Origin: Escherichia phage 1-6bf
Sequence record: OR983334.1
Direction: 5' to 3' (one strand)
Length of the DNA: 64,000 bases
Numbering within the stretch: position 1 is the first letter of the stretch; each line of letters begins with the position of its first letter. The position numbers and the translations under genes are program-made. Positions 1-64,000 of this stretch are shown here, one piece after another. The notes under the pieces were generated by a model, which searched no databases, was not told where the DNA came from, and saw only the letters and a program-made list of their open reading frames with translations.

Positions 1-23
1 AATAACTCTCCTTGTTATAGCTT

Positions 24-47
24 AGCCACCTCCGGGTGGCTTTTTTC
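24..47 (+). terminator. rho-independent terminator (GC hairpin + T6)
   Basis: AGCCACC-TCCG-GGTGGCT stem-loop followed by TTTTTT, read directly from sequence. Confidence 0.5.
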
Positions 48-59
48 GTTGGAGACAAC

Positions 60-410
60 ATGCAAAACACATTAAGTGATAACTTAGGGTTTATCGTTTT
101 CTCAGCTCTTGTGTTCTTTGGTGGTATGAAGTTTAACGAGTACCAAACAGACAGTAGTAATCTGGATAAAGAGAAACATCAACAAGAGTTAGAGATTGAA
201 AGAAATAGAGCAGCTGATGAAGTTGCTCAGAGAGTTCTTACCGGTTTATCTAACTGGAAGAAGAACACGGAAACCGTTTATAAAGAGATGCATTATGAGA
301 AAACTAAACCAGTTTTTTATAATGTCTGCGCTAGTGATGAGTATGTCAGCTTGTTCAACGAGCGACAACAGCAGGCAATCAATGCCCTTACCAACAAACC
401 TAAAAGCTGA
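60..410 (+). CDS. i-spanin-like (Rz-like) membrane protein
   Basis: GGAG RBS 7 nt before ATG at 60; N-terminal TMD (LGFIVFSALVFFGG) then charged coiled-coil-like region; 3' end overlapped out of frame by a lipoprotein ORF. Confidence 0.45.
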   Translation: MQNTLSDNLGFIVFSALVFFGGMKFNEYQTDSSNLDKEKHQQELEIERNRAADEVAQRVLTGLSNWKKNTETVYKEMHYEKTKPVFYNVCASDEYVSLFNERQQQAINALTNKPKS

Positions 411-554
411 ATGTAGGGTTGACCTACCTCTTTTAGAGAGTACTCAAGGAAAAGCACTAGCCACTACGTTGGAGTGGTATCAGGACCAGTACACAGAATG
501 TGCTGCCAATCACAATGGATTGTTAGAAGCTCTGAAAGAACGTGGAATAAAATA

Positions 555-555
<1 letters not shown>
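295..555 (+). CDS. o-spanin-like outer-membrane lipoprotein (Rz1-like)
   Basis: MRKLNQFFIMSALVMSMSAC signal peptide with lipobox MSAC; ORF overlaps the 3' end of the Rz-like gene in another frame, the classic overlapped spanin architecture. Confidence 0.45.
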
Positions 556-2047
<1,492 letters not shown>

Positions 2048-2051
<4 letters not shown>

Positions 2052-2941
2052 ATGAAGAGGTAAAAGCTTTAAAGAAAGCTCTTGCAATTAAAATCAAACA
2101 TTTAAATTTCGTCAGAGATGAGTTGGAGGAGCTATCCAACTTATCAGGGTATGAATTACAGAATGAACTTGTAGAGTTTCAAATCAATGTTGATGGCGGT
2201 AGATACGTAGAAACAACTAGAGCGATTTTACCTAAAGTTACTGGTAACAAAACTTCTCCAGTAGATTACTCACATGACCACACGGAGCAATTAGAAATGG
2301 AATCTCAAGGCAATCCAGCACTGACCAATATGGTGAGAGATTCCCACTATAAGCCTTTAGTAGTAATTCTTAATGGGCCTCCGGGTTGTGGTAAAGATAC
2401 GATAGCCAATGCTTGGGTCAATGCCCATTCATACCACCACGGATATTCAACCAAATCCTTCAAGGAGCCAATGTACAGAGTAGCTGCTGCTGCACTAGGA
2501 ATACCTCTAGAAAATTTTCTAGCACGCTATGAAGATCGTGAATGGAAAGAAAAACCTAGACCAGAATGGGGAGGGAAGTCTGTAAGAGATTTGATGATTT
2601 CTACAAGTGAAGACTTCTTAAAACCTATGTTTGGCAACAATCATATGGGGAATCTTGCTGTAAAAAGTATCAAACAAGAAGGGCTAGGTCAGGATGATAT
2701 TGTCGTGTTTACTGACGGAGGTTTTGATGCAGAGGTACGAGAACTAGAAAAGAATTTCCATGTCCAAGTTGTCCAAGTTCTTAGAGATGGTTGCTCTTTT
2801 GATGGAGACTCTCGTTCATATATTGAAGGCGAACAGAGAAAAACATATCTACTGTTTAATGACTCAACCATCGAATCAGCAGTCTCAGATCTAGATTGGA
2901 TTATTGCTCAAGCTCAGGATGATATTTATGGAAGAAGTTAA
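2048..2941 (+). CDS. P-loop kinase, dNMP-kinase-like, with about 110-aa N-terminal extension
   Basis: Walker A GPPGCGKDT resembles the GxxxSGKDT loop of phage dNMP kinases; GGAGAG RBS before ATG 2048. Confidence 0.5.
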
Positions 2942-3746
2942 GCTCCCTGAAGTTGCTATAGTGGATGCTGACGTTCTTCGATATGAAGTGGGTGCTCTTA
3001 CTCAGGAGCATCCCTTTCTTGACACAGGACGTGTTCCAGTTGATTACAATTTCATGATTGAACGACTTCAGTACAAGATAGATACAATCATTGCTCGCTC
3101 AGGTTGCAGTAAGGTTGTGTTCTACTTCAGCGAAGGTGGTAACTTCCGTTTTGATGTTGCTAAGCAGCAAGACTACAAGGCAAACAGACCTCCCGGAGAA
3201 AGACCTTTTCACTGGCAAAACGTTGGTGATTACATTAAAGCCAAGTACGAATACATTGAGGTCTTTGGGAGAGAAGCTGATGATGCACTAGCTGAAAGAC
3301 AACGTAGGGATAAGAATACTATCATCTGTACTAGAGACAAGGATTTGTTGATAACTCCCGGATGGCATTATCGCTGGGCTTGTGGAGAAAGACAGAAAGA
3401 AGTTCCTCCTCACTATGTATCCGATTTAGTCTCATGGCAAAACTTCTTCTATCAAATGTTGATTGGAGATGGTACGGATAATATCCCCGGATGTGGGGAA
3501 CGTAAAGAAGTTATGTGGGGCGGTAAGCTTCAGCTTCGACGTCAAGGAATAGGGAAGAAGGCAGCAGCTAAATTGTTGGCTGGTGTTACAGATAAGTGGA
3601 CCATGTATCATATAGTACGAATGGAATACTATAAGAAGTTCGATACTGAAGATGAAGAGAAGATGCTTGAGAATGCTCGGCTGCTCTTTGTTGGTCAGGC
3701 TCCGGAAGACCTGTTCGACTGGACATGGTTAGATAAATCTTGGTAA
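2928..3746 (+). CDS. 5'-3' exonuclease / flap endonuclease (FEN, RNase H-like)
   Basis: motifs IVDADVLRYE, EADDALA, TRDKDLL, IGDGTDNIPGCG, GIGKKAAAKLL match the FEN/T5 D15/T7 gp6 family. Confidence 0.8.
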   Translation: MEEVKLPEVAIVDADVLRYEVGALTQEHPFLDTGRVPVDYNFMIERLQYKIDTIIARSGCSKVVFYFSEGGNFRFDVAKQQDYKANRPPGERPFHWQNVGDYIKAKYEYIEVFGREADDALAERQRRDKNTIICTRDKDLLITPGWHYRWACGERQKEVPPHYVSDLVSWQNFFYQMLIGDGTDNIPGCGERKEVMWGGKLQLRRQGIGKKAAAKLLAGVTDKWTMYHIVRMEYYKKFDTEDEEKMLENARLLFVGQAPEDLFDWTWLDKSW

Positions 3747-3759
3747 TAAGGATATTATA

Positions 3760-3939
3760 ATGGGTAAATTTGATTATCGTTCATATGATGAAAACTCATC
3801 CAATCGTGAATCTCGTAAAGATCAAAAGATTAAACATCAACTGTTTGATCAGCGAACTGGTCGTATTCCTCGTGAGGGAAAAGTGAGTCATCGTGTAAAC
3901 AAACGAGTTTGGGAAGAAGCTGATTATGGCGAAGTCTGA
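3760..3939 (+). CDS. hypothetical small protein
   Basis: 59-codon ORF with AAGGA RBS; overlaps start of downstream HNH gene. Confidence 0.3.
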   Translation: MGKFDYRSYDENSSNRESRKDQKIKHQLFDQRTGRIPREGKVSHRVNKRVWEEADYGEV

Positions 3940-4327
3940 GAAGACTCGCTGTAGTGGAATGTGGACTGAAGCTCGTTACAACTCTTTCATCAAGTCAGGG
4001 ATTCGTTCTCTGACTAGAAAGTGGAAGCCCATGTTCGATGCACTAGCAGACGCCAAGACAGAGCAGAAGATTAATCCGAAGACAGGAAGACTGGCAATGC
4101 ACTTTAAATGTGCCATGTGTGGTTCTGACCACCCTGTAAAGGATATGGCTATTGACCACATAGAGCCTATAGTTCCCTTAGATCATGAAGCAACTTGGGA
4201 TGAAATCATCTCTCGTGCTCTGTGTGAGAAAGAAGGTTTTCAGGTTCTATGTAAAGACCCTTGTCATAAGATTAAAACAAAAGAAGAGAATGATGCAAGA
4301 AAACAATTCAAAAAAGGAAATGAGTGA
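3926..4327 (+). CDS. HNH endonuclease
   Basis: CAMCGS ... DHIEPI ... CKDPCHKIK zinc-binding HNH motif. Confidence 0.6.
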   Translation: MAKSEKTRCSGMWTEARYNSFIKSGIRSLTRKWKPMFDALADAKTEQKINPKTGRLAMHFKCAMCGSDHPVKDMAIDHIEPIVPLDHEATWDEIISRALCEKEGFQVLCKDPCHKIKTKEENDARKQFKKGNE

Positions 4328-4547
4328 TGATCAAAAATCTACGCAACAAGTGCTTCGCTTTCGCTATCGCAATTGGAGAGGCGAGGTTGCTGACCGGTCC
4401 GTTATTCCACTCCGAACCTCCGTTGCTAGCTCCCGTTTTCATAACGGTGGCAAACCTTGTTGGATTATGACAGCGATAGATGTAGAGAAAGATGAGATTC
4501 GAGAGTTCAAACTCTCTGACATTATTCAGTATTACGATTTAATCTAG
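4320..4547 (+). CDS. hypothetical protein
   Basis: ORF with AAAGGAAA RBS; no recognisable motif. Confidence 0.35.
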   Translation: MSDDQKSTQQVLRFRYRNWRGEVADRSVIPLRTSVASSRFHNGGKPCWIMTAIDVEKDEIREFKLSDIIQYYDLI

Positions 4548-4555
4548 GAACTGAC

Positions 4556-4720
4556 ATGATCACACAAGCAGATAAAAATAAACTCTTCGACTTAATCCAC
4601 GACCTATTAGAAGCTCAGAGTTTTATCAACAACGCCGACACTTGGGAGATGGAAGCAGCTGGAAAAGCTTTTGATGAAAGTGAAGAGAAGCTTATTAATT
4701 TTATAAACACAATCTAGGGG
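4556..4720 (+). CDS. hypothetical small protein
   Basis: 54-codon ORF at end of + strand cluster. Confidence 0.3.
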
Positions 4721-4872
4721 GTTATATGAATGAAGAAGTTGTTATTCTTGGTAGTAAATCAGATTGGTTCTACGGAGGCATCTCAGGATGCTTTGAAGAT
4801 GAACATCCAGACTTCTGAAGAGAATTGGGATGTATGACGAATTTGATGGTTTTTAAAACTTAGAAACAAATA

Positions 4873-4906
4873 AAGCCCTCTTGGATTTCTCCTTGAGGGC
4901 TTTTCT
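4873..4906. terminator. bidirectional terminator between convergent gene blocks
   Basis: AAGCCCTC-loop-GAGGGCTT hairpin flanked by T/A runs, placed exactly where + and - strand clusters converge. Confidence 0.5.
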
Positions 4907-4910
4907 TTTA

Positions 4911-7900
4911 TCACTCCTTAGGTCGAACTCTTACACGGAGTCTCGATTGACGCTTACTGCGTTCAAGCTTCTCTGACAATGAGCCACGTTTAATCTTCGG
5001 CTTCCCTTCGTCATTAAACTTCTCCAAGAACTTCAAGTACTCAGTACGGTTCGTTGTCTTGTAAGAAGGAATCTTAATATCAGGGTTCTCTTCAATTACA
5101 CGTCTCATCTTCGCTACATCATCCCTACCAAGCAACTTACTCTTAGCCTGTTCAGCTGTAGAACCAAAGATCTTCTCCAGTGCTCTGGATTTGTTACCAC
5201 CTGCGGAAGAAGCACCAAGTTTAGCAATAGCAGAATAATCATCAGCACTAAACCAAGCTACTGGATTATCACCATACTTCTTCTTGTTTTCAGCAGCAGT
5301 CTGCAATGCACGTACAAAGCGACGGTTGTTACCAGCCTTATCTGCACCATGAACCCTGTCTAAAACTTCAGCCACACTAGCCAACTCATCCAAGCTTTTA
5401 CCACTCAAGAAAGCTTTCTCTACTTTATCAGCAAAGACCTCTTCCTGTTGTTTAATGCTTTCCAAGATATCAGAATTTGCTTGAGATCTTTCATCGTCAG
5501 GCAGAGCAGAACGAATCTTCTCCATCTCCAACTCTTCCTCTTGCAGTTTCTTAATATCAGAGTCAACCTTCTGAGCCTCCTCAATAGCCTTCCTAGTATC
5601 AGCATCCAAGTTATCAAGCTTACCTTCAGTATCTCCAGTAACCTTAACAATCTCTTTCTCGATAGGAGTCATTGATTCGTACTTCTTAGCGAACTTCTCA
5701 ACATCAGCCTCAATACGAGAGCGAGCATTCTGATGTTCAGTTGGAGTCATAGGCTTCTCGAGAAGTGCATAACGGTTATCCATGTAGGAACCAGCAAACG
5801 CTTCAGCATCCTCTCTAGATATGCCCTTATCTTCCATAGTACGCATCAGACGGCGATGAATGTCATCACGTTGACGTTGTACTGCCATAAGGTCATTCTC
5901 TCGCTCTTGGGCCGCTTTAAGCTCTTCACTGCGCTTAACTCTCTTGTCCACATCAAACTTACGGTTCATCTCTTCCGCTTGCTCATACATCTTATTCCAC
6001 TTAGCCTGACGAGCATCTTCCTCTGCATCAGTTAAACGACGCTGACGATCAAGGTAATCTGACTCGGCGTTGTGAATACGTTCAATATAACTACGGAACT
6101 TCTCTGGAGGAACCGGAGAGTTCTTATCGTGGTGAGCAGCCAACTGTTTCAATGTACGAGATTCCTGAGCCTCACGAACAGGTTTAGGTAAACCTTCCAT
6201 CATCTTCTCAATCTCACTCTTCTGAGCTGCAATAGCCTCTAGGGTTTTACGTTCATTCTCAACAGCAGCTTTAGCATCCGAACGAGCCTGAGCCTTTTTC
6301 CTGAGGGTAGCAAGACGTTCTTCACGAGCCTGTAAATGCTTAGCAGCAGCTTCGTATTGAGAGTTCTTGTTGGCTTTGTTGAAGGCATTCACTTCTCTGT
6401 TATAGGTGTTAATAAACCCATCCCAAATATCCTTCATCTGACCAACTTCCAAAGCCTCTTCCCTACCAGCCTTCTCTGAAGATTTAAACTTCCCATCTAC
6501 AAAGTCATTCATCAGCTTACGCATAGCATCTTTCTGAGCAGGACGTAAAGGTTCTGAATCAATCAAAGCATCAATCTCAGACTGAAGCTCTTTCTTCTGG
6601 TCAACCAGTTTAGGAGCATCTTTCTTATCGAAAGCTTTGTTCTCTTCTAGAGCTTGTTGATACAATCTATCAAACTCATCTTCACGCTGCTTCTGATACA
6701 ACCTTTCAGCACGACGTTTCAGACTATCCAAGTTAGTAACGTTCCCACCTAAACCTTTCTCTTCAGCACGTAATGCCTTAGTAGCAATGTCTTCTGGCAG
6801 ACCACGTTCCTTAACCCATTCAGCAAAATTAGTTCGTACAGTGTTGTTCTTAGCAGTAGCAATACCTTGCTGTGAAGCCAGCTGGTTACGAGCCATTTCT
6901 TCATGACGTTCAGTGTTGATAGCATTGTCTTCCTGACGAATACGACGCATCAATTCCTTAGGATCACCTTTATAAGCCAAGAAGTTTTCAGCAGTAGCTT
7001 TAGCCTTAGCAGCCTTGGAGTACAGAGAACGAGCAAAACGTTCTGCACGATCTTTGGTAGCCTGACGAGCAGCACTAGACATAGCAGCTAGACGTTCTAC
7101 ACCACTTGCCGGTTTAACGTCCTGTACAGCTTCCTTAGGAGCTTTAGGAGCACGAGCAGGTAATGGCTCAGCTTTGACTGTTGGTTCCTCTACGGCTGGT
7201 TCTGGAGCCTGTGCGGCCTCTTCTTGAGCACGTTGCTGTTCCATTGCGCGACGCTCCTCTAAAGGGTTACGAGCAGGGAGAGGTTCAGCCTGTGGAGCTT
7301 GTTCGACCGGAGCTTCTTGAGCAGCCAATGCCTCTTCTTCAGCGCGACGCTGTTCAGCCTGACGGATAGCACGTCTTTGCGCAACTAAATCACGAGCTGT
7401 AAGAGGAGTTTCTTGAGGAGCAGAAGAAGGAAGATTTTCTTCCGTCACAGTACTAGAAGAAGGCTCCCGAACCGGTTCGGTTTCTACGTCATTTTGCGTC
7501 TTAAATTTAATGTCATCAACAACTGGTTCTTCTTCCATCTTAGCACGAGCTTCCTCGGCAGTAGATTTAGCACGAGCAACTTCCAAATCACCACGAGCAA
7601 GAGAGCGGATAGCTTCACTGTTAGACTCTTGTTGCTTAACACGTTGAGAGCGAGCACGCTGAGAAGAGAAGCGATTCAGAGCATACTTAGCAGCACCAAG
7701 AGTATTCATTACCAGACTAGGTGAAGAAGCCTCACGGAATCCATCATCAGTCAGGGAAGTCCAACCACGATCTTGGTTGCTCATGAACTTAGCTGTATTG
7801 TTCAGAGTGTAAGCATCTTGGATAGGATTAAAACCTTCAGGCATACCTTTCAGTTTCTTCAACCCACCAATAGCTTTCTTCATCTCTGGAGAAACATTAT

Positions 7901-9332
7901 CAGCCATCTTCTGTAGTTCAGCAGCTTTCTCTACAAAGTTGTTAAAGTCTTCACCTTCACGAGCTTTGAATCTGTTTGCTTCATTGTAGAAAGTCTTGTA
8001 AGCATCAATGAAGTCACGGTCAGCTTGTGTACGATTCTTAATATCAATCGGACTACCAGTAAAATCACCAGAAGCTCGGAGAGAAGTCAATTCACGGTCT
8101 AGGTTATCTAGAACATCCGTAAGAGCTTTAGTGTTATCTTTGGTGTAATCAGCCATTGCATCCTTCATAGCAACAGCCTGCTTCTGGTTGTGCTCGTTAT
8201 CAGCGAAGGCTTTACCACGAGTCTTAGCAGGAGAAGCTAAAGGATTAAGGCCCGGAATGTTGGAATGTTCTTTCTGAACGGAAGCAGCCTTCTCAGCACG
8301 AGCTTGGTCAGTATTAAGAATACGCTGAGCAGCAGGAGAATCTACAGCAACAGCATCTGTAATACGGAATCCATTCTCATCCAGAAGATTCAGAGCAGAA
8401 GCAGCGTTAGCAGTTTCAGCTTTAGAGTAAGCTTCTTTCAATTCGTCAATATTCTTAGCACTACGAATCAGTTCATCATCAGCAGCAATATCAGTCTTCG
8501 CATACTCTGGAGTGTTCTTGAAGACAGCAGAATCCGGACGGCTAATCAAACCATGAACCCCACCAACTGCACCACCGAATGCAGCACCCATAGCACCTTC
8601 TTCGATAGCACCCTCTAATACATTAGCAAAGGTTGTATCATCTCCATGCTTGTTCTGAGCTTCAGCAGCACCTACAAGAGCACCACCTTTAGCACCAGCC
8701 ACTGCGTTAGTAGCAACGTTCTGACCAATACGTCCAAGTGTGGATTCAGCTGTACCAACAGCACCCGGAAGGATTCTCTGAGCCGCATAGTTAGCACCAC
8801 CAACTAAGGCTGCATCTAGAATAGATTTATCTTCCCCCTCTTCAGGGGTTTGGTCTGCATATGCACGACCTGTCTCACGACCTGCGATGATAGCAGCAGC
8901 AGCCAATGGGTTAGCAACAGTCATACCAATATCACCAGCAACGCCAGCATACTGACCAACAGTTTTACCAATCCCATCCTCAATCTTATCCATACGTTCT
9001 TTCAGAAGATTCTGAGAGTTCTCTTGGATACGCTTACCATAACTAGTTTGTGCTCCAGCTAGATTCTCACCAATCTCAACTAAACCACCAATACCTTTAG
9101 CAGCACTAGCTGCAATATTTGCACCACCAGATTGAAGAGCATTTGACACACCTTGAGCAAACTCGCCTATAGCACCACGTTCTTCTTGTTGTGGTTGTGC
9201 TACTGGTTGTTCCTCAGGAATAGAGCCACCTGCTGCCTTATATTGTTCTCTCATTTGAGCTTGTTGCTCCGGAGAGGCATTCAGATACGCAGGAGCTTTG
9301 GAAGCTTCTTCCCACGGTTTAATGTTAGCCAT
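4911..9332 (-). CDS. large virion protein (internal/ejection-type), Gly/Ala-rich N-terminus and long charged coiled-coil region
   Basis: 1474 codons; AAAGGAG RBS before ATG at 9332; last gene of virion module; internal AEPLPAR(N/A)P repeat. Confidence 0.6.
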   Translation of the reverse strand: MANIKPWEEASKAPAYLNASPEQQAQMREQYKAAGGSIPEEQPVAQPQQEERGAIGEFAQGVSNALQSGGANIAASAAKGIGGLVEIGENLAGAQTSYGKRIQENSQNLLKERMDKIEDGIGKTVGQYAGVAGDIGMTVANPLAAAAIIAGRETGRAYADQTPEEGEDKSILDAALVGGANYAAQRILPGAVGTAESTLGRIGQNVATNAVAGAKGGALVGAAEAQNKHGDDTTFANVLEGAIEEGAMGAAFGGAVGGVHGLISRPDSAVFKNTPEYAKTDIAADDELIRSAKNIDELKEAYSKAETANAASALNLLDENGFRITDAVAVDSPAAQRILNTDQARAEKAASVQKEHSNIPGLNPLASPAKTRGKAFADNEHNQKQAVAMKDAMADYTKDNTKALTDVLDNLDRELTSLRASGDFTGSPIDIKNRTQADRDFIDAYKTFYNEANRFKAREGEDFNNFVEKAAELQKMADNVSPEMKKAIGGLKKLKGMPEGFNPIQDAYTLNNTAKFMSNQDRGWTSLTDDGFREASSPSLVMNTLGAAKYALNRFSSQRARSQRVKQQESNSEAIRSLARGDLEVARAKSTAEEARAKMEEEPVVDDIKFKTQNDVETEPVREPSSSTVTEENLPSSAPQETPLTARDLVAQRRAIRQAEQRRAEEEALAAQEAPVEQAPQAEPLPARNPLEERRAMEQQRAQEEAAQAPEPAVEEPTVKAEPLPARAPKAPKEAVQDVKPASGVERLAAMSSAARQATKDRAERFARSLYSKAAKAKATAENFLAYKGDPKELMRRIRQEDNAINTERHEEMARNQLASQQGIATAKNNTVRTNFAEWVKERGLPEDIATKALRAEEKGLGGNVTNLDSLKRRAERLYQKQREDEFDRLYQQALEENKAFDKKDAPKLVDQKKELQSEIDALIDSEPLRPAQKDAMRKLMNDFVDGKFKSSEKAGREEALEVGQMKDIWDGFINTYNREVNAFNKANKNSQYEAAAKHLQAREERLATLRKKAQARSDAKAAVENERKTLEAIAAQKSEIEKMMEGLPKPVREAQESRTLKQLAAHHDKNSPVPPEKFRSYIERIHNAESDYLDRQRRLTDAEEDARQAKWNKMYEQAEEMNRKFDVDKRVKRSEELKAAQERENDLMAVQRQRDDIHRRLMRTMEDKGISREDAEAFAGSYMDNRYALLEKPMTPTEHQNARSRIEADVEKFAKKYESMTPIEKEIVKVTGDTEGKLDNLDADTRKAIEEAQKVDSDIKKLQEEELEMEKIRSALPDDERSQANSDILESIKQQEEVFADKVEKAFLSGKSLDELASVAEVLDRVHGADKAGNNRRFVRALQTAAENKKKYGDNPVAWFSADDYSAIAKLGASSAGGNKSRALEKIFGSTAEQAKSKLLGRDDVAKMRRVIEENPDIKIPSYKTTNRTEYLKFLEKFNDEGKPKIKRGSLSEKLERSKRQSRLRVRVRPKE

Positions 9333-9370
9333 AACGTCTCCTTTTATAAATAAAAATGTCCTACCCCCTA

Positions 9371-9379
9371 TATACATTA
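9371..9379 (-). promoter_or_regulatory. TAATGTATA late-promoter-like motif
   Basis: exact 9-mer on - strand in loop of an intergenic hairpin about 40 nt upstream of the 1474-aa gene; same 9-mer recurs upstream of another late gene. Confidence 0.35.
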
Positions 9380-9399
9380 TAGAAGGCAGGACTTAGGTC

Positions 9400-11055
9400 T
9401 TATTGCGTGAACCAGCTAGTGTCTTCGACAGCTGATAAAGCACCATTAAGCTTAGGATTGGTTGCTGCACCACCAACATACTCTTCCGCTTCATCAGAGA
9501 AAACACCGAGAGGGTCATAGAAACCGCCAGAAGGAATTGCACGGTTAACCAATGCAGTAGCTCTCTTCTTATCCATCTTAGAACCAATATATGCTTCGAT
9601 GGTAGCTTTCTTAGCATCAGCAACACCCTTCATAGCAGAGGTATAACCAACGTTAGCTTGTTTACGAGCATAAGCAAGAGCAGCATCAGTAGGACGCCAT
9701 CCTGACTTAAGAGCGAACTTATTTCCTACACGGATAAAAACTGATGGGTCTTCTGCGAAATGGCCCAAGTCCTCTTCAGTAAGAGATCGGGTAGAACCGA
9801 TTTCAGCCCTTGCGGAGTTCATAATAGCCTGCATGTAAGCAGAACGAGCCGTCTGGTAATCTTTATCCTTAACAGCTTTATCAGCCAAATCTAAGTCTTT
9901 GTTAGACTGGTTAAATAGACCACCCTTCTCAGCCCACTGCTTAGCAATTGTACCTTCAGCTGTGTTCTGAGCGTTACGAATCTCTTTCGTGGGGAAGTTA
10001 AAACTCTGAGCAGCTTGTTCAGCACGTTCAGCCTTAACTTTATCACGATAGCCAATCAACTCTTTCTGACGTTCAAAGTTCATATCAGTTCTCTTTTCAG
10101 CAGCACGACGAGTTTCCTCAGCACGTTCACGCATAGCCTGCTCTTGAATCTGTTGACGTCTATCCCATTCAGCATTCTGCCGTTCTTCACGAGCAGCATA
10201 CAACGCTTCTTTCTGAGCAGGGTCTACAGCTTTCATCTTCAGCAGAGATGGGTCTCCGTTAGCAATAGCAGCTGCGATTGAGTCTTGAGAGAAACCTTGT
10301 TCAATAAGGGCATCACGGTTAGCTTCTAGTTGCTTCTTAGTCTCATCTTGATTAGCCATTCCCTGACCAATCTGGAAAGCTTCGATAGGAGATTTACCTG
10401 ACATGATTGAAAGACCTACACCCATCAAACCTGTGTAGAAACTAGAGTTCTGATAGAATGGTTCTTTCTGTAGTTTATTCCAAGCTTCTGAAGGATCTTT
10501 AGCTTTAGCAACTTGCAAAATATCATTGTTAACACGTTCTTGATCTTTAGCACGAGTAGCAGCAGCCATTCCATCACCAGTGTCTTGTCCTTGAGCAAGA
10601 GTGTTAATCACACCTTGTGCCTGTTCCACCTGAGAAGGAGTAAACTCCATAGAACCAGCTTCTAGTGGTTTAGGGGGAGGTGTTACCGGAAGAGGGTCAC
10701 TAGGCATAAGCCCTGCATCTTGTAAACCTTGATCAGTGGATAGGTTAGGATTAGCCACTACAGGGGCTGGTGCTCCAATGTCAATACCCTGAAGACTGGT
10801 AGGGGTTCCTTGATTCTGCTGTTCCATAAGACGTTGCTGGAATCCAGGATTAATCATAGCATTCTGATCTTCTTCTGCCTGAGAGACAAGACCCGCAAGA
10901 GATGAAGGTACAGCAGGACGTTGGTACATAGAAATGTCTGCTGTCTGAGTCGGTCTAGCCATATAAGGAGAGGCCGAAGCCGCTCCTGGATTAACACCAT
11001 AGAAAGTATTTCTCGGGTCACGACTTCTAACCTGAGCGTAAGTTGTCTGTTGCAT
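9400..11055 (-). CDS. virion internal protein (Q-rich)
   Basis: 551 codons, AGGAG RBS, in run of tightly packed structural genes. Confidence 0.5.
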   Translation of the reverse strand: MQQTTYAQVRSRDPRNTFYGVNPGAASASPYMARPTQTADISMYQRPAVPSSLAGLVSQAEEDQNAMINPGFQQRLMEQQNQGTPTSLQGIDIGAPAPVVANPNLSTDQGLQDAGLMPSDPLPVTPPPKPLEAGSMEFTPSQVEQAQGVINTLAQGQDTGDGMAAATRAKDQERVNNDILQVAKAKDPSEAWNKLQKEPFYQNSSFYTGLMGVGLSIMSGKSPIEAFQIGQGMANQDETKKQLEANRDALIEQGFSQDSIAAAIANGDPSLLKMKAVDPAQKEALYAAREERQNAEWDRRQQIQEQAMRERAEETRRAAEKRTDMNFERQKELIGYRDKVKAERAEQAAQSFNFPTKEIRNAQNTAEGTIAKQWAEKGGLFNQSNKDLDLADKAVKDKDYQTARSAYMQAIMNSARAEIGSTRSLTEEDLGHFAEDPSVFIRVGNKFALKSGWRPTDAALAYARKQANVGYTSAMKGVADAKKATIEAYIGSKMDKKRATALVNRAIPSGGFYDPLGVFSDEAEEYVGGAATNPKLNGALSAVEDTSWFTQ

Positions 11056-11068
11056 ATTTATCTCCTAA

Positions 11069-12037
11069 TTAAGTACTAGCCAACCCACCGATTACACCCC
11101 CAGCTAATGCACCCCAAGGCCCAAAGGAAGAACCTGCTGCTGCACCACTCATAGCTCCACCAAGGAAACCACCTTTGCCACCAGATGTTTTAGTAGTTGT
11201 AGTTTGTCCGAGAGCGCCGTTAAGTACACCTGCTGCACCGAGTTGGTTGTTGATATCCTGCCATCCCCAATTAGCTGCATTCTGAGCATTCTGGTAGGCA
11301 TTATCATATTCATTCTGTTGTTGCTGTTGTTGCTGCAACCCTGCATTCCATTGATTCATCATTTGCTGTTGAGACAAATTAGCACCCTGTTGACCTAGGT
11401 TAGAAAGGTTAGAACCAATATTAGAAAGACCAGAGAGAGCAGCTGCCTGATTCTGTCTATTACCAGAGAGGATGCTTTCAGCTTGGCTGATAGCCGAGTT
11501 ATATGCACTATTGGTAATATCTGTTGCTTGCCCTTGCATCTGATTCAGAGCATCACCTTGGGCAAAAGATTTAGCCATACGAGCACCTGAACCTTGTTGA
11601 CCGGCAAACTGTTGAGCTAATTGAGGAAGAGCATTACGTGCTAGGTTCTGTTGAACTTGTTCATTATTAGCTGTAATGGCTGCTTGCACAGCGTCATCAT
11701 CATACAGTTGACCAGCGAGAGCACCAATCTGTTCTCCAGTAATACCACCTTGTCCAGAGAGACTCTGATAGCCTTTATAGGCATTATCCAGATACCCTAA
11801 CCCTTGACCTGCTGCATCCATGTATTGCTGTGAGAGAGTGCCTAAAGCGCCAGATTGTGCTAAGTTATTAAGTGCCTCTGTCTGATTATTATTAAACCCT
11901 ATATTGTCACGATAAACATAATCCCCTGAACTAGTATTACCAATCTGTTGGTTAAGCTGGTCAATATACTGTTGAATGTATTCAGGGCGAATCATTTGGG
12001 AAGTAGTTTTACTACCCCCACCTCCGAAAAGTCCCAT
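11069..12037 (-). CDS. Gln/Asn/Gly-rich virion protein
   Basis: low-complexity Q/N/G-rich 322-aa ORF, AAGGAG RBS; similar N-terminus (M-x-LFG) to the next gene. Confidence 0.5.
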   Translation of the reverse strand: MGLFGGGGSKTTSQMIRPEYIQQYIDQLNQQIGNTSSGDYVYRDNIGFNNNQTEALNNLAQSGALGTLSQQYMDAAGQGLGYLDNAYKGYQSLSGQGGITGEQIGALAGQLYDDDAVQAAITANNEQVQQNLARNALPQLAQQFAGQQGSGARMAKSFAQGDALNQMQGQATDITNSAYNSAISQAESILSGNRQNQAAALSGLSNIGSNLSNLGQQGANLSQQQMMNQWNAGLQQQQQQQNEYDNAYQNAQNAANWGWQDINNQLGAAGVLNGALGQTTTTKTSGGKGGFLGGAMSGAAAGSSFGPWGALAGGVIGGLAST

Positions 12038-12049
12038 ATCAAATCTCCT

Positions 12050-13102
12050 TTAGTTTGCTCCAAATGCCCCTAAGACACCACCTAAGATATTACTACCTGC
12101 TGTGGATAACCAGTTAGACTGACCTTTCTGTTGAGAAAGATTAGAACCTCCAATCATAGGACCAGCCATTCCAGATTGCCCACCTGAGTTGTTATAGGAA
12201 CTCCAAGCATTCTGAGTCTGTTGGTTAGGAGAGAAAGCACCCATACGACCTGCAATACCTAATCCAGTGATACCAGCACCGAGAATCTGCTGTCCTGTGT
12301 TAATACCCGGAGCGGCATTCTTAATTGTGTACCCAGCCATTGGGCTTACACTGTTTAATACATTAAGCTGGTTGTTAAGCTGATTCCACCCATACTGCCT
12401 AGAGCCAATAGCATTCTGCCAATTAATGTCAGCTTGAGCTTGATCTTGTCGCTGTTGTAAATTACCAGCCAAGAGTTGATTCTGGATAGCTTGTTGGGTT
12501 GCCTGAACACCTTGTGCACCAAGATTAAGGTTCTGTCCAGCTAACCCCAACTGAGCACCAAGTAAGCCTCTCTGGAAGTTTTGGTCTTGTTGAAGGGCAT
12601 TAATTCCCATATTCTTTCCATTGATAGTTCGAGATAGATTTGTATTAGCACCATTCAAAGCAGCACCCTGAGCAGCAGCTCTACGAAGAGAACCTGAGTC
12701 AGAACCATTTCCGAGAGATACGTTGGAAGCTGCTTTGCTAGTAGCTTGAGCTAAAGCTGAATTGTTCAAACCTTTGCTAAAATTATTAACACCATCAGCT
12801 GTAACCCCACCACTGTTGACAATATTCTGATACTGCTGTGCAAGAGAGTTTAATTGGTCCAACCCTTGCTGTGTACGAGGTGTGTACATATCAGCCAATT
12901 GCTTCTGAGTAGTAGAAGCTGCTAAGTTATTCAGAGCACCTTGTTGGTTGCCATTAAACCCAGCCAGTTGTTGGGAGATGAATCCCGGATCGTTGTTCTG
13001 CATATTCTGAGCATTAGCAACAATCTGCTTCAGCAGGGCATCAACCTGAGAGGAAGGGGCCACTGTGATTTTGCTAGAAGCTGATTTTCCAAATAAAGAC
13101 AT
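12050..13102 (-). CDS. Gln/Asn-rich virion protein (paralog-like of preceding gene)
   Basis: 350-aa Q/N-rich ORF with AGGAGG RBS. Confidence 0.5.
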   Translation of the reverse strand: MSLFGKSASSKITVAPSSQVDALLKQIVANAQNMQNNDPGFISQQLAGFNGNQQGALNNLAASTTQKQLADMYTPRTQQGLDQLNSLAQQYQNIVNSGGVTADGVNNFSKGLNNSALAQATSKAASNVSLGNGSDSGSLRRAAAQGAALNGANTNLSRTINGKNMGINALQQDQNFQRGLLGAQLGLAGQNLNLGAQGVQATQQAIQNQLLAGNLQQRQDQAQADINWQNAIGSRQYGWNQLNNQLNVLNSVSPMAGYTIKNAAPGINTGQQILGAGITGLGIAGRMGAFSPNQQTQNAWSSYNNSGGQSGMAGPMIGGSNLSQQKGQSNWLSTAGSNILGGVLGAFGAN

Positions 13103-13121
13103 AAGTCCTCCTTAAAGATTA

Positions 13122-13904
13122 TTACTTTACACCAATGCTAGCCAAACGTCTGAGCACTGCTTGTGTTTGTGGACTGTACTGAGAACCTGCCGCATGTGGT
13201 GCACTTGCCCTCTGAACTGTTTGAGAAGTAGGAGGTTTACCAGCAAGCATAGCAGCTACCCCTAATACTGCATTACCAAAGTTCTGTTGAGGCTTCTGAT
13301 CTTCCCCTTCTTGTGCTTCATCAGAGTAAAACTCTACTGGATTGCCACCTAAAGCACCAGTCTTAGAAGCAGCAATTTCTGCCTGAGTCGGAGCTTGTGC
13401 GGCCTTCTCTCTATCTAATAAGTCAGGACTAAACTGATTGACTGGTTGAACAGCTTGCAAAGCTCCAACAGGGTTAGCAATCTGAGAAGCTGCATCACCA
13501 TAAAAAGGAAGAAAGTGTTTGTTGTTCATTGAATCTAGAGCCTGAGGGGTAAATCCTTTCTTACCAGCGAACATCTGCTTAGCACCACCAGTTCCCTCTG
13601 AGTAACCGACCATTGCCTTCTTAACGTCACCATTAAAAGCTTTCAGGTTGTCTCTGATGTAACGAGCACCCATGTCGATATTCTTTGCTGGATCAAGTCT
13701 ATCTTCTAGTTTGTAACCATAGTCTTTGGCTAACCCTTTACTGATCTGCATCAAACCGACAGGACCAGTTCCGGAAGCCACCTTAGGACGTCCGCTAGAC
13801 TCTCTTTGGATTACAGCATGAATCAAAGCAGCTGGGATTCCATACTTCTTTGAAGCCTGTTGAACCATCGGGTCTAGTTCTTCTATATCCATTCTAATTG
13901 CCAT
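13122..13904 (-). CDS. lytic transglycosylase (SLT domain), virion-associated
   Basis: canonical SLT motif AVIQRESSGRP ... GLMQI. Confidence 0.85.
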   Translation of the reverse strand: MAIRMDIEELDPMVQQASKKYGIPAALIHAVIQRESSGRPKVASGTGPVGLMQISKGLAKDYGYKLEDRLDPAKNIDMGARYIRDNLKAFNGDVKKAMVGYSEGTGGAKQMFAGKKGFTPQALDSMNNKHFLPFYGDAASQIANPVGALQAVQPVNQFSPDLLDREKAAQAPTQAEIAASKTGALGGNPVEFYSDEAQEGEDQKPQQNFGNAVLGVAAMLAGKPPTSQTVQRASAPHAAGSQYSPQTQAVLRRLASIGVK

Positions 13905-13913
13905 AAGCTCTCC

Positions 13914-14948
13914 TTATTGTATGCTTCTAAAAATCTTCCTAGCATCTAGTACTGGAACCTGAAGGGAGATAGCCCCACCACCACCCATATCGTAGTTTCT
14001 ACTCCACTGGAACATATATCGACCATACCCTGTGCCAAAAGAAGACCCGTTCATTATATGAGATCTTGCGTGTTGGAAATACCAACTACCAGCTTGGCCT
14101 CTAATTGAACCAGCCCCATTCGTCAGAGGAATCATAGGATAGGATAGTCCAGTGTCTCCTCCACTCATAGCCATAAAGCGATCAACCATAAAAGGTGTTC
14201 TGTAAGTAGAGAATACACATTGAGAACCATTAGGTGAGTAGATGTTCAATCCACCATTGTGAGTAGGAACACCAGCCCCATCACAGAACACTGCAACTCT
14301 CACATTGTTGATTGTACCTGTTTGGTTGTTGTTTCCATTGTCGTATGTTCTGTTTTGATAAACTCTGATATTACGACTCCCTGCATCGTACAGTAAACCT
14401 TGCCCTCCAGACCAGTTAGCAAACACAGAAGCTCTTGACATATCAAAACCACTGATGGCTGGTATTTGCATAGAACCATTAATGTTTCCTTCCCAAGCCC
14501 AAATACATTGACCAACAACCCCAGCATCTGATATAGAGAAGTAATCAGCTGTGTTTGAAAAGGTTATCCCGTAGTTTCTATTAGCTCTAGGCCATATTTG
14601 ATATACATTGAAAGCCACGTCAAACAATGGGTTACTTCCGGGATTCATATTTATGCTAACCCTAAAAGTTGAGTTATTCACAATACTTATGTTATTTACA
14701 ACATACACATCAGGGACAAGGTTAGGAGGGACTTCCCATTGCCAACACAAAGAGCCGGTTGGGACTACAACAATTTGGCCTGAGCCATCCCATCCAGAAA
14801 TAGGGAAATCTCTACTACCTCCATTAAAGTTGTAATTACCACTGACCCTATTCTTGAATTGAGGGAAAGTGGAATTACTATCAATAAAAATCTCAGCCGG
14901 AGAAGCTGGTCCCGGTCCAACTGGCGTTGTCCATATTCCATATGCCAT
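13914..14948 (-). CDS. virion structural protein (tail-associated, unassigned)
   Basis: 344-aa ORF with GGGAG RBS inside structural block. Confidence 0.45.
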   Translation of the reverse strand: MAYGIWTTPVGPGPASPAEIFIDSNSTFPQFKNRVSGNYNFNGGSRDFPISGWDGSGQIVVVPTGSLCWQWEVPPNLVPDVYVVNNISIVNNSTFRVSINMNPGSNPLFDVAFNVYQIWPRANRNYGITFSNTADYFSISDAGVVGQCIWAWEGNINGSMQIPAISGFDMSRASVFANWSGGQGLLYDAGSRNIRVYQNRTYDNGNNNQTGTINNVRVAVFCDGAGVPTHNGGLNIYSPNGSQCVFSTYRTPFMVDRFMAMSGGDTGLSYPMIPLTNGAGSIRGQAGSWYFQHARSHIMNGSSFGTGYGRYMFQWSRNYDMGGGGAISLQVPVLDARKIFRSIQ

Positions 14949-14949
14949 A

Positions 14950-15918
14950 TTACCAACTCCCTATTCTGATACGGAGTGTACCACTTCCATCATAAAAATC
15001 TATCCTGTTCCCATTCATCCATAGCTGAGAACCACCAGTACCACCCATAACAAAATCACCACCAACAGTCAATCTCCAGTTTGTACCACTCATAGAACCA
15101 GCGGTAATTTTATTAGCAGACAAACTCTGAATCTGTGCGTTTGTGATGTTGACATTATCAATTTGTGCCCACTGTATTCTAGCGTCAGCAATCATAGCAG
15201 TTGTAATGTTGACATTCTTTATGTCAGCAAACTCCATCTTCGCTCTACCGTTTTCAAAAACAAAAGGAGTGTTACCGGAGCTGCCATCACCAACAATAAA
15301 TTTGTTAGCTGTTACTTGGAATTGACTGTTTGTTCCGTTGTTAGTTAGCTTGACCCCAGCATATTTTCCGTTGATTGTAGAGTTAACACCCCACGTAGCT
15401 TCATACTCAGAGAGTTTCATATACTGAGAAAGGCTTCCGTTGATATTTTGAATCTCTGTCTGAACTAAAGCGATCTCTTGACCTTGGTCGTTAACAATCC
15501 CTTCTACCGTTTGAATCTTAGTTGTGTTACCTTCAATACTAGTTTTAAAGCCAGATACAGTGCTTTCTAATTTTACAGGAGGTTGAACAGAATTATCCCA
15601 AATATCTTCAGTGGATAAGTTCCCCATCTGAGTTTGGATATCTGCAATAGCTGTCTCTATCTCTGTAGTAACTCTATTCTCAAGCTCATCAAATTGTAGA
15701 TTCATCGCATGAAGAGCTTTGATACGAACATCAATCTCATCGTGAATCTCATCAATAGCTTGGAACATTTGGTTAGTAGCTGTACTAACTTTCTGTAGCT
15801 CGTCATATACGGCTACGTTATATGTTTCTGTGTCCTGTACATTATTGAGAAACCCAACGTTGTACGGGAGTGTGGTGTTATTACGACCAGTGTTCTTACG
15901 AAAACCACCTGCACCCAT
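14950..15918 (-). CDS. tail fibre-like protein
   Basis: GGAGGA RBS 5 nt before ATG (15918); C-terminal repeats DNVNITNAQIQSL resembling fibre/host-specificity repeats. Confidence 0.5.
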   Translation of the reverse strand: MGAGGFRKNTGRNNTTLPYNVGFLNNVQDTETYNVAVYDELQKVSTATNQMFQAIDEIHDEIDVRIKALHAMNLQFDELENRVTTEIETAIADIQTQMGNLSTEDIWDNSVQPPVKLESTVSGFKTSIEGNTTKIQTVEGIVNDQGQEIALVQTEIQNINGSLSQYMKLSEYEATWGVNSTINGKYAGVKLTNNGTNSQFQVTANKFIVGDGSSGNTPFVFENGRAKMEFADIKNVNITTAMIADARIQWAQIDNVNITNAQIQSLSANKITAGSMSGTNWRLTVGGDFVMGGTGGSQLWMNGNRIDFYDGSGTLRIRIGSW

Positions 15919-15939
15919 AAGTTCCTCCAAAACAATAAA

Positions 15940-15960
15940 AGGGGCACGAAGCCCCTTGTT
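15940..15960 (-). terminator. intra-operon hairpin (attenuator-like)
   Basis: GGGGCTTCGTGCCCC stem-loop followed by TTTTATTGTTTT on - strand between two structural genes. Confidence 0.35.
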
Positions 15961-15961
15961 G

Positions 15962-18900
15962 TTATCTCCGTCCGCCAACAGCAAACTCTATCGTTAACCC
16001 ATTGATAGCAGCATTACTGTTAACATCATTATCTATAACATTATAGAAAAGGTATGGATGGTTCAGTCTCACCGAGACATGTCTGTCAACACCGATTGTA
16101 TAAGTCTTAGATGTGTGTGGGTGTCCATATTCATTTGAGAATTGACTACCTCCAGCTTCAAAGGTATAGGTGCCTGAGCCAGTTGTCTGAGGACGGAATC
16201 TATTAACATGCTTCTGATTCCACTCATTCGTCACATTATCAAAATCTATACCAGTCCTCTCCAACCTCATTTCCAGAGGCTTCTCTATAACAGCATCATT
16301 TAATCTGTCATAGAAATAGTCAAGAGCGCCTACATCCACTTGGTAGAATCCCCTCAAGAATGAACCTACTATCGTAATCCTCTGTCTGAAGTTTGTTGCA
16401 TCCTTTCTCCAAACAAGCTCTTTGATCGATGGGTCATCCCAAGTGATTTCTTGGAAGTCAGCCCAAATTGGACCCCTTTCAAGGACAGGAGGATCAACCA
16501 AACCAATACACTGAGCATATGGGATAGTACGGAAAGACCAAGTATCAAACTCGTAATTCCATACAGCAGCTTTAGTACAAGCATAACTTTCCTTAGGCTC
16601 TCCCGGACCTACATAAAGAATCCAAACCTCCTTTTTATCTTGATGTAAGTGAACTCTGGTAGCTAACGGGTTGACCAGACAGATCTCATTAATCAGCATG
16701 TTCTTGACACGGTTGGAAGCGATTGACTTCTTAGTTGCGCCGTTATGTAAGATCACATCGTTCTGAGTAACAACGAAATGGCTACCTTCTACTTCAACTG
16801 CACACTCAGGAGCAAGGATACCAGAGTCATTAAAGAGTTTCTTGAACATCAGTGGTTGATACGTGTTATTAGTCGGAGAACCAATGTACGTTTCAAACTC
16901 CGTGTAAACGAACAAGTAATCTTTAAGAGGTAGGATATCAATCAAGCTGCCATTGGAGTCTGCTAAATCAATGTAACCAGCATAACCATTTTCCAGAGCC
17001 TCAGTCTGCCCAACTATGTTCGAAGCTAAGTCAGATGTTACTAAACGATCATAGGCAAAGTCATCCCATAGTGTAGGAGCTTTGTTCTCATTAGCAAAAT
17101 TAGACCAACGAAGACGAAGTGGGTAGTTAGTTGTAACGCCAGAAGCATTTGATTCCCTCATATTCAGGGCAAAGAGCCTGTTGTTAAAAGAACGAACTCT
17201 TTCACATTTCCAGTTGAACTTCTTAACTGAAGGATTCCCATCACTATCTACCACTGTTTGTTCTCCCCACCCCGGAAGATCAGTAAAATGTTCAGATTCG
17301 AATTCTTTTACTTGTGGTGTTTCATAGTGAGTTGTAGCAACTGCACAGTTTGATATAACAGCATGATACCAAGGATAGTCGTCAAACGCGTCATAATCCC
17401 TTTGTGTCATTTGGCTGACAGAACATGTTATGTTAATCTCACCTTTGCGAAGAGCTGTAAGTTTAATAGATTTACCAGTTACTGAAGTAGTTGAGACATA
17501 GCCAGTTTTGTCTACAGACCATAAGTACGAGTAGTCACCCTCTGGAGACGCTGTAGCTGTAATAACGATCTCCTCTCCTACATCAAGAGAAGCACTAACT
17601 ACATCTAATGTTACAGAGTCTAAAGGAGTGGCAAAAAGAGAGGCTCTTGCAAAACCTTCCATGTCATCAACGTTTGAATAATCATAGAAGCTATTTCCTT
17701 CAGACATTCCAGTAGTATCAATCCCAGAGGAGGGTGATGCAAAATATAAAACCTCTTCTGATTCAGGAACTACTACATCCTCGACCACTTCTGGAGCATC
17801 TGGTTCAGTAGAAGACTCAGCCATAAGAGAGGTTCTCATCATCCTTCCAGCCAAATCTACACGAACTGTACAGACAGCGGTTCTGTTGCCCTCTTGAGTA
17901 GTAGCAGTAATCTCAGTGAATCCAGCTGTAATTGCAGTGATGGTAGCCTCTGTGCTCGTACCAGACACTGTAGCAATATTCGGGTTAGAGGAAGTCCATG
18001 TTATATTTTTATTAGGAGCATTCGTTGGAGACACTGTAGCTGTGAGAATATATTGAACCCCTCTATTAATGGTAACATCTGTTTGACTCAGAGTAATACT
18101 ATCAATCTGTGGGATTACATTAACAATACATGATGCAGTTTTTGTTCCATTGTCTGCTGTAACAGTTGCTGTCCCTTCTCCATTAGCTACAAGCACTGCT
18201 GTGAGTGTGTTAGCATTAGGTGTTATAGAAATGATAGAGCCATTAGTAGTGGACCAACTTACAGAAGTTTTACCAGTCACCGCAGTTATGGTAGTATTTC
18301 CACCTTTACGGACAGTCAGAGTATCCTGACTCAAGAAAATACCTGAGTCTCCGTCAATAATATTGACAGCAATCTGAGCTGATACAGATTCATCTTTAGT
18401 CTGAACTGTAACTACGAGATTACCTTCTTTATTCAAAGACGTCAAAGAGGCTTTCTTAGAGTCAGTAGGGTCTACAGTGATCTGACCGTAAGAAGAGTTA
18501 CTAACACTCCAAACAAGTTCAGGGTTATTAGCATCTTCTGGAGAGATTGTAACTTCTAGAGATTTAGTTTGGTTGAAGTTCATAGAAATAGTAGACTCTT
18601 TAGGAGTAATCCTAGAGACTACAGGGTATATCTTGATATTAGCAGAAGCTTTTTTAGTGACCGTAGCAACTTTCCTGCTGATATCAGTTAAGCTTTCATC
18701 TGTTAGTTTATATAACTTCTTATTGGTTCCCACAATAAGAAAGCTATTACCTGCACTATAGTAATCGAAAGGCATAGATATGAAAGATAATGGGGTTAGA
18801 TCCTTATCTTCATCTACGTAAGAAAGAGGGGCATTGCCCCCCGTCTTAAAAACTCTCTGCTCAACAAATCGAGCGTTTATAGCGTTAGTGAAAGCGTTAG

Positions 18901-18973
18901 GAGCTAAATCAGTAGGTGCTTGGTCAGCAATAACACCGACAGCACCGAGTGATTTTATTGGATACAACGCCAT
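15962..18973 (-). CDS. tail protein with bacterial Ig-like (Big_2-type) domains
   Basis: 1003 aa; central Thr/Ser-rich Ig-like repeats (TATVTADNGTKTASCIVNV); AAGGAGG RBS. Confidence 0.55.
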   Translation of the reverse strand: MALYPIKSLGAVGVIADQAPTDLAPNAFTNAINARFVEQRVFKTGGNAPLSYVDEDKDLTPLSFISMPFDYYSAGNSFLIVGTNKKLYKLTDESLTDISRKVATVTKKASANIKIYPVVSRITPKESTISMNFNQTKSLEVTISPEDANNPELVWSVSNSSYGQITVDPTDSKKASLTSLNKEGNLVVTVQTKDESVSAQIAVNIIDGDSGIFLSQDTLTVRKGGNTTITAVTGKTSVSWSTTNGSIISITPNANTLTAVLVANGEGTATVTADNGTKTASCIVNVIPQIDSITLSQTDVTINRGVQYILTATVSPTNAPNKNITWTSSNPNIATVSGTSTEATITAITAGFTEITATTQEGNRTAVCTVRVDLAGRMMRTSLMAESSTEPDAPEVVEDVVVPESEEVLYFASPSSGIDTTGMSEGNSFYDYSNVDDMEGFARASLFATPLDSVTLDVVSASLDVGEEIVITATASPEGDYSYLWSVDKTGYVSTTSVTGKSIKLTALRKGEINITCSVSQMTQRDYDAFDDYPWYHAVISNCAVATTHYETPQVKEFESEHFTDLPGWGEQTVVDSDGNPSVKKFNWKCERVRSFNNRLFALNMRESNASGVTTNYPLRLRWSNFANENKAPTLWDDFAYDRLVTSDLASNIVGQTEALENGYAGYIDLADSNGSLIDILPLKDYLFVYTEFETYIGSPTNNTYQPLMFKKLFNDSGILAPECAVEVEGSHFVVTQNDVILHNGATKKSIASNRVKNMLINEICLVNPLATRVHLHQDKKEVWILYVGPGEPKESYACTKAAVWNYEFDTWSFRTIPYAQCIGLVDPPVLERGPIWADFQEITWDDPSIKELVWRKDATNFRQRITIVGSFLRGFYQVDVGALDYFYDRLNDAVIEKPLEMRLERTGIDFDNVTNEWNQKHVNRFRPQTTGSGTYTFEAGGSQFSNEYGHPHTSKTYTIGVDRHVSVRLNHPYLFYNVIDNDVNSNAAINGLTIEFAVGGRR

Positions 18974-18982
18974 AATTCCTCC

Positions 18983-19786
18983 TTAGCTAATACGTCTCCA
19001 AATGTGAGCCGCTCTGAATGGTGGCAAAGTGTTAATAGGTTGACGAGATATGTCATCACGTCCAAAACTAACAGAACCAGATATTGTGTGAGTATGAGTA
19101 TCAGATTCTGTTCTATGAGTAAACCCAGAACCGGGACTATACCAGTTAGGAGAACTATTGTGACCACTAGCATCCCCACGACCAAAGTTGATATTGTGTG
19201 AATGGGTGTTACTGGAAACAGAGAAGCTAGAGCCATCAATAGTTATCAACGGTAAGTTCTCTGTCTGGACTGTATTGAAAATCCTACCACCAGTAGCTCC
19301 AGATGTAAACTCAACCCTAGAGGCATTAGGAACTGTACCATCAGGGTTGACCACACCAGTACCCATGATAACACCAGTAACTTTAGACCAAGAGCCAAAC
19401 CCAAGAGAGATAGAGTCTCCGGGGTTGATATCCTCTTCAGTGATATAGTAAGAACCAATTCGATAAAGCTTATTCTCCATCCAGTTCTTCATGAACGCTT
19501 CCATCTGGCCTTTAGTAACAACATCCTTGTCACCAGTTCCCGGAGTAACGTTCTTAATCATAAGACCGCCAACATCCATTGCATCACCAGTAAACTTGAG
19601 CTTCTCTGACATGATCTTAAAGGTGTCGGAATCTATATCAACTGGCTCAGTTACATTAGGGAATGTGTTCTTTAGTGTTTGTTTAATGAGGCGGATTTGG
19701 GCCGCCCCTTCGTAGATATAATCCCTATCTCTAGGATAGAGCGGGTTCAGGTCGGTAATCACGACCGCATTAGTTTCAATAGCCAA
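18983..19786 (-). CDS. virion structural protein (fibre/adaptor-like)
   Basis: 267-aa ORF, TTG start with GGAGG RBS. Confidence 0.4.
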   Translation of the reverse strand: MAIETNAVVITDLNPLYPRDRDYIYEGAAQIRLIKQTLKNTFPNVTEPVDIDSDTFKIMSEKLKFTGDAMDVGGLMIKNVTPGTGDKDVVTKGQMEAFMKNWMENKLYRIGSYYITEEDINPGDSISLGFGSWSKVTGVIMGTGVVNPDGTVPNASRVEFTSGATGGRIFNTVQTENLPLITIDGSSFSVSSNTHSHNINFGRGDASGHNSSPNWYSPGSGFTHRTESDTHTHTISGSVSFGRDDISRQPINTLPPFRAAHIWRRIS

Positions 19787-19798
19787 AAGGAACCTCCA

Positions 19799-20290
19799 TT
19801 AATATTTACCTTCGGTATAAAGATCAGCTTCCGCAACCCTTCTGTTATGAAGACCCTGACTTCTCTGCTTCTCTCCCTTAACCGTAATTTTATCCCAACG
19901 TAGAAATTCTGAGTATATATCACCCTTAACCTCTCCATTGATAACTTTCCTTAGCTTAGATGTGCTCAGTGCCCCACTACCAACATTGAAGTTGAAAGAG
20001 GTGAGTGCATCGAACTCATGAACTAGCAAAGGAACCTTTATGTTCTTCTGAGTAGCACGAACAGAGTCTTGTGTGTCTCTATCTAGCAGAGCTAGACAAT
20101 CCTCTATAGAATATGTTAATCCTTGCCTAACCGGATAACCATTCATATCGCGCGTAGCCCCTACACAAATCGTCCAGATGCCTGCGGAATCTTTATAAGC
20201 TTTGGTTCTCATACCCTCATGCTTCATGATGAATTCCATTCCAGCTGGGCTTAAGTTTAGTTGTACAGGTGGCAATGCGACGTTATCCAT
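19799..20290 (-). CDS. endolysin, T4-type lysozyme (GH24)
   Basis: KHEGMRTKAYKDSAGIWTICVG matches the lysozyme catalytic E...D...T motif. Confidence 0.9.
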   Translation of the reverse strand: MDNVALPPVQLNLSPAGMEFIMKHEGMRTKAYKDSAGIWTICVGATRDMNGYPVRQGLTYSIEDCLALLDRDTQDSVRATQKNIKVPLLVHEFDALTSFNFNVGSGALSTSKLRKVINGEVKGDIYSEFLRWDKITVKGEKQRSQGLHNRRVAEADLYTEGKY

Positions 20291-20319
20291 TTCTAACCTC
20301 CTTTCATGGTCCCTTTAAA

Positions 20320-20538
20320 TTAAGGTAGTATCTTTCTCAGAGCGTTAGATTCAGCATCAGGGCAAATAACAACCAAATTGTTTTGAATGGTTCGCTGCTT
20401 GCATTGTGAACTGAGTTTCTCTACTGGAGCAGGAGTAGTGACTAAAGGGTGGACTGCATTAACAGGAACTGCTGTTGATACAACAACTCCAGCACCTAAG
20501 CAAACTAAACCGTATGCAGCTTGTTTCATCATTTTCAT
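20320..20538 (-). CDS. small membrane/secreted protein upstream of endolysin (holin candidate)
   Basis: 72 aa, one N-terminal hydrophobic segment (AAYGLVCLGAGVVVSTAV), AGGAG RBS, immediately 5' of lysozyme. Confidence 0.35.
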   Translation of the reverse strand: MKMMKQAAYGLVCLGAGVVVSTAVPVNAVHPLVTTPAPVEKLSSQCKQRTIQNNLVVICPDAESNALRKILP

Positions 20539-20550
20539 CTTAGTGTCTCC

Positions 20551-20559
20551 TATATATTA
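20551..20559 (-). promoter_or_regulatory. TAATATATA variant of late motif abutting RBS
   Basis: TTAATATATAGGAG directly upstream of start of the small membrane protein gene. Confidence 0.3.
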
Positions 20560-20597
20560 ACCTTTCATTCATATTGAATTCATTATCTGTCTCACCT

Positions 20598-20627
20598 AAA
20601 TACTACTAAAACCCTCCGAAGAGGGTT
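20598..20627 (-). terminator. terminator-like hairpin after tail fibre gene
   Basis: AACCCTC-TTCG-GAGGGTT on - strand followed by T-rich tract. Confidence 0.45.
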
Positions 20628-20678
20628 ATTAGATTTAGCTATAAGATGCATCAACTGCACAAGAAAAACAGTGACCAC

Positions 20679-23600
20679 TTATTTTTTCTCTAGCAGTTCC
20701 AGTCGCTTGATAATATCCTGCAAGCAAGACACTATCGGAGAGATGAACTCACCGTAGCGAAGACCAAGCTTACCGTCCTCACCTTCAACGTACCCACCGA
20801 AGTCGGAGATTCCCAACTTGTCTACGAGATCCTTAACTTCCTGTGCGATGAATCCATAGTGCGTACGTTTACCCGGTACTTCCGTAATAACTTGGCGAGT
20901 TTTAGGAACGGTTACTTTCTCCATCAACGGTGTTTTGATTGTTCCAATGACATTACCTAGCTCATCACGCAGATCAACCTCATGGAATACTGGACGCTCT
21001 ACTTCCTTGTCAACGAACTTACGGACGTAATAGACTTCATCTCCATCAACAACACGTTCGTGGACTTCTTCAGTTGAAACAACCTTTTCTACCACCTGAC
21101 GTTCAATCTCCTCTACACCATCTTCAATCTCTTCTACAATATTCCCACCAACAATGTTTTTGTAAGAAACAGGGTTTAGGCCCAGAATAAAGTCTGTAGA
21201 TAGATTGGATCCTTGAACTTCGGTTTTTGTCGTCCCATCAGAAGTCTGGATAGTAGCGTTCGATGACCATATCTGTGACCACCTATTCCCAGACTTACCA
21301 CACGAATAGATGTTATCTACATATGGATACATCGCGGCGTTAACACCTACCTCGGAGTGGAACACAACCTTACCTGCACCTTTAGACTTAATAGTTAACG
21401 ACGCATCCGGTGTAGATCCACCAGAGACTGTAACGGTGGCGTTGCCATTCCTGTTGTCCAGCATGATTTGTGGGTTAGAGGTTTGGCTATAGGGTACATA
21501 TAACGGCCCGTTCCCGTAGTTACCACCGAGGGTTACATCTCCATTGGCTGCGGAGATAATGCTTCTTCGCATCTGCCCGTTATCTTCCCAACCAGATCCA
21601 ATGTAGAGTGGATACTGCTCATTCGCTGGGTTACTAGCAGCAGCGTGCAATGCGTAATATCCACTATTATTGGCAATGAGACTAATATTTTCCTCAAAGC
21701 CAGCATCATTGATACGATGAACCCGAAGTGCACTGTTGAGGTTGTTAACTGTACCCCAGAATTTATATTCTGTTGATGCTGAATCCCCCGGAGCAGAACT
21801 AAGGGTAACATGCTGAGGGTCTGTAAAAGCCACTACGCGGTAGTCGACACCATTAATAGTCATTGTCTGAGGTACTGATGCGTCGGGAATCACAAACGGA
21901 TCACCACTAATGCGGGTTACAGTAGTGCCGGATACACTGCATACACCACTGCCGTGGTAGTAACACAAGCTGTACGAGTGGGTTGCATTTGATCCCCAAG
22001 TAACAGGTGACCCATTGATATTTTTAACAGTAAAACCATCTGCTGTTACGGATGCTACAGTATAAAGTGCATCATAGATAGCAATAGGTTTACCGATCGC
22101 TTCAGATGTAATGCTAGCACCAGACAGGATTTTTACAGCATTGCTGCCTGAGATTGTCTGACATGACCCGGATTTAGAACTTGGATATATCGCCATTTCT
22201 GTAGGGTGAGGCCATTTAGATGCACGAACACCTAACCACCCAGAACTACCATCGGTAAACATTCTAATACCATCAGCACCGTTATATGGCACAGCCCCAC
22301 CAATCTGAATTCCGGTTGACGTCACTCCGTTATCACCGAAAACAGCAGATGTGGTCATCCTCTCAGTAGTTCCTGGCTTAGCCCATTGGGAAACTTTAGT
22401 TGTCCCATCCGACATAATGCGATTTACAATAGCACCATAGAATTTACCAGCACCAGTAAATGTCACTGGTTCTTCAAATACGAAACGGCGACCGTAACAT
22501 TCTACATTACTATTGAGGAGGTATGTCCCGCTTGGAACAATGATCTCACGACTTTTAGGTAGAAGTGTGTTGGCAGAAATAAAGGAACTTGCAGCATCCG
22601 TAGTGCCGTTGTATTTATCACCAAGAAAGTCAAGAATGCTACTGAATTGTGCATTTATGTCATGCTGAGTACGAGCCGCAGCGCCAGCGAAAGGAGCCTT
22701 GACCCCAATTAGTGCATCACCTTGAGCTACGTTAGACGTATTAGAAAGCTGAGCTGTTGGTACACGACTATCCGCATTAGTATTAGCAGCAGCAGCAGCA
22801 TCTTTAGCTTCGTTAATCTTCGTTTCAAGTAATGCAGTTTCAGTAGACAGTTGACCGAGAGCTACTGGTTCGTTGTTAGCTACTGCATCAGGAATCACTG
22901 GAGACTGCGTGAAAGTAACCTTGTTAGTCATTGAGGTTATATCAGAGTTAGCCCCACTTTTAGCAGCAACAAGAGACATACGCGCTGCATCTGCTGTTGT
23001 TGCCCCAGTGCCACCCTGTCCAACCCCTAACGGTATCCAACCTGTTCCAGTGCTGCTGCCCCATGCACCGTTATCCTGGATACGCAAGCGGTTGGAACCG
23101 TTGGCTGTAAGGAAATCGCTATAACTACCACCTTGTATTACGCGGTTGACACCGAGATTCTCTCTGGCACTGACCACCGTTGTTGCCCCCGTACCTCCAT
23201 TAACAATAGGTACAGTGTCCAAAGTAGAAATAGGTCCAAGTCCTAGATTAGTTCTTGCACCAGCAGCATCTCTTGCCCCTGTACCACCTTGATTTACTTT
23301 AAGAGCAATAGGTCCTGTACCTGTTGAGGAATAACACCCCCAAGTGTCGCCATCTTTGTTTACGTATAAAAAAGCGCTACCTGTTCCATTACGTAGCTGA
23401 GTTTCACCGCTAGTTAACTGAGTAAGACGGTCAACTGAGAGATTTATACGAGCATTAGCAGCATCTTTTGCCCCTGTACCACCTTGAGCTACAGATAGGG
23501 CAGTAGTCAACCCACGAATCTGGTTAATATCGTTGTTAACGCCAGAAGCAGCTGCGCCAGTAACTTGACTTACTGTGTAGTCTCCAGCAGCCGGAATAAC

Positions 23601-24275
23601 AGGACCAGTACGACCATTGAAACTAACAACTGCTGGAACAAGCTTAGCAATCTCACTCATTGGAGTTCGATACAAACCACCATTGTCTTTGTCCACAAAG
23701 AACCCATAATCATCAGCTACAGGAGTGCTTATAGCTACATCCCCAATATCAGAGATTGTACCATCTGTTCCATCTTTACCGGGCTGGCCTTCAGGGATAC
23801 CAAAGGAGAAAACACCTGTACTATTATCAAAACTCCCAGTTGCGGGTGCTCCCGGAGGAAGGGTTGTGGCAACAACCGACATATTAGAAACCTTATCTAA
23901 TTGAGTAAGAACATCTTGCACTGCTTGGTTGGCTCGATCTGTTGCTGCATTAGCTTCGCCAATAGCAGTATTAGTGTTGTCAACAGCTTCGACCGTTTGC
24001 TGAATAAGACCAAGAAGCATTTGGTTTTGGTTTTCAAAATCAAATTTGAGTTGTTCAATATCTTCTTTTAATAAACTACCTTCTGCATAGAGTCTTTCTA
24101 CTTCCTTAAGAATTTCATCAATGCTGTTGTAGTTCTTTTGAGAAAGCATCGCCCAATACTTGGAATCAGCTGCGTATTCAGCTGCTGATTTGTAAGCACC
24201 GATAGAGCCTTCTGTAGCACCAAACTGACCTACATTATTAACTGCATTAGGTGCTGAGTTGTTGTAACTGATCAT
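20679..24275 (-). CDS. tail fibre with C-terminal intramolecular chaperone (peptidase S74-like) domain
   Basis: 1198 aa; four QGGTGA(K/R/T)xAAxARxNL fibre repeats; C-terminal HYGFIAQEVKDL motif typical of autoproteolytic chaperone domains. Confidence 0.85.
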   Translation of the reverse strand: MISYNNSAPNAVNNVGQFGATEGSIGAYKSAAEYAADSKYWAMLSQKNYNSIDEILKEVERLYAEGSLLKEDIEQLKFDFENQNQMLLGLIQQTVEAVDNTNTAIGEANAATDRANQAVQDVLTQLDKVSNMSVVATTLPPGAPATGSFDNSTGVFSFGIPEGQPGKDGTDGTISDIGDVAISTPVADDYGFFVDKDNGGLYRTPMSEIAKLVPAVVSFNGRTGPVIPAAGDYTVSQVTGAAASGVNNDINQIRGLTTALSVAQGGTGAKDAANARINLSVDRLTQLTSGETQLRNGTGSAFLYVNKDGDTWGCYSSTGTGPIALKVNQGGTGARDAAGARTNLGLGPISTLDTVPIVNGGTGATTVVSARENLGVNRVIQGGSYSDFLTANGSNRLRIQDNGAWGSSTGTGWIPLGVGQGGTGATTADAARMSLVAAKSGANSDITSMTNKVTFTQSPVIPDAVANNEPVALGQLSTETALLETKINEAKDAAAAANTNADSRVPTAQLSNTSNVAQGDALIGVKAPFAGAAARTQHDINAQFSSILDFLGDKYNGTTDAASSFISANTLLPKSREIIVPSGTYLLNSNVECYGRRFVFEEPVTFTGAGKFYGAIVNRIMSDGTTKVSQWAKPGTTERMTTSAVFGDNGVTSTGIQIGGAVPYNGADGIRMFTDGSSGWLGVRASKWPHPTEMAIYPSSKSGSCQTISGSNAVKILSGASITSEAIGKPIAIYDALYTVASVTADGFTVKNINGSPVTWGSNATHSYSLCYYHGSGVCSVSGTTVTRISGDPFVIPDASVPQTMTINGVDYRVVAFTDPQHVTLSSAPGDSASTEYKFWGTVNNLNSALRVHRINDAGFEENISLIANNSGYYALHAAASNPANEQYPLYIGSGWEDNGQMRRSIISAANGDVTLGGNYGNGPLYVPYSQTSNPQIMLDNRNGNATVTVSGGSTPDASLTIKSKGAGKVVFHSEVGVNAAMYPYVDNIYSCGKSGNRWSQIWSSNATIQTSDGTTKTEVQGSNLSTDFILGLNPVSYKNIVGGNIVEEIEDGVEEIERQVVEKVVSTEEVHERVVDGDEVYYVRKFVDKEVERPVFHEVDLRDELGNVIGTIKTPLMEKVTVPKTRQVITEVPGKRTHYGFIAQEVKDLVDKLGISDFGGYVEGEDGKLGLRYGEFISPIVSCLQDIIKRLELLEKK

Positions 24276-24284
24276 AAAATCTCC

Positions 24285-25034
24285 TTATACTCTAGAGGTA
24301 CGTATTCCATAAATATCTGGCAGGCTACTCTGAAGTCTGGTCATGTTGTTGGGTATCGCAATAGGAGAACCTGAGTACTCCTGTTTCTTATCTTGCTCAA
24401 CCATCTCATCAAGAATAGCCTTACCTAACGCAGACCATTTTTGAACACCGTTATCATCCTGAACAAAAAGACATGCATGCCTAAGGGTAAAGTATAGAAG
24501 AAGTTCTGGAGCAATCGTAAGTATTGCACTAGTATCTTCGTCTGCGTGAAACTCCGGAGGATCTGCATAATAGCTTAGAATTACAGAGTTCTCTGCTGGA
24601 ATAGCAGGACTTCCATCTTCAGGGTAAACAGGGGTATCAGCATCAATCAGTGGATAGAACAAGAAACGACTTCCGAAACGAGCAAAATTAACAGGTTGAT
24701 TATTCCAGTGAGAGGGGTTAATTGTGCCATGCTGTTTACGATAGCTTATCTCTTCTGGGGAAGTTACTTGGAATATTGCTCCATCTTTAGCTCTCATTAT
24801 CCATTGAGCTTGCAAGTAGTCCGGTGGGATGAATGCTATACCATTCTTGATACTCAGATACACTTCCTTTTCCAGAGGAGGGATACGTAAGTTGCGATAA
24901 ATCTCTTTCTCTGCAAAATTAATAAAGTTTGGAATTTGATTAACAAATTCGTCATCGTCCCTATCTGCCCAGAGGGCCACGGCTTTCTTTAGCCACCCAT
25001 AGGTATTGATGGGATATTGGACGTCAGGCATCAT
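24285..25034 (-). CDS. virion protein (head-tail adaptor candidate)
   Basis: 249-aa ORF, GGAGG RBS, between capsid and fibre genes. Confidence 0.4.
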   Translation of the reverse strand: MMPDVQYPINTYGWLKKAVALWADRDDDEFVNQIPNFINFAEKEIYRNLRIPPLEKEVYLSIKNGIAFIPPDYLQAQWIMRAKDGAIFQVTSPEEISYRKQHGTINPSHWNNQPVNFARFGSRFLFYPLIDADTPVYPEDGSPAIPAENSVILSYYADPPEFHADEDTSAILTIAPELLLYFTLRHACLFVQDDNGVQKWSALGKAILDEMVEQDKKQEYSGSPIAIPNNMTRLQSSLPDIYGIRTSRV

Positions 25035-25536
25035 AATAAACCTCCTTCCAGTTTACGCCTTTAGTAATGAGAGATATTGTGCTTTTAGAGACCCCAAACT
25101 TTCTAGCTAAGGCTCTAGCTCCAAACTCTCTATCTCTCGGTTTGTAGTTCTCCAAACAAAAGAGAACTTGCTCTTTAGTGAGTTTGGAATTAGGGTTATC
25201 CTCAAGACTCCTAGGTGTTGAGAGGCCTGTTTCAAAAGCATGTGTACAATTTTCTTGTTGAGTACACCACTCTAGATTCTCAATCCTGTTATCGTCTTTT
25301 ATTCCATTCTTATGGTTGACACAGTCCTTCCCTTCTACCTTAGGAAGAAAGAGTTCAGCTATGACCCTATGCTCTAAATATGATTTCTTTTTAAAAGTCA
25401 CTTTACGATAACCTCTGTCGCCAATACACCCGGCACGTTGTCCTTTCTGCTTATTAAAGATGTTACTCATAGACCAGAAAAGATGCCCTGTATTTGGATC
25501 ATAGGTAAAAGCTTCTCTGAAATCTGGCATTGCCAT
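25024..25536 (-). CDS. HNH homing endonuclease with C-terminal HTH
   Basis: YLEHRVIAELF ... VNHKNGIKDDNRIENLEW ... QQEN (HNH_3-like) plus LARKFGVSKSTISLI HTH; sits between capsid and tail genes and overlaps next gene by 11 nt. Confidence 0.8.
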   Translation of the reverse strand: MAMPDFREAFTYDPNTGHLFWSMSNIFNKQKGQRAGCIGDRGYRKVTFKKKSYLEHRVIAELFLPKVEGKDCVNHKNGIKDDNRIENLEWCTQQENCTHAFETGLSTPRSLEDNPNSKLTKEQVLFCLENYKPRDREFGARALARKFGVSKSTISLITKGVNWKEVYYDA

Positions 25537-25569
25537 AGGTTGTCCTCCTTGTTATATGTAGACAAAGAA

Positions 25570-25578
25570 TATACATTA
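25570..25578 (-). promoter_or_regulatory. TAATGTATA late-promoter-like motif
   Basis: exact 9-mer on - strand about 33 nt upstream of HNH ATG, just downstream of the capsid terminator. Confidence 0.4.
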
Positions 25579-25600
25579 CACACTAGCTTGTATAGGTCTT

Positions 25601-25630
25601 AAAACGAAAAAACCCCGCCCGAAGGCAGGG
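25601..25630 (-). terminator. rho-independent terminator after capsid gene
   Basis: CCCTGCC-TTCG-GGCGGGG hairpin followed by TTTTTTCGTTTT on - strand. Confidence 0.55.
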
Positions 25631-25637
25631 TCTAGTT

Positions 25638-26161
25638 TTAAGCAGGTGTTACACCAGTAAAAGTGCATGTTGCATTGATGGACGGGTCAGCTGTCAAACT
25701 TGCTTGAACAGTAACTTCGCCACTTGCAGCAGCATCTAAGGTTAACGCACCAGCGGCGCTTACTGTACCAGCTTCTATAGGAGTTACAACAAACGTGTAA
25801 TCCGCAGCAGCAGAATTAGTTACAGTAAACATGGTAGTGAAATTAGTGGAGGAACCACCAGTTTTACCCGTAATTGGACCCTTAGCTACAATAGTAGGAG
25901 CAGGAGCAACAATTTCAGAAATGGTTGCTGTACCAGAAACACCTTCTAAAGTTGCAGTAATGGATACATCAGTGGATTGAGACGCACTCGGAGCAGTATA
26001 CAAACCCGACTGAGTGATAGAACCACCGCCTGTCACTGACCAAGTAAAGCCAGTTGTTTCGGTAGAACCATCACTTTTCTCCGCGCTTGCAGTGAACTGC
26101 CGAGTAGCCCCTGTCTCTAGACTTGATAAAGACGCAGGGCTAACAGTCACACTGTCTACTG
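25638..26161 (-). CDS. Ig-like (Big_2-type) capsid decoration domain, expressed as -1 frameshift extension of the major capsid protein
   Basis: Ig-like Thr/Ser-rich ORF is open in the -1 frame across the capsid stop; slippery heptamer G_GGA_AAG lies 4 codons before the capsid stop. Confidence 0.55.
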
Positions 26162-27220
26162 TTACGCCGCCACCTTTCCCGCAGCAGTGAACAGAACGCC
26201 GGAAGCATACGGGTTGCGGTGACGCAGACCAACTTCCATTTCAATCATCCACTTCTCGTAAGAACCGTCTTTAGCCAGTTCAGTACGTTTCGGAGCACGC
26301 AGAACCATCTGAGTCCAGTCAGCGCTACGGAAGAAGTAAACTGCATCGGTAGGCATCCAACGGTTAACGATGATTTTGTAGCTCTGGCCCAGCGGGTCAG
26401 TGATGCTGTTAACTTCGTAGATGAACTGCTTGGTGTTCTCAAAGATACGCTTACGTGAACCCTGAGTATTTTCTTGCAGACCAGCGAAGATCTTAGCATG
26501 AGCTGGGTTAATCATGATGATATCTGCTTCAGAACCAGCGGTATACAGTTGCAGAGTCATATCAAAGATATCAGCTTCGTCAAAACCAATGTTAGTGGTC
26601 GGGTTAGAAGCATTCTGTGCAACTTTAACAGTTACTGCACCAGTATCTGGGTCAGCAGGACCATTCTTGGTCTTGTCAACAACACCACCAGCCAGACCGC
26701 CGTGAGCACACAGGAACTGGAATGCACCAGTCTTACGAGCTGCATGAGTGTCGTTCAGACCAACAGTTGCAGGATCAGTTGCAGAGTTAGTCAGGTACTG
26801 GTCAGCCAGAACGTCGGTACGAGCCTGACCGGATAGAAGGATTTTCTCGAGGTCACGCTTGATCTCTTTACCTTTCTTCTCCAGCTGATACATCAGTTCA
26901 CGACCACGACCGTAGTTAGCGGTGGTGTTAGCAGTATCAGAAACGCGAACAACCTTACGCAGAATCTGAGTAACGTTAGATTTGATAACAGTCGGTTTCA
27001 TTTCGCCGTCTTCAGCACGAGAGCCTTCGACGTGTGCGTTATTACCGTCAACGCTTGCCAGTGCATCGGTCTGCCAGCTAAAGATAGTCTGGTTAATAGA
27101 CTCTTTACCGGTCATGGATACGAACGGGGTATCCTGAGGGGACAGAACAGAAATCCAGTTAGCAAAAGAAAGTTTTTTACCATTCTGGTCATACGATACA
27201 AATAAAGTTGGATTAGCCAT
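26162..27220 (-). CDS. major capsid protein
   Basis: 352 aa, between scaffold-like and decoration genes, strong terminator downstream, GGAG RBS. Confidence 0.7.
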   Translation of the reverse strand: MANPTLFVSYDQNGKKLSFANWISVLSPQDTPFVSMTGKESINQTIFSWQTDALASVDGNNAHVEGSRAEDGEMKPTVIKSNVTQILRKVVRVSDTANTTANYGRGRELMYQLEKKGKEIKRDLEKILLSGQARTDVLADQYLTNSATDPATVGLNDTHAARKTGAFQFLCAHGGLAGGVVDKTKNGPADPDTGAVTVKVAQNASNPTTNIGFDEADIFDMTLQLYTAGSEADIIMINPAHAKIFAGLQENTQGSRKRIFENTKQFIYEVNSITDPLGQSYKIIVNRWMPTDAVYFFRSADWTQMVLRAPKRTELAKDGSYEKWMIEMEVGLRHRNPYASGVLFTAAGKVAA

Positions 27221-27235
27221 GTTATGTTAGCTCCT

Positions 27236-27246
27236 ATACTATTAAT
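27236..27246 (-). promoter_or_regulatory. TTAATAGTATA variant of late motif abutting capsid RBS
   Basis: TTAATAGTATAGGAG immediately upstream of capsid ATG. Confidence 0.3.
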
Positions 27247-27261
27247 AATTTAATTTGTCGA

Positions 27262-28338
27262 TTAATCTACGAGGAATTTGAATGCGTCTTCGTGACTAAC
27301 GCGACCCTCTGCGAATGCCTTGGCAACCTTAGCGTTGTCGGGCTTATTGGAAGTGCGAGACTTTGCAGCATCAGACTTCACAACCTTGCGTGGAGCACCG
27401 GGACGTTTAATCTTAGCCATCACCTGTTGCTTACCTTTATCAAATTGGTATGCTTTGTGGAGAGCTAGGAAAATAGACGGACGGTTTTCCTTCAATACTT
27501 CTTCTTCAGTAGCACCTAAGTCAATTGCGTATTGCATTAAGTTTTGATATAAGTTTTCATCCCAATTTGGAATCTCACGTTTCAGAATATTAACACATTC
27601 AATACTCTTGGCTTGGAAAGCTTCCTGCTCTTTAGCTGCTGCTTCCTGCTTAATACGGACCTGAGCCTGTTCAAGCTGTTGACGGCGAGCTGTGTACTTC
27701 TCTAGGAAACGTTTGTTTTCAACATATGCTTGAGGATCTTCTACTGCAAGCTTGTCCCAATCAAAACCGTTATAATCTTCAATTACTCGGTCTGCTTCTA
27801 AAGACGCTAGTTCTAATACATCCTTCAAACCTACTACACGTTCCTCAAATGCTTCCATATGACGCTGAAGAGTAGTCTCTCGTTCCGTCATATCGGCACC
27901 AGTAAGATAGCCATTAGAAAGTTCTTCAATAGTCATCTCACGTCCGTCAGGAAGGGTGATAACGGTTTCGTAGTCTACATCAAAGACTTCACCTTCACCG
28001 TCAGCAGAATCATCTTCATATTCTGCATCGCTTGAATCTTCTTCCTCTTGCTCTTCTGCTTCAGAGGAGTCTTCTTCATCTTCTTCGACTTCGCCTTCCT
28101 CTTCACGATCTTCCCAACCATCTTCATCTTCGAACTTAAGCTCATCGCTTTCACCGAGAAGGTCGGTATCAAAGTCGAAATCGTCACCGTCTTTTTCCGG
28201 GAACTCATCGTCAATGTCCACTTCTGGTTCTTGTTCAGATTCTAATCGACCGAGTTCTTCTTTGAAAGAACCTTTCAGGTCATCCAGTTGGAGGAAAGAT
28301 TTAAAATCGTTCGGGTCAATATAATTATCTTGTGGCAT
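27262..28338 (-). CDS. scaffolding protein
   Basis: highly acidic N-terminal half (E/D runs) and helical C-terminal half; located between portal and capsid. Confidence 0.65.
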   Translation of the reverse strand: MPQDNYIDPNDFKSFLQLDDLKGSFKEELGRLESEQEPEVDIDDEFPEKDGDDFDFDTDLLGESDELKFEDEDGWEDREEEGEVEEDEEDSSEAEEQEEEDSSDAEYEDDSADGEGEVFDVDYETVITLPDGREMTIEELSNGYLTGADMTERETTLQRHMEAFEERVVGLKDVLELASLEADRVIEDYNGFDWDKLAVEDPQAYVENKRFLEKYTARRQQLEQAQVRIKQEAAAKEQEAFQAKSIECVNILKREIPNWDENLYQNLMQYAIDLGATEEEVLKENRPSIFLALHKAYQFDKGKQQVMAKIKRPGAPRKVVKSDAAKSRTSNKPDNAKVAKAFAEGRVSHEDAFKFLVD

Positions 28339-28574
28339 TATGAAACATCTCCTGCACTATTGATAGCAGCTTTTATGACCTCTTTTAAGCTACCCACCAT
28401 TTTATACTTTTGATAACAATCTTCGCGTTTCTTATTCTCATGAGGTTCTGTTTGAACTATCTCTGTCATGAGTCTTTCTTTCAATGCCTCTAATGCTGCG
28501 TCAAGACTGCCGTTAAGGTTGAGAGCCGCCAAAGCGGCGGCGTGCTCTTTATTAAATTGATGTCTAATGTTCAT
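28338..28574 (-). CDS. hypothetical protein
   Basis: 78-aa ORF with AAGGA RBS between portal and scaffold. Confidence 0.4.
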   Translation of the reverse strand: MNIRHQFNKEHAAALAALNLNGSLDAALEALKERLMTEIVQTEPHENKKREDCYQKYKMVGSLKEVIKAAINSAGDVS

Positions 28575-28583
28575 TCGACGTCC

Positions 28584-30827
28584 TTAGTTTTTACTTCCAA
28601 GACGTTTGCCTGGAATCCGTGAATCTTTGAGAGAAGCTTGTTGCTCTTTCTTAGTTACATTAGCTTCTTTCTTTTGGAGTTCCAAAGTTTTATCCTGAAC
28701 ACGAGCTTGCTGAACAATCTTCTCTTGGTCTACCTGATGAGACATAACCATCTGCAATTCTTTCAGTACAGATTCATACTGACGGACCTGCTGTTGCATA
28801 AGAGCTAACTTGTGCTTAGCTTGTTCCAGAGTAGCATTGTTATCTTCTTTACGGTTTTCCAGAGTCATTGCATCTGCTGCATTTTCTTGCTTGAATTGCA
28901 ACTCTTCCTGACGCAGACTTAATTCATCCGCAGCTTTCTGCTGTTCGAATGTAGTACGTTCACGTTGGTCGAATGCATCAGCAATCATCTTCTGAGAAGA
29001 AGCCTGTACGTTCTCAACCTGTGCTTTAGTCATCTCGAGCTGGAGGATTTCCATCGGAGAAGGTTCTGGAGGCTGATACTGTTCCAGAGGCAGAAGGTAT
29101 TTATGTGTGTCCTTAATGCCCATCAACTCAAAGATCTGTGCAGTCATGTAACGATCTTGCTCCAAACCAAAGAGAGGTGCTAACTGTGCATCTGCTGCAA
29201 TCAGCTGCTTCAAGCTAATCAGTTTCTGTGCACGTTCTGCTTTCTCATTAGGAGAAATGGCTACAACAACTTGAAGGTTGTGACGAGCTGGCAATTGTTT
29301 CGGATTTACCTGAATCATACCACGAGGGGTTTGTACCTCGATAGGAACTTCACCATTTTCTCTGATAAGATTGTAAATACCACGCATCAATTCAACCATA
29401 CCATTGTGAGCAATGTTACGACATACCATACGGAGACGGTTCTGTGCAGCATTCATCATCAAGCCTACGGTTGCATAAGCGTTATCATTCTTAAACACAT
29501 CAGGGTTGATACCCATGCCAAGTTTAGTTACACCTGTACGTGTCTCTTTAAGCTCCTCAGACATACCTAGGAGGCCATCAATACCTTGAGGTAAGTTATG
29601 GTATGGGAACAGGTCAATAGCGTCCTGACGTTCCATTTCAACCACTCCACCGGGACGGTTATCAAGCAGAGAGCGACGATCGTATGCACCAACAAGAGCT
29701 TTGTATCGACCATAGTTAGCATTGTTGACGTTATCAATATAACCACGAACTAACGCGGTACGTAAATCTTGAATATCTTTCGTAATGTCATAGACCGATT
29801 GACCATAGAAGGAACCCGGAATCGGATACGGGCAGAAGGTTACAAACGGAATGTGAGTCACTTCTTCAGTGTGAAGGATATGCTCACCAGCTTGAATAAC
29901 CTGATAGAGTTTAGACTCTTTATTCTTATCTAGAACACCAGTACGAATGTAGTGCTCATAAACCCAAACCATAGAAGCAATGTCTTCGGTATCTGTACCA
30001 ATATCAGCATCAATATCCTGACGCCAGTCAGTACGAGACCAAGCAACTGTAGATTGAGTAGTGTCCATCGTGTCTGTCCAGTCGTTGAATGCTTCAATCT
30101 CATCTTTAGGGAAGCCCATGGCAACCAGATCTTCTTTAGAACGACGTACACGATGGCAGAAGTATTGTGCATCTGCAAAAGAGGTAGCATGTTCGTCAAC
30201 AAAGATTTGCTCTGAAGGAACATATTCAACTTTCACACGTTTGACAGTTTGTTCGTAAGTAACTTTAACATCTACTGTACCATCTTCATTTTCTTCAGTG
30301 AAGATTTCCAGATTCTTGAGTCCACCAGCTTCTAGTCCCTGAACATATGCAGCCAATGCTTCCGGTGGTACACCTTCAGCCTCTTCAGTTTGAGTAGAAG
30401 TTTGCTCATCCCAATAATATTTGATAAAAGAGTTACGAGTAACCAGACATTCTTGTGCAGCAGAAGAGATAATATTGTATCCCGGATTATCACGCAGAAG
30501 AATTTGGTTAACTAATTTAGTTGCTACATCAGCAGCATCAGAATCCTGTTGGTTGTCAGCTACGAAAGTAACTGCTTCATCACCAGAACAGAATACGTTA
30601 ATAATATCTTGCAATGTACCGTTAACAGATTCCCAAACAGTACGATCTACCCAACTAGAGCTGCCAGCAGTTACTGGTGCAGGTAAGTTACCATAGAAAT
30701 ATTCCCAAGCTTCACGAGCATAGCCCTTAACAGCTGTGTCTACGTAGCCTTGAGCATAATTAAAACGACGTTGAAGGTCAACACGTAACTCGTCCAACAC
30801 CTCTTCACTATATTTTTGCTTAGCCAT
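28584..30827 (-). CDS. portal protein
   Basis: 747 aa, immediately downstream of terminase and upstream of scaffold/capsid; GGGAGAG RBS. Confidence 0.7.
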   Translation of the reverse strand: MAKQKYSEEVLDELRVDLQRRFNYAQGYVDTAVKGYAREAWEYFYGNLPAPVTAGSSSWVDRTVWESVNGTLQDIINVFCSGDEAVTFVADNQQDSDAADVATKLVNQILLRDNPGYNIISSAAQECLVTRNSFIKYYWDEQTSTQTEEAEGVPPEALAAYVQGLEAGGLKNLEIFTEENEDGTVDVKVTYEQTVKRVKVEYVPSEQIFVDEHATSFADAQYFCHRVRRSKEDLVAMGFPKDEIEAFNDWTDTMDTTQSTVAWSRTDWRQDIDADIGTDTEDIASMVWVYEHYIRTGVLDKNKESKLYQVIQAGEHILHTEEVTHIPFVTFCPYPIPGSFYGQSVYDITKDIQDLRTALVRGYIDNVNNANYGRYKALVGAYDRRSLLDNRPGGVVEMERQDAIDLFPYHNLPQGIDGLLGMSEELKETRTGVTKLGMGINPDVFKNDNAYATVGLMMNAAQNRLRMVCRNIAHNGMVELMRGIYNLIRENGEVPIEVQTPRGMIQVNPKQLPARHNLQVVVAISPNEKAERAQKLISLKQLIAADAQLAPLFGLEQDRYMTAQIFELMGIKDTHKYLLPLEQYQPPEPSPMEILQLEMTKAQVENVQASSQKMIADAFDQRERTTFEQQKAADELSLRQEELQFKQENAADAMTLENRKEDNNATLEQAKHKLALMQQQVRQYESVLKELQMVMSHQVDQEKIVQQARVQDKTLELQKKEANVTKKEQQASLKDSRIPGKRLGSKN

Positions 30828-30888
30828 CGATTCTCTCCCTCGGTTGATAGCTTAAATAAAAGAAGGGAGGACAAACCTCCCCCTTACT

Positions 30889-32430
30889 TTAGTAACTCTG
30901 ATTCCATCTGCTTACGTTTGCCTCATACAGAGAAGCACTTCCGTAGCTAACATCATGTTTAGAGCGACCACGATGTGTAACAGAGCACGCTGAATAGCGC
31001 ATTGCATCCATTAAGTCATCATATTCTTTAATAATCTTACCAACCTTACGGTGATATCTAGCTTTCTCTTCGAATAGCTTAGCGTTAGCGGCTGTGTTAA
31101 AGATTTTAAAGCGTCCACTCATCATTCTTTCTCGGATATCTGTGATTCCCGGTTCTACAAAGAAGTTCTTTTTACCATCCATTCCAATTTTGTTGTAGAA
31201 GGTCTCACTCTGTACGTTAACTCCTGCATTCTTATAGAATTGAGCAACAGATGAGCCACTACCTTTCTCAATATTGTCCGCATCGTGCGGTAGGATGACA
31301 GGAATCCACTGACCACGACCATTAATAGCTGGAGCATGATACACTGGAGTAAAGCCACCTTCTTTATATGAGTCGTAAACATAGATAGTATCCGTGTTTG
31401 CGTCGTAAGCTGTCCAAACAGCAGCAGTTGGGTGATCAATACCAATATCAATTGCACAGACACGTTTCCACGTATCGGGAATTTCGAATGGCTCACATTT
31501 AATTGTGTCATCCGATACATCATATATCAAACCACTTCCTAACAATGGCATACCTTTCGAACGCATTTCTAATTGCCACGCTGGAATACCTTCAGTCATA
31601 TCTTTTATATCTTGGTCAGTGATATGTCCACCTAGGTCTACATGAGCATCCCACCAAGAAGCATTCTGGAAATATAGAGAACCTGTGTTCTCATCCCCTT
31701 CACCTTTCATAAATTTATCTACCAGTTCCGTTAAACCGTTCTCTGGTGTAGCTGTAATTGTAACTAGACCTTTAGTTGTGAGTGTACGTGTGACGCACTG
31801 TGCGAATATAGCCATAGACTCGTATGGATCTTCTTCGTCTAACCAAATGTAGTCAACTGTCGCACCCATCAATGTGTGTTCACCCTGTTGGGTTGAACGG
31901 AATTCTAATGTACTTAAACCGTCAAACTCTCCTCTTTCATTTTGATGTTTGATTTGTACGATTTGAAGTTTGTTACCATCTCGTTCTATCGTGTCAATGA
32001 CGATAGCATCACGAGGAATGACACCTGTCCCTAATAAGTTTGTATCCTTTCCGATAGGTGTACCAAACAATTCCTTTTGCAATACTTTCCTTGTGGAATC
32101 CCCTGTAATACCAACTGCCCATGCTAAGATAGGTCTTTTAAATTTATATCCTGTCCACCAAGTTGGGTAGCGACCTGTGACATGACAAGCAAACTCGTAT
32201 GCCTCGCTGTAAGATTTACCAACACGGTTCGCTGCACACAAGAATCTAAAGCGATGCTTCAATCCTGCTGCATAAAATTTCTTTTGGAAGTCGTACGCCT
32301 TGAAAGACAAAATCCTATTATACTTCCTCCATTGGTCACGCTCTTTCAACATATTCAATAGTGCTTTCTTTTCGTCTACACTAAGGTTGTTACCAGTTAG
32401 AGCTTCATAAATTTGTTTATCTAATGACAT
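30889..32430 (-). CDS. terminase large subunit
   Basis: Walker A-like AANRVGKS, Walker B-like IWLDEED, C-terminal nuclease-like region; GGAGG RBS. Confidence 0.9.
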   Translation of the reverse strand: MSLDKQIYEALTGNNLSVDEKKALLNMLKERDQWRKYNRILSFKAYDFQKKFYAAGLKHRFRFLCAANRVGKSYSEAYEFACHVTGRYPTWWTGYKFKRPILAWAVGITGDSTRKVLQKELFGTPIGKDTNLLGTGVIPRDAIVIDTIERDGNKLQIVQIKHQNERGEFDGLSTLEFRSTQQGEHTLMGATVDYIWLDEEDPYESMAIFAQCVTRTLTTKGLVTITATPENGLTELVDKFMKGEGDENTGSLYFQNASWWDAHVDLGGHITDQDIKDMTEGIPAWQLEMRSKGMPLLGSGLIYDVSDDTIKCEPFEIPDTWKRVCAIDIGIDHPTAAVWTAYDANTDTIYVYDSYKEGGFTPVYHAPAINGRGQWIPVILPHDADNIEKGSGSSVAQFYKNAGVNVQSETFYNKIGMDGKKNFFVEPGITDIRERMMSGRFKIFNTAANAKLFEEKARYHRKVGKIIKEYDDLMDAMRYSACSVTHRGRSKHDVSYGSASLYEANVSRWNQSY

Positions 32431-32591
32431 ACTTCCTCCAGTTTAAAAATAGAAAAGGGAAAGTCCCTTCGTCAAAGAACCTCCCCTCTCCACTACAAGG
32501 GTACACTGCAAAAGAACATCGTGGCAATAAAACTATAACAATCCTCAGATTATTAATCAGATGATCTTCGACAGCTCCCTGTTTCCTTTAC

Positions 32592-33065
32592 TTAACTCTC
32601 GTCCGCTTCCTCCCCCTTTTCAGCGTCCTCAGAGTTGTCTTCTTCTGGAGGCATAACGTCGATACCAAGTGCTCCAGTCAAGAAGTCCTTGATTTGTGCA
32701 TTCAATGATTCTTCGTTGATTACATTCTCTTCCTCAATCTTAACTTCAACAGAGGCCGCCTTAGGATATACCAGATCTGCAACTTTTGATGCAGCCTTGA
32801 ATCTAAGATCGGGTGGAATATTAGGATCTTCGTAAATTTGAATTAACACTTCATCAGGAGACAAATGACTTGCAGCAACACGGTCCAACATTAATTGTGT
32901 CAGTTTACCTCTACTACCTCTGGGTCGTCCGAATTTATTTCCCTTTTGAAACTTCCCATTGCTTGGGTTCATACCACGGCTTTCGAGTTCTTCCGTTACT
33001 CCGGGTAATCTTCCTGTAATCTCAGCTACCTGTGCAGGCGTGAGTTCTCCGTTTTCTCCAAACAT
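32592..33065 (-). CDS. terminase small subunit candidate
   Basis: 157 aa directly upstream of TerL; HTH-like LTPAQVAEITG; acidic C-terminus. Confidence 0.45.
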   Translation of the reverse strand: MFGENGELTPAQVAEITGRLPGVTEELESRGMNPSNGKFQKGNKFGRPRGSRGKLTQLMLDRVAASHLSPDEVLIQIYEDPNIPPDLRFKAASKVADLVYPKAASVEVKIEEENVINEESLNAQIKDFLTGALGIDVMPPEEDNSEDAEKGEEADES

Positions 33066-33076
33066 TTTATACTCCT

Positions 33077-33085
33077 TCTACATTA
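33077..33085 (-). promoter_or_regulatory. TAATGTAGA variant of late motif
   Basis: GATAATGTAGAAGGAG upstream of TerS-candidate ATG, after a hairpin + T-run. Confidence 0.3.
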
Positions 33086-33121
33086 TCAACAACACAAAAA
33101 GCCTCCCAATGGAGGCAAATA

Positions 33122-33754
33122 TTACTTACAATCACCAACGGACAGGTTAAACATCTTACCTAGAGCAATCGTCTCACCTTCCCACGGAAGTTCTACACCC
33201 TTCTCTTCCTCTAAAAGAATAGAGCCGTCGACCAAAAATTTTTCGTAGTCTCGCAGTGCGTCGTCTACTAGCTCACTCTTGTGAATCCACGTAATTGTTT
33301 CTGTACCATCCTCTTCGATTCGAACATCACGATGCCATTCATCTTTGGAGGTAATGTAATCATGGAGCATTTCATATTCAGCTTCTTCAATCATCTCAAT
33401 CATTGCACGAGCGTAGTCAGGGAGATGATCATGTTTAGTAGATTCGTATTCAACTACTTCCAGAGTGGACGGTGCTGATTTAGTTTTAGAATTAGGGCGA
33501 GTAGTATGAATCAAGTCTAACATGTTTTTGTTCTCCGTAATATTTGGTTTAAGAATGCTTCCACTATATAAATCTTGTACAGCCAGTCCTGAAACATTTC
33601 CCATAGTTTCTAAATGTTGTAAGCTACAACCAGAACGACACAGCTGTGAATTATACTCGTTAAGGTCCATCGCTTTAGTGTGGAAAGGAGAACCAGAAGG
33701 GAAGCTACCTCCATAAACACCTTCCATATTAACTGCGATTATTTTATTATTCAT
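33122..33754 (-). CDS. hypothetical protein
   Basis: ORF with AGGGAGAG RBS before ATG at 33754. Confidence 0.45.
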   Translation of the reverse strand: MNNKIIAVNMEGVYGGSFPSGSPFHTKAMDLNEYNSQLCRSGCSLQHLETMGNVSGLAVQDLYSGSILKPNITENKNMLDLIHTTRPNSKTKSAPSTLEVVEYESTKHDHLPDYARAMIEMIEEAEYEMLHDYITSKDEWHRDVRIEEDGTETITWIHKSELVDDALRDYEKFLVDGSILLEEEKGVELPWEGETIALGKMFNLSVGDCK

Positions 33755-34013
33755 CTGTCTCTCCCTTGCTGTAATCTTTAAATGTTTCATATTTGTACGA
33801 TGCAAATGCTCTGAAGAATAGCCAACCTAAACTGCTAACATCCATCGTAACATCAAAATCTGTTTCATCATCCAAGTCAACCAGACGACCAATACAAGTG
33901 AGTTCCATAATCTCACCATCTCCATACTTATCAGAGGATTCTTTGATGAAGGCACATTTCTCCGTTCTGAACCGTGGAATCAACTCTGATAAAAAGTCTA
34001 ATACTAAATTCAT
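33747..34013 (-). CDS. hypothetical protein
   Basis: 88-aa ORF, GAGGAG RBS. Confidence 0.4.
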   Translation of the reverse strand: MNLVLDFLSELIPRFRTEKCAFIKESSDKYGDGEIMELTCIGRLVDLDDETDFDVTMDVSSLGWLFFRAFASYKYETFKDYSKGETDE

Positions 34014-34156
34014 AATTCTTCTCCTCTGAATAAGAGTATAAAGGGCACATCATAAGACCTACCCGTAAAGGCACCCTCACATTGACACCCGTGAGCATAC
34101 CTGTATTCATTTTCGTAGTCTTCTTCAGAGAAGCTACCATATTCATCTTCAGTCAT
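34010..34156 (-). CDS. small acidic protein
   Basis: 48 codons (MTEDEYGSFSEEDYENEY...), AGAGGG RBS, ATGA overlap with next gene. Confidence 0.3.
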   Translation of the reverse strand: MTEDEYGSFSEEDYENEYRYAHGCQCEGAFTGRSYDVPFILLFRGEEL

Positions 34157-34178
34157 AAATCCCTCTGATAAAGTTAAG

Positions 34179-34235
34179 ACATAAAGGGGACTTCATGTTA
34201 AGGCACCCCCATAAAGGCCATGTCACGTTAAGGCT
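34179..34235. repeat. two tandem copies of a 27-bp direct repeat ATAAAGG-N10-GTTAAGGC
   Basis: ACATAAAGGGGACTTCATGTTAAGGCA and CCATAAAGGCCATGTCACGTTAAGGCT, read directly. Confidence 0.4.
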
Positions 34236-34434
34236 TATCCACCCACGTACTGAATCTCAACTTACCACATTCCTTACACTTCCATGTTGATAGATACAAA
34301 CCATGTATTCTTTCATCCCCGTAAGCTTTACGAAGAAGATAGTAATTGTGCTTACACTTCATCCGTCTAAATACTTTAATTAGATTCATTAAGTCCTCTC
34401 TTAAGCTTAAATCCACAACATAAAGTTGGGGCAT
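34228..34434 (-). CDS. small zinc-ribbon protein, first gene of - strand block
   Basis: 68 aa with CxH ... CxxC pattern (MKCKHNYY ... WKCKECGK). Confidence 0.4.
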   Translation of the reverse strand: MPQLYVVDLSLREDLMNLIKVFRRMKCKHNYYLLRKAYGDERIHGLYLSTWKCKECGKLRFSTWVDKP

Positions 34435-34559
34435 ATTCTTATATATAAGAGTTTAAAATTCTGATTTGGCCGAGTGGGGCTAGCCGCTTCCCGCGCGTTT
34501 CCTAAAAAGGGGGAGTCCTCATTTAAAAAAGGGTTATTGGCAATGCCTTTACCTTCCCT

Positions 34560-35050
34560 TTCAACGTTCCACCTTTCCCCGTGCCTACTCCCCGTAGTTA
34601 TTCCCCCGTGTATACTACCCAATACATTACCTACCCGTTTATTTAGTTCCCCTTTAAAGGGTGAGAGAAAGGCTAGCACTGTATAAACTAGTACAGGCAC
34701 AACCATAACAGGTCTGATAATACCGTATTGTTACCGTTCCAATGGCAGCGTTAGCGTCGCATTCCCCCCACAGTTTGAGTGTAAATAGTTTCAATAGTAA
34801 TGATTATGAGTGCAATAATGATGTATGTATTAATTAAGTGGAAAGATAGTAATTAACAGTTATTATATTCTTTTATTACTTTCTTTTTTCAGCGTACATG
34901 AGCGTAGCGAATGGTCTTTGATGTTTGAGTTATACAATTATTTAAGTGGTATATTATTACCGCACTATCTTGCATGTTTCCCCGTGGTCTGTCCTGCGGT
35001 TGTTGTATCCCCGTTTGTCCTGGTCTGTTGGTCTGTTACCCGTAGTGTTA
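34560..35050. repeat. repeat-rich non-coding region (candidate genome terminus/packaging or origin region)
   Basis: tandem TCCCCGT-containing units at about 34576-34640 and again at about 34975-35045, GGTCTGT repeats, AT-rich stretches; no credible ORF. Confidence 0.4.
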
Positions 35051-35154
35051 TAAAGTAACAATAAGAAGTAAGCTGATTCTCTGAGTATGGAAAGTTTAGT
35101 AAATTAAATTCCTTTAGTTTTCAGTAGGATGCAAGAAAGTTAGAAAATAGATGG

Positions 35155-35182
35155 TTGACAGTCTTTTCCTTTAATATATAGT
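35155..35182 (+). promoter_or_regulatory. sigma70 consensus early promoter P1
   Basis: TTGACA-16 nt-TATAGT with A-rich upstream tract, 39 nt upstream of first early ATG. Confidence 0.6.
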
Positions 35183-35220
35183 TGTCGATAGTTGGTTGAA
35201 TTTATCTAAGGAGTAACGAA

Positions 35221-35718
35221 ATGGCTAAAGCAATGCAGGTAGTTAATCTGGCAAGTTATGCACTAGTTGCAGCGATTGGTGTTAGTGCACTGGTCACATC
35301 TCTTTCTGATAAGGCTATCGCTAGTCCTACTCCTACTCCTGCAACTGATGCGGCTAGTGTCTTCTCTAGTTCCATCAATAAGGGTTGGATGATTTGTAAC
35401 GGTGCTGATAGTGATGGCACTTCCATCGTGTTAAAGATGAAATTTAGCAACGTTACTAATGATGGTGTTCTCTTTCAATCTAAAACGCTAGATAATCAGC
35501 CTAACAGTGATTTGGTGCTTAAGCGTACCGATAACGATATGGATATGGTGACATTTGGCACTGTACAACGTTATGAAGACGTTAAAGCCGTTACTAATCT
35601 TGTGAGTTATGGTCCGGTTAATGAGTCGATGATCGCCACAACTGTTTACAATAACGCTGACAACGCTGTTTATACTGTTCACGTTAATTTAGCCAACTGC
35701 ATTAAGGCTAGTAAGTGA
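35221..35718 (+). CDS. early secreted/membrane-anchored protein
   Basis: AAGGAG RBS; N-terminal hydrophobic segment VVNLASYALVAAIGVSALV. Confidence 0.55.
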   Translation: MAKAMQVVNLASYALVAAIGVSALVTSLSDKAIASPTPTPATDAASVFSSSINKGWMICNGADSDGTSIVLKMKFSNVTNDGVLFQSKTLDNQPNSDLVLKRTDNDMDMVTFGTVQRYEDVKAVTNLVSYGPVNESMIATTVYNNADNAVYTVHVNLANCIKASK

Positions 35719-35754
35719 ATAAATTAATTTGCCAATCTTTTGGGAGTATAAATA

Positions 35755-36006
35755 ATGGCTATTAAAGAAGTTGAATTATCTAACGACTTTTCTTGTTTTG
35801 TTGGCGATACTGCTATCATGTTTAATACGCTTGATGGTCAGCTTATCGTGCCTATTATCACTTTTTGCAAAATGGATTTTCAGTCAGCTAAAAAATGGTT
35901 GAAATTTGCTGGCCTTGAAATTACCCGTGCTGATTTTCGTGACATCTATATCAAAGGTGATTTGTCACTGGCTAACCTGTTAAGTGAAAGATTGATACAT
36001 GACTAA
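35755..36006 (+). CDS. early hypothetical protein
   Basis: 83-aa ORF with GGGAG RBS. Confidence 0.5.
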   Translation: MAIKEVELSNDFSCFVGDTAIMFNTLDGQLIVPIITFCKMDFQSAKKWLKFAGLEITRADFRDIYIKGDLSLANLLSERLIHD

Positions 36007-36253
36007 AGAGCATAGCTTTACTATTCCGACTCACAATTATGGTGAGATTGATTTCTCATATACTGATGACTCTGACAAGTGTCTAATCTTGTTTATTGTC
36101 GGCGATAATATTAAGACGGTGAGCTTTCCCGCTGTTGCTTTGATCATGGATACCCTCCTAGCTGGTCAGTATTTGGCGCAACGTCGGATTCTCTTATCGC
36201 TGGAAGAAATCGAACTGCTCAGAGTAGCACTATTTAAGGGTAAAGGCAACTAA
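35999..36253 (+). CDS. early hypothetical protein
   Basis: 84-aa ORF overlapping stop of upstream gene. Confidence 0.45.
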   Translation: MTKEHSFTIPTHNYGEIDFSYTDDSDKCLILFIVGDNIKTVSFPAVALIMDTLLAGQYLAQRRILLSLEEIELLRVALFKGKGN

Positions 36254-36452
36254 TGATTCATGATTATTTTTGGCGTTGCTTGTTCGTTGTTACAGTGGCG
36301 TTATTCGTCGCTGACATGCTTTATTCTTACGTTCTTTAAGGTCTGTTGTGCTGTTTTTGTTTTTTGTTTGTCGTGGGCTTCATTTCTTTAAACTATTTAC
36401 TGATTGTTGCCGCTCTCGATTTGCTTAATCTCAATATTAAAGGTTAATTGCT

Positions 36453-36818
36453 ATGTGGTTTATTAAATTCGTCGTTAAAACGATTGTAGGCTTCTTCCTT
36501 GTCGTTCTCCTGTTAGGTGTCCTGCTGTCAGCTATGGGTAGCGTTAAGGCTGCAACGTTCTCCCCTGCTACGGTTGACGGTTTACAGTGCACCTATATTG
36601 TAGAAAACTATGACACTGGTAAAAAGTCACCTAAAGTTATTATTTTACATGTAAATGATTTCGATCATGTACAATCATATGATAAAACTATTCAACTGGT
36701 AAATGAAACCACTGGTAAGCAAATTACGGTCGATCACTTGATGCGCTCATCGTTGACGCTCTTTGATGAGTCTATGAATGAAATGGCATCCGGTAACGGT
36801 CAATGTGTAAATCCATAG
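36453..36818 (+). CDS. early membrane/secreted protein
   Basis: N-terminal TMD/signal (FVVKTIVGFFLVVLLLGVLLSAMG); AAAGG RBS. Confidence 0.5.
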   Translation: MWFIKFVVKTIVGFFLVVLLLGVLLSAMGSVKAATFSPATVDGLQCTYIVENYDTGKKSPKVIILHVNDFDHVQSYDKTIQLVNETTGKQITVDHLMRSSLTLFDESMNEMASGNGQCVNP

Positions 36819-36893
36819 GCTTAATCTTTCTTCTGTATTGTGCCGTAGTCATGCCTATGGTCATAATCTATCTGATTCTCTAATCCTTCCTGT

Positions 36894-36921
36894 AAGCCTC
36901 CTAGTGAGGCTTTTCTCTTTT
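36894..36921 (+). terminator. rho-independent terminator
   Basis: AAGCCTC-CTAGT-GAGGCTT hairpin + TTCTCTTTT. Confidence 0.5.
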
Positions 36922-37201
36922 ATGAGGTGAGTGTATGCCTTACTCCCTTTTAGCTCGTTGTGATGCGTTTTAGGCCGCTAAATATCGCTTTACAAGCCGT
37001 TTTCTATGATGTATCGCGTGCGCCTGCTCTTTTACCTTCCTATAGTGAAAAAGTTTAAAATAATTTGCTTTACCCTATTGCAATCTCATCTGATTAGCGT
37101 ATACTTCATTTCATCGGGTACGATGTAAAACATACAAGGCAAGAAATTGCCCCGCTCTTTAAAAATCAGGTTAGAAAGTGAAAATATTCTCAAAAAGAGT
37201 A

Positions 37202-37230
37202 TTGACACCGAAAACAGCCTGATATATAGT
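37202..37230 (+). promoter_or_regulatory. sigma70 consensus early promoter P2
   Basis: TTGACA-17 nt-TATAGT, A-rich UP-like tract upstream. Confidence 0.65.
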
Positions 37231-37649
37231 GAGCATAGTCAGCGATGACTTAAAAAATCCCGCTCTTTAAAAACTTATCATCTTGCCCTTTCGCATAGAT
37301 TCACGCGAGATAAGGGAAAGGAATTAAAAGAAGATGATAAAAAGAGTTGCAAACGTGGTTAAAGTAGTCCATACTAACCACAAGTTAGCAGATACACCGC
37401 TAACAAGTTCCCAAATCAACGTATCGCGGGAAAAGTGGCACATAGTGCAGCGAGTAGTTCGGGTGTAGGCGGCCCGTTAATGAATAAGTAAGCCTTAAAT
37501 GTGACAGTGATTAGCAGACACTCTAAAAGGCTAACGCTCTTTAACAATATGAATCATAAGTTAAGCATCACCGCTTAATCTTCAATCAAATAAAGCTGAT
37601 TGATATATCCTCCCAATAGCGGGAACGACGAAAAAAGATTAAAAAGCGG

Positions 37650-37678
37650 TTGACAGCGAAAACAACATGATTCATAAT
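37650..37678 (+). promoter_or_regulatory. sigma70 consensus early promoter P3
   Basis: TTGACA-17 nt-CATAAT, A-rich UP-like tract upstream. Confidence 0.65.
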
Positions 37679-38598
37679 GAGCATCACTTAAGCAAATCAC
37701 CGCTTAAGGAAAGCGTAACAACGGCTAACAGTTGCATAGTGTGAGAAAGCACACTGATAGATTTACCGCTCTTTAATAATTTAAACATTCTCCTATATCG
37801 GTTGAATATGCTGGATGATAATAACCATCGGAAAGCATACCAGATAAAACGGCGTAAAACTCCCTAAATTATCAGGGTAAACAGTTTTACATTCCCTTAC
37901 TGGAAACGTCACCACTGGTAAACGGATTCATTGAGTGCACGCAAAGGCTTAAGCTAATCGCCCACGGTTAAGGGTAGCGGCGGTCATCGCTAACAAGGCG
38001 CTACAGTGAAAGAAGTTAATCAGGGTAGGCAATCCCGACGAATTAACGCCCAATTGAGGGCGGCGGGGAGTGGTTAAAAGTGGCAAATTGCTATTTAACA
38101 ATAAGGTTTAGTGTGAACGTTTACGATGTGAACGGCTTGAGATTCATCTTATGATGAAAGTACATAGTCGGGTAATGTAGTAAACTCGCTGAAAGATATA
38201 AAACGTCGGAATATTAGGCGGTTAGTGACTCTTTCGCAATAGTATCCCGTAGTGGGCGATGACTAGCGATAGAGAGCTGATATAAAAGGATAGGCGAGAG
38301 CGAAAGCAAAGTGGACGATATTGCCGACGGTTACAATAATGTAACTAATTAGAGTCGGACACACAGCCTTATTGTGATGATTGATCATCGCTATCAGGTC
38401 GGCTTCGTTTATAGCGACTAATTAAAGATACCAGATGAAACATCACGGATAAGGGGGCGGCAAGGTTAACTCCTGATAAGACCGCCCCGCTTACCTATAA
38501 CTACTTAACAACGAGTGGTTATAGTTAAGTTAATAGTGACTTAAACAAGCTCATAGAGAGCGGGGCAATAGCGCCCTTACAATTGAAAGGTGAATATC

Positions 38599-39498
38599 AT
38601 GGCTAAAATCTTTACTCTGGTTAACGAATCCGGTTTTAATGCTCTGGCTAACAACATTCGCAGTAATAACGCGGCGATCAAACAAGATGTTTCTAACTTC
38701 CTGTTAGGGCACTTACAGCACTTCCGCAGTAATGGTAAGAAGCTGGACGTATTGCAGGCGGCGGTTGACTTCTTGTTAACTGAACGTTTCCGTGATATGG
38801 ATGTTATTGCCACTGCAATTACTTTCTTAACTCCTATCAAGTTTAACACTGATGCGGCAAACGGTCGTAAAAAGTGGATTAATCTGGAAGGTGAAGCGAA
38901 AGCGAAAGAAGATGCGAAAGAAGCGCAAATTAAGGCCAAAATGGAACAAAATCGAGCTCGCTGGTCAAATGCTTTCGAAAATTTTGCCCTCGGTCGTGAA
39001 ATTGAAGTCGATAACCCTAACTTTTACAAGGGTTGCAATGACAACGTAGCGGCACACCTGCAAATACCTGCGAAAAACAAGGAAGATTTTAATCAGGATA
39101 TTTACGCTTTAGTTGAACGCTTGAATGCAATCCGTATCGAAGCCAAATTGCTGGCTGATGAGCGCAACGGCGCTACTAGCGATAATACTATCGCCTTAAG
39201 TGAAGAAGTCGGCAAGGTTAAAAAGTCTTTCGACTCACTCATCAAGAAAGTAACGGCCTCAACGGTAGCGATCTCCGATGACTATCTGATGAACGCATCA
39301 AGCAAGGAATTAGAATCCCTCGATTCATACGCTGATGAAATGGAAAAGACTATCGCAGCTATGCAGGAGAAGTTAGAAGGACTGCGCAGTCGTATCTCTT
39401 CAACGGTTGCTACCCGTACCGAACAAGCGGCGAAAGCAGAAGAGGAAGAAGTATTGCGTAAAGCGGCTGAAATTATGGCGGCACGCCAAGCGGCATAA
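38599..39498 (+). CDS. early protein, alpha-helical/coiled-coil
   Basis: 299 codons, AAAGG RBS, followed by terminator. Confidence 0.6.
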   Translation: MAKIFTLVNESGFNALANNIRSNNAAIKQDVSNFLLGHLQHFRSNGKKLDVLQAAVDFLLTERFRDMDVIATAITFLTPIKFNTDAANGRKKWINLEGEAKAKEDAKEAQIKAKMEQNRARWSNAFENFALGREIEVDNPNFYKGCNDNVAAHLQIPAKNKEDFNQDIYALVERLNAIRIEAKLLADERNGATSDNTIALSEEVGKVKKSFDSLIKKVTASTVAISDDYLMNASSKELESLDSYADEMEKTIAAMQEKLEGLRSRISSTVATRTEQAAKAEEEEVLRKAAEIMAARQAA

Positions 39499-39521
39499 GT
39501 AAGACAATTCAAATAAGCATA

Positions 39522-39557
39522 AGGCGCTATCTTAACGGGTAGCGCCTTTTCTTTTAT
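39522..39557 (+). terminator. rho-independent terminator
   Basis: AGGCGCTA-loop-TAGCGCCT hairpin + TTTCTTTTAT. Confidence 0.5.
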
Positions 39558-39609
39558 CAGTGCATTGATTCAGTGCATTAATCAAAGAATCTAATCAAAG
39601 GTGACGATC

Positions 39610-39828
39610 ATGTTAATTACACATACCACGATCTATAGGAATCTTGTCAACGGTCAACATTACCGCCTATCTAAAAAGTATGGCGTTGAATGTAAATGTG
39701 TTATTACCGGTGAATGGTATCCGTCTCCAATGAAGATTGAGACGTTGGAACGTGAAGCGATCAGCTATATTATCACGCAAGAAACAACGTTAGGCCGTAT
39801 CTTAAGAAAGTTGGGATTAAGAAAATGA
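39610..39828 (+). CDS. hypothetical protein
   Basis: AAAGGTGA RBS before ATG 39610. Confidence 0.45.
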   Translation: MLITHTTIYRNLVNGQHYRLSKKYGVECKCVITGEWYPSPMKIETLEREAISYIITQETTLGRILRKLGLRK

Positions 39829-40049
39829 TATTCAGTAGCAATTTTGGTAAGTGTCCTATTTGTGAGAAACATCGCAGCACGGGAAACCATCGCAAATGTA
39901 GTAAGATATTACAGCGCCAACGTGATGACAATCATTGGGATACTGTACACGCTAATCAGCGTAAAGAAGAAGTTAGAAAAATGGCTGTTAAAGCGTCCTT
40001 TGCTCAATCCACCCGTATTGAACACATCCAAAGGTATCAAGCATTATGA
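39825..40049 (+). CDS. hypothetical Cys/His-containing small protein
   Basis: 74-aa ORF, CPICEKH ... HRKC pattern. Confidence 0.45.
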   Translation: MIFSSNFGKCPICEKHRSTGNHRKCSKILQRQRDDNHWDTVHANQRKEEVRKMAVKASFAQSTRIEHIQRYQAL

Positions 40050-40255
40050 TCACTAATATTTCAGAGTTTAAGAAAGCTCCCTCCCGACTGTTAGGTCGTC
40101 GTGTTGTATATCTTTACAGCAACAAAGGTAAATGCACAACCGGACGAATTACAACGGTGAGTAGTGCCAATAAGAAACTACTAAAGTTGTGTGTAACTAT
40201 GGATGACGGTACAATCCTTCTACGTAGTTGGAAATCGTTTAGTTTACTTGATTAA
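40046..40255 (+). CDS. hypothetical protein
   Basis: 69-aa ORF with ATGA overlap. Confidence 0.45.
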   Translation: MITNISEFKKAPSRLLGRRVVYLYSNKGKCTTGRITTVSSANKKLLKLCVTMDDGTILLRSWKSFSLLD

Positions 40256-40324
40256 GTTATTTGTTCAAGCCTATCGCCTTGATGGGCTTGCCCGATATAA
40301 CTTATCACTGAAAGGAATAAGATT

Positions 40325-40768
40325 GTGGCTAAATCTAAAATCAGCATGAAGGGCGGTCGTTGTTTTTCTATTTCTGAATTGGAGAAAGAGAAGCCAAAGG
40401 CAACCAATCACGTTAGTAAGCGTAGTTTAAAACGTCGTGCTGCAAAGGCTGAAGCTGAATCCCATGTTCCTTCTAGTGTGGCAAAACGTGTAGGCCATCG
40501 TGTCCATCGTGCTGATGCGTTGTTGTTAGCTGATCATAAACGTTCTTTGTTACAGAGCGGGGGCGCTAAAACAGAAGAAGAGAAGAAGTTAGAAATCTTC
40601 TGTAATGGTCGCACCCGTGGTAAGCAGAAGTTTAAAGGTAGCACGAAAGACCCGCAAGCATTCCCTAAGACAAGTCAGTGTGCGCCTGATGTTTTCTACG
40701 CAGATAGTAAACATAAATGGGGCGTTGAGAAATACATTGACCCCATCAAAGAGGCGAGGGTAAAATGA
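40325..40768 (+). CDS. basic protein, possible nucleic-acid binding
   Basis: 147 aa, Lys/Arg-rich, GTG start with AAAGGA RBS. Confidence 0.45.
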   Translation: MAKSKISMKGGRCFSISELEKEKPKATNHVSKRSLKRRAAKAEAESHVPSSVAKRVGHRVHRADALLLADHKRSLLQSGGAKTEEEKKLEIFCNGRTRGKQKFKGSTKDPQAFPKTSQCAPDVFYADSKHKWGVEKYIDPIKEARVK

Positions 40769-40941
40769 TTTATTCAGAGATTCTAAATAAAGTCAGAGAG
40801 ATGCGGCAAGGTGATGCAGTAGTTGATGTTCTGGTCCATCTGGTAGCATCCTTGCAAGAAGAAAACGAATTGGTTAAACAAGAAAACAAGGCATTAAGGA
40901 AGGCAATAAGTAACCTCTCCAATAGCCTCTCTTTTTAGTAC
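40765..40941 (+). CDS. small coiled-coil protein
   Basis: 58 codons, ATGA overlap with upstream gene. Confidence 0.3.
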
Positions 40942-40994
40942 TATGACGCTCTTTCTGTAGCGTCGTGCCCTCTCCCCATTTGAAGCTTCCGCAT

Positions 40995-41018
40995 AGCCGC
41001 CTTTGAGCGGCTTTTTGC
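40995..41018 (+). terminator. rho-independent terminator (first of tandem pair)
   Basis: AGCCGC-CTTTGA-GCGGCT + TTTTT. Confidence 0.5.
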
Positions 41019-41079
41019 GTTGCTGTAAGTGCATTTGCGAGTGTATTTATAGCAACGGTCATGTGTTGCTTTCAGGTTT

Positions 41080-41106
41080 GCCCCGGCTACGGCTGGGGCT
41101 TTTTTA
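41080..41106 (+). terminator. rho-independent terminator (second of tandem pair)
   Basis: GCCCCGGC-TACG-GCTGGGGC + TTTTTTAT. Confidence 0.6.
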
Positions 41107-41154
41107 TGCCCGTAAAACAGGAGGTAGCAAGTTCTGATAACAACGGCCCAGCTA

Positions 41155-41544
41155 ATGTTGACATTGACTATTTATTATGAGGCAGGGAATCAGCCAACCG
41201 CATGTAAGGCTTTAGTTGCGGATACCGTGATAAATAGAATGGCCCAACGAAAACTGACCGCTGAACAGGTGATAAGACAAAAGAACCAGTTTGAGTGGAT
41301 TCCGGTACTATTAAAACAGGAGAAACCTTATAAACGTTATGTAAAGCTGATTCGTGATAAAAATCCGATGACTAAACAAGCCATTGGAGAAAGCGAGCGG
41401 TTAGCTAAACGTGCCCTTAAGAAGAATTATGTTCCTCTGTATAGTGGGACTTACTTTCAGAGTAAGAGCGAAGGGGTGCCAAAATGGTATGCCAATCCTA
41501 TGTATTGTGGTGATTTAGTGTTCGATAATAGCTCTAGGGAATAA
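41155..41544 (+). CDS. SleB/CwlJ-like cell-wall hydrolase domain protein
   Basis: TIYYEAGNQPTACKALVADTVINRMA and C-terminal YFQSK ... CGDLVFDN resemble the Hydrolase_2 fold; no close RBS. Confidence 0.4.
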   Translation: MLTLTIYYEAGNQPTACKALVADTVINRMAQRKLTAEQVIRQKNQFEWIPVLLKQEKPYKRYVKLIRDKNPMTKQAIGESERLAKRALKKNYVPLYSGTYFQSKSEGVPKWYANPMYCGDLVFDNSSRE

Positions 41545-41743
41545 TCACTAGTGCCAGATTTGACAAACTAAATTCCTTTATAAACCAACCACTTAGTAAA
41601 TTTATTGAAAAAGATGGCAGTATTCTGGAACTATGGGTAATGCTCTGTATATAGACCCTTTGAAAATTTCTTAGAAAATAAGTTTACTAAATATAACTTA
41701 CTTAAATAATATTACTTTTAATCTCTGATAAAGGGTAAATAAT

Positions 41744-42040
41744 ATGACTTTAGAAGTATATAAATTCCTTTTTGTAAGCTGTTTAACTATCAGCGTTCTA
41801 GGATTTATTATTCTCAGAAACAAAGCAGCAAGCTGGGAGAGAATGTATAAATCCCTAGTTCGAGTGGATGAGATGTATAATGAGAAAGTTAAAGTAACAC
41901 TTAACGATCTTATTATGCAAGTAGAGGACAGAAACAAGCGTCTTCAGAACCTCAACAATGAAGTATTACGCCTTGCTCGTGCTAATGAAGACTTGCGAGT
42001 AGCTATTGCTAAGCAGCAGGAGATTAACAATGAAGCATGA
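41744..42040 (+). CDS. membrane protein with coiled-coil
   Basis: N-terminal TMD (FLFVSCLTISVLGFIIL) then heptad-like region. Confidence 0.5.
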   Translation: MTLEVYKFLFVSCLTISVLGFIILRNKAASWERMYKSLVRVDEMYNEKVKVTLNDLIMQVEDRNKRLQNLNNEVLRLARANEDLRVAIAKQQEINNEA

Positions 42041-42287
42041 TATTAATACAGCCCCTGTAGTCAAGCAGCTGAAAGATCTGAAGGTGGGAAGTGTTTTTGA
42101 AACTGTGCCACCTAAAAATAAATTATATCTTACAGTAAAGCTAGATTCCTCAACCGTTTATTCAGCTAGTTGGAAGTCTGATGAAAGGGTAGTAGTAGAT
42201 CTCACTTCGGATAGAATAACAATGTTGAGAAAAGATACTGTTGTTCAGGTAGTTGATAATGCTCGACTTACCAATAAGGTGGATTAA
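42030..42287 (+). CDS. small early protein, paralog family 1 (member A)
   Basis: shares MK ... L..G.VF ... Y ... TG pattern with 7 other ORFs; AGGAG RBS. Confidence 0.5.
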   Translation: MKHDINTAPVVKQLKDLKVGSVFETVPPKNKLYLTVKLDSSTVYSASWKSDERVVVDLTSDRITMLRKDTVVQVVDNARLTNKVD

Positions 42288-42289
42288 AG

Positions 42290-42526
42290 ATGAAAGTTAA
42301 TATTAAATCCGATCGTACAATGCTTCGCTTAAATAACATGAAGCCGGGGGTTCTGTTTGAGTCTAAAGGGTTCTTTTACATTAGAACTGACAGTCTATAC
42401 GCAGAAAATTATGTGAACTGTGTTGATGTGGTAACTGGAAAGCTCATTCCTATTAAACGAGATGAAGTCTGCCAAGTACGCAGTGATCTCCACATAACCA
42501 ATATAGAGGCTAAAGATGAAGATTAA
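42290..42526 (+). CDS. small early protein, paralog family 1 (member B)
   Basis: same family pattern (MKPGVLFESKGFFYIRTD). Confidence 0.5.
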   Translation: MKVNIKSDRTMLRLNNMKPGVLFESKGFFYIRTDSLYAENYVNCVDVVTGKLIPIKRDEVCQVRSDLHITNIEAKDED

Positions 42527-42773
42527 TCTTGAAGTAAAGGAACCGTCTTTGTGTGTTGGTGATCTCAAACTTGGAGATGTATTCCAAATCAGGGAAACAC
42601 GAACAGATTTCTACATGGTTGTTCAGCTATTTACCCCACAGATTGAAGAGACCAAGCCTTCTGATGGTGGTTGTGTCGTCCTCAGTCTGACAAATAAGCA
42701 AGTCCTTAAGCTTAGATCGAAAAGCAAGGTTGTTCTTCTTCATGATGTTATTATTACCAACAAGGGTAAGTAG
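42516..42773 (+). CDS. small early protein, paralog family 1 (member C)
   Basis: same family pattern (LKLGDVFQIRETRTDFYMVV). Confidence 0.5.
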   Translation: MKINLEVKEPSLCVGDLKLGDVFQIRETRTDFYMVVQLFTPQIEETKPSDGGCVVLSLTNKQVLKLRSKSKVVLLHDVIITNKGK

Positions 42774-42992
42774 ATGGAAATTAAAGTAGTTGAGACTCCT
42801 AAATATGCAAATGTGGAAGATCTTAAAGGGGGAGATGTTTTCTCTTATGATCAAAAATTCTGGCTGATGCTAGATGATGATCTCTCTAATGGACTACGCA
42901 GGGCTGCCAATCTAAGCACTGGTTATGTTGGTAATTTCAATCCATCAACCACTGTTATGCCTCGCCCTGATTTGTATTTGACTCAAAAGTAA
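42774..42992 (+). CDS. small early protein, paralog family 1 (member D)
   Basis: same family pattern (LKGGDVFSYDQKFWLML). Confidence 0.5.
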   Translation: MEIKVVETPKYANVEDLKGGDVFSYDQKFWLMLDDDLSNGLRRAANLSTGYVGNFNPSTTVMPRPDLYLTQK

Positions 42993-43003
42993 CACCGACT
43001 TAT

Positions 43004-43120
43004 AGCCCTTGTGTTTATCAGAGGGCTATGTGAGGGTGTTCCTCATTAACTTATTAATTCAGGCATATGCCACACCGCTAGGGAGAGCTTGCTCGAACAT
43101 CCGGTGCTAGACTAAAACCT
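43004..43120 (+). repeat. conserved intergenic element, copy 1 (hairpin + GCTAGGGAGAG ... CTCGAACATCCG)
   Basis: TATAGCCCTT-loop-AGGGCTATGTGAG hairpin then GCTAGGGAGAG-N-CTCGAACATCCG; second copy at 48962-49095. Confidence 0.4.
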
Positions 43121-43350
43121 GTTAATTTTCGAAAGACTTTCTGATATGTAGGGGTACGTATTAGTTTGGGATTCAGGAGACTTCCTAGGGGTAGGGAGTC
43201 TTCACCAGTTGGAATAAGAGATAGCTCTAGAACCTGAACTCTTAGGCAGAGAAGGTCGGCAATGAGTACGCGGTCAGGATTAGTCTACTGACTAGGGCTA
43301 TTCCTTATATCAACTGGCAATAATGCCTCCACTAACAAAGAGAGATAGGT

Positions 43351-43491
43351 ATGAAAGTATCAACCAAACGTATGAACCGCCCTGAACGTATGGATGCAGT
43401 AGCTAACGGTGCTCTGAAACTGGAAGGCTTTTGGATTCATGCAATGTCAGCCATTCGTAACAAGCAAGGTGGTTGGACGTATAACAGTTAA
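43351..43491 (+). CDS. small hypothetical protein
   Basis: 46-codon ORF followed immediately by a strong terminator. Confidence 0.3.
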   Translation: MKVSTKRMNRPERMDAVANGALKLEGFWIHAMSAIRNKQGGWTYNS

Positions 43492-43500
43492 TAAATAAAA

Positions 43501-43529
43501 GGCTGCCTTCGGGCGGCCTTTGTTGTTTT
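43501..43529 (+). terminator. rho-independent terminator
   Basis: GGCTGCC-TTCG-GGCGGCC + TTTGTTGTTTT. Confidence 0.6.
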
Positions 43530-43572
43530 AATTAAGGGACAACTCTTACTTAAACTAACAAGAGGTGCTTAT

Positions 43573-43917
43573 ATGAGACGCATGGTTAAAGATTGGGTCA
43601 CTAAATCAGGTCTTCGTGCTGTGATTATGCACATGAACGACTCCCATTTTTGTGGATATGTAGAGCTACCAGACAGCTTAAAACATAAAAACTTCACCGG
43701 ATATAACGGAAAGGAAAAGGTTTGTTATGTAAGTGTTCATGGTGGTGTCACATGGCAAGACACCCTTGAAGAGATGGGTGGTTTAAATACAATCGGATTT
43801 GATTGTGCCCATGCAGGTGATAAGACACGGTTCAACCCTAACGGGGTTCCAAGAACAGAAGCTTTCTGCATCAACGAATGCGAACAAATGGCTGAACAAC
43901 TGAGAGATCTTGAATAA
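43573..43917 (+). CDS. hypothetical protein
   Basis: 114 aa, AGAGG RBS. Confidence 0.5.
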   Translation: MRRMVKDWVTKSGLRAVIMHMNDSHFCGYVELPDSLKHKNFTGYNGKEKVCYVSVHGGVTWQDTLEEMGGLNTIGFDCAHAGDKTRFNPNGVPRTEAFCINECEQMAEQLRDLE

Positions 43918-43918
43918 A

Positions 43919-44095
43919 ATGTCTAAGCAAACAATAAAACATACGCAAGCTGGTTACTCTTATGTCAACTCCCCTTGCTGCGGTGCTCGTATTAATCTGG
44001 TTAAGGAAGAGGTTCGTATCGTTCAGCGTGGCGCTACTGTTGTTCGTTCATGCTGTGTCTGTGGTAATGATATTTTTATCAAAGGTAAAGTATGA
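43919..44095 (+). CDS. small zinc-ribbon protein
   Basis: CC-GARINL ... CCVCG four-Cys pattern. Confidence 0.4.
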   Translation: MSKQTIKHTQAGYSYVNSPCCGARINLVKEEVRIVQRGATVVRSCCVCGNDIFIKGKV

Positions 44096-44343
44096 AAAAC
44101 TTTCAAGCTGCACCAATCACTAAAGTGATCGAAGTTGACGGTGTGATGATGACTGTTCCTCTGAACACTCGTTACATTGCAATTGACAAGATGGGTTATG
44201 TATGGGCTTGGAAGATTAAGCCTAGCTATAACGCATTGTTTGATGAGTTTGTTTGCACTGGTACGTACAGTCCTACATTCTTGGGTTTGTTTAGTGAGTT
44301 TGATGGTCAGTATAAAATCATCACTCTCCCTGCTTGTGCTTGA
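44092..44343 (+). CDS. hypothetical protein
   Basis: 83-aa ORF with ATGA overlap. Confidence 0.45.
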   Translation: MKNFQAAPITKVIEVDGVMMTVPLNTRYIAIDKMGYVWAWKIKPSYNALFDEFVCTGTYSPTFLGLFSEFDGQYKIITLPACA

Positions 44344-44350
44344 GGTTAAT

Positions 44351-44512
44351 ATGTTCAAGTGGCTAAAGCGTGTCTTTCATTGTCATGATTGGAAGATTAT
44401 TAATACTCGCCCTCTGGTCTATACAGATTCAGATGGGAATAACGACAAGGGCACACGTTACGTTATTCAGTGTAAGGTGTGTGGTGATGTTAGTCATCGT
44501 GATGTAATCTAA
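44351..44512 (+). CDS. small His/Cys protein, paralog family 2 (member 1)
   Basis: MFKWLKRVFHCHDW ... CKVCG; two similar ORFs follow in tandem. Confidence 0.4.
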   Translation: MFKWLKRVFHCHDWKIINTRPLVYTDSDGNNDKGTRYVIQCKVCGDVSHRDVI

Positions 44513-44521
44513 GGAATCATT

Positions 44522-44686
44522 ATGATCAAATGGTTCAAACGCTTCTTTCATTTCCATGAGTGGGAAGATCTTCATACTTATGAACTGACGATCACAAATA
44601 AACTTACTGACAGAGAGCGACAAGGGTTGCGTATCTACTCTCGCTGTAAAGTGTGTGGTCTGCACAAGAAAACAGATCTGATCTAA
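44522..44686 (+). CDS. small His/Cys protein, paralog family 2 (member 2)
   Basis: MIKWFKRFFHFHEW ... CKVCG. Confidence 0.4.
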   Translation: MIKWFKRFFHFHEWEDLHTYELTITNKLTDRERQGLRIYSRCKVCGLHKKTDLI

Positions 44687-44694
44687 GGGGTGTT

Positions 44695-44904
44695 ATGTTC
44701 TTTCGTAAGAAAAAGCCCGAAGATTCTGGATGTAAACACGAGTGGGTGATCACTGAGAACCTACATATCACCCACGCTAAAGACACTCCGGTCGAGAGAA
44801 AAGAATCTCGTGTATCTCGTATCTGTAAACACTGTTTGAAAATAGAACAGCATAAAGTTCCCGGTCATATTGGTCACGATGTAGCCATTCGTATCTTTAG
44901 TTAA
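44695..44904 (+). CDS. small His/Cys protein, paralog family 2 (member 3)
   Basis: CKHEW ... ICKHC, same spacing of H/C residues. Confidence 0.4.
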   Translation: MFFRKKKPEDSGCKHEWVITENLHITHAKDTPVERKESRVSRICKHCLKIEQHKVPGHIGHDVAIRIFS

Positions 44905-44927
44905 ACAAATCTAGCACCCTTAGCTCA

Positions 44928-45368
44928 ATGGAGGTGGTATTGAAAATAGAGTTGGAATACCCCTTCATCAATGACTGGAGGTTGGGGTATTTAAGGACAA
45001 GTAAGGATGGGAGGAGGCGTGTTGACCTATTCAATTCTAACACAGATAGGACTACGATCTCTTATGCAAGGTATTTAATGTCTTGCCATGTAGGGAGGTA
45101 TCTTACTGCGGAGGAAGAGGTAGATCATGTTGATCAAAATCCAACCAATGATGAGATATCTAACCTTCAGATTCTAAGCACAAATGATCACCTAAAGAAG
45201 ACCTTAGAGAACAGACCTAAGGGTGTGGTCATTACTTTGATTTGTAGTAATTGTGGCACATCTTTTGAGAGAAGGGGTAACAAGGTCCACAAAGAAAACC
45301 AAAACCATTTTTGTAGTAGGTCTTGCAACGGTAAGTATTACTGGAGCAAGGGTTTCAATAATAAATAA
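44928..45368 (+). CDS. HNH homing endonuclease
   Basis: SYARYLM ... HVGRYLTAEEEVDHVDQNPTNDEISNLQIL plus C-terminal zinc finger; abuts tRNA-like element. Confidence 0.7.
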   Translation: MEVVLKIELEYPFINDWRLGYLRTSKDGRRRVDLFNSNTDRTTISYARYLMSCHVGRYLTAEEEVDHVDQNPTNDEISNLQILSTNDHLKKTLENRPKGVVITLICSNCGTSFERRGNKVHKENQNHFCSRSCNGKYYWSKGFNNK

Positions 45369-45379
45369 GAGCTTCTAGC

Positions 45380-45458
45380 GAGGATGTATCTTCCCCGCCT
45401 TCTAAGCGGTCGTTAAAGAAGTAATTGGAGTATGCAGGTTCGAACCCTGTCATCCTCG
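45380..45458 (+). tRNA. tRNA-like element (possible tRNA-Arg UCU; cloverleaf not fully resolved by hand)
   Basis: perfect 7-bp acceptor stem (GAGGATG/CATCCTC), T-arm GCAGG-TTCGAAC-CCTGT, hairpin with loop CTTCTAA; D-arm non-canonical in my fold; no encoded CCA. Confidence 0.35.
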
Positions 45459-45481
45459 CTAGAGGCTCTTGGAGGTGTGTT

Positions 45482-45763
45482 ATGTCATGGGGTGGTGTAA
45501 TATCCTTAATCTGTATCTTCCTTGTCTGCATAGCCCTTACAGGCTGCGTACAGAGCCGTCCTGATGGATGGTGTGCAGTAGCAGTGGAAGGTGTTTGTGT
45601 TTCTCGCTGGCACAAAGGTGAGAAGGTTCCTTCTGGTGAAATTGATATGCGTTACAGTGGTATCTCATGCCTGAACGGTGCAGCAGTAGATGAGGAAACT
45701 AAAACCTTGTCAGATGCACAGTGGTGTGGTGGTTCTGTAACAACAACCGGTAAGGAGTGGTAA
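45482..45763 (+). CDS. lipoprotein (superinfection-exclusion candidate)
   Basis: GGAGG RBS; signal peptide MSWGGVISLICIFLVCIALTGC with lipobox LTGC; Cys-rich mature part. Confidence 0.55.
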   Translation: MSWGGVISLICIFLVCIALTGCVQSRPDGWCAVAVEGVCVSRWHKGEKVPSGEIDMRYSGISCLNGAAVDEETKTLSDAQWCGGSVTTTGKEW

Positions 45764-45764
45764 T

Positions 45765-46013
45765 ATGACAGCTCATTATTGGAATACAAAGAAGCTTCTT
45801 GAAGAGATGGCTGGAGGTAGTAGGGTACAGCTAATCTCCATGCTTCGAATGGATGCTCGCTCCTTACGCTTCCAAGTAAAGATTGGTAACTTCAGTGATG
45901 GCCTTTATTACACGCTGAAGGAAAGGATCAAGAAGACTCACTTCATCATGTACGGAATCAAACCGAGAACGTACGTTAACTACATGTATTGGAATACATG
46001 CTACGATAATTGA
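45765..46013 (+). CDS. hypothetical protein
   Basis: AAGGAG RBS. Confidence 0.5.
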   Translation: MTAHYWNTKKLLEEMAGGSRVQLISMLRMDARSLRFQVKIGNFSDGLYYTLKERIKKTHFIMYGIKPRTYVNYMYWNTCYDN

Positions 46014-46020
46014 GGTTATT

Positions 46021-46242
46021 ATGAAACTAGACTCTAAGCAGTCACTTAAAACCGCTGAACTGTCCACGCTGCCAAACGGAAGTATCTTTGGTCATGATAA
46101 ACACTTCTGGATTAAAACAGACATCATAGACGATGGGTATATTACCTGTGTCAACCTTTGGAATGGTTCAGTGGATGGTTATCGCCCTAGCGCAAAGGTA
46201 GTCCCTCAGCCCGATGCAAAGGCTATAGGTTTAGTTTACTAA
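46021..46242 (+). CDS. small early protein, paralog family 1 (member E)
   Basis: LPNGSIFGHDKHFWIKTD family pattern. Confidence 0.5.
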   Translation: MKLDSKQSLKTAELSTLPNGSIFGHDKHFWIKTDIIDDGYITCVNLWNGSVDGYRPSAKVVPQPDAKAIGLVY

Positions 46243-46251
46243 GGAGCCTGT

Positions 46252-46425
46252 ATGAGTTGTTTTGGTGGCGGTGAAGTAGATGACGATGATGACATGGAAT
46301 CAAACGGCACATGTCCTGATTGTGGGTGTGAGACATGGGATGGGGTTTCTGTCTACCCTGCCTGTAGTTATTCACCAGTAATTTGTAAAACATGCGGTGA
46401 TCAGCCGTGTGACCAGTCTTGCTAA
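46252..46425 (+). CDS. small Cys-rich protein
   Basis: 57 codons, AAGGAG RBS, 9 Cys (CPDCGC ... CKTCGDQPCDQSC). Confidence 0.4.
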   Translation: MSCFGGGEVDDDDDMESNGTCPDCGCETWDGVSVYPACSYSPVICKTCGDQPCDQSC

Positions 46426-47040
46426 GAGAATATTATGACTGAAGAATTTTTAAAGTGGTTTGGTGATACCTTCAAAGAGTATCTATTCTCTCCAGAAGAC
46501 TTTGAAGAACTGAAAACCTACACTTGGTTGGCTTGGAGAGATAGCCGACGAGAGATGAATAAGTAATATCGTGAAGGATTCTTACGAGAGTCCTTTGAGA
46601 TAGGACTTCAGATCTCCTATCAAACTAACATTCATGTAACTAGCCCATAAGGGCGTTACCCTTTAATAACCCAGCCCACTAAGGGGGCGGGAGTTTAGTG
46701 CTGGATTAGCATAACGCTTATTCCTACAAAGGCAACCGATTGTTAGATCTTACATGCAATACTAATTAATAGGATAAGGGAGGATTCGTCCCCTCCCCCT
46801 ATTTATAAATTATCAGGAGAGTACTCTAGCTGATTAGCTGTAGAAGGGAGGCCGATATCTACGGCGTGGCCCAGAGCTAGTGTACTCTCCTGATGAGGCA
46901 CCTCCTCATCGTGGTAAGCTGTGGAATAATCTTTACAGCAGTTACTTGAAGTAGCCTGTACGGCCCTCAGCAAAGAGTCCGGACGATATCTGAGTGACTT
47001 TAAAAACAGATGGAGCCAGGTGGAATCCCTGGCAATTAGT

Positions 47041-47186
47041 TACAGGTATAGCTTATGAGGCTCACTAATGCAGAGCCTACGGTAAAGCAGTCGCCCGTGG
47101 TCAAATGACCGTATGCCCATTGGATGCATTCCTTTGGTGATGGCTAGGGAGTCCGAGCGTAGGTTCGAATCCTACACCTGTAACCA
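47041..47186 (+). tRNA. tRNA-like element with encoded CCA (146 nt between acceptor halves; intron, long insert or tRNA-like RNA)
   Basis: T-arm GTAGG-TTCGAAT-CCTAC, acceptor 3' ACCTGTA + A + CCA; only perfect 5' partner TACAGGT lies at 47041. Confidence 0.35.
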
Positions 47187-47214
47187 AATCGAATAATATC
47201 TAATTGGAGGATGT

Positions 47215-47526
47215 ATGAAAGCACGAAGAACTATATGGACTCCGATGCAGATTGAAAATCTTCGGAGACTAATCAAAGAGTACTCGGTTAAAGAAGTTGC
47301 TCAGATTATGAATGTAACGGAGAATGCAGTTAATACAGCTTGCACTAAATTCGGAATATCAAGAGCTTCAATCCGAGTTAAATGGTCTGAAGAAGAAGAC
47401 CAGTTCCTTATCCGTAATGCTGGGTTCATGTCTATTCAGAGAATGGCTGACATGCTCGGTAGAAGCTATGCTGCTGTACAGAACAGGGCATGTATGCACC
47501 TTAATATTAGCCTCAAACTTAAATAG
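47215..47526 (+). CDS. tandem helix-turn-helix DNA-binding protein
   Basis: GGAGG RBS; two similar units (W.P..IENLRRLI ... SVKEVAQIM and W.EEEDQFLI ... SIQRMADML). Confidence 0.5.
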   Translation: MKARRTIWTPMQIENLRRLIKEYSVKEVAQIMNVTENAVNTACTKFGISRASIRVKWSEEEDQFLIRNAGFMSIQRMADMLGRSYAAVQNRACMHLNISLKLK

Positions 47527-47534
47527 GAATCAAT

Positions 47535-47783
47535 ATGAAGATTACTCACAAGAAAGAAGAAGTGACCACGGTTGATATCAACTCCCTTCCCAGCGGAGCA
47601 GTATTTAAATTCCCTGAGAGTGCTACTCTCTATGTTAAAGGGTCTGTGTCTGAAAGTCCTAATGTAACCGTTAACTCTGATCGAGCAATTACCCTTCGTT
47701 TATCCGATGGTAACGTAACAGCACCTTCTATCTGGTGCCGAGTTGTTCCTGTGTCAGCAGAACTTTTGGTGGATAACACATAA
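47535..47783 (+). CDS. small early protein, paralog family 1 (member F)
   Basis: LPSGAVFKFPESATLYV family pattern. Confidence 0.5.
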   Translation: MKITHKKEEVTTVDINSLPSGAVFKFPESATLYVKGSVSESPNVTVNSDRAITLRLSDGNVTAPSIWCRVVPVSAELLVDNT

Positions 47784-48028
47784 TGAAGATCCTTCCCAAG
47801 ATTAAAGATAAAACTGTTTCACTGGATACAATTATTCCCGGAAACCCTTTCGTAATCCAACAAGGTTTAGCATCGCCTCAGTATTATATGCGAGTTACCA
47901 ATGTATCCAATAAGATCTCTGTCGAAGAAGGTTGGATTACTACAGTTAATCTTATGACTGGTGTTCTGGGTGTTATGAAAAGTGATACTCAGGTTGAAAT
48001 GATTCGTATGTCAGTGGTTCAGGAGTAA
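47783..48028 (+). CDS. small early protein, paralog family 1 (member G)
   Basis: IPGNPFVIQQG ... YYMRV family pattern. Confidence 0.5.
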   Translation: MKILPKIKDKTVSLDTIIPGNPFVIQQGLASPQYYMRVTNVSNKISVEEGWITTVNLMTGVLGVMKSDTQVEMIRMSVVQE

Positions 48029-48030
48029 TT

Positions 48031-48279
48031 ATGAGCACTATTCATATTAAAGTTAAGAGCAAAGAGGAAACAGTCCTCCGTGTTAAAGATCTAAACATGT
48101 CAGATGTGTTCACTCTCCAAGAGTGCCATCTTCAAAAGATTTACATGCTGACAGCTAAGAGCATAGGTTGTCAACCTGCTGGAGCTGTTAACTTAGGAAC
48201 TGGAGAAGTTCGTCCTGTGTCTGGAGATATGGTTGTTGGTGAGAAGTTTATTAAGGCTGAGATTATTTTAACTTCATAG
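48031..48279 (+). CDS. small early protein, paralog family 1 (member H)
   Basis: LNMSDVFTLQECHLQKIYML family pattern. Confidence 0.5.
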   Translation: MSTIHIKVKSKEETVLRVKDLNMSDVFTLQECHLQKIYMLTAKSIGCQPAGAVNLGTGEVRPVSGDMVVGEKFIKAEIILTS

Positions 48280-48286
48280 GTGATCT

Positions 48287-48499
48287 ATGACTCAAGAAGA
48301 GAAAGATATACTCATCCAGAATGCATACCTACTGTTCTCCTCTGAGGAAGTATTGTTCAACCAACTTTCTAAGTTGTGGAAAGTGTCTGAGGAAGAAGCT
48401 AAAGAGAAGTTTTATTCTGACATAACAGAAGATTACAAATCTTTTCTTGGTGAGGTGCTGAGAGATCGGCATGTGTATCTAAGTAACTACGCCTGTTAA
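48287..48499 (+). CDS. hypothetical protein
   Basis: 70-aa ORF. Confidence 0.45.
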   Translation: MTQEEKDILIQNAYLLFSSEEVLFNQLSKLWKVSEEEAKEKFYSDITEDYKSFLGEVLRDRHVYLSNYAC

Positions 48500-48733
48500 T
48501 AGGAAAACAAATGAGACGTAAAGCATATTCTTATGACGATATGATTAACCAGAAAGGCTTCGGTCAACGACAGCCTGATGGTTCAATTATCTGGTTCGTA
48601 AATGGACAGAAAAAGGTAGCTAAATAAGCCTTCTTCTCTCCTCCTTTTAGTACTATGACGCCTCTCTGTGGGCGGCCCAATTTGCGTAGGGAATTCCCTC
48701 TACGCAGCCATGACTTTTTAAGGAATTTCCCCT

Positions 48734-48967
48734 ATGTCTAAAGTAAGCGCAATTGATGCAATCCGTCAACCATTCCAGTTCCAATCTAAATCAACCCAAA
48801 CCTTCAGTGAGCCTAAGCAAATTCGCTTGGGCGGCACAGAGAAGACTGTGTTTGATCTGGCTAAAAACAAGAGCGTTACTGTAGTTGAAGGTGGCACTCT
48901 GGTTAACGTTTCACACCGCATCCGCACTGGCAAGACTGCCAAAGACCGTGCTAAGAAAGGCGAGTAA
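48734..48967 (+). CDS. hypothetical protein
   Basis: AAGGA RBS; 77 aa. Confidence 0.5.
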   Translation: MSKVSAIDAIRQPFQFQSKSTQTFSEPKQIRLGGTEKTVFDLAKNKSVTVVEGGTLVNVSHRIRTGKTAKDRAKKGE

Positions 48968-49095
48968 CACCTATAGCCTTCTTCGGAGGGCTATGTGAGT
49001 TATTCTGACTCAACTAACCTAATCTTAATATATTTCCCGTATGGGGCCGATGCTAGGGAGAGGAACATTCCTCGAACATCCGTCGGATAGATATT
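48962..49095 (+). repeat. conserved intergenic element, copy 2
   Basis: TATAGCCTT-loop-GAGGGCTATGTGAG hairpin then GCTAGGGAGAG-N-CTCGAACATCCG, matching 43004-43120. Confidence 0.4.
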
Positions 49096-49149
49096 TTAAG
49101 AGCAGGTTATCCACAGATATTGGGTAATATCTTTTTGTATTTAAAGCTT

Positions 49150-49176
49150 GACTCTTTTCGGAGAGTCCTTTTTTAA
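49150..49176 (+). terminator. rho-independent terminator
   Basis: GACTCT-TTTCGG-AGAGTC + CTTTTTTAAA. Confidence 0.5.
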
Positions 49177-49195
49177 ATTCAACGAGAGGAAATAT

Positions 49196-49348
49196 GTCTA
49201 AATTAGATTTAAAACTGCTAGCAGCAGCGGTAGTGATTTGTGCACTAGCACTGGTAACGCAGAGAACATCTGGATTTATTCAGTGTTTCTTTTCTGGGCA
49301 ATCCACTTATCAGTGGGTTATTGACGAGTGTAAACAACAGGAGTAAGT
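49196..49348 (+). CDS. small membrane protein
   Basis: 50 codons, GAGAGG RBS, one TMD (LLAAAVVICALALV). Confidence 0.35.
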
Positions 49349-49711
49349 ATGAATACACGTCCCATCAAGGGCAACGTTAATATTGAAACTCTGAACAAGG
49401 TTGCATCAAACCTCGGTGGAATGTCCAACGATGAGCTTGAGCAAGAACTTGCTTGGATTGCAAATGGTATCAAAGTTGCTAAAGGTAAGATTGCTCGTGA
49501 GCAAAGTAATATGAAAGCTCACAAGTATATCATCCGTCGTGCAAATATGTTACCGGAGCGGGTTGTACATCTTGCCCGTAAGAACTACGAAGGTGCTAAA
49601 GAAGCCCTGCTTGAAGCAGAGTTCCAGAAGCATCAATTTATGAACAACTATCGAAACTTCCGAGATATTCTCTATATCCGTAAATCGATTGAGTTGATTA
49701 AAAACCAATAG
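49349..49711 (+). CDS. hypothetical protein
   Basis: 120 aa, first gene of a tightly packed operon. Confidence 0.5.
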   Translation: MNTRPIKGNVNIETLNKVASNLGGMSNDELEQELAWIANGIKVAKGKIAREQSNMKAHKYIIRRANMLPERVVHLARKNYEGAKEALLEAEFQKHQFMNNYRNFRDILYIRKSIELIKNQ

Positions 49712-49722
49712 AGGTTGGTATA

Positions 49723-50922
49723 ATGTTTCCAGTAACATTAGAAGATACTGAAGGTAATGTTTTAACGGTCAACCCTCCTTGTTATGGGTTCCTTCAGCTA
49801 CGCAATTATAACGGGGGCGTTGAGGAAGAGGATGAAGAATATGATGAGTATTACGAACCTAACATGTATGAGGCAACTCATGGATGGAATATGCACGTTC
49901 GAGTGTGGCATGAAGAAGCTAACGTTCGTAGTGCTGATGGGGAAGAATTCCGATTAAGCAGAGAGATGGATATGTGTAAAATCAAGCATATCTGGAACTC
50001 TGGAACTCATATGAAAATGTTAGGTTTTAGACGTTGGCGCGATGAAAAGCATGTAGCTGAAGCTTTAAGTTGGTGTTCGTATGAAGATGAAGACACGCCC
50101 CCTAAGAATAACATTGAACGTTGGAACGACAAAAACCCTGAACATCGAACCACACCTCGTGCTGTACTGGAAGCTATGGAAGCATTTGTGGACAAAGATC
50201 GTCCCTCCTGTTTACGCTGGCACGATAAAGGTTTTATGGGGGTAGCAACTGAGAACATCCCTGCTGATCGTTGTCTGTTCTATTTGATGTTAGATCGAAC
50301 CTTCTATTGTGAAGATGAAGAGAGTCAAGTTGAAACCTTCCTTCATAAATGGTTGGTTGAAGGCTGGACAATCCTTCAGGCTTATGTTTACTCACGAATG
50401 GTTAGTACCTACACTAACCTCTTGGGGGAAACGAAAGCAACTCTGGTTGGTAATGATTGGGATGCTTGTATCTTCCCAGCGTCGCTGTTTACAGTCGGCA
50501 TGGCTGATAAATATGCTGAAGCATTTCAAGTGCCATGGCGTCAACAGTCGTACAGAGATGGCTGTGGTCACTTCCGTGATGAAGATTTTAAGTGGATTCA
50601 TTATGAGAATGATGAAACAGCAGAATTACGAGTTAATAACTCAATGTTCTTGCCAGTGATGCACCCCGATCTAGTAGAGAGTGAATCAGAAATCCTGAAA
50701 TGTGATAACCTTTTGGTTAACTTTGCTCGTCGTGTCTCTAAAGATGAAAGAACAGCAAATAAATTAGTATATGGCATTCGTGCTGAGACTAAAGACCTGT
50801 TCAACATCTATAACATTGTTCAGCGATTTAGTAGTGGAACTCTGGACCAAAGTTCGGAGTATTCAGTGATTCCATCCTCTGAGTGGGATGGTGTTATGAG
50901 CGGATTATTTTTAGGAAAATAA
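49723..50922 (+). CDS. hypothetical protein (operon with amidoligase genes)
   Basis: 399-aa ORF, no motif recognised. Confidence 0.5.
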   Translation: MFPVTLEDTEGNVLTVNPPCYGFLQLRNYNGGVEEEDEEYDEYYEPNMYEATHGWNMHVRVWHEEANVRSADGEEFRLSREMDMCKIKHIWNSGTHMKMLGFRRWRDEKHVAEALSWCSYEDEDTPPKNNIERWNDKNPEHRTTPRAVLEAMEAFVDKDRPSCLRWHDKGFMGVATENIPADRCLFYLMLDRTFYCEDEESQVETFLHKWLVEGWTILQAYVYSRMVSTYTNLLGETKATLVGNDWDACIFPASLFTVGMADKYAEAFQVPWRQQSYRDGCGHFRDEDFKWIHYENDETAELRVNNSMFLPVMHPDLVESESEILKCDNLLVNFARRVSKDERTANKLVYGIRAETKDLFNIYNIVQRFSSGTLDQSSEYSVIPSSEWDGVMSGLFLGK

Positions 50923-50932
50923 AAGGTTAGTT

Positions 50933-51904
50933 ATGTCAATCTCCACAACGATCGTACCTCTTAACCTTCAACAGGATTTAGGGGAACAGAAGTTCTTAGG
51001 TCGTGGGTGTTTCGGTATCCACAACTACATGCAAGGCCAGTGTGTAAATGACATTAATGGTGAAGTTATCACGGAAGAAGGGCGCTATCGTCGCTTCAAC
51101 CGTGATATCAACTTGCAACTGGAGATGTTGAATTACTGGACTCACTCTTTTCATGGTCATGTTACATCTGATATTGAAAAGAATTTGGTTGAAACAGCAG
51201 ACATTATGAACTCCATGTCTTGCTATCGTGACGTATTTACGATCACTTCAGCGAATAGTGTTGCTGTCAACCTTCGTGAGCATCCAGCAGATCAGATCTT
51301 CACAGGACTTATGCTCTTTCGTAGTATTCTGGAAGGGCAATATCGTGGAATGGATTTCCTAGCAGAAGGAATTGAAGACAGGGAAGAGTGGCTGAAGCGT
51401 AAACGCATCGGCATCGCTCTAGTGTTAGCTGGGTTGGGTCGTGACTTCTTCGGTGGATGGTCTCAACGAGGAAGAGCTAATGGGAGTAGCGAAAGCACCT
51501 CTATTGTTATTAACAACAATATGTCAGCAGCAGCATTCCTTCCTTTGGTTGTAGACTCTGATGAATACACGAAGCAAGTATGGGTTCAAAACCCCTTCGG
51601 TGTTGGCGACAACGAGAATGGTTATGTTCGTAACCATAACCAAGATGCCTTACGAAGATTTGCTCGTGCTAAAGATCAAGACCCGGACGAGTATGAAACA
51701 ATGTCAGAGTGGTTAAGACTCTGGTCCAACTGTTATGGTCACAAACGTGAATCAATAGACGACAAGTTGGGAAACATTACAGTACAAAACTTTACATCCC
51801 GACTGATTCAAAGAACTGGAGCAGATTCCGGTCTTACTCTTGAAGAAGTTGGTAACACAATCTCATCTCTCTTTTCTGAACTAGTGGAGTATTACAATGA
51901 CTAA
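50933..51904 (+). CDS. hypothetical protein (operon with amidoligase genes)
   Basis: 323-aa ORF. Confidence 0.5.
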   Translation: MSISTTIVPLNLQQDLGEQKFLGRGCFGIHNYMQGQCVNDINGEVITEEGRYRRFNRDINLQLEMLNYWTHSFHGHVTSDIEKNLVETADIMNSMSCYRDVFTITSANSVAVNLREHPADQIFTGLMLFRSILEGQYRGMDFLAEGIEDREEWLKRKRIGIALVLAGLGRDFFGGWSQRGRANGSSESTSIVINNNMSAAAFLPLVVDSDEYTKQVWVQNPFGVGDNENGYVRNHNQDALRRFARAKDQDPDEYETMSEWLRLWSNCYGHKRESIDDKLGNITVQNFTSRLIQRTGADSGLTLEEVGNTISSLFSELVEYYND

Positions 51905-52703
51905 GCGCAAATTCCTCATCGGCTCTGACCCTGAAATGTTCGTTCGTACTAGCAATGGTATCATCACTTCTGTAGCCGGTTTATTAGGCTGCTCTAAGGA
52001 CGATAAAATCGCTCTGGCTAAGGATGTTCGTCTCCAAGAGGACAATGTACTGGCTGAGTTTGATATTGACCCACAGAGCGGTTTTGAAGCGTTTAACGAT
52101 AACATGCAACGTGGTATTGATCTCACCAATAATGTCCTGAACAAACTGGACATGGAAACAGCTCCTGGTGTTAGCTCTCACATCTTCACTGAAGAAGAGA
52201 TGAAGACCTTTAATGAATCAGCGTTCATCTTCGGGTGCACTCCTGATTTCAACGCCTTCACTGGTCAGAAAAACCCATCCCCGACTTCTCAGAATAAGGG
52301 ACTTCGTACTGCCGGTGGTCACGTACATCTTGGCGTAGTTGGTGCTTTGGATATCACTCTGCAAACTCAGATGATGCTTGGTGTGCTGTGTGACTACTTC
52401 CTATCCCTCCCAGCAGTAATTATGGACAAAGATACTCGCCGTAAAGAACTCTACGGTAAAGCATCTGCAATCCGTTATAAAGACTATGGTATTGAATACC
52501 GTTCTCTGTCTAACTTCTGGATTAGTGATCGTGAAAACCGTAAGTTTGTTTACGATCAGGTTGACAAGGTTGTTCAGCAATGTGATATGTCCACTCTGAT
52601 GGCATTGCACTCTCGCCTTCCGATTGAGAAGCTTCATGAAATCATTAACGGGAACAATGTTAAAGAAGCTGACCAGCAGATCAAACTCCTTCAGGTAGCA
52701 TAA
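51897..52703 (+). CDS. possible divergent amidoligase-like protein
   Basis: FLIGSDPEMFV and GGHVHLG motifs loosely resemble carboxylate-amine ligase signatures; ATGA overlap. Confidence 0.3.
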   Translation: MTKRKFLIGSDPEMFVRTSNGIITSVAGLLGCSKDDKIALAKDVRLQEDNVLAEFDIDPQSGFEAFNDNMQRGIDLTNNVLNKLDMETAPGVSSHIFTEEEMKTFNESAFIFGCTPDFNAFTGQKNPSPTSQNKGLRTAGGHVHLGVVGALDITLQTQMMLGVLCDYFLSLPAVIMDKDTRRKELYGKASAIRYKDYGIEYRSLSNFWISDRENRKFVYDQVDKVVQQCDMSTLMALHSRLPIEKLHEIINGNNVKEADQQIKLLQVA

Positions 52704-52712
52704 GAGGTTATC

Positions 52713-53330
52713 GTGAGCTTAGTAGCTGATTTTTCTCATTACTATAATGGTACATGGATTGCTAAACGAGCAGGTAATATCAACCTTCCATGTTTTGTGA
52801 TTGGTGTTGAGCAGAGCGGTAACTTCCGCAGTGATGACTTCTCTCACGAAGCAGAGCAGGCTCTGTACTTTGTTGTAGAGCAGTGGTACAAGAACGAGCA
52901 AGGGCATCTTCGAAACACTACGATGAATATCCCAGTGTTCGACCCAACCCTGATTCTTGAATCACCTGACGTTGGTTATCTGTTCCATAACGGTAACACT
53001 GTAAGCTGGACTCATATTAACCCTGTTCGCCAGAGAGCAAAGGGCTTAATGGGTAATAAGATTCGAAATGCTCCGGGTGTTGGTCGTGCTATCTCCGGAG
53101 AGATGGTTTACAGTCTGTTCAATCCTGAATTCGAAGGATTGGTTACTCGTTATATTTACATCAACCCTACAGATGGTAAGGTGCATTATAAAGGTGCACT
53201 GGTAGGACAAGTAGATCTGGAAGCACCTCGTGACTCTTACGGTCAGCAACCGATGCGACTTCTGGAACATTTTCATCACATTTCTGAAAACCTTAGCAAT
53301 TACAATATTACGTTGGTGGATTCGTTATGA
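52713..53330 (+). CDS. hypothetical protein
   Basis: 205 aa, GTG start with GAGG RBS. Confidence 0.45.
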   Translation: MSLVADFSHYYNGTWIAKRAGNINLPCFVIGVEQSGNFRSDDFSHEAEQALYFVVEQWYKNEQGHLRNTTMNIPVFDPTLILESPDVGYLFHNGNTVSWTHINPVRQRAKGLMGNKIRNAPGVGRAISGEMVYSLFNPEFEGLVTRYIYINPTDGKVHYKGALVGQVDLEAPRDSYGQQPMRLLEHFHHISENLSNYNITLVDSL

Positions 53331-54430
53331 CAACTGTAGCGCAAACTTTTGGATATCGAGAAGGTCGTTTAACTGAGGCGCATAGTTCAATTGCACTTCA
53401 GTGCGGTGTCGGTATTGAACTTGAACTCGAAGGTTCCGATCATATCGAAGCAGATATGTGGGATTGTACAGAGGATGGTTCCCTGCGTAATGGTTGTGAA
53501 ATGGTATGTTCACGACCTTACAACGGACAGGAGTTGTTAGACGCTATCAACAACCTGAGTGAAGCAGTAGCTGAATCGCACGCCGAGGGGACTTGGCGTT
53601 GCTCTACTCACGTTCATATGGATATGAGGGATGCTGATAGTAATATCCTCAAGAAAACCATTCTCGCTTGGACCTTCTACGAAAAGATGTTGTTCAAGTG
53701 CTCAGGCTACCATCGTTACCGTAGCAATTTCTGCCCTGCGTTTGCAGTGGTACAAGCACAGGTAATGAATGCCTCTGACGCATTTAACTACGATGGTGAA
53801 GAGTTCTTCAACCGTCTGGTTCGTTCATGGGATAAGTATACATCCCTGAACCTTCTGCCACTTGCCCAATACGGTTCGATTGAGTTCCGTATCAGCGAGC
53901 CTAAGTGGAAACGTGGTCAACTTCTCAATCTGGTTAACCGCTTCTTGATGCTGAAGAAGCTGGCTTTAGATAACGCAGATATGAGCAACGATCAGTTTGT
54001 TGAGCATTTAAATACTGTACGATTTGCCCCAATGCTTCCTTACCTTCCTCTGGATTACAATCTGGATGAATCGGATTTGCATTCAGGTTATTGTATGGCC
54101 CGTGATGTTTTGTATTGTCGTTCTCATGAAGTAGAACAGTCTGGTCGTATTCGTTTACGTCGAACCAACTCCAACGGAGATGTTCTTGTTGACTTGCGTC
54201 TTATGTCAGACTTCTATGGATTCCTTGGTTATGTCCGAGGGAACGCTAACAACTTGTATCAAGAGATTTTGGTTATGCTTCGTACAGCAGACCTATCTCA
54301 AGTAAGACACGCTCCAGAACAACGTATCCGTGCTATTTTTGACTTACTACGTGAGTCAGGTCACAGTGATAGCAATATCACAGGGTACATTCCAGACCAT
54401 CTGGAAAATCAGTTAGAACAAGCGCTGTAA
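53327..54430 (+). CDS. amidoligase-like (glutamine-synthetase-like carboxylate-amine ligase)
   Basis: GVGIELELEG and CSTHVHMD motifs resemble the phage/bacterial amidoligase family; ATGA overlap. Confidence 0.45.
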   Translation: MTTVAQTFGYREGRLTEAHSSIALQCGVGIELELEGSDHIEADMWDCTEDGSLRNGCEMVCSRPYNGQELLDAINNLSEAVAESHAEGTWRCSTHVHMDMRDADSNILKKTILAWTFYEKMLFKCSGYHRYRSNFCPAFAVVQAQVMNASDAFNYDGEEFFNRLVRSWDKYTSLNLLPLAQYGSIEFRISEPKWKRGQLLNLVNRFLMLKKLALDNADMSNDQFVEHLNTVRFAPMLPYLPLDYNLDESDLHSGYCMARDVLYCRSHEVEQSGRIRLRRTNSNGDVLVDLRLMSDFYGFLGYVRGNANNLYQEILVMLRTADLSQVRHAPEQRIRAIFDLLRESGHSDSNITGYIPDHLENQLEQAL

Positions 54431-54509
54431 TCAATGGGTGCCTCTGACAAAGGGGCACAATTTAAAGGTTAATTAGATGAAAGGGTTTACCCTTCAGGTG
54501 GATTAGAAA

Positions 54510-56540
54510 ATTTGTGGCATCGTATTAGCTGGCGGTAATCTGTCAAGCACTGATTTAGACGTATTCAACCAACTCTTTTATGCTGGAGTATTCCGAGGAC
54601 AACATTCCTCCGGTATCTTTGGTCAGCGTAAAAGCACTAAGGAAGTCTTCACTTATAAAGAAGCTCTTCCTTCTTTCGCATTCATCCTACAAGATGAGTA
54701 CAAGAAGCACACCACTGGTGAAACAGCTTACACTGTAGCACCTTCATGGATTGTTGGTCACAGTCGTCATGCAACGAAAGGTGCAGTTAACGCCAAGAAC
54801 GCCCATCCTTTCCAACATGGTAACATCACTCTGGTTCATAATGGAACCTTGATGGACCAAGATCTGTTACCTGACAGCAAAAGCTTCGAGGTAGACAGCG
54901 AGAACATCTGCCACTCTATTAACACTATCGGTGCAGCAGAGACTATTCAAAAGCTGGATGGTGCTTTCACCTTAATCTGGCATGATGCTTCTGATAACCG
55001 CCTTCATATCATTCGTAACGAAGAGCGTCCTTTCCACCTCGCACGTTGTAACAGAGATTGGTTTGGTGCTTCTGAAGAAGATATGTTGATGTGGATTCTG
55101 AAGCGTTCTAAGTCTCATAAGAACCGTATTGACGAGCATTTTGAATGTAAAGTTGGTACAGAGTATATCTTTGATATGTCAAACAACGGCATGACTCTGG
55201 TTGAAGAGGTCGCCCACGAGCTTCCGGTTTTTACGGTAGCCAATCGTTGGGGCAGTTATTACTCGAACAACTACAGCCAAAGCAACTATCAAAGTTCCTC
55301 AAAAAGCAGTACAAGCAATCCCTACGACACGAAGCCGGGAGTGACAGCGGCAGATGTTCGTCGAAGAAACGCAGTGGTAAGTCAAAACAAAATCGCAAGT
55401 GATCGAAACATTGATATTCGCCGCGATATGACTGTGGAAATCACTCCGCATGAGTTTGTTCCTTATGCAACTGCTGGTGCTGTTCCTTCTCGTGGTAAGA
55501 TGATTGGTTATATCTACGATGAGAAATCTCAAGAGTATATCGAAGGTGATGTCCATAACGTAGATATTAAGGCTTATCAGGATGCCCTGAAAGACCCTAA
55601 AATTGTTTACCGTGGGACAGTATCCTGTATCTCCGAAGTTAATGCTATGGTTCGCTTAGTGATCACAGCAGGTCGTTTTGTTGACCCATCTCTGGAGAAA
55701 AAGGAGCCTGAGTCTACTACTGCTGACTTTGATGATGATATCCCTTTTGACATGAATGATAGTTTCGTCAACAAGAATGGCGTTACTATCACTCGTAAAT
55801 TCTGGGAAGCACATTCTCATGGTGATTGTGGTGGTTGTGACAAACACATTGATTGGAAGGATGCACCTAAAGCAGTCTTCGCATATCAGTGCTACTGGCA
55901 TCCTGAATGTCTGGAAGGTTTGACTAAACCTAAAGAGGAAGAAGAGGAGGAGACTCCTATTGGTGTTTGTGAAATCTGTGGTGAAGTTAAAACAGAGAAT
56001 GAGTTCGATGATGAACTTAGTCGTCTTCGCGGTGAAGATATCTGTAAAGCCTGCGCTGTAGAGGTAAAGAAGAAAGTATCTAATGCTACGATCAAAGATG
56101 GTTATGTATGGATTAAAGCAACAGATACAACAAACGCCCGTCGTCCTGAGTTTGCTTTACGTGTAACTGAAGATATGATTGGTCGTATGACTGTATTACC
56201 TTCCTCAGCGAAACAGACAGGCATCACTCTGGAGGATGTTGTTGATGCTTATGTTGAGAAACGTAGCAACAGTATTTTTGCAATCTCAACTAAGCCAAAA
56301 AAGGAGGAACCTGCTGAGAAAGCAGGTGTGTTTCCTGAATCACGAACAACTCTCCGCAAAACTGTTGTCAGCTTCGACGGAAACCGAAGCACTGACTTCA
56401 CCAAAGCCATGTGGTCAACCCTTGGATACTGCTCAGAGTGTTTTAAGCAGATTCCGTGGCGCGATGCTGAAAGTTGTACGCTTGGTTCTATGAATCAAGT
56501 TTATTGTAATTCTCCTAAATGTTCATTGAATAGAGGTTAA
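54510..56540 (+). CDS. class-II glutamine amidotransferase (Ntn) domain protein with C-terminal Cys-rich zinc-ribbon region; non-canonical start
   Basis: CGIVLAGG, GHSRHATKG, NAHPF, HNG motifs in order; catalytic Cys preceded only by AAA-ATT after in-frame TAG; AGGTGGA SD 7 nt upstream of ATT. Confidence 0.7.
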   Translation: MCGIVLAGGNLSSTDLDVFNQLFYAGVFRGQHSSGIFGQRKSTKEVFTYKEALPSFAFILQDEYKKHTTGETAYTVAPSWIVGHSRHATKGAVNAKNAHPFQHGNITLVHNGTLMDQDLLPDSKSFEVDSENICHSINTIGAAETIQKLDGAFTLIWHDASDNRLHIIRNEERPFHLARCNRDWFGASEEDMLMWILKRSKSHKNRIDEHFECKVGTEYIFDMSNNGMTLVEEVAHELPVFTVANRWGSYYSNNYSQSNYQSSSKSSTSNPYDTKPGVTAADVRRRNAVVSQNKIASDRNIDIRRDMTVEITPHEFVPYATAGAVPSRGKMIGYIYDEKSQEYIEGDVHNVDIKAYQDALKDPKIVYRGTVSCISEVNAMVRLVITAGRFVDPSLEKKEPESTTADFDDDIPFDMNDSFVNKNGVTITRKFWEAHSHGDCGGCDKHIDWKDAPKAVFAYQCYWHPECLEGLTKPKEEEEEETPIGVCEICGEVKTENEFDDELSRLRGEDICKACAVEVKKKVSNATIKDGYVWIKATDTTNARRPEFALRVTEDMIGRMTVLPSSAKQTGITLEDVVDAYVEKRSNSIFAISTKPKKEEPAEKAGVFPESRTTLRKTVVSFDGNRSTDFTKAMWSTLGYCSECFKQIPWRDAESCTLGSMNQVYCNSPKCSLNRG

Positions 56541-56542
56541 GT

Positions 56543-56776
56543 ATGGAAATTCGTAAGATGATGCTGGATAACGTTGTAACTACTCGACGTATCCCGATGA
56601 CGAGCACAGGATGTGATAACCTTCGTGCAATCCAAAAGTGGATGCAAGCTGGTATTGGTCAAGTACTTGAAACACAGGTTGAGGTTCCTTTCCCAACGGT
56701 GATCAACAACGTGCTTGCTGATTATGTAAAAATCAAAGGCATTAAGGTAGAACCTCATGTCAAATCTGGTTCCTAA
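56543..56776 (+). CDS. small protein within modification operon
   Basis: 77-aa ORF. Confidence 0.4.
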   Translation: MEIRKMMLDNVVTTRRIPMTSTGCDNLRAIQKWMQAGIGQVLETQVEVPFPTVINNVLADYVKIKGIKVEPHVKSGS

Positions 56777-56981
56777 GAAACCAAAGATCACTCTCCTACA
56801 GTATTATATGGGAGTTCATATCGAATTAGTAACGGAGCAGCGAAAGCTGTATCCGTTCGCTTTCGGTCTGATTGATGCACCATCCGATGAAGTAGAGAAC
56901 GATGCGTTCAACGACTACTTCGAAATTGAAGCTCAGATTCAAAAAACTCGTAACGAAATTCTTAAACTTAAAGGTATCTAA
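56757..56981 (+). CDS. small protein within modification operon
   Basis: 74-aa ORF overlapping neighbours. Confidence 0.4.
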   Translation: MSNLVPKKPKITLLQYYMGVHIELVTEQRKLYPFAFGLIDAPSDEVENDAFNDYFEIEAQIQKTRNEILKLKGI

Positions 56982-56983
56982 CA

Positions 56984-58180
56984 ATGACTACTCGTATCCG
57001 TGTTCTTCCTTATGGCCCTTCCGATTCAGTTCGTGAACTTACTTCTGCAATTAATACTAAGATTCAGGAACTCCGCTTAAATGCTAACGTAATGTCTTTG
57101 GTATCAGAAGGCTCTCGTTATCGTTCTCGAGCTGGTGATATTGTTGTAAACTATGGCAACCGCCGTTATGATGCTTCTTTCTTTGGTGGTGCAACCGTAT
57201 TGAACCCTGTTGAAGCTCTGAACCGAGCGGCTAACAAGATTGCAGCGTTCAACGCATTGCGTTTGGCTGAAGTTAAGACTGTTGAATACACTATCGATCA
57301 CGAATTAGCTCTGAACTGGAACCGAACCGAAATTGTTTATGAACGTGCAACCTTAACTGGTCACTCTGGTGAAGGTATCACCGTTCGTCTTCCGGGAGAA
57401 GGTGTTGCAAGTGCTCCTCTGTATACGAAAGGTATTCAAGGCCCACGTCGTGAATGGCGTGTTCATGTGTTTGAAGGTGTTATCACTTACGTTCAGAAGA
57501 AGATTCGTCGTAATGGATATCGTGAACTGGAAAGCTACCGTGAAGATATTCGTAACCATCACACTGGTTGGGTTTATTCTAACGCATTCACTGAAGCTCC
57601 TCCTGATCAAGTTCTGATTCAAGCTCACAAAGCTGTATCTGCTCTGGGCTTAAACTTCGGTGCTGTTGATCTGATTAGTAAAGGGAATAACGCTTGGGTT
57701 CTGGAAGTAAATACAGCTCCGGGACTGACTGGTACAACTCTGGAGACTTACACTCACAATATCGTTGAGTTTGTTAAGAGCTTCTCTGGTGTTGAACCTG
57801 ACTATCGTGTTGCTTACCAACTGCCTGTTGAAGAAGTGGAAGAAGAATTTGCTGAATCAGCAGATGATGAGAACTTTGCATTAACAGCTGAGCCAGTTGC
57901 TGAAGAATCTTCGGAACCTGTTCCTGAAACGATGCAAGTTGAAGAGCAAGGGTTAGAGATCACCCCGATCACCCGTCGTAATCTGCGTCGTGGTTATTAC
58001 ATCGCTAACATCAAGCATCCTGAAAACGGTTCAACTGTAGCAAGTAACGTAATTGTTTTCTTCTGCGGTCGTAACTTCTACCGCTCTGGCTGGAATGCTC
58101 CAATTAGTGATCGTCAGCTTGGTCGTGTGTTGCAGATTAATAGCATTACCCTGAATGATGGCACTGTTGTAAACTACTAA
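56984..58180 (+). CDS. ATP-grasp ligase (RimK-like)
   Basis: GHSGEGI ... EWRVHVFEG ... GAVDLI ... VLEVNTAPGLTG ATP-grasp signatures; acidic C-terminal segment. Confidence 0.75.
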   Translation: MTTRIRVLPYGPSDSVRELTSAINTKIQELRLNANVMSLVSEGSRYRSRAGDIVVNYGNRRYDASFFGGATVLNPVEALNRAANKIAAFNALRLAEVKTVEYTIDHELALNWNRTEIVYERATLTGHSGEGITVRLPGEGVASAPLYTKGIQGPRREWRVHVFEGVITYVQKKIRRNGYRELESYREDIRNHHTGWVYSNAFTEAPPDQVLIQAHKAVSALGLNFGAVDLISKGNNAWVLEVNTAPGLTGTTLETYTHNIVEFVKSFSGVEPDYRVAYQLPVEEVEEEFAESADDENFALTAEPVAEESSEPVPETMQVEEQGLEITPITRRNLRRGYYIANIKHPENGSTVASNVIVFFCGRNFYRSGWNAPISDRQLGRVLQINSITLNDGTVVNY

Positions 58181-58186
58181 GGATAT

Positions 58187-58435
58187 ATGGATATGTTTTC
58201 ATTGGAAGATCTAGTACAAAATGGAATGATGGAACAAAAAGAGCCTCTGACTGTAGGCTCTCGTAAAGAGTTGCGTAAGTTGTGTGAAGAATGGGGTATT
58301 ACTAATCAGCGAATGATTGGTAATCAGTTCTCTGCAATTGTAACTTTCCTGAAACGTGGTGATAAGTATTCTATGGAATGTGTAGAACGTATCATCACTG
58401 AAGCACAACAAGACAAGGGAGTGACCTATCTGTGA
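58187..58435 (+). CDS. hypothetical protein
   Basis: 82-aa ORF. Confidence 0.45.
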   Translation: MDMFSLEDLVQNGMMEQKEPLTVGSRKELRKLCEEWGITNQRMIGNQFSAIVTFLKRGDKYSMECVERIITEAQQDKGVTYL

Positions 58436-58617
58436 ATAAGTATAAAGTTCTGTTTAAAGATACCAATACCGCTGGTGAAATGCGAGCTATGGACCTCGAT
58501 GCTGATATGTTTAACTTCACTGATGGCAAAGTGGCCTTCTTTCAAGGAAGTGAAGCTATTGCAGTGTTTGAAAGTGCAGCGATCTGTGGCGTAATCAAAA
58601 TCTTTATTACAGAGTAA
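58432..58617 (+). CDS. hypothetical protein
   Basis: 61-aa ORF with ATGA overlap. Confidence 0.4.
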   Translation: MNKYKVLFKDTNTAGEMRAMDLDADMFNFTDGKVAFFQGSEAIAVFESAAICGVIKIFITE

Positions 58618-58686
58618 TCTGCTTTAGCCTCTTCGAAAGAGGAGGCTAGTTCGGATAAACTAAACAAACCAACAAAGGTATAGATA

Positions 58687-59106
58687 ATGTCAGAAGTAAT
58701 TTACGTAGCAACTTATGGTTCTCTTCGTCGTGGTCAAGCTAACTATTTAGTTAATGACCGAGCTGGTGCTAAGTCAATTGGTGAAGGTTGGACTGAAGAC
58801 AACTTCGATCTGTTCCGTTATGGTGGTTCCTACTTCCCAAGCATCTCTCTCACACACAGCAATAATAATAAGCCTGTTCGTGTAGAAGTGTTTGCTACTG
58901 ACAAAGCAGGTCTGGAAGGTCCGTATGACCGTCTGGAAGGTTACAACAAACATAGCCCTGAAGACAGCTTCTATCAGCGTACTCAGATTGCTGTTAAGAT
59001 GGACTCAGGTGAAACTGTTATCGCTTGGATTTATCACATCGACAAAGAACAAGACGTTCTGGTTGAATCTGGCGACTGGTCAGAGTATCTGAAAAGTGAA
59101 TCTTGA
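58687..59106 (+). CDS. gamma-glutamyl cyclotransferase-like (GGCT/AIG2 fold)
   Basis: N-terminal YVATYGSLRRGQAN and C-terminal IAWIYHID resemble the GGCT family YGSL-type motif. Confidence 0.5.
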   Translation: MSEVIYVATYGSLRRGQANYLVNDRAGAKSIGEGWTEDNFDLFRYGGSYFPSISLTHSNNNKPVRVEVFATDKAGLEGPYDRLEGYNKHSPEDSFYQRTQIAVKMDSGETVIAWIYHIDKEQDVLVESGDWSEYLKSES

Positions 59107-59299
59107 GAAAAGGCAGGCTCTTCGGAGACTTGAAGCCAAGTATTTAATGCTACGGTGCAAAATCAACCGACATGAACGTTTCGTTGAAGCTGCACAAACC
59201 AAAAACTTTGAATCATCAGTGGAGATGTTCAAGACACAACTTTCTTTTTATAGGAAAGAACAGGAACAAGTGTGGGATGAAATTCGTTCGTTCTACTAA
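59096..59299 (+). CDS. hypothetical protein
   Basis: 67-aa ORF. Confidence 0.4.
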   Translation: MNLEKRQALRRLEAKYLMLRCKINRHERFVEAAQTKNFESSVEMFKTQLSFYRKEQEQVWDEIRSFY

Positions 59300-59325
59300 G
59301 CTCAAGGATTCCAAGGAGGAAGAGC

Positions 59326-61116
59326 ATGTCAAAGATCATTTTGGGAGACACAGGTTGTAAGGAATGTATCTCTCATGGTCGTGATAAAACCCACAACCAC
59401 ATGATTCTCTTCCGTAACGAAGAGACAGGTGAGGAGTGGGGAAGTTGTAACCGTTGTGGGAATTACGAAGTGTTCGAAAAGGGCACTACACCTACTCCAA
59501 ACGAGAGAAAAGAGTTATCCCCTGAAGAGTTGAGAGAAGTCTTAGATGATTGCTTAGAGCTTCCTCAGGGAGAGCTTACTCGACGTTTAATCCCCAAAGC
59601 TGTATCAGAGCGTTTTGAGTGTCGCATCGGTCTAAGCCAGACTGATGGGCAGACTCCAGACAGCTACTTCTTTCCTCGTGAACGTGATGGAAACATTGTT
59701 GGTTACGAGGTTAAGCTGCTAGATAGTAAGAAGTTTTATTATGTCGGCAGTGTGAAAGAAGCAGATTTATTTGGTATGGCACAAGCTCAACGTGGAGATG
59801 TGTACAACAAGAAGCTCTTCATTTTTGAAGACCCGCTATCTTGTATGTCTGGTTTCCATGTCCTCACAGCTTTTACAAATGCAACAAACATTAAACCAGC
59901 ATGTGTTTCTTTACCGTTCGGTGCAGGTTCAATCTCTTCTGTGTTGTCTCGTAACCGAGACTTCGTAAATGGTTTTGAGGAGGTTGTGCTCTGCATGGAC
60001 AACGATGATGCAGGTGAGATAGCTTTAACAAAAGGTCGTTCTTTATTCCCTCATGTTAAGTTTGCTCGTATTCCTAAAGGAACTTTCCCATACAACGGTG
60101 TGGAGAAAGAGATTAAGGATGCGAATGACATGCTTCTGTCTGGTCGTGGTCAAGAGTTATTCAACATTCTCAAGTACTCAGCAAAGCGGGAATCTCCTGC
60201 TGGAGCTGTAACAATCTTTGATTGCCTTGATGATGCTCTGAAGAAAGCGGAGTGGGGTATCCCATATCCGTGGAAGACTCTGAATGAGATGACCTTCGGT
60301 ATTCGATGGGGAGAGGTGGTAGCAATTGGTGGTGGAGTAGGGAGTGGTAAAACACTCATTGCTCACGAGCTGGTTGCCCATCTGTGCTTAGAGCATGGTT
60401 TTAATGGAGGTGGCTTCTTCTTGGAAGAGAAGGTAGGCATGTCTGTTAAGAACATTGCTGGTAAGTCAGCATCAATTCCTTTCCACCGACCTGATGTTGA
60501 ATATGATGAGGAGGATTTGCGTAATGAAGCACTTCGTTATGCAGACAAATTCTTCTTGTATGACAACTTCGGACAGAACGAATGGGAAGACATTAAACAG
60601 TGTATCCGTTTCTGGGTAGTTGAAAACCAGTGTAAGTTCATCATCCTTGATAACATTACCGCTCTGGTGTCTCATTTAACACCTTCAGAGATTAACACTG
60701 AAATCAGTAAGATTGCTTCCGAGCTTGCTGGTATGTGTAAAGAATTAGACTTTACCGCTTTCGTGCTATCTCACCTTAATGCTCCGGCAGGTGGTGCTCC
60801 TCATGAAGAAGGTGGACAGGTACGTGAAGTACAGTTCACTGGCTCTCGTTCTCTTATGCGTTGGTGTCAGTGTATCATTGGCTTTGAGCGTGACAAGCAA
60901 GCTGATGGCTTAGCTAAGAACATCTCAGTCATTCGATTGCTGAAAGAGCGTAACTATGGTCAGACTGGTGTCTGTTATACTAAGTATATCAGTGAAACCG
61001 GTAGGCTTGTAGAAAGGGAAGACTTTGAAGTCGATGAAGATAATCCATTCGTTTTAACTAATGGAGAGGATGCAGCTTCTCTCGTCAACCAAGCAGATGG
61101 AGCTTCACCGTGGTAA
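59326..61116 (+). CDS. DNA primase-helicase (T7 gp4-like)
   Basis: N-terminal zinc ribbon (CKEC ... CNRCG), TOPRIM-like CMDNDDAGE, DnaB-type Walker [10 protein letters not shown] and Walker [10 protein letters not shown]. Confidence 0.85.
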
Positions 61117-61667
61117 AGAAAAAGAAGAAAGTGTTTGCATTCGATATCGAGAGTAATGCACTGTACGATGACATAACTAAAGTATGGTGTATTTATATCT
61201 TCGATGTTGAAACTGGTGAAAGGTGGGGCTATCGGCCTCACCAAATCGAAGACGGGATTCGTAAACTGACAGAAGCAGATGTGCTCGTGGGTCATAATAT
61301 TATTGACTTCGACTTACCTGCTCTGAAGAAGATGTATCCCTCTTTGATTAAATATAATTTTAACGTCTTTGACACTTTATGTCTTAGTCGATATCTTAAA
61401 CCTGACCGTATTGGTGACAGTCCTGAGTATCCGAAAGGCGACCCTAGACGTGGCCCAAGGGGTCATGGCTTGAAGCAGTGGGGTGAGTTCTTAGGAGAAC
61501 TTAAGGGCGATTATGGTGAGCAAGAGGAAGCATGGGATGCTTTCACTGAAGATATGTTTACTTATTGTGAACAGGACGTTAACTTAACTGTTAAGGTTTA
61601 TCTTTTCTTGTGTGAAATCACAGGATTTGACCCTTACGACCCACCTTCATTATATTGGAAAATGTAA
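61110..61667 (+). CDS. stand-alone 3'-5' exonuclease (DnaQ / family-A polymerase exo domain-like)
   Basis: Exo I FDIESNAL, Exo [15 protein letters not shown], Exo III YCEQDV closely follow the T7 DNA polymerase exo domain; ORF ends with TAA with no polymerase domain attached. Confidence 0.75.
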
Positions 61668-61668
61668 A

Positions 61669-63018
61669 ATGATTGTTATCCCGATTAACCGAATTGAAGA
61701 TAAGGTTGCTCAACAACCTGATATCACTGTTGGTCGTCACTTCATTGAACAGCTGATTAACAACAACTTGATTCCAGACTGTATTTGTCCTATCATCACT
61801 GGTGGGGCTATTCGTGATGCTGTGCTTAATAACACAGCTCCGCATGACATTGATATCTTTATTGTCAGAGGACAGGCCCCAAGAACTCGAAATACTTTCA
61901 TCCGTCATGAGCAGTGGCAAGATCTCGGACGAGAAGTTGAAAGTAACGTTAAAGAGTGGCTTGAGTCTCAAGATATTGAATATGCATCACTTCTTGCTGA
62001 AGCTACAAACGAATCCTATGCTGGGGGTTCTCAATTAACATTCACTGATATTATTGAGTTTCAGTGGAATGGGGTTCGTATCCAATTCATGTTTAATTAT
62101 CCTACTTCTATCGAAGAGGTATTGGATAACTTTCCTATGATGTGCCGTGGTGCGATGACTCTTGACAACTTATTCATGACTTCTCACGGATACTTGGCTA
62201 TGACTGCCCCTTGTCCAGTGGTTGTTTCTAGTCGTGAAATCAGGTATGTTCACAAGAAGTGGCCTAATTCACAAGTGTTGAGATTTTCCTCTCCAGCAGT
62301 TGCACATCAATACATGGCCCAAACTCGATATCTTCCCACACCTCAGCCAGTTAGTCACCTAGTCAATGGATTAGGTCAGGTTTCTCTTATTGAAGATACA
62401 ACAAGTGCTCTATATTGTGTTAACCGAGACATGAGTCTATTCTTTGGAATCCCTTATGAAGAGATTCAGATTATGTCTAGTCTTCACGGTTCCGGTCAGA
62501 TTCATGCGTATTGGTCTGAAGGGTTGACAAATTTAACGACTAATACAGGAGGAGATCTACTTGGTCGAGAAGAAGAGCCTAGTCGTCATAACGCAATCGA
62601 AGGGGTGTTTGTAGCCCCTACAAGACGCCGAGCAAACGAAGCACGAAATATAAGCTCTACTCGTAGAACATCTTTTGAAGAAGCTCTTGGTATTACAAGT
62701 GATTCTATGGAGAGATGGATGGCTAGTCCTTCTCGTGGTCGACCAAACGGCTTCAATGTTAGTGCACGTCAGTTCTCTGGTCAGGGTTTCGCTGTTGGTG
62801 ATATCAACGCTCCTTCTCGTGTTATCTGGACTGATGAAGGCGTGGCTCAAGATGTGGTAGGTAGTCTCTCCGATCTTGATATTCCTTCTCATGACGAACT
62901 CGCTGAGACTGTCAGCCGCAGTCTCGCTGATCGGTTTGTTGCCAACAATCCTGAAGTATTAGAGCCTCAGGTTGGTGGAGAACTGGACCACTTAATAAAT
63001 TCACAAAACATTCGCTAA
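61669..63018 (+). CDS. Pol-beta-superfamily nucleotidyltransferase (CCA-adding / poly(A) polymerase-like head motif)
   Basis: GGAIRD ... HDIDIF matches the GG-x-VRD ... D-x-D signature of tRNA nucleotidyltransferases. Confidence 0.45.
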   Translation: MIVIPINRIEDKVAQQPDITVGRHFIEQLINNNLIPDCICPIITGGAIRDAVLNNTAPHDIDIFIVRGQAPRTRNTFIRHEQWQDLGREVESNVKEWLESQDIEYASLLAEATNESYAGGSQLTFTDIIEFQWNGVRIQFMFNYPTSIEEVLDNFPMMCRGAMTLDNLFMTSHGYLAMTAPCPVVVSSREIRYVHKKWPNSQVLRFSSPAVAHQYMAQTRYLPTPQPVSHLVNGLGQVSLIEDTTSALYCVNRDMSLFFGIPYEEIQIMSSLHGSGQIHAYWSEGLTNLTTNTGGDLLGREEEPSRHNAIEGVFVAPTRRRANEARNISSTRRTSFEEALGITSDSMERWMASPSRGRPNGFNVSARQFSGQGFAVGDINAPSRVIWTDEGVAQDVVGSLSDLDIPSHDELAETVSRSLADRFVANNPEVLEPQVGGELDHLINSQNIR

Positions 63019-63030
63019 TAAGGAAAAAGA

Positions 63031-63564
63031 ATGAGTTTACTAGGAAGTATTGAACTGCACGATGTAATTGACAATGGTTATCTGGATGCGGAGCATAAGT
63101 ATGTTAACGCTGCTAGTGTGGATATCCGTATTGGTGATACTATCCTTGTTGAAGAACAGGCTGATGGCATCGTTGATATTGATGCGAAAGAAAATCTTCA
63201 GTGGAAGGAAGTAAAGATTCCTGAAGAGGGTTTGGTTATCACTCCGGGTCAGTTCTTCTTGGCTCACTCTATGGAGGAGTTTAATCTTCCAGATAACATC
63301 TCAAGTCTGTTTGTTCTGCGTTCATCTATGGCTCGTTGTGGTTTGAACCACCTCCATGCTGGTTGGGCTGATGCAGGATTTAATAGTAGTAAGCTGACAT
63401 TTGAATTCCACAACGTAACCAAGCACCATAGCTTACGAGTTCGTGCTGGTATGCGTGTTGGTCAAATGGTTATGTTCGAGCACTCTCATGCAGGGGAACA
63501 CTCCTATGCAGTGAAGGGTCGTTATAATAACTCTGAAGGTGTAGTTTCATCTAAAGGTGTGTAA
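63031..63564 (+). CDS. dCTP deaminase family protein
   Basis: VDIRIGD, ITPGQFFLAHS, LRSSMARCGL, AGWADAGFN, LRVRAGMRVGQMVMFE align with the dCTP deaminase/dUTPase fold motifs. Confidence 0.8.
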   Translation: MSLLGSIELHDVIDNGYLDAEHKYVNAASVDIRIGDTILVEEQADGIVDIDAKENLQWKEVKIPEEGLVITPGQFFLAHSMEEFNLPDNISSLFVLRSSMARCGLNHLHAGWADAGFNSSKLTFEFHNVTKHHSLRVRAGMRVGQMVMFEHSHAGEHSYAVKGRYNNSEGVVSSKGV

Positions 63565-63762
63565 ATGAAAAAGTGGATTGTTCGTGTACATGATAACACG
63601 ACTGGAGAGTTAGTAGCTGTAGATTTTGTTAAGACTCGAGAGCACGCACGTAGGGTCAAAAATCAATACAAGTCTACTTTTAGACTTAACAAGGTTACAT
63701 TAGGAAGAGCTATCGTGAGTAGTGAAGGTGCTTTTATGGCAAATAGTAAGGTTTATTACTAA
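63565..63762 (+). CDS. hypothetical protein
   Basis: 65-aa ORF. Confidence 0.4.
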   Translation: MKKWIVRVHDNTTGELVAVDFVKTREHARRVKNQYKSTFRLNKVTLGRAIVSSEGAFMANSKVYY

Positions 63763-63971
63763 TGAGACCGATCACCATGAGACAGTTTTGGTTAGCGAAG
63801 ATTAAGTGGGCATCAGGCGGGATGACTATGACTGCACTGCCCACCCGTCAACAAGCTCGAGAGTTTAAAAAGTCTATGTTCAATGTAGACTTAACTAAGA
63901 ATATTAGCATTCACAAGGCCAGAGAATATTCCTCTGGTCGTGTTTATATCAGCGGAAAGGTACATTACTAA
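63762..63971 (+). CDS. hypothetical protein
   Basis: 69-aa ORF with ATGA-type overlap. Confidence 0.4.
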   Translation: MRPITMRQFWLAKIKWASGGMTMTALPTRQQAREFKKSMFNVDLTKNISIHKAREYSSGRVYISGKVHY

Positions 63972-64000
63972 TGAAAAAGATGTGGGCTGTTCGTGTTGTT

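Follow-up and report, generated by a model that had tools for sequence, protein, structure and literature searches.

An overlapped gene pair of a phiEco32-like Kuravirus probably encodes its two-component spanin, away from the endolysin gene

Two overlapping open reading frames (ORFs) at one end of a phage DNA segment raise the question of whether they encode a spanin, given that the endolysin gene is remote and on the other strand. The segment, referred to here as the window, is a 64,000-nt stretch from Escherichia phage 1-6bf (OR983334.1). Its first 6 kb match 232 phage records, full-length nucleotide identity to Escherichia phages 1-6af, FH3, Bas90, SU10, and phiEco32 is 97-99%, and the window can be assigned to a phiEco32-like Kuravirus genome of the Gordonclarkvirinae. 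It is oriented as the reversed phiEco32 map, and approximately 13 kb of the genome falls outside the 64 kb. With a probability that we put at roughly 0.9, positions 60-555 encode the two-component spanin of this virus in the overlapped arrangement; for brevity, the two products are called i-spanin and o-spanin below. The assignment is of little discovery value: the pair was catalogued in 2018 and appears in several GenBank records, and the spanin literature already covers both its overlapped architecture and its distance from the holin and endolysin. Our literature search found no experimental test of the phiEco32-like spanin family, be it complementation, a spherical-cell/Mg2+ phenotype, lipidation, or interaction. 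The features discussed are collected in Table 1.

Table 1. Features of the window relevant to the candidate spanin pair and to lysis (nt positions of the window).
Feature	Position	Strand	Evidence or remark
Equivalents of phiEco32 genes 39 to 27	1-4900	+	
Terminator-like GC-rich hairpin AGCCACC-TCCG-GGTGGCT with T6 run	24-47	+	Terminator scan
Shine-Dalgarno GGAG of i-spanin	51-54	+	5 nt before ATG 60
Probable i-spanin gene, 116 aa, homolog of phiEco32 gp39	60-410	+	PHROG 1152, RefSeq annotation, SpaninDB
Weak Shine-Dalgarno AAAGAG of o-spanin	281-286	+	8 nt before ATG 295
Probable o-spanin gene, 86-aa precursor, N-terminally extended phiEco32 gp38	295-555	+	+1 frame
Dual-coding overlap, 116 nt	295-410	+	i-spanin residues 79-116, o-spanin residues 1-38
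Macro-domain gene ("Appr-1-p processing"/"phosphatase")	555-995	+	Pfam Macro 1.3e-10
Virion genes 26 to 1	4911-34700	-	
Endolysin, 163 aa, T4-lysozyme/Phage_lysozyme fold family	19799-20290	-	PF00959 6.8e-32, PHROG 7
Holin candidate, 72 aa, homolog of phiEco32 gp16	20320-20538	-	PHROG 11161 "holin" 1.1e-49
Early genes	rest of window, past 34700	+	

The first gene has exactly the coordinates given in the earlier note, which had ascribed an N-terminal transmembrane segment to its product. The sole hydrophobic stretch of the protein, LGFIVFSALVFFGGM, occupies residues 9-23 (KD15 2.23), and the approximately 90 residues that follow are polar and charged and are taken as the periplasmic domain. The predicted topology is that of a type II inner-membrane protein with one N-terminal transmembrane segment, the single segment that characterizes the i-spanins of the overlapped two-component class (Summer et al. 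2007; Kongari et al. 2018). The protein matches PHROG 1152, "Rz-like spanin" (E 1.8e-37), and the same label is attached to its homolog in RefSeq; a Pfam scan returned only sub-threshold matches to DUF profiles. The proposal that the periplasmic domain is helical is weakly borne out: a single-sequence AlphaFold model is all-helical at low confidence (mean pLDDT 57.7), and for the phiEco32 i-spanin the table of Kongari et al. gives helix in 54 of 88 periplasmic residues (61%), with coiled coil not predicted (PMC6139136). The Shine-Dalgarno context is the one given for NJ01 and KBNP1711 in SpaninDB (PMC6139136). An alternative start, GTG 36, was rejected; it lies inside the hairpin stem, lacks a ribosome-binding site (RBS), and is used in no annotated record examined.

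The second gene begins inside the first, in another frame, and continues for 145 nt beyond the i-spanin stop at 410, which is what defines the overlapped class. The out-of-frame start at 295, the lipobox MSAC, and the length of the extension had all been read exactly in the earlier note. The precursor begins with MRKLNQFFIMSALVMSMSAC and continues STSD..., so that residues 1-19 form a signal peptide with a charged MRK n-region, a hydrophobic core, and the lipobox MSAC ending in Cys20. A lipoprotein signal, named beforehand as one of two points on which the idea could fail, is present by a PROSITE PS51257-type pattern, and o-spanin homologs are LipoP-positive according to SpaninDB (PMC6139136). 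The +2 residue is Ser rather than Asp, and there is no inner-membrane retention signal. The mature protein of 67 aa contains three cysteines (Cys20, Cys40, and Cys69) and three prolines, is not proline-rich, and is partly helical by prediction. Along its entire length it aligns with PHROG 2425, which has no name (E 1.3e-27), and there is a weak match to PHROG 456, "Rz-like spanin" (E 1.6e-4); a Pfam scan gave no match. The GAG/AGAG within its weak Shine-Dalgarno sequence is marked as the o-spanin signal of NJ01 and KBNP1711 in SpaninDB (PMC6139136).

Searches by tblastn with both proteins reach annotated i- and o-spanins. With the 86-aa o-spanin as query, 290 phage records were matched, all at a query coverage of at least 80%, and the matches therefore take in the signal peptide. 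We aligned 10 o-spanins, from Kuravirus, Suseptimavirus, Morganella phage Henu15, Sashavirus Solent, Erwinia Kolesnikvirus, Felixounavirus, and Suspvirus. The lipid-attachment residue Cys20 and Cys69 are invariant in 10/10 of these sequences, down to about 30% identity, and every one of them has an n-region rich in K/R, a hydrophobic core, and, ahead of the cysteine, a small residue; Cys40 is conserved in part of the family only. In the i-spanin, Cys90 is the sole cysteine and is invariant among the homologs, where it closes the conserved motif EK-x-KPVFxNxC. Homologs across these genera, down to 22-35% identity, keep o-spanin Cys20 and Cys69 as well as i-spanin Cys90 without exception, and at the sequence level both proteins offer periplasmic cysteines as candidate disulfide positions, as spanins do. 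Neither protein matches the Pfam Rz or Rz1 profile at E ≤ 0.1, so that "Rz-like" is a functional label, expressing analogy and not homology; the earlier description of the pair as "Rz/Rz1-like" holds in the former sense and fails in the latter.

SpaninDB (Kongari et al. 2018, BMC Bioinformatics 19:326, PMC6139136) lists the same pair for phiEco32 as "ovl" on strand -1 with an overlap of 116 nt, the i-spanin at 35417-35768 (116 aa) and the o-spanin at 35272-35533 (86 aa), in agreement with the overlapped architecture that had been proposed for the window. These are the same genes: their lengths of 351 and 261 nt, the sizes of both proteins, and the overlap are all equal between the window and phiEco32 gp39/extended gp38, the RBS contexts and the lipobox position match, and the two sequences agree at approximately 98% of nucleotides across the first 560 nt of the window. 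Pairs of this type differ by a few substitutions, the lipobox MSAC of the window corresponding to TMSA-C in NJ01 and SMSS-C in KBNP1711. SpaninDB assigns the i-spanin to the family "JH2," together with Felix O1-like phages, and the o-spanin to the family "NJ01/ECBP2/KBNP1711/PhiEco32" (PMC6139136). Overlapping i- and o-spanins with a transmembrane segment and a lipobox were also described in a 2026 paper on Kuravirus ZCEC16 (PMC13417854).

The spanins of Felix O1-like phages of the Ounavirinae (Felix01, Mushroom, JH2, BPS15Q2, SUSP1, and Erwinia Kolesnikvirus) are overlapped too, lie away from the endolysin gene in an early/middle block, and, as in the window, are followed by a macro-domain "phosphatase" gene. 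Their i-spanins fall into the same 40%-identity SpaninDB family and have in common with the window the invariant cysteine of EK-x-KPVFxNxC, and their o-spanins possess Cys20 and Cys69 but lack Cys40 and the PLPTNLK segment. Identity to the window proteins is 22-35%, the o-spanins form a separate SpaninDB family, and the Felix O1-like genes adjoin pseT and rIIB, which are not beside the spanins of the window. The likeness to lambda Rz/Rz1 is one of proposed mechanism and topology: an inner-membrane-anchored protein and an outer-membrane lipoprotein, encoded in two frames and carrying periplasmic cysteines. However, Rz1 is short, proline-rich, and fully embedded in Rz, whereas the mature o-spanin of the window has a predicted C-terminal helix and its gene runs past that of its partner; the lambda genes belong to the SRRzRz1 cassette, whereas those of the window are away from the holin and endolysin genes, and there is no Pfam-level homology. 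T4 PseT.3/PseT.2 is a two-component spanin located, like that of the window, far from holin t and endolysin e (PMC6139136, Fig. 8 legend), which makes a split set of lysis genes a known arrangement; the T4 genes are of the "separated" type, unlike the overlapped genes of the window, and no sequence similarity was detected between them.

A place in the lysis cassette, which is typical of spanins and not defining, is lacking here. The endolysin gene, identified as such by its Phage_lysozyme match, is indeed on the opposite strand, and the distance of about 20 kb claimed for it corresponds to a measured gap of 19.2 kb. Homologous pairs occur in both settings: in Sashavirus Solent and Morganella phage Henu15, they are the last genes of holin-endolysin-spanin cassettes, and in Felix O1-like and Erwinia phages, they occupy early/middle regions far from the endolysin. 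Given the T4 precedent and the remote homologs in the Ounavirinae, we do not regard the remote location as one that would disqualify the pair.

The lysis genes had also been said to be split between two transcription units, and this is upheld by homology to phiEco32 and SU10: genes 25-68 of SU10, the spanins included, are middle genes, and genes 4-24, holin and lysozyme included, are late (PMC4281155), an assignment that rests on the summary of phiEco32 work in the SU10 paper and is carried over here by homology. Middle and late genes alike require the phage sigma factor gp36, whose recognition sequence is tAATGTATA (PMC4281155). In phiEco32, MN03, Bas90, and SU10, a TAATGTATAC middle promoter precedes gene 40, approximately 870 nt ahead of the i-spanin ATG and at a position just outside the window; an exact search of the window for the gp36 promoter core AATGTATA gave four matches, which is chance level, with none upstream of the spanin genes. 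The conserved hairpin between gene 40 and the i-spanin gene (-17.3 kcal/mol, z -2.8) stops 3 nt short of the RBS and 12 nt short of ATG 60. It leaves no room for a promoter, and transcription of the spanin genes would therefore have to come from the gene-40 middle promoter by read-through, which the hairpin may attenuate. In seven relatives, one position varies within the hairpin and T-run, against 9 of the 59 positions in 1-59; the hairpin is not among the four terminators given for SU10 (PMC4281155).

The position of the pair among middle genes feeds the strongest of the alternative explanations, namely that an inner-membrane protein and a lipoprotein serve a nonlytic envelope role in the middle phase of infection, such as superinfection exclusion or receptor masking, and are not a spanin. 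Lipoproteins of the T5 Llp or Cor type are examples of such functions. The neighboring genes of the middle block act in nucleotide metabolism and transcription, and the endolysin gene, 19 kb distant and on the opposite strand, belongs to a different temporal class, all of which would suit a nonlytic role. We nevertheless consider it very unlikely. Homologous pairs terminate the holin-endolysin cassettes of Solent and Henu15; a transmembrane protein and a lipoprotein encoded by overlapping genes, with periplasmic cysteines in both, constitute the spanin signature, and in T4, too, the spanin genes are distant from t and e (PMC6139136). Moreover, a six-frame lipobox scan of the 64 kb showed no other clean lipoprotein ORF (approximately 13 kb of the genome being outside), so that the phage would otherwise be without a spanin in this stretch.

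The mechanism that a spanin assignment would imply can be outlined from the biology of lambda Rz/Rz1 and T4 PseT.3/PseT.2 as summarized in PMC6139136. The i-spanin would be anchored in the inner membrane, and the lipoprotein would travel to the outer membrane and settle in its inner leaflet; o-spanin and i-spanin would bind each other through their C-terminal regions, giving a complex that spans the periplasm through the peptidoglycan mesh. Intermolecular disulfides at the conserved cysteines (C90 of the i-spanin and C69 of the o-spanin, with or without C40) might stabilize homodimers. The peptidoglycan would cage the complex until soluble endolysin, released by the holin, degrades the wall, whereupon the freed complexes would oligomerize and collapse, fusing the inner and outer membranes and removing the last barrier to virion release. 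Placed in the middle-gene block, downstream of the gp36-dependent promoter and the terminator-like hairpin, the spanins would build up before the holin and endolysin, which are late, and stand ready until these appear, as happens in T4. The o-spanin TAA stop and the ATG of the macro-domain gene share one base (TAATG), and the pair would be translationally coupled to that gene.

How endolysin would be released in this scheme is less clear-cut. The endolysin has no hydrophobic N-terminus by hydropathy (maximum KD15 0.82) and no SAR or signal segment; without a hydrophobic N-terminus, it should need a hole-forming holin. The endolysin of ZCEC16 was termed "SAR" by its authors (PMC13417854), and contrary to that claim, hydropathy does not support the label for the endolysin of the window. 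As to the holin candidate, the 72-aa ORF is on the minus strand at the coordinates given in the earlier note and matches a "holin" PHROG, but its identity is uncertain, the label resting on the PHROG and BLAST annotation names only. Its one hydrophobic segment is N-terminal (residues 8-26) and runs into VNA/V; two cysteines are C-terminal. The segment could be a signal anchor or a cleavable (signal-peptidase I) signal peptide, both of which fit equally, and the product, instead of being a classical holin, may be secreted as a peptide or held in the membrane by a signal anchor; for its ZCEC16 homolog, only a signal peptide was reported (PMC13417854). If it is secreted, something else would trigger endolysin release, and among the membrane components of lysis only the distant spanin pair would be firmly assigned. 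One may ask whether Kuravirus lysis departs altogether from the textbook scheme of holin, endolysin, and spanin, a notion suggested by middle-block spanins behind a hairpin, an endolysin without an export signal, and a holin candidate with a cleavable-looking Sec signal peptide; we think this unlikely. The uncertainty over the holin touches the wider lysis model and not the spanin call.

The practical worth of the finding lies in annotation. In the RefSeq records of phiEco32, SU10, MN03, and IMEP8 and in many GenBank records, Bas90 and IME267 among them, the o-spanin gene is annotated from an internal start, ATG 382, as a 57-aa ORF without the signal peptide. Most of these entries label the short ORF "hypothetical protein"; IMEP8 labels it "o-spanin," and the KM01 record calls it "Appr-1-p processing enzyme family protein." The annotations would be right if the second gene encoded a small soluble protein (MPLPTNLK...) and only the first gene product were membrane-borne. 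Such a reading, adopted even in IMEP8, seems to us barely credible: a Shine-Dalgarno sequence is lacking at ATG 382 but present (AAAGAG) ahead of ATG 295; the 29 codons upstream of ATG 382 encode the signal peptide and lipobox, and these are kept in homologs at 30% identity; and the PHROG 2425 profile spans residues 6-84 of the long form. The SpaninDB curators, too, shifted the o-spanin start upstream in KBNP1711, ECBP2, and NJ01, thereby recovering the lipoprotein signal, and give the 86-aa form for phiEco32 as well (PMC6139136). The ATG 382 start is a systematic mis-annotation that strips the signal peptide and lipobox from the o-spanin, and 295 is the correct start.

Particularly telling in this respect are KM01 (L005, PV018827.1, 889-1425) and SU7 (L006, NC_070980.1, about 703-1218), which carry an HNH homing-endonuclease cassette inside the spanin overlap, at the equivalent of window positions 340-347. 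KM01 is 100% identical to the window over positions 1-347 and then enters a 537-nt cassette, after which homology resumes at window position 340. The cassette encodes a recoded C-terminal tail of the i-spanin and the endonuclease, and a new signal peptide, ...KKKLLSCTGILLAFSLSAC, is read out of frame from the 3' end of the endonuclease gene and joined to the conserved mature o-spanin, while the old signal-peptide ORF survives as a stub without a lipobox, MRKLNQFFIMSALVMSMSLYLTRDRKKLRGF followed by a stop codon. The endonuclease of SU7 is 65% identical and occupies the same site, yet SU7 has another signal peptide still, MLTKKKQKSCLVIFLASSLMAC. Both replacement leaders, which stand in for the codons upstream of ATG 382, are unrelated to the old one and again end in a lipobox (LSAC in KM01 and LMAC in SU7). 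That two unrelated leaders both put a lipobox before the same cysteine is strong evidence, at the level of sequence, that export and lipidation of the o-spanin are what selection maintains, and the retention of the lipobox rules out the short 57-aa reading. The cassettes illustrate how spanin gene architecture changes: a homing-endonuclease cassette can separate two overlapped spanin genes and at the same time provide a new lipoprotein signal. An extra HNH endonuclease gene is present in SU10 (L004, 2588-3001), between the gene-40 homolog and the hairpin and spanin genes, and is missing from the window, phiEco32, MN03, and Bas90. Judging from SU10, KM01, and SU7, the spanin neighborhood appears to be a recurrent insertion site of homing endonucleases.

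The overlap, which holds both Cys90 of the i-spanin and the lipobox of the o-spanin, shows the constraint of dual coding. In an alignment of the window with six kuravirus and suseptimavirus relatives, 13.8% of sites vary in the overlap, compared with 30.2% in the part coding for the i-spanin only and 33.8% in the part coding for the o-spanin only, and third codon positions account for 40/71 and 28/49 of the variable sites in these two flanks, respectively. Since variability in the overlap is half that of the single-coded flanks and the flanks are biased toward third positions, both frames are concluded to be coding and under purifying selection. All six frames of the 64 kb were scanned for ORFs of 45 aa or more with a signal peptide and lipobox. 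Three were found, against 0.4 per 64 kb in first-order Markov random sequences of the same composition; the ORF at 295-555 alone is clean, with an ATG start, a charged n-region, and a credible context at the 3' end of a gene for a transmembrane protein, and with three matches against 0.4 and one of them clean, the spanin pair exceeds what chance would give. Although out-of-frame ORFs of small size are frequent and the window has two other, unconvincing lipobox-like ORFs, the idea that 295-555 is open by chance and only happens to contain a lipobox-like string has a probability close to nil and is effectively refuted by the o-spanin alignment, which extends over several phage genera and subfamilies, by the halved variability of the overlap, and by the KM01 and SU7 cassettes.

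Several further features of the window deserve mention. A macro-domain gene also follows the homologous spanin pairs of Erwinia Kolesnikvirus and Felix O1-like phages (L011, 2778-3560; L012, 3761-4546; L013, 4352-5146), which hints at an old gene neighborhood common to Ounavirinae and Gordonclarkvirinae. Near the 3' end of this gene in the window, a near-consensus sigma-70 promoter at 967-996 on the plus strand (TGGACA, an 18-nt spacer, and TATAAT; 11/12 matches) precedes the phage sigma-factor gene at 1015-1662; a dedicated promoter with 18-nt spacing has been described for the sigma-factor gene of SU10 and fits this element. In the early region, the plus-strand ORF 45482-45763 has the N-terminus MSWGGVISLICIFLVCIALTGC, continuing VQS, which resembles a second lipoprotein signal, with a lipobox LTGC and without a charged n-region. 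It matches PHROG 4281, of unknown function (7.8e-36), and could encode an early envelope or exclusion lipoprotein. Just upstream, a tRNA-like element at 45380-45458 on the plus strand scores 29.7 bits against an Rfam gathering threshold of 29 and receives no ARAGORN call. Its acceptor stem and T arm are intact and its anticodon loop reads UCU (Arg), while the D arm is down to 4 nt and the variable region measures 20 nt; a tRNA-Arg(TCT) has been reported in Kuravirus papers.

Follow-up and report, generated by a model that had tools for sequence, protein, structure and literature searches.

Likely orthologues of the phiEco32 late promoters P6, P13 and P26 in Escherichia phage 1-6bf

A short motif recurs upstream of minus-strand genes in a 64,000-nucleotide stretch of the Escherichia phage 1-6bf genome (OR983334.1; hereafter the window), and we could relate it to the already known gp36 late promoters, which makes the finding an ordinary one. 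Judged by their sequence and position, the elements at 9371-9379, 25570-25578 and 33077-33085 (minus strand) almost certainly serve as -10-type elements in late promoters of the phiEco32 type, namely P26, P13 and P6. A previous sequence-only reading had proposed five such sites as promoters for a phage-encoded sigma factor. Orthology and an identical gp36 uphold this idea for the three best sites, and it fails for the near variants in front of the capsid and holin genes. The promoter elements and the proteins predicted to act on them are as follows.

9371-9379, minus strand: TAATGTATA, -10-type element of the predicted P26 orthologue; exact match, listed as P26 in PMC8948821; start predicted at about 9364
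25570-25578, minus strand: TAATGTATA, -10-type element of the predicted P13 orthologue; exact match, listed as P13 in PMC8948821; start predicted at about 25563
33077-33085, minus strand: TAATGTAGA, -10-type element of the predicted P6 orthologue; published form TAATGTAgA; start predicted at about 33070
1018-1662, plus strand: sigma factor gp36, predicted reader of the promoters; 214 of 214 residues identical to phiEco32 gp36
58187-58435, plus strand: gp79; 81 of 82 residues (99%) identical to phiEco32 gp79, matching PDB 9m7y chain G

By sequence comparison, the window belongs to a phiEco32-like podovirus (Kuravirus). It is approximately 96-98% identical to the published genomes of phiEco32-like coliphages, its region 24000-34000 shares 95.7% identity with phiEco32 and 98% with phage FH3, and its gene order is that of phiEco32 (gp37-27, gp26-1, gp128-70). 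According to PMC8948821 and PMC12276001, which cite Pavlova et al. 2012, six gp36 promoters of phiEco32 have been mapped by experiment (P6, P13, P26, P40, P58 and P68), and these promoters are transcribed by the E. coli RNA polymerase core together with gp36. The experimentally derived consensus is reported as tAATGTAtA (PMC4331800, PMC8948821, PMC4281155), so that the phiEco32-like late-promoter consensus mentioned in the sequence-only reading is indeed published. Transcription in phiEco32 is reported to start 6-8 nt 3' of the 9-mer (PMC8948821), and the starts predicted above are taken to be the same. The three sites are orthologous in position to the mapped promoters upstream of genes 6, 13 and 26, and the 9-mers given for these promoters in the supplement of PMC8948821 (TAATGTAgA for P6, TAATGTATA for both P13 and P26) are exactly those found at the orthologous positions of the window. 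Their flanks match phiEco32 at 1677-1685 (P6), 9101-9109 (P13) and 26014-26022 (P26), the last being identical over at least 45 nt upstream and at least 51 nt downstream of the 9-mer. The description of the motif as 'late' suits P6, P13 and P26 but is too narrow, since the middle promoters P40, P58 and P68, which lie outside the 64-kb window, carry the same element.

The sigma factor that had been noticed at 1015-1662 matches chain F of PDB 9m7y (E 1e-145), a solved open complex with gp36 and gp79 chains. It keeps all gp36 DNA-contact residues named in PMC12276001 (E79, H80, Y83, R84, W90, S91, S94, N95, Y186 and R187). In the 2025 cryo-EM open complex, gp36 reads AATG at -14 to -11: its sigma-2-like N-terminal domain recognizes A-14, A-13 and T-12 in the duplex, and the DNA opens from -11, where the same domain holds G-11 through hydrogen bonds with E79 and H80 and where mutation compromises transcription (PMC12276001). 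The sigma-4-like C-terminal domain makes contacts at -37 and -34, within the -35 region, as seen on P68 (PMC12276001). The gp79 protein of phiEco32 inhibits the sigma-70 holoenzyme and co-activates the gp36 holoenzyme; by displacing sigma-70 region 4 it shuts off host and early transcription, and by bracing the C-terminal domain of gp36 it stimulates gp36 promoters. All three window sites have the core AATGTA at -14 to -9. Among relatives, the promoter motifs are retained where the phage sigma is only 79-87% identical and the spacers vary, and 98 phage records contain the P26 and P13 regions, exactly as many as encode a homologue of gp36.

The argument is carried by position and orthology, and motif enrichment alone would have demonstrated nothing. 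The two exact minus-strand copies of TAATGTATA at 9371-9379 and 25570-25578 are real, but their number does not exceed chance: 0.76 copies are expected, and 21 of 100 shuffles contained two or more. Enrichment over the whole window is not significant either for exact or for one-mismatch copies (20 observed and 19.3 expected for the latter), and AATGTA overall is not enriched in the window (52 against 43). When shared 9-mers were sought de novo across the late gaps of the window, TAATGTATA did no better than in shuffles and the top k-mer common to the gaps was a piece of a terminator; when gaps were compared by their best ungapped match over 32 nt, P13 with P26 did not exceed shuffles either. 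In phiEco32, the gp36 motif is reported to escape standard motif finders (PMC4331800). Significance came solely from the published consensus tested a priori, to which orthology adds support: the late-strand intergenic gaps, with 837 nt or 0.65% of strand positions, hold three of the four matches to TAATGTA[TG]A (P-value about 1e-6, binomial test). The composite pattern TRRNA-N18-nAATGTA recovered all six phiEco32 promoters (8 matches, 1.1 expected), a circular result, as the same six promoters had served to define the pattern.

Chance-level counts would also be seen if the matches were AT-rich 9-mers arising by chance, or pieces of sigma-70 -10 hexamers read by the host holoenzyme. TATAAT does overlap the 9-mer at P26, P6 reaches a sigma-70 score of 9/12 (TTGGGA-N16-GATAAT, overlapping the 9-mer), and the authors of the SU10 study suggest that sigma-70 may transcribe the P6-equivalent genes as well (PMC4281155). 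We give this explanation hardly any credence, because the orthologous phiEco32 promoters have been shown to need gp36, the motifs of the sites are conserved across diverged phages while spacers change, and P26 and P13 lack an acceptable -35 hexamer. A scan for TTGACA-like and TATAAT-like hexamers 16-18 bp apart missed both of them and returned only P6, as a weak 9/12 match; dual use of P6 early in infection is possible. The plus-strand early genes at 35155, 37202 and 37650 do have the consensus sigma-70 promoters previously attributed to such genes, and the reported absence of the motif upstream of plus-strand genes was borne out, with zero T-AATGTA-type copies in the plus-strand intergenic gaps of the window.

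Several further candidates were considered. Intragenic late-strand near-matches at 7703, 8617, 14602, 15836 and 34621 are unconserved and look like chance, and the near-match at 22501 is without homologous sequence in relatives. The distant metagenomic relatives L008-L013, whose capsid proteins are 55-66% identical, do not carry TAATGTATA at equivalent places and lend no support; in L008-L010 its place is taken by nAATGAATA, and L011 appears to resemble phage 7-11. The promoter features annotated in phage SU7 lie on or beside ribosome-binding sites, none of them at a TAATGTATA site, and we took them as software predictions and left them out of the argument.

The surroundings of the three gp36-type sites contain putative -35 boxes and terminator-like hairpins.

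9394-9402, minus strand: TAAGACCTA box of P26, at about -38 to -30; its first letters are the gp25 stop codon, and T-38, A-37 and A-34 come from it
9358-9392, minus strand: 15-bp RNA hairpin followed by ATTTTTATTT, terminator-like (hairpin scan and fold)
25593-25601, minus strand: TAAGACCTA box at -38 to -30 of P13, with spacing identical to P26
25610-25633, minus strand: hairpin resembling an intrinsic terminator, which follows the Ig-like gene gp12 and closely precedes P13
33101-33116, minus strand: terminator-like hairpin, whose 3' arm holds the P6 -35 region TGGGA (33104-33108)

P26 is predicted to serve the 1474-aa gp26 homologue; the published P26 is transcribed by the gp36 holoenzyme and stimulated 4-fold by gp79 (PMC12276001). 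The exact copies lie 35 nt (start codon at 9335) and 33 nt (25536) from the downstream genes, within the 30-40 nt previously estimated. Both had also been placed just after hairpins, which is correct for the copy at 25570, whereas the copy at 9371 forms the apex of one: loop and upper stem of the 9358-9392 hairpin (dG -22.9 kcal/mol, z -4.8) are the P26 -10 element itself. In the five phages compared, all cells of this hairpin pair (5/5), and five one-sided changes all keep pairing through G.U. Such changes, found in SU7 and E20-1, argue for selection on the late-strand RNA and, together with the strong 15-bp stem and the T-rich tail, would fit a region that is primarily the terminator of the upstream late operon, with TAATGTATA inside it by accident. 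This is very improbable in our view: with the identical sequence, P26 works in vitro as a gp36 promoter and is stimulated by gp79 (PMC12276001), loop and upper stem are invariant while the lower stem varies, and the start predicted in the 3' arm would yield P26 transcripts without the hairpin. Moreover, the roles of terminator and promoter are not exclusive. In the gp36 literature searched, we found no mention of the P26 -10 element lying at the apex of a terminator hairpin.

The P13 element is kept in nine relatives, and E20-1 reads TAATGTATT. In the TAAGACCTA box of P13, TAAGACC is conserved, and it is the 16-nt spacer that differs in E20-1 and EP335. The first gene downstream of P13 in 1-6bf is an inserted HNH gene, followed by the adaptor gene; this HNH endonuclease, encoded 3' of the capsid terminator, had been recognized from the sequence and matches Pfam HNH_3 (E 6e-13). 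At P6, the near variant TAATGTAGA occurs at 33077-33085 as described, but the gene downstream, taken for a TerS candidate, has no family support and its PHROG match is of unknown function. The P6 element is conserved in relatives, with EP335 reading TAATGTAAG. For a promoter of gp6, the predicted P6 start is oddly placed, 3' of the Shine-Dalgarno sequence and 5' of the ATG of the gp6 homologue.

The two remaining sites of the sequence-only reading are also present in the window.

20551-20559, minus strand: TAATATATA, holin 'variant', which we do not take for a gp36 promoter; A in place of the contacted G at -11
About 27235-27244, minus strand: TAATAGTATA, capsid 'variant'; one-base insertion breaks the register

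The first precedes a membrane protein on the endolysin side, a 72-aa holin according to PHROG. Both variants are unsupported because they depart from the consensus at bases contacted by gp36. If all five sites were gp36 promoters, the capsid and lysis genes would each have a late promoter of their own in front of the ribosome-binding site. The layout is suggestive, as both variants lie directly 5' of a GGAG Shine-Dalgarno sequence like the bona fide P6 (TAATGTAGAAGGAG), the capsid variant is invariant in nine relatives, and GAATGAATAAGGAGTATAAA is combined with a Shine-Dalgarno sequence in this same way in a distant lineage. We nevertheless regard the five-promoter arrangement as improbable. 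Neither variant appears among the six published promoters or in the sets predicted for six relatives (PMC8948821). The holin variant has A at -11, the position where G bonds E79 and H80 and where mutation compromises transcription, and it is not conserved, unrelated sequence taking its place in SU7, E20-1, EP335, L005, L006 and L007. In the capsid variant, the extra base leaves 3 to 5 of 9 consensus mismatches in any alignment, which makes a gp36 promoter there unlikely. The conservation of the capsid gap is uninformative, since its 3' part (TAATAGTATAGGAGCTAA) is invariant and the rest shows small differences only. Translation signals explain the invariance of a part that runs into the ribosome-binding site, and 27235-27244 probably belongs to a conserved translation-initiation region.

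Beyond the -10 element, the three accepted sites resemble each other in the -35 region. Positions -38 to -34 read T-A-A-G-A at P26 and P13 and T-G-G-G-A at P6. All three thus carry, at -37 and -34, the purine and the A contacted by the gp36 C-terminal domain, an extrapolation from contacts defined on P68 only. The TAAGACCTA box, invariant at P26 in phiEco32, SU7, E20-1 and EP335, may by analogy act within the -35 region; it is supported by its conservation and exact spacing rather than by the ungapped-match test. We tentatively propose, while thinking it more doubtful than probable, that a fourth, sub-consensus gp36-type promoter precedes the lysis cassette; with the same reserve, and as a separate proposal, TAAGACCTA may set the late P13 and P26 apart from the middle promoters. 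The box could underlie the timing of middle and late transcription or the dependence on gp79. The candidate for the fourth promoter is a conserved island.

20577-20585, minus strand: TAATGAATT, island conserved ahead of the holin gene, put forward hypothetically as a weak -10 element of gp36 type

This island lies about 30 nt upstream of the rejected site at 20551-20559 and matches the relaxed composite pattern. Its TAATGAA is invariant in seven phages and its flanks vary. A second invariant holin-proximal island, TTTAGnAGT, gives T-38, A-37, G-36 and A-34, with TAGTA at 20604-20608 as the candidate -35 region. The gp36 literature searched contains, as far as we found, no mention of the holin-proximal TAATGAA island or of the TAAGACCTA box of P13 and P26.

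Compared with known systems, the window promoters are of the phiEco32 type and not of the 7-11 type. They share with phiEco32 the same P6, P13 and P26 9-mers at orthologous positions, an identical sigma, a near-identical gp79, matching flanks, and the -37 purine and -34 A; apart from the HNH homing-endonuclease gene between P13 and the adaptor gene in 1-6bf, nothing of substance differs. Salmonella phage 7-11 likewise encodes a sigma that redirects the host core polymerase to late genes (PMC8948821), from promoters at similar genome positions, after terminators and before blocks of structural genes. In contrast, the consensus of its SaPh711_gp47 is bipartite (GTAAtg-N16-aCTA; PMC8948821), its sigma is only about 15% identical, and it lacks a gp79 homologue, a middle class and host shut-off (PMC8948821). 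In the T4 AsiA/MotA system, an analogy drawn in PMC12276001, a small phage protein also disables sigma-70 region 4 and aids a phage specificity factor, but T4 retains sigma-70 with MotA, whereas phages of the phiEco32 type replace sigma by gp36.

As a discovery, the motif has little weight: the consensus dates from 2012, tables of predicted orthologues exist for relatives, and an open complex solved by cryo-EM was published in 2025. A real regulatory motif nevertheless proved recoverable from sequence alone, and the annotation of the 1-6bf genome gains the location of three late transcription units and their promoters. P13 and P26 would restart late transcription directly after, or inside, terminator hairpins, and the late strand would thereby comprise a minimum of three units (gp6 to gp12, HNH/gp13 to gp25, and gp26). 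The two tentative leads, the holin-proximal island and the TAAGACCTA box, bear on how promoters that share one -10 element split into middle and late classes.

The region 24000-34000 shares 98% identity with Escherichia phage FH3 and 95.7% with phiEco32, and matches dozens of Kuravirus genomes (megablast). Comparison of the phiEco32 annotation with the ORF map of the window showed that the two gene orders are circular permutations:

1-4547, + strand: equivalents of phiEco32 gp37 to gp27, middle genes
4911-34706, - strand: equivalents of gp26 to gp1, late (structural) genes
35221-64000, + strand: equivalents of gp128 to gp70, early genes

The sigma factor gene that the sequence-only reading had placed at 1015-1662 is indeed one. 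Its product is identical to phiEco32 gp36 over 214 of 214 residues, matches chain F of PDB entry 9m7y and contains all gp36 DNA-contact residues named in PMC12276001; its true start is probably 1018. The product of ORF 58187-58435 is identical at 81 of 82 residues to gp79, inhibitor of the sigma-70 holoenzyme and co-activator of the gp36 holoenzyme, and matches chain G of the same entry.

Five sites had been proposed as promoters for this sigma factor:

9371-9379, - strand: exact 9-mer TAATGTATA (sequence search)
25570-25578, - strand: exact 9-mer TAATGTATA (sequence search)
33077-33085, - strand: TAATGTAGA (one-mismatch search)
20551-20559, - strand: TAATATATA, holin variant (one-mismatch search)
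about 27235-27244, - strand: TAATAGTATA, capsid variant

As claimed, both exact copies lie on the - strand and 30-40 nt upstream of a start codon (35 nt before the ATG at 9335 and 33 nt before the ATG at 25536). The observation is real, but by count it is not statistically remarkable. The copy number, which had been weighed against chance, is uninformative: exact TAATGTATA is not enriched in the window (2 seen and 0.76 expected, with at least two in 21 of 100 shuffles), nor is it when one mismatch is allowed (20 and 19.3). A de novo search for 9-mers common to late intergenic gaps did not single out the motif, in agreement with the report that standard motif finders fail in phiEco32 (PMC4331800).

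PMC8948821, PMC4331800 and PMC4281155 describe six phiEco32 promoters for gp36-carrying E. coli RNA polymerase, found experimentally upstream of genes 6, 13, 26, 40, 58 and 68. A single conserved element, tAATGTAtA, is common to all six, with transcription starting 6-8 bp downstream. The supplement of PMC8948821 lists these elements alongside predicted equivalents for five relatives:

P6 element: TAATGTAgA
P13, P26, P40 and P58 elements: TAATGTATA in each
P68 element: aAATGTATA

The late-promoter consensus that the sequence-only reading mentioned for phiEco32-like phages is a published one (PMC8948821, PMC4331800). Scanning phiEco32 placed the six elements at 1677, 9101, 26014, 36632, 42937 and 46862. 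Because the flanks of the first three match window positions 33077, 25570 and 9371, respectively, these sites are orthologues of P6, P13 and P26. With the published consensus tested a priori, the window has four TAATGTA[TG]A matches, three of them inside late-strand intergenic gaps, which comprise 837 nt or 0.65% of all strand positions (P about 1e-6). Matches to the P26 and P13 regions come from 98 phage records, equal in number to those encoding a gp36 homologue. The phage-sigma promoter reading thus holds for the P6, P13 and P26 orthologues and not for the capsid and holin variants, which are unpublished and off-consensus. The motif does precede late genes at these three sites but is not late-specific, as the middle promoters P40, P58 and P68 carry the same element; they lie on the opposite strand in ~13.5 kb of phage genome outside the window, between gp69 and gp38. 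Also outside the window, phiEco32 has a second exact TAATGTATA (36681-36712, +), 64 bp from P40 and on the opposite strand. Its -35 region is the same as that of P68 (TGGTAGTAGATAT), and transcription from it would run antisense to gene 41 and the genes that follow.

Recognition has been resolved by cryo-EM at 3.4 Å in an open complex that contains RNA polymerase, gp36, gp79 and P68, where positions -14 to -9 from the start read AATGTA (PMC12276001). In the N-terminal domain of gp36, hydrogen bonds run from N95 to A-14, from S91 to A-13, from S94 to the A opposite T-12, and from E79 and H80 to G-11. W90 and Y83 make stacking contacts at the fork of the bubble, which spans -11 to +2. The -35 region receives a helix of the C-terminal domain, with R187 contacting N7 of G-37 and Y186 the T opposite A-34. 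Mutating contacted bases or contacting residues compromises or abolishes transcription. By displacing sigma-70 region 4, gp79 turns off transcription of host and early genes; its second action is to brace the C-terminal domain of gp36, which stimulates transcription 4-fold at P26 and 3-fold at P68 (PMC12276001). Given the identity to phiEco32, the same gp36/gp79 mechanism would operate here, and structure numbering predicts starts at about 9364 (G), 25563 (G) and 33070 (A).

Upstream of the 9-mer, TAAGACCTA occupies -38 to -30 in both P26 (9394-9402) and P13 (25593-25601), on the - strand and at the same spacing. TAAGACC is invariant in phages with a sigma 79-87% identical, whereas the P13 spacer varies. 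The -35 regions of P6 (TGGGA at this place) and of the middle promoters (TGGTA in P68) differ from this box, a possible upstream element specific to one promoter class. Each of the six known promoters has T at -38, a purine at -37 and A at -34, a pattern circular as a statistic and consistent with the cryo-EM contacts. A third TAAGACCTA, at 934-942 (+), lies directly beside a perfect TATAAT that precedes the sigma gene. Inside the gp23 homologue (12357-12388, -), TAATGTATT with TGGAA at -38 to -34 conforms to the composite promoter pattern; phiEco32, SU7 and E20-1 retain it, and EP335 reads TAATGTACT. This match could be chance plus coding constraint, about 1 being expected.

The P26 motif had been placed just after a hairpin. 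It is instead the apex, made up of loop and upper stem, of a terminator-like hairpin with 15 bp (9392-9358, -; dG -22.9, z -4.8) followed by ATTTTTATTT. Five stem positions differ in SU7 and E20-1, all keeping their pairing through G.U or A-U, which is consistent with an RNA hairpin in transcripts of the late strand. The predicted start falls in the 3' arm, so that terminator and promoter overlap; upstream read-through RNA would fold the terminator and P26-initiated RNA would not.

At P6, the terminator just ahead includes the -35 region TGGGA (33104-33108) in its 3' arm, and a weak sigma-70-like TTGGGA-N16-GATAAT overlaps the site. The start predicted here (about 33070, within 33066-33085, -) comes after the AAGGAG Shine-Dalgarno and before the gp6 homologue's ATG, so P6 transcripts would carry gp6 with a ~5-nt leader lacking the Shine-Dalgarno; no alternative gp6 start codon is apparent. 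The 'TerS candidate' label is not supported, as this homologue falls only in a PHROG of unknown function.

That all five proposed sites are functional is very improbable. The capsid variant TAATAGTATA is invariant in relatives, together with the stretch onward into the ribosome-binding site, and the rest of the 41-nt gap differs only slightly, so its conservation is uninformative. It has an extra base, and 3 to 5 of its 9 positions depart from the consensus in either register. The holin variant TAATATATA lacks the contacted G at -11, and SU7, E20-1, EP335 and three metagenomic relatives have unrelated sequence at its place. Both are absent from the published promoters and unlikely to be promoters.

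About 30 nt upstream of the holin variant, TAATGAA (20577-20585, -) is invariant in seven phages, and a second island, TTTAGnAGT, puts T-38, A-37, G-36 and A-34 in register with it; the spacer and the sequence downstream of TAATGAA vary. These islands (20577-20608, -), which follow the tail-fibre terminator and precede the holin gene, are a tentative candidate for a weak, sub-consensus seventh gp36-type promoter serving the lysis cassette, with the balance leaning somewhat against it. In L008-L010, distant metagenomic relatives from IMG/VR (capsid 64-66% identical), nAATGAATA recurs in late-strand gaps (around 8650, 11500 and 3000). One copy follows a terminator at the position equivalent to P13 and another directly precedes AGGAGTATAAA, a layout like that at P6. 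The sigma factor of these relatives probably uses it as its -10 element, and related sigmas may therefore tolerate A at -10.

An HNH endonuclease gene (Pfam HNH_3; 25024-25536, -) that is absent from phiEco32 interrupts gp13, the adaptor gene, behind its codon 5. It now uses the ribosome-binding site and start (MAMPD...) that belonged to gp13, and adaptor translation begins anew at MMPDVQYP, preceded by a new Shine-Dalgarno sequence. In place of the phiEco32 genes gp14 and gp15 there is one tail-fibre ORF of 1198 aa (20679-24275, -), and the gap downstream has likewise diverged from phiEco32, which suggests a recombinant host-range module.

With matching promoter DNA at three sites and an identical sigma, the feature is already known, its phiEco32 counterpart being characterised experimentally and structurally. 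What remains novel is confined to the box shared by P13 and P26, the island upstream of the holin gene and the predicted position of the P6 start.

Follow-up and report, generated by a model that had tools for sequence, protein, structure and literature searches.

A predicted programmed -1 ribosomal frameshift linking the major capsid protein of Escherichia phage 1-6bf to a two-module Ig-like extension

The major capsid protein gene of Escherichia phage 1-6bf is followed, in the -1 frame, by an open reading frame for an Ig-like protein, which raises the question whether the latter is a gene of its own or is translated as an extension of the capsid protein. A sequence-only reading of this DNA had proposed a fusion of the two by a programmed -1 ribosomal frameshift at the heptamer GGGAAAG, and this proposal was followed up here on a window of 64,000 nucleotides (OR983334.1), the whole stretch of DNA that was analysed. 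The analysis makes it very probable that frameshifting at GGGAAAG yields the predicted capsid-Ig fusion. A capsid-Ig frameshift has already been described for phiEco32-like phages and is not new. The features that define the locus in the window are the following.

26162..27220, minus strand: major capsid protein gene (0 frame, from the ORF list), 352 aa, 38.66 kDa, predicted HK97 fold, TAA stop at 26162-26164
26174..26180, minus strand: slippery heptamer G_GGA_AAG in the X_XXY_YYZ register, located in the sequence 9 nt 5' of the 0-frame stop
25638..26174, minus strand: predicted -1 frame extension, from translation, 178 codons followed by TAA (25638-25640)
25600..25633, minus strand: intrinsic terminator, 5 nt 3' of the extension stop, with a 10-bp stem (6 G-C pairs), a TTCG loop and a T-run

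The capsid ORF ends on the minus strand with ...TTC ACT GCT GCG GGA AAG GTG GCG GCG TAA, leaving three sense codons between the heptamer and the stop. The -1 frame is already open 22 codons 5' of the heptamer. It reads G-K-GGGVTVDSVTVSPASL..., the part GGGVTVDSVTVSPASL... starting at the last G of the heptamer, and continues for 178 codons, free of stops, into the Ig-like ORF that ends at 25638. The predicted fusion consists of capsid residues 1-349 and the 178 residues of the extension (349 + 178 = 527 aa), with the predicted junction ...FTAAGK-GGGVTVDSVTVSPASLSSLETGATR and the Lys at the join. The end of the capsid ORF, the position and register of the heptamer, the open -1 frame, a fusion of roughly 527 aa and a strong terminator immediately behind it had all been called correctly from the sequence. 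The mass had been overestimated, since the fusion was expected to be about 19 kDa larger than the capsid protein and the computed masses of 55.65 and 38.66 kDa differ by 17.0 kDa. The ORFs of at least 150 aa in the window contain 33 in-frame X_XXY_YYZ heptamers; GGGAAAG occurs among them only once, at the capsid site, and this is also the only one of the 33 where the -1 frame stays open for more than 30 codons. Because the heptamer and the long open -1 frame are each unique in this set, the arrangement in the capsid gene is more than a coincidence.

The 352-aa protein matches the Pfam family SU10_MCP (PF17236) with 259.4 bits at a cut-off of 24.1, aligns over residues 1-352 with the major head protein of phage SU10 (PDB ID: 7z45, E 3.5e-235) and was assigned to PHROG 1328. 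These matches identify it as the major capsid protein, with the HK97 fold, of the phiEco32-like phages. The capsid-Ig region is 99.0% identical to that of IMEP8, 97.8% to that of phiEco32 and 97.6% to that of SU10, and because of this near identity the window is assigned to the genus Kuravirus (Gordonclarkvirinae), i.e. to a phiEco32-like podophage.

The extension falls into PHROG 13745, "Ig domain containing protein" (E 3e-80). An AlphaFold2 single-sequence model of it reached a pLDDT of 49.7, which is too poor for a fold search, and a profile search against PDB sequences was used in place of a structure-based one. The extension was found to comprise two Ig-like modules.

25926..26159, minus strand: Ig-like module 1 (Big_2-like), extension residues 6-83, a Pfam match that starts 5' of the annotated GTG at 26150
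25653..25898, minus strand: Ig-like module 2, extension residues 93-174, from the orthologue profile against PDB sequences

Module 1 scores 22.1 bits (E 1.4e-4) against Big_2 (PF02368), just below the gathering threshold of 22.8, and the orthologous extension of phage NJ01 passes that threshold with 28.3 bits. Among PDB sequences, a profile built from eight orthologues matches Ig domains in the solved structure of a teneurin-like protein (E 2.5e-8). Module 2 matches residues 378-459 of the T5 tail tube protein pb6 (E 0.0027), the C-terminal part of that protein, which we take to be an Ig-like domain. The extension had been read as a single domain of the Big_2 type; its Ig-like nature is borne out by the profile match, the Big_2 assignment stays slightly below threshold for this sequence, and the number of modules is two instead of one. 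Judged by eye, module 2 is present as a single copy here and in phiEco32, NJ01 and ECBP2. TH42, EK010, SGF2, EP335 and YF01 carry it repeatedly, with up to four repeats in the last three, and sometimes have an extra C-terminal domain as well. Extension lengths within the genus range from 178 to 543 aa, with 271 aa in TH42, 351 in SGF2, 370-372 in EK010 and EP335 and 543 in YF01.

Of 17 Kuravirus-like sequences examined, every one carries the heptamer GGGAAAG unchanged, at a distance of 9 or 12 nt from the capsid stop, and 16 have an intact -1 extension. The sole exception is SU10, whose -1 frame ends after 11 codons owing to a 1-nt insertion, accompanied by substitutions, in the loop of a hairpin just downstream of the heptamer. 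More distant relatives differ in how the Ig-like part is attached.

Uncultivated IMG/VR phages (L009-L012): capsid identity 57-66%; site CUG AAG GUA AAG, without a canonical heptamer; -1 Ig ORFs of 89-170 aa
Proteus phage Privateer (L015) and Cronobacter phage vB_CsaP_009 (L016): capsid identity 57%; GGGAAAG directly followed by TAA; -1 frame of 169 aa with I-set and Big_2
Salmonella phage 7-11 (L022) and a close relative (L018): capsid identity 56%; no slip site; single ORF of 585 aa with the capsid core running in frame into Big_2
Three further relatives (L013, L019, L020): capsid identity 53-56%; no site and no extension

The four uncultivated phages differ in their Ig ORFs, which hold either a pair of Big_2 domains (E 8e-35) or one of the I-set type. 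As judged from these sequences, a C-terminal Ig appendage on capsid proteins of the SU10_MCP type is an old and recurrent feature, acquired through a -1 shift or in frame. The same pattern, recoded or in frame, was described by Atkins et al. for phage Ig-like domains in general (PMC5009743).

Frameshifting at this heptamer has been on record for some time. Slippage at GGGAAAG in SU10 was noted "as in phage phiEco32" by Mirzaei 2014 (PMC4281155), and the YF01 paper of 2023 described two capsid isoforms across the Kuravirus-like group, with a premature -1 stop in SU10 alone (PMC9965538), a stop that was reproduced by the sequence comparison made here. A passage on Privateer in Corban et al. 2021 gives the same heptamer and mentions that capsid and frameshifted product were observed in phiEco32 (PMC7881722). 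The GenBank records of YF01 and Paul carry a joined capsid CDS, and the note in the Paul record (MN045231) reads "Frameshift at GGGAAAG" and adds that this also occurs in the PhiEco32 major capsid protein product (PMID: 18294652). According to the statements in PMC7881722 and PMC4281155 and the note in MN045231, the fusion product was detected in phiEco32 virions. Between the window and phiEco32 there is no difference from position -30 to +51 around the slip site, and because the junction sequence is identical the published phiEco32 result would transfer to the present phage.

Most records nevertheless present the Ig-like ORF as a separate CDS, and the corresponding explanation is a gene of its own starting at GTG 26150, translated for instance by termination-reinitiation into a free 170-aa decoration protein that, like Hoc or pb10, would attach to the capsid non-covalently. 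The location of this GTG, 11 nt past the capsid stop, speaks for such a start, but no Shine-Dalgarno sequence accompanies it: over the 18 nt before it, anti-SD pairing reaches at best -1.7 kcal/mol, with a mean of -1.9 at random positions, whereas seven neighbouring genes show -6.1 to -12.4 kcal/mol. Six relatives (NJ01, ECBP2, KBNP1711, EP335, SGF2 and SDYTW1) have ATA or GTA instead of this codon, and in their -1 ORF a start at ATG, GTG or TTG becomes possible only after 33-46 codons, at a point deep in the Ig domain. The SU10 cryo-EM paper considered gp10 a possible separate minor capsid protein; in the present phage, however, the Big_2 match starts three residues 5' of the GTG, and the stretch between heptamer and GTG, a G-rich linker followed by VTVD, is conserved at the protein level. 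Pfam and the profile search detected no separate capsid-binding domain in the Ig ORF, only the two Ig-like modules, and in phage 7-11 the equivalent extension is fused to the capsid protein in a single frame. A separate gene is accordingly considered improbable.

SU10 also gives rise to the idea that the heptamer is present only by accident and that the Ig ORF is a remnant in decay, without expression at a useful level. SU10 is fully viable despite the indel by which its -1 frame is cut short after 11 codons, and its structure showed no extended capsid protein. Yet SU10 is the only one of the 17 Kuravirus-like sequences with a broken frame; elsewhere the extension is intact and has even grown to 351-543 aa by module duplication, the heptamer is invariant, the arrangement recurs in distant clades, and sources citing the phiEco32 work report a 56-kDa-type fusion in its virions. 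The lack of extra (Ig) density on the capsid in the SU10 cryo-EM is not evidence against an extension in phages where it is intact, since the frame is broken in SU10. Decay is therefore even less probable than a separate gene. The same fusion protein could, finally, arise by transcriptional slippage of the RNA polymerase, which would leave the product identical and which no sequence feature specifically favours. The homopolymer runs at the site do not exceed G3 and A3, whereas the cases of transcriptional slippage known from bacteria depend on longer ones (reviewed in PMC5009743), and the heptamer stands in the exact X_XXY_YYZ register expected of tandem tRNA slippage, so that this route is given next to no weight. 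The ribosomal frameshift put forward by the sequence-only reading is upheld by the missing Shine-Dalgarno sequence, the unconserved GTG, the domain start 5' of it and the genus-wide heptamer.

By ribosomal frameshifting, expression of the locus would proceed as follows. The capsid gene and the Ig-like ORF would be carried on one late mRNA that ends at the terminator, and most ribosomes would stop at the capsid TAA and release the 352-aa HK97-fold protein. A minority would slip back by one base with tRNA-Gly and tRNA-Lys positioned on GGA and AAG, re-pair on GGG and AAA, and translate 178 further codons in the -1 frame to give the 527-aa minor capsid protein. Because its 349 N-terminal residues are those of the capsid protein, the fusion is expected to co-assemble into the shell, with the two tandem Ig-like modules presumably exposed on the outside of the prolate head. 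In E. coli, G_GGA_AAG counts as a heptamer at which ribosomes shift very readily (PMC5009743). Since the lambda G/GT site has the same heptamer and shifts at about 4%, the efficiency here is likely to be a few percent. The SU10 head contains 715 capsid subunits, and if the head of the present phage has a similar number, tens of extended subunits per head may be expected.

Folding of the RNA downstream of the heptamer had been suggested as a check for a stimulatory stem-loop or pseudoknot. An element of this kind about 5-9 nt downstream, or an SD-like sequence upstream, often accompanies bacterial heptamer sites without being required. Folding and comparison with shuffled sequences did not reveal a convincing classic stimulator at 5-9 nt downstream, and the fold of the 94 nt 3' of the heptamer did not differ significantly from shuffles (z = -1.53). 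An SD-like motif 5' of the heptamer was not visible by eye, and an Rfam scan returned no matching family. Two hairpins were considered further.

26141..26164, minus strand: proximal hairpin (HP1), UAACAGU-N10-ACUGUUA, a candidate weak stimulator that starts 9 nt past the heptamer and contains the 0-frame UAA
26107..26140, minus strand: distal hairpin (HP2), stable and covarying, starting 33 nt past the heptamer

All seven pairs of the proximal hairpin are invariant in 11 sequences while the loop varies, and the spacer to the heptamer is 9 or 12 nt in the relatives. With -5.3 kcal/mol and z = +0.76 this hairpin is weak and thermodynamically unremarkable. The distal hairpin has an energy of -15.6 kcal/mol and z = -3.4, with none of 200 shuffles as stable, and two of its pairs show compensatory changes (UA/GC/AU and GC/UG). 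In one pair the synonymous third position of a Ser codon covaries with the second base of the codon five further on; six extra Kuravirus sequences yielded no new pair types for this hairpin. At 33 nt it is too distant for a conventional stimulator, and it would be traversed solely by ribosomes that have already shifted. The covariation of the distal hairpin is an observation that is possibly new.

A stem-loop that encloses the heptamer was proposed by Mirzaei et al. (PMC4281155). Its energy is -11.4 kcal/mol (z = -1.3), and it was rejected as a stimulator because the ribosome must presumably have melted a stem enclosing the slip site by the time it slips. The uncultivated relatives of the L009 type share a similar two-hairpin layout, with G_GUA_AAG as the heptamer. 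Their combination of this non-canonical heptamer with a G-C-rich proximal hairpin 6 nt downstream may be new.

It is conceivable, if rather unlikely, that the two hairpins form a downstream element that serves the slip site, composed of a weak, invariant proximal hairpin with the 0-frame stop and a stable, covarying distal one. If so, this capsid family would constitute a natural series in which the quality of the slip site is traded against the strength of the stimulator, and the distal hairpin would represent a novel type of modulator, acting either on frameshift efficiency or on translation of the extension. In our reading, the heptamer alone would account for a low-percentage shift, as it does in lambda, with the hairpins as unproven modulators.

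For annotation, this calls for a single joined CDS with ribosomal slippage in place of two entries, one for the capsid gene and one for the "Ig domain containing protein"; most GenBank/RefSeq records of Kuravirus wrongly split this CDS. As to function, the Ig modules may provide weak adhesion to carbohydrates or surfaces, since this role has been proposed for other phage Ig-like domains. Binding of mucin and heparan sulfate by the Kuravirus ES17 was also considered as a function of the Ig extension and was discarded, since this binding is assigned to the tail fibre and not to the Ig domain. The extension is dispensable in laboratory culture, because SU10 has lost it. The extended isoform would place Ig-like modules on the head of phages that are under development for E. 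coli therapy, and domains of this kind might serve in attachment to mucus or to the surface of cells; no new principle emerges from the case.

The closest known system is gp11/gp12 of phiEco32, which has the same gene, heptamer, -1 Ig-like extension and terminator and is not materially different; a terminator is also annotated at the corresponding place in the SU10 record. The extended capsid isoform of SU10, Paul, YF01 and Privateer likewise combines GGGAAAG, the capsid gene and a -1 Ig-like extension. Within this set, YF01 and Paul have an extension of 543 aa and 1-6bf the short two-module form of 178 aa, the -1 frame is broken in SU10 and intact in 1-6bf, and the stop directly abuts the heptamer in Privateer, whereas in 1-6bf it follows after 9 nt.

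The lambda G/GT frameshift resembles the present one in the identical G_GGA_AAG heptamer, as had been pointed out from the sequence, in its use of the E. coli translation machinery and in a stop shortly after the site. Its products, in contrast, are tail assembly chaperones and not part of the virion capsid, and the T extension is not Ig-like. The T7 capsid frameshift uses a different slip site. The 10A/10B proteins of T3 and T7 also result from a -1 shift near the end of the capsid gene and include a longer minor species that co-assembles (PMC5009743), in phages that belong to another podophage family and another capsid sequence family than 1-6bf. The parallel to T7 drawn in the sequence-only reading therefore holds for the capsid frameshift but not for the nature of the extension, which is Ig-like in T3 and not in T7 10B (PMC5009743).

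The present case belongs to the general class of phage structural proteins whose C-terminus receives an Ig-like domain by frameshifting (Fraser et al. 2006), a class that includes Lactobacillus phage A2 and the Listeria phages A118, A500 and PSA. Recoding at the 3' gene end here equips a fraction of the subunits, of the major coat or of the tail, with the domain. These phages differ from 1-6bf in host, slip site and direction (+1 in PSA), and 1-6bf is distinguished from them by two or more tandem Ig-like modules and by a prolate podophage head. Some relatives of phages with frameshifted Ig domains carry the domain in frame (PMC5009743), a pattern that is matched here by Salmonella phage 7-11. 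Its 585-aa major head protein consists of a homologous SU10_MCP core followed by Big_2-type Ig domains, with the extension in frame and no frameshift, and is presumably extended on every subunit instead of a minority.

Within the Ig-like coding region of the phage 1-6bf window, a second, distal hairpin (HP2) was located, starting 33 nt 3' of the slip site:

26107-26140, minus strand: HP2, a stable hairpin (-15.6 kcal/mol, z = -3.4) within the Ig-coding sequence

Two of its base pairs covary across approximately five Kuravirus haplotypes, and no description of HP2 was found in the literature covered on these phages.

The uncultivated IMG/VR contigs L009-L012 encode capsid proteins 57-66% identical to that of the window. 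In the GenBank phage collection, no isolate matches the larger part of this stretch of the contigs. They lack a canonical heptamer and carry a different site:

Locus position ~4412-4418, IMG/VR contigs L009-L012: candidate non-canonical slip site CUG AAG GUA AAG (G_GUA_AAG)

Despite the non-canonical site, the -1 frame leads directly into Ig ORFs of 89-170 aa. In L009-L011 the G-C hairpin GCGCCC-CUAC-GGGCGU begins exactly 6 nt 3' of the site and is itself followed by a second, longer hairpin. Judged from these sequences, the site may represent an A_AAG-type slip that depends on a strong stimulator.

In phage SU10 (L002, locus position 2628-2665), the weak proximal hairpin has become a perfect 11-bp stem (-19.5 kcal/mol, z = -4.7) through a 1-nt insertion and substitutions, which also bring the -1 frame to a stop after 11 codons. 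The mass spectrometry offered in 2014 as support for a 9+10 fusion in SU10 assigned 22 peptides with 50.29% coverage to the fusion and 23 peptides with 78.1% coverage to gp9 alone (PMC4281155, Table 2). Expressed in residues, these coverages correspond to ~265 aa of the fusion and ~275 aa of gp9. The figures for the fusion could be explained by peptides from the capsid part alone, and the 2014 data therefore do not demonstrate the fusion.

In most Kuravirus records, RefSeq included, the Ig region is given a CDS of its own (relatives' loci L001-L003, L025-L028, and L032-L035), with annotated starts that differ between records and are often internal. The start of SU10_010 is placed 127 nt past the capsid stop, those of 172-1 ORF29 and FS2B lie deep within the Ig domain, and the SDYTW1 record leaves the region without annotation. 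Among the records examined, a frameshifted product is annotated only in Paul, YF01, and Privateer. A 24,953-bp GenBank entry labelled "Mycolicibacterium phage J1" (MZ417522.1) is ~90% identical to the Kuravirus capsid/Ig/adaptor region, probably as a result of mislabelling or contamination.

The window contains a further gene, located after the capsid/Ig terminator and before the adaptor gene:

25024-25536, minus strand: free-standing HNH_3 homing-endonuclease gene (Pfam E 6e-13)

At 25024-25034 the end of this gene and the start of the adaptor gene overlap. The gene occupies this spot in only ~10 of 85 Kuravirus records, with matches at 99.6% in 1-6af and FH3 and at ~88% in TH38, XT18, XT32, TH06, MLP3, IME267, and PAS59. 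Because neither phiEco32 nor SU10 has it, it looks like a mobile insertion.

The extension itself varies between Kuravirus species. Inspection by eye (L024-L029) found 1 to 4 tandem copies of the second Ig-like module (GPITGK...TGVTP, ~85 aa), and the extensions of YF01, EP335, and EK010 bear an additional, unrelated C-terminal domain. Such variation suggests that the appendage evolves rapidly in a modular fashion. In Salmonella phage 7-11, and likewise in a closely related phage, the capsid and Big_2-type domains are encoded in one frame:

Locus position 3501-5255, Salmonella phage 7-11 (L022) and its relative (L018): single in-frame 585-aa protein, capsid core plus ~260 aa of Big_2-type domains

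Going by this gene arrangement, every capsid subunit in the 7-11 lineage presumably carries the appendage.

Follow-up and report, generated by a model that had tools for sequence, protein, structure and literature searches.

The 64,000-nucleotide stretch of the genome of Escherichia phage 1-6bf analysed here (OR983334.1; hereafter the window) contains a non-coding gap of 786 bp (positions 34435–35220) between two divergent genes, the last on the − strand (start at 34434) and the first on the + strand (start at 35221). This gap is very probably the concatemer junction of a Kuravirus genome, seen in a circularly opened assembly, because it includes a 193-bp segment homologous to the direct terminal repeats (DTRs) at the mapped genome ends of relatives. 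A 1-kb query around the junction identified the phage as a Kuravirus (phiEco32-like podophage, Gordonclarkvirinae): 96 phage records matched, nearly all of them from phiEco32-group phages of Escherichia or Shigella, and the best match was phage 1-6af (98.4% over the full 1-kb query), in whose record the homologous region is likewise internal and no CDS is present between the counterparts of window positions 34434 and 35221. The Kuravirus terminal repeat is an established feature, known from the phiEco32 genome paper onward, and several close relatives carry an annotation for it.

The terminal repeat and its boundaries

The DTR occupies positions 34482–34674 and, in genome orientation (the − strand of the window), reads AGCCTTTCTCTCAC...GGGAAGCGGCT. 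An exact 193-bp direct repeat was verified at both ends of each of the linear records of phiEco32, SU10, and YF01, and its homologue in the window has the identical length and the same first and last bases (AGCC...GGCT); identity to the DTR-bearing records is 85–95%, and that to phiEco32 is approximately 92% over the DTR plus 44 nt. When record ends were mapped with the repeat plus or minus 100 nt as the query, the first base of the phiEco32, Paul, LAMP, WFI101126, and CHD5UKE1 records aligned to window position 34674, as did the record starts of IME267, ES17, and KM01, offset by one mismatched base, and the final base of the SU10 and YF01 records aligned to 34482. In the records of YF01, Paul, and 4E8 the segment bears the annotation direct terminal repeat, and in that of LAMP repeat_region. 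The ends of phiEco32 were established with restriction profiling, primer walking, and subcloning, those of YF01 were obtained from full-length nanopore reads, and those of Paul from PhageTerm (PMC9965538); those of SU10 were located through homology with phiEco32, and an abrupt fall in reads, indicative of blunt ends, confirmed them (PMC4281155).

By homology to these mapped ends, the virion DNA of 1-6bf is predicted to be linear and to carry the 193 bp at both ends, with the left end at 34674 and the right end at 34482, and this placement of the physical ends is the practical outcome of the analysis. The initial annotation had placed a candidate genome terminus, or a terminal repeat, between the last late gene and the first early promoter, a proposal that is supported both by the 193-bp homologue and by the alignment of the relatives' ends. 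Nothing essential distinguishes the segment from the DTRs of phiEco32, SU10, YF01, Paul, and LAMP, with which it shares homologous sequence, length, end bases, flanking genes, and promoter; unlike in the Kuravirus DTR records, the repeat in this assembly, like that in 1-6af, is internal and single-copy. A single copy in the 64-kb window is expected of a collapsed assembly, and since the repeat is internal and single, the deposited coordinates, like those of the 1-6af GenBank record, are permuted relative to virion DNA and one 193-bp copy short.

On these alignments, the junction would consist of a left-end leader (34435–34481), the DTR, the right-end non-coding DNA (34675–35154), and an early promoter (35155–35182); the DNA from 34481 downward, with its − strand genes, would form the left arm, and that from 34675 upward the right arm, the last approximately 550 bp of which are non-coding up to the early promoter at 35155. 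The flanking synteny matches that of the Kuravirus DTR, with gene 1 through the small and large terminase subunits (TerS and TerL) on one side and a sigma-70 promoter and a gene of the gp128 family on the other. Gene 1 (34228–34434, − strand) is the first left-arm gene, and the leader that separates it from the DTR (− strand) is conserved; its counterpart in Table S2 of the SU10 paper is the “upstream region of CDS1” with “a potential sigma-70 promoter.” At the opposite edge, the early sigma-70 promoter (TTGACA-16-TATAGT, + strand) matches 11 of 12 consensus positions, is annotated in SU7 and 4E8, and corresponds to the early promoter listed upstream of CDS125 in the same SU10 table. Behind it lies the first early gene of the right end (35221–35718, + strand), the 165-aa product of which is, in a PHROG comparison, a short form of the 290-aa phiEco32 gp128 family.

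The terminase genes are located 1.4–3.6 kb from the junction. TerL (30889–32430, − strand) was identified by the Pfam domains Terminase_6N and Terminase_6C and by the PHROG family terminase large subunit, has the nuclease domain of P22 TerL as its nearest solved structure (4DKW, E = 7e-31), and is the enzyme expected to cut the DTR boundaries. The 157-aa candidate TerS (32592–33065, − strand) was assigned by position only, immediately upstream of TerL; its homologue in YF01 is annotated “putative terminase small subunit,” Pfam and PDB sequence searches with the candidate gave no matches, and its single-sequence AlphaFold2 model is of low confidence (pLDDT 57, pTM 0.23).

Both boundaries of the DTR lie in the sequence GGCT↓AGC (the arrow marks the cut). 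At boundary A (34478–34484), which is embedded in the perfect palindrome GGCTAGCC, the cut falls between 34481 and 34482 and yields the mature right genome end; at boundary B (34671–34677), it falls between 34674 and 34675 and yields the mature left genome end. A search of the + strand found GGCTAGC only twice in the 64 kb, at these two sites. The context of boundary A is kept as (G/C/A)(G/C)CT↓AG(C/G) in eight sequences carrying the junction, and that of boundary B as GGC(T/C)↓A(G/T) in relatives, with GGCT↓ATAC in YF01, SU10, and TH38, so that the common cut context over all relatives reduces to approximately (G/C)C(T/C)↓A(G/T), about 4–5 nt. The presence of both cuts in a GGCT↓AG context suggests one nuclease specificity for the two boundaries; a context of this kind is not strong, and the single specificity is suggestive. 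In an alignment of 13 sequences, which includes other genera (SU7, EP335, Bas87, and 4E8), conservation drops from 0.87 to 0.30 exactly at 34674/34675, which, read from sequence alone, lends boundary B independent support. A variable spacer (34675–34760; identity 0.13–0.69) begins exactly at this boundary and is represented by at least two alternative sequence types among the relatives.

Oriented repeats and conserved blocks at the junction

The pentamer CCCGT is clustered on one strand of the junction. Array 1 (34576–34638, + strand) lies inside the DTR, with copies at 34578, 34591, 34605, and 34634 (core spacings of 13, 14, and 29 nt) that belong to the words TCCCCGT (34576 and 34589), CCCCCGT (34603), and TACCCGT (34632). 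On the genome strand these copies read ACGGG at DTR positions 93, 80, 66, and 37, and these four positions of the core are identical in the window, phiEco32, SU10, and YF01. The description of this cluster in the initial annotation, as four tandem TCCCCGT-containing units at about 34576–34640, holds for the four CCCGT cores; only two of them are exact heptamers, and the units are not strictly tandem, the cluster being uncalled by TRF as a tandem array and appearing in a repeat search as three 20-nt units of 70–80% identity. The second cluster of TCCCCGT and GGTCTGT described there (about 34975–35045) was recovered as array 2 (34979–35043, + strand), which is located in the unique non-coding DNA of the right end, approximately 300 bp outside the DTR. 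It comprises CCCGT at 34981, 35010, and 35039 (29-nt spacing), within TCCCCGT at 34979 and 35008 and TACCCGT at 35037, together with GGTCTGT at 34986, 35022, and 35030. The copy number (3 to 4) and spacing in array 2 differ between genera, and the orientation is constant.

Three further copies are located on the + strand in the unique DNA of the left end (34062–34322), at 34062, 34088, and 34318, inside or near small − strand ORFs, and phiEco32, SU10, and YF01 retain them at their left ends despite differing neighbouring gene content. The array is wider than initially described, these three copies lying to the left of the region first delimited. In all, 10 copies of CCCGT occur on the same strand between 34062 and 35039, three in the left arm, four in the DTR, and three in the right arm, with none on the opposite strand; the spacing is roughly 13–14 or 26–29 nt, corresponding to a base period of approximately 13–14 nt.

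Within 34440–35150, seven copies were counted on the + strand and none on the − strand, compared with 0.21–0.25 expected (Poisson P approximately 3e-9 to 1e-8). An unbiased k-mer count ranked CCCGT/TCCCCGT first and GGTCTG second, and the array words, which occur at chance frequency across the whole window, are strongly clustered at the junction. One-strand CCCGT was found in 13/13 sequences compared (4–9 copies each, none on the other strand), and within the DTR the CCCGT columns exceed the remaining ones in conservation (0.96 vs. 0.89 among close relatives and 0.83 vs. 0.63 among distant ones).

The most conserved elements of the junction are not the CCCGT copies; they are the blocks at 34498–34533, 34800–34841, 34880–34895, 34941–34964, and 35090–35116. 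The first of these, TTTCCTAAAAAGGGGGAGTCCTCATTTAAAAAAGGG, is the most conserved block of the DTR (identity 0.92–1.00 over 11 relatives). On the genome strand it contains two CCCTTTTT(T)A repeats 10 nt apart, approximately 21 nt from the right genome end, and it corresponds to the internal repeat CCCTTTTTTA-10-CCCTTTTTTA of SU10 (PMC4281155) and to the conserved 130–170 region of the YF01 paper (PMC9965538). The block at 34880–34895, TTTCTTTTTTCAGCGT, is near-invariant, its CTTTTTCAGCGT being unchanged in 13/13 sequences. A scan of IMG/VR with a conserved 16-mer gave nine loci, namely four known or close Kuravirus sequences, two distant relatives of 88–90 kb, and three unrelated loci (L016, L018, and L021) that were rejected as chance matches to the 16-mer. 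The blocks at 34498–34533 and 34880–34895 persist in the two far more distant 88–90 kb contigs, one of which (L023) has the similar TTTCTTTCAGCGT in place of the latter. These contigs retain the A/G-tract block and carry few copies of CCCGT, which suggests that the CCCGT array may be accessory.

The remaining blocks lie in the right-end non-coding DNA. That at 34800–34841, ATGATTATGAGTGCAATAATGATGTATGTATTAATTAAGTGG (identity 0.88–0.96), is kept in SU7, Bas87, EP335, and 4E8 and includes a near miss to AATGTA, the core of the promoter recognized by the phage sigma factor gp36. A gp36 promoter at 34819–34829 was rejected, as the site has two mismatches to tAATGTATAtA and AATGTA occurs there in none of the relatives; a gp36-type TAATGTAT within the DTR (− strand) is lineage-specific, phiEco32 having TAATGAAT at this place, and hence is probably due to chance. 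The block at 34941–34964, TTTAAGTGGTATATTATTACCGCA (+ strand, identity 0.86–0.94), contains the extended −10-like TGgTATATT and is a candidate for an extra sigma-70 promoter or a protein-binding site; its TTAAGTGG part (34942–34949) co-varies across lineages with a copy at 34834–34841. The AT-rich sequence between the two repeat clusters, also pointed out initially, was confirmed, with a GC content of 0.20–0.26 across 34800–34900.

The approximately 700 bp initially regarded as lacking a credible ORF proved to be devoid of genes over the full 786 bp. Mechanical prediction gives ORFs of 99 aa on the − strand and 70 aa on the + strand across the junction, and a PHROG search found no family for either; the 99-aa frame is already interrupted in phage 1-6af, which is 98% identical, and third codon positions are the least variable in the junction ORFs, the opposite of a coding pattern. 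A hidden gene was ruled out on these three grounds, and the mechanical ORFs across the junction can be marked as non-genes. Searches of the junction for tRNAs and against Rfam gave no matches. Hairpins or cruciforms in the DTR were also rejected: both strands fold less stably than shuffled sequences (z = +1.0 and +1.4), and the inverted repeats are short, imperfect, and unconserved.

It is very improbable that the region has no function, with its repeats produced by compositional drift in a pyrimidine-rich non-coding strand, or that it conceals a small gene. The + strand is indeed C-rich at 34550–34650 (C minus G of +17 and +12 per 50 nt), and open frames of 66–98 codons run across the DTR in several relatives. 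However, drift does not account for a motif orientation that is kept in all 13 sequences while the flanking bases change, nor for motif columns more conserved than their neighbours, and the ORFs, besides having no coding signature or family and being broken in the nearest relative, would be split by the physical ends of the genome.

Parallels with T7 and possible roles of the junction elements

Both genome ends of T7 were retrieved and examined directly for comparison. T7 has an exact DTR of 160 bp, with the heptamer CCTAAAG present three times inside the repeat, eight times after its left copy, and twice before its right copy; the opposite strand has none there, and the base period is 13 nt; the sequences that follow the two cuts resemble each other (TCTCACAG vs. 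ATCTGTTACAG). The Kuravirus junction is similar in having a short exact DTR (193 bp), a core of 5–7 nt that recurs on one strand, both within the DTR and on either side of it, at a base period of approximately 13 nt, similar sequence after each cut, and early promoters just inside an end. It differs in that no sequence similarity exists and in that the T7 array is concentrated after the left repeat, whereas the array of 1-6bf is symmetric (3 + 4 + 3). The packaging enzymes also differ: TerL gave E = 1.3 in a BLASTP comparison with T7 gp19 and has instead a P22-like nuclease domain, and the candidate TerS is unrelated to T7 gp18. According to the SU10 paper (PMC4281155), phiEco32-like phages have no RNA polymerase of their own, and the mechanism by which their concatemers are cut and the repeat is duplicated is called unknown there. 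T7-style RNA polymerase-dependent processing of the junction would therefore be inapplicable, and this reported lack, together with the dissimilarity of TerL and gp19, means that the T7 mechanism cannot be transferred wholesale. The region thus works like a T7-type terminal repeat in a phage that lies outside the T7 packaging family.

Short repeats near a packaging site have counterparts in other systems. The R sites of lambda cosB and the pacL and pacR boxes of SPP1 are recognition sites for the small terminase subunit made up of several short repeats. The likeness would consist in short oriented repeats beside a terminase cut site, close to the terminase genes, and the difference in that these phages form cohesive termini or genomes permuted by headful packaging, as opposed to exact blunt terminal repeats. 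Literature searches on T7 pac sites and Gordonclarkvirinae termini added nothing about repeat motifs. The oriented CCCGT array, the common cut context, and the parallel with the T7 array appear to be undescribed in the phiEco32-group literature examined, and they are presented here as candidates rather than established findings.

The events at the junction may be envisaged as follows, on the basis of the family literature and of T7 as a paradigm. Once the DNA has been injected, the sigma-70 promoters just inside each end would fire inward; replication would generate head-to-tail concatemers with a single repeat common to each pair of adjacent genomes; TerL and the candidate TerS would cut the concatemer at both repeat boundaries; and the DTR would be duplicated by DNA synthesis, giving two copies per packaged genome. 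In SU10, homopolymer-length variants differ between the left and right DTR copies (PMC4281155), which fits a duplication step. The invariant A/G-tract block AAAAAGGGGGAGTCCTCAT, approximately 25–45 nt from boundary A, would be a putative cis signal for the packaging/end-processing complex, and the one-directional CCCGT array would be another, on which this complex is assembled and oriented. A pac-signal function of the junction repeats is plausible, and the more specific proposal that the AAAAAGGGGGAGTCCTCAT block and the oriented array act in cis to recruit the packaging complex and set its direction is tentative, somewhat short of an even chance.

A purely transcriptional function is a less probable account of the same repeats. 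They would then serve as operators through which a phage or host regulator controls the divergent early promoters at the two genome ends, and packaging would not involve them. Sigma-70 promoters do occur at both edges of the gap, that at 35155–35182 and the one proposed for gene 1 within 34435–34481; array 2 lies 110–175 bp upstream of the early promoter, and the octamers at 34834–34841 and 34942–34949 co-vary like the sites of one binding protein. However, 4 of the 10 CCCGT copies lie in the middle of the DTR, 95–155 bp or more from either promoter and at constant distances from the repeat ends, the copies all point the same way even though the promoters diverge, and the like architecture of T7 is tied to its terminal repeat; an exclusively regulatory role is on this evidence quite unlikely.

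A replication origin, with the CCCGT clusters as iteron-like sites flanking an AT-rich unwinding region at 34800–34900, is also unlikely, if marginally less so, and could coexist with the DTR. The low GC content of this segment and its position between two repeat clusters would suit such an origin, as would the high conservation of the promoter-like blocks at 34800–34841 and 34941–34964, from which transcription could possibly prime replication, as at phiOR and phiOL of T7. These two T7 sites are secondary origins, and their promoters flank the T7 junction. The cumulative GC skew also reaches its minimum at the junction of 1-6bf, but the switch in skew coincides with the switch in gene strand and is for this reason not independent evidence of an origin. 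Further points stand against this reading: the repeat units share a core of only 5–8 nt, compared with the 17–22 bp of typical iterons; no DnaA box (with up to one mismatch) is present in 34435–35220; the adjoining genes include no replication-initiator family in PHROG; and the three additional CCCGT copies inside left-arm genes fit an array centred on the genome end better.

Under the packaging interpretation preferred here, the CCCGT array, the AAAAAGGGGGAGTCCTCAT block, and the GGCT↓AG context may together constitute a code for packaging and end duplication in a short-DTR phage that has a P22-like terminase nuclease and, according to the literature, no RNA polymerase of its own, which is a doubtful possibility. 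The scientific value of the analysis is limited, and the conserved elements are offered as candidates to be examined by mutagenesis and binding assays. The likeness to the repeat arrays of T7 hints at a shared requirement; if the reading as a code is true, the CCCGT array would have converged with the CCTAAAG array of T7, and such arrays would be a general requirement of exact-DTR packaging.

Repeat boundaries and the packaging enzyme

Immediately beyond boundary B, the cut at 34674/34675 that defines the left genome end, lies a hypervariable spacer (window 34675-34760), the onset of which coincides exactly with the edge of the direct terminal repeat. Among relatives this spacer comes in no fewer than two alternative forms, AGCACTGTACAGGCA... 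versus ATACTCTGTTAAGGCG..., and such variation suggests recombinational exchange beside the genome end. The SU7 record stops at a distance of 53 nt from the homologue of boundary B (positions 1-53 of locus L009, the right end of SU7), indicating that the reported "53-bp DTR" of SU7 has this boundary in common with the present repeat. Bas87, a close relative of SU7, contains a full-length homologue of the repeat, including GGACCT|AGCC, which resembles boundary A, the cut at the right genome end. This comparison suggests that the SU7 repeat was under-called, as already suspected by the authors of the SU7 report. The large terminase (30889-32430, minus strand) has a nuclease domain nearest to that of P22 (4DKW, E = 7e-31), and no similarity to T7 gp19 was detectable; P22 is a headful packager, yet the phage studied here, with this P22-like nuclease domain, has exact short terminal repeats.

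Motifs in the repeat and the left arm

Three extra copies of the CCCGT motif, on the same strand as the rest, were identified beyond the interval 34440-35150, in or near small open reading frames (ORFs) of the left arm (34062-34066, 34088-34092 and 34318-34322), which renders the array symmetric around the repeat (3 + 4 + 3). These left-end copies are kept in phiEco32, SU10 and YF01 despite different neighboring genes. Within the repeat itself, TAATGTAT, the core of the promoter motif of the phage sigma factor gp36, is located at 34621-34631 on the minus strand and is directed toward the left-arm genes. This core is found in the window, 1-6af and TH38, and phiEco32, SU10 and YF01 carry TAATGAAT there; its presence in the repeat is probably due to chance. 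In addition, an imperfect 26-nt direct repeat, composed of CATAAAGGGGACTTCATGTTAAGGCA and CATAAAGGCCATGTCACGTTAAGGCT (approximately 77% identical, 30 nt apart), is positioned between two small left-arm ORFs (34180-34235), where its two units may serve as paired promoters or binding sites.

Conserved elements in the right-end non-coding DNA

The sequence TTAAGTGG occurs twice within conserved blocks (34834-34841 and 34942-34949), 108 nt apart, with an extended -10-like element, TGgTATATT, overlapping the second of them. Both sites co-vary by lineage (AAGTGG in Kuravirus, GATTGG in EP335 and 4E8, and GACTGG in Bas87 and SU7), which is the pattern expected of two sites recognized by a single DNA-binding factor that co-evolves with them. 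Between CCCGT array 2 and the early promoter, a short conserved palindrome, TGTTATAAAGTAACA (35046-35060), resembles an operator. In the region 34986-35037, two copies of GGTCTGTT and one of GGTCTGTC are similar to ATCTGTT, the heptamer found directly after the left repeat of T7, where it is the pause signal of T7 RNA polymerase, and EP335 carries an exact ATCTGTT at the corresponding place (locus L013). This likeness may be a coincidence, since a T7-type polymerase is absent from phiEco32-like phages according to the SU10 authors. The first right-end early gene (35221-35718) encodes a 165-aa product that matches only residues 129-290 of a 290-aa family (PHROG 36409; phiEco32, SU10 and YF01), with a second match to a distinct family of 163 aa (PHROG 21410); this protein is a naturally short form common to 1-6af, DE5 and 4E8.

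The A/G-tract block

Within the invariant block of the repeat (34498-34533), the border between the A-run and the G-run at 34503-34512 moves between phages (A5G5 in the window, A6G4 in SU10, and A4G6 in DE5 and TH38), with the total constant at 10. The SU10 authors observed length differences in the same homopolymer tract, both from read to read and when the left copy of the repeat was set against the right one (PMC4281155). Two IMG/VR contigs from distant, much larger relatives (L019, 90,425 bp; L023, 87,959 bp) keep TATAGGCCCGCGCG-N10-TAAAAGGGGGAGTCCTCAT, and L023 also keeps TTTCTTTCAGCGT. Both contain few CCCGT copies, with L019 instead harboring two copies of CCCCACGT. Judged from this retention in the two contigs where CCCGT is scarce, the A/G-tract block is the most deeply conserved element of the terminus.
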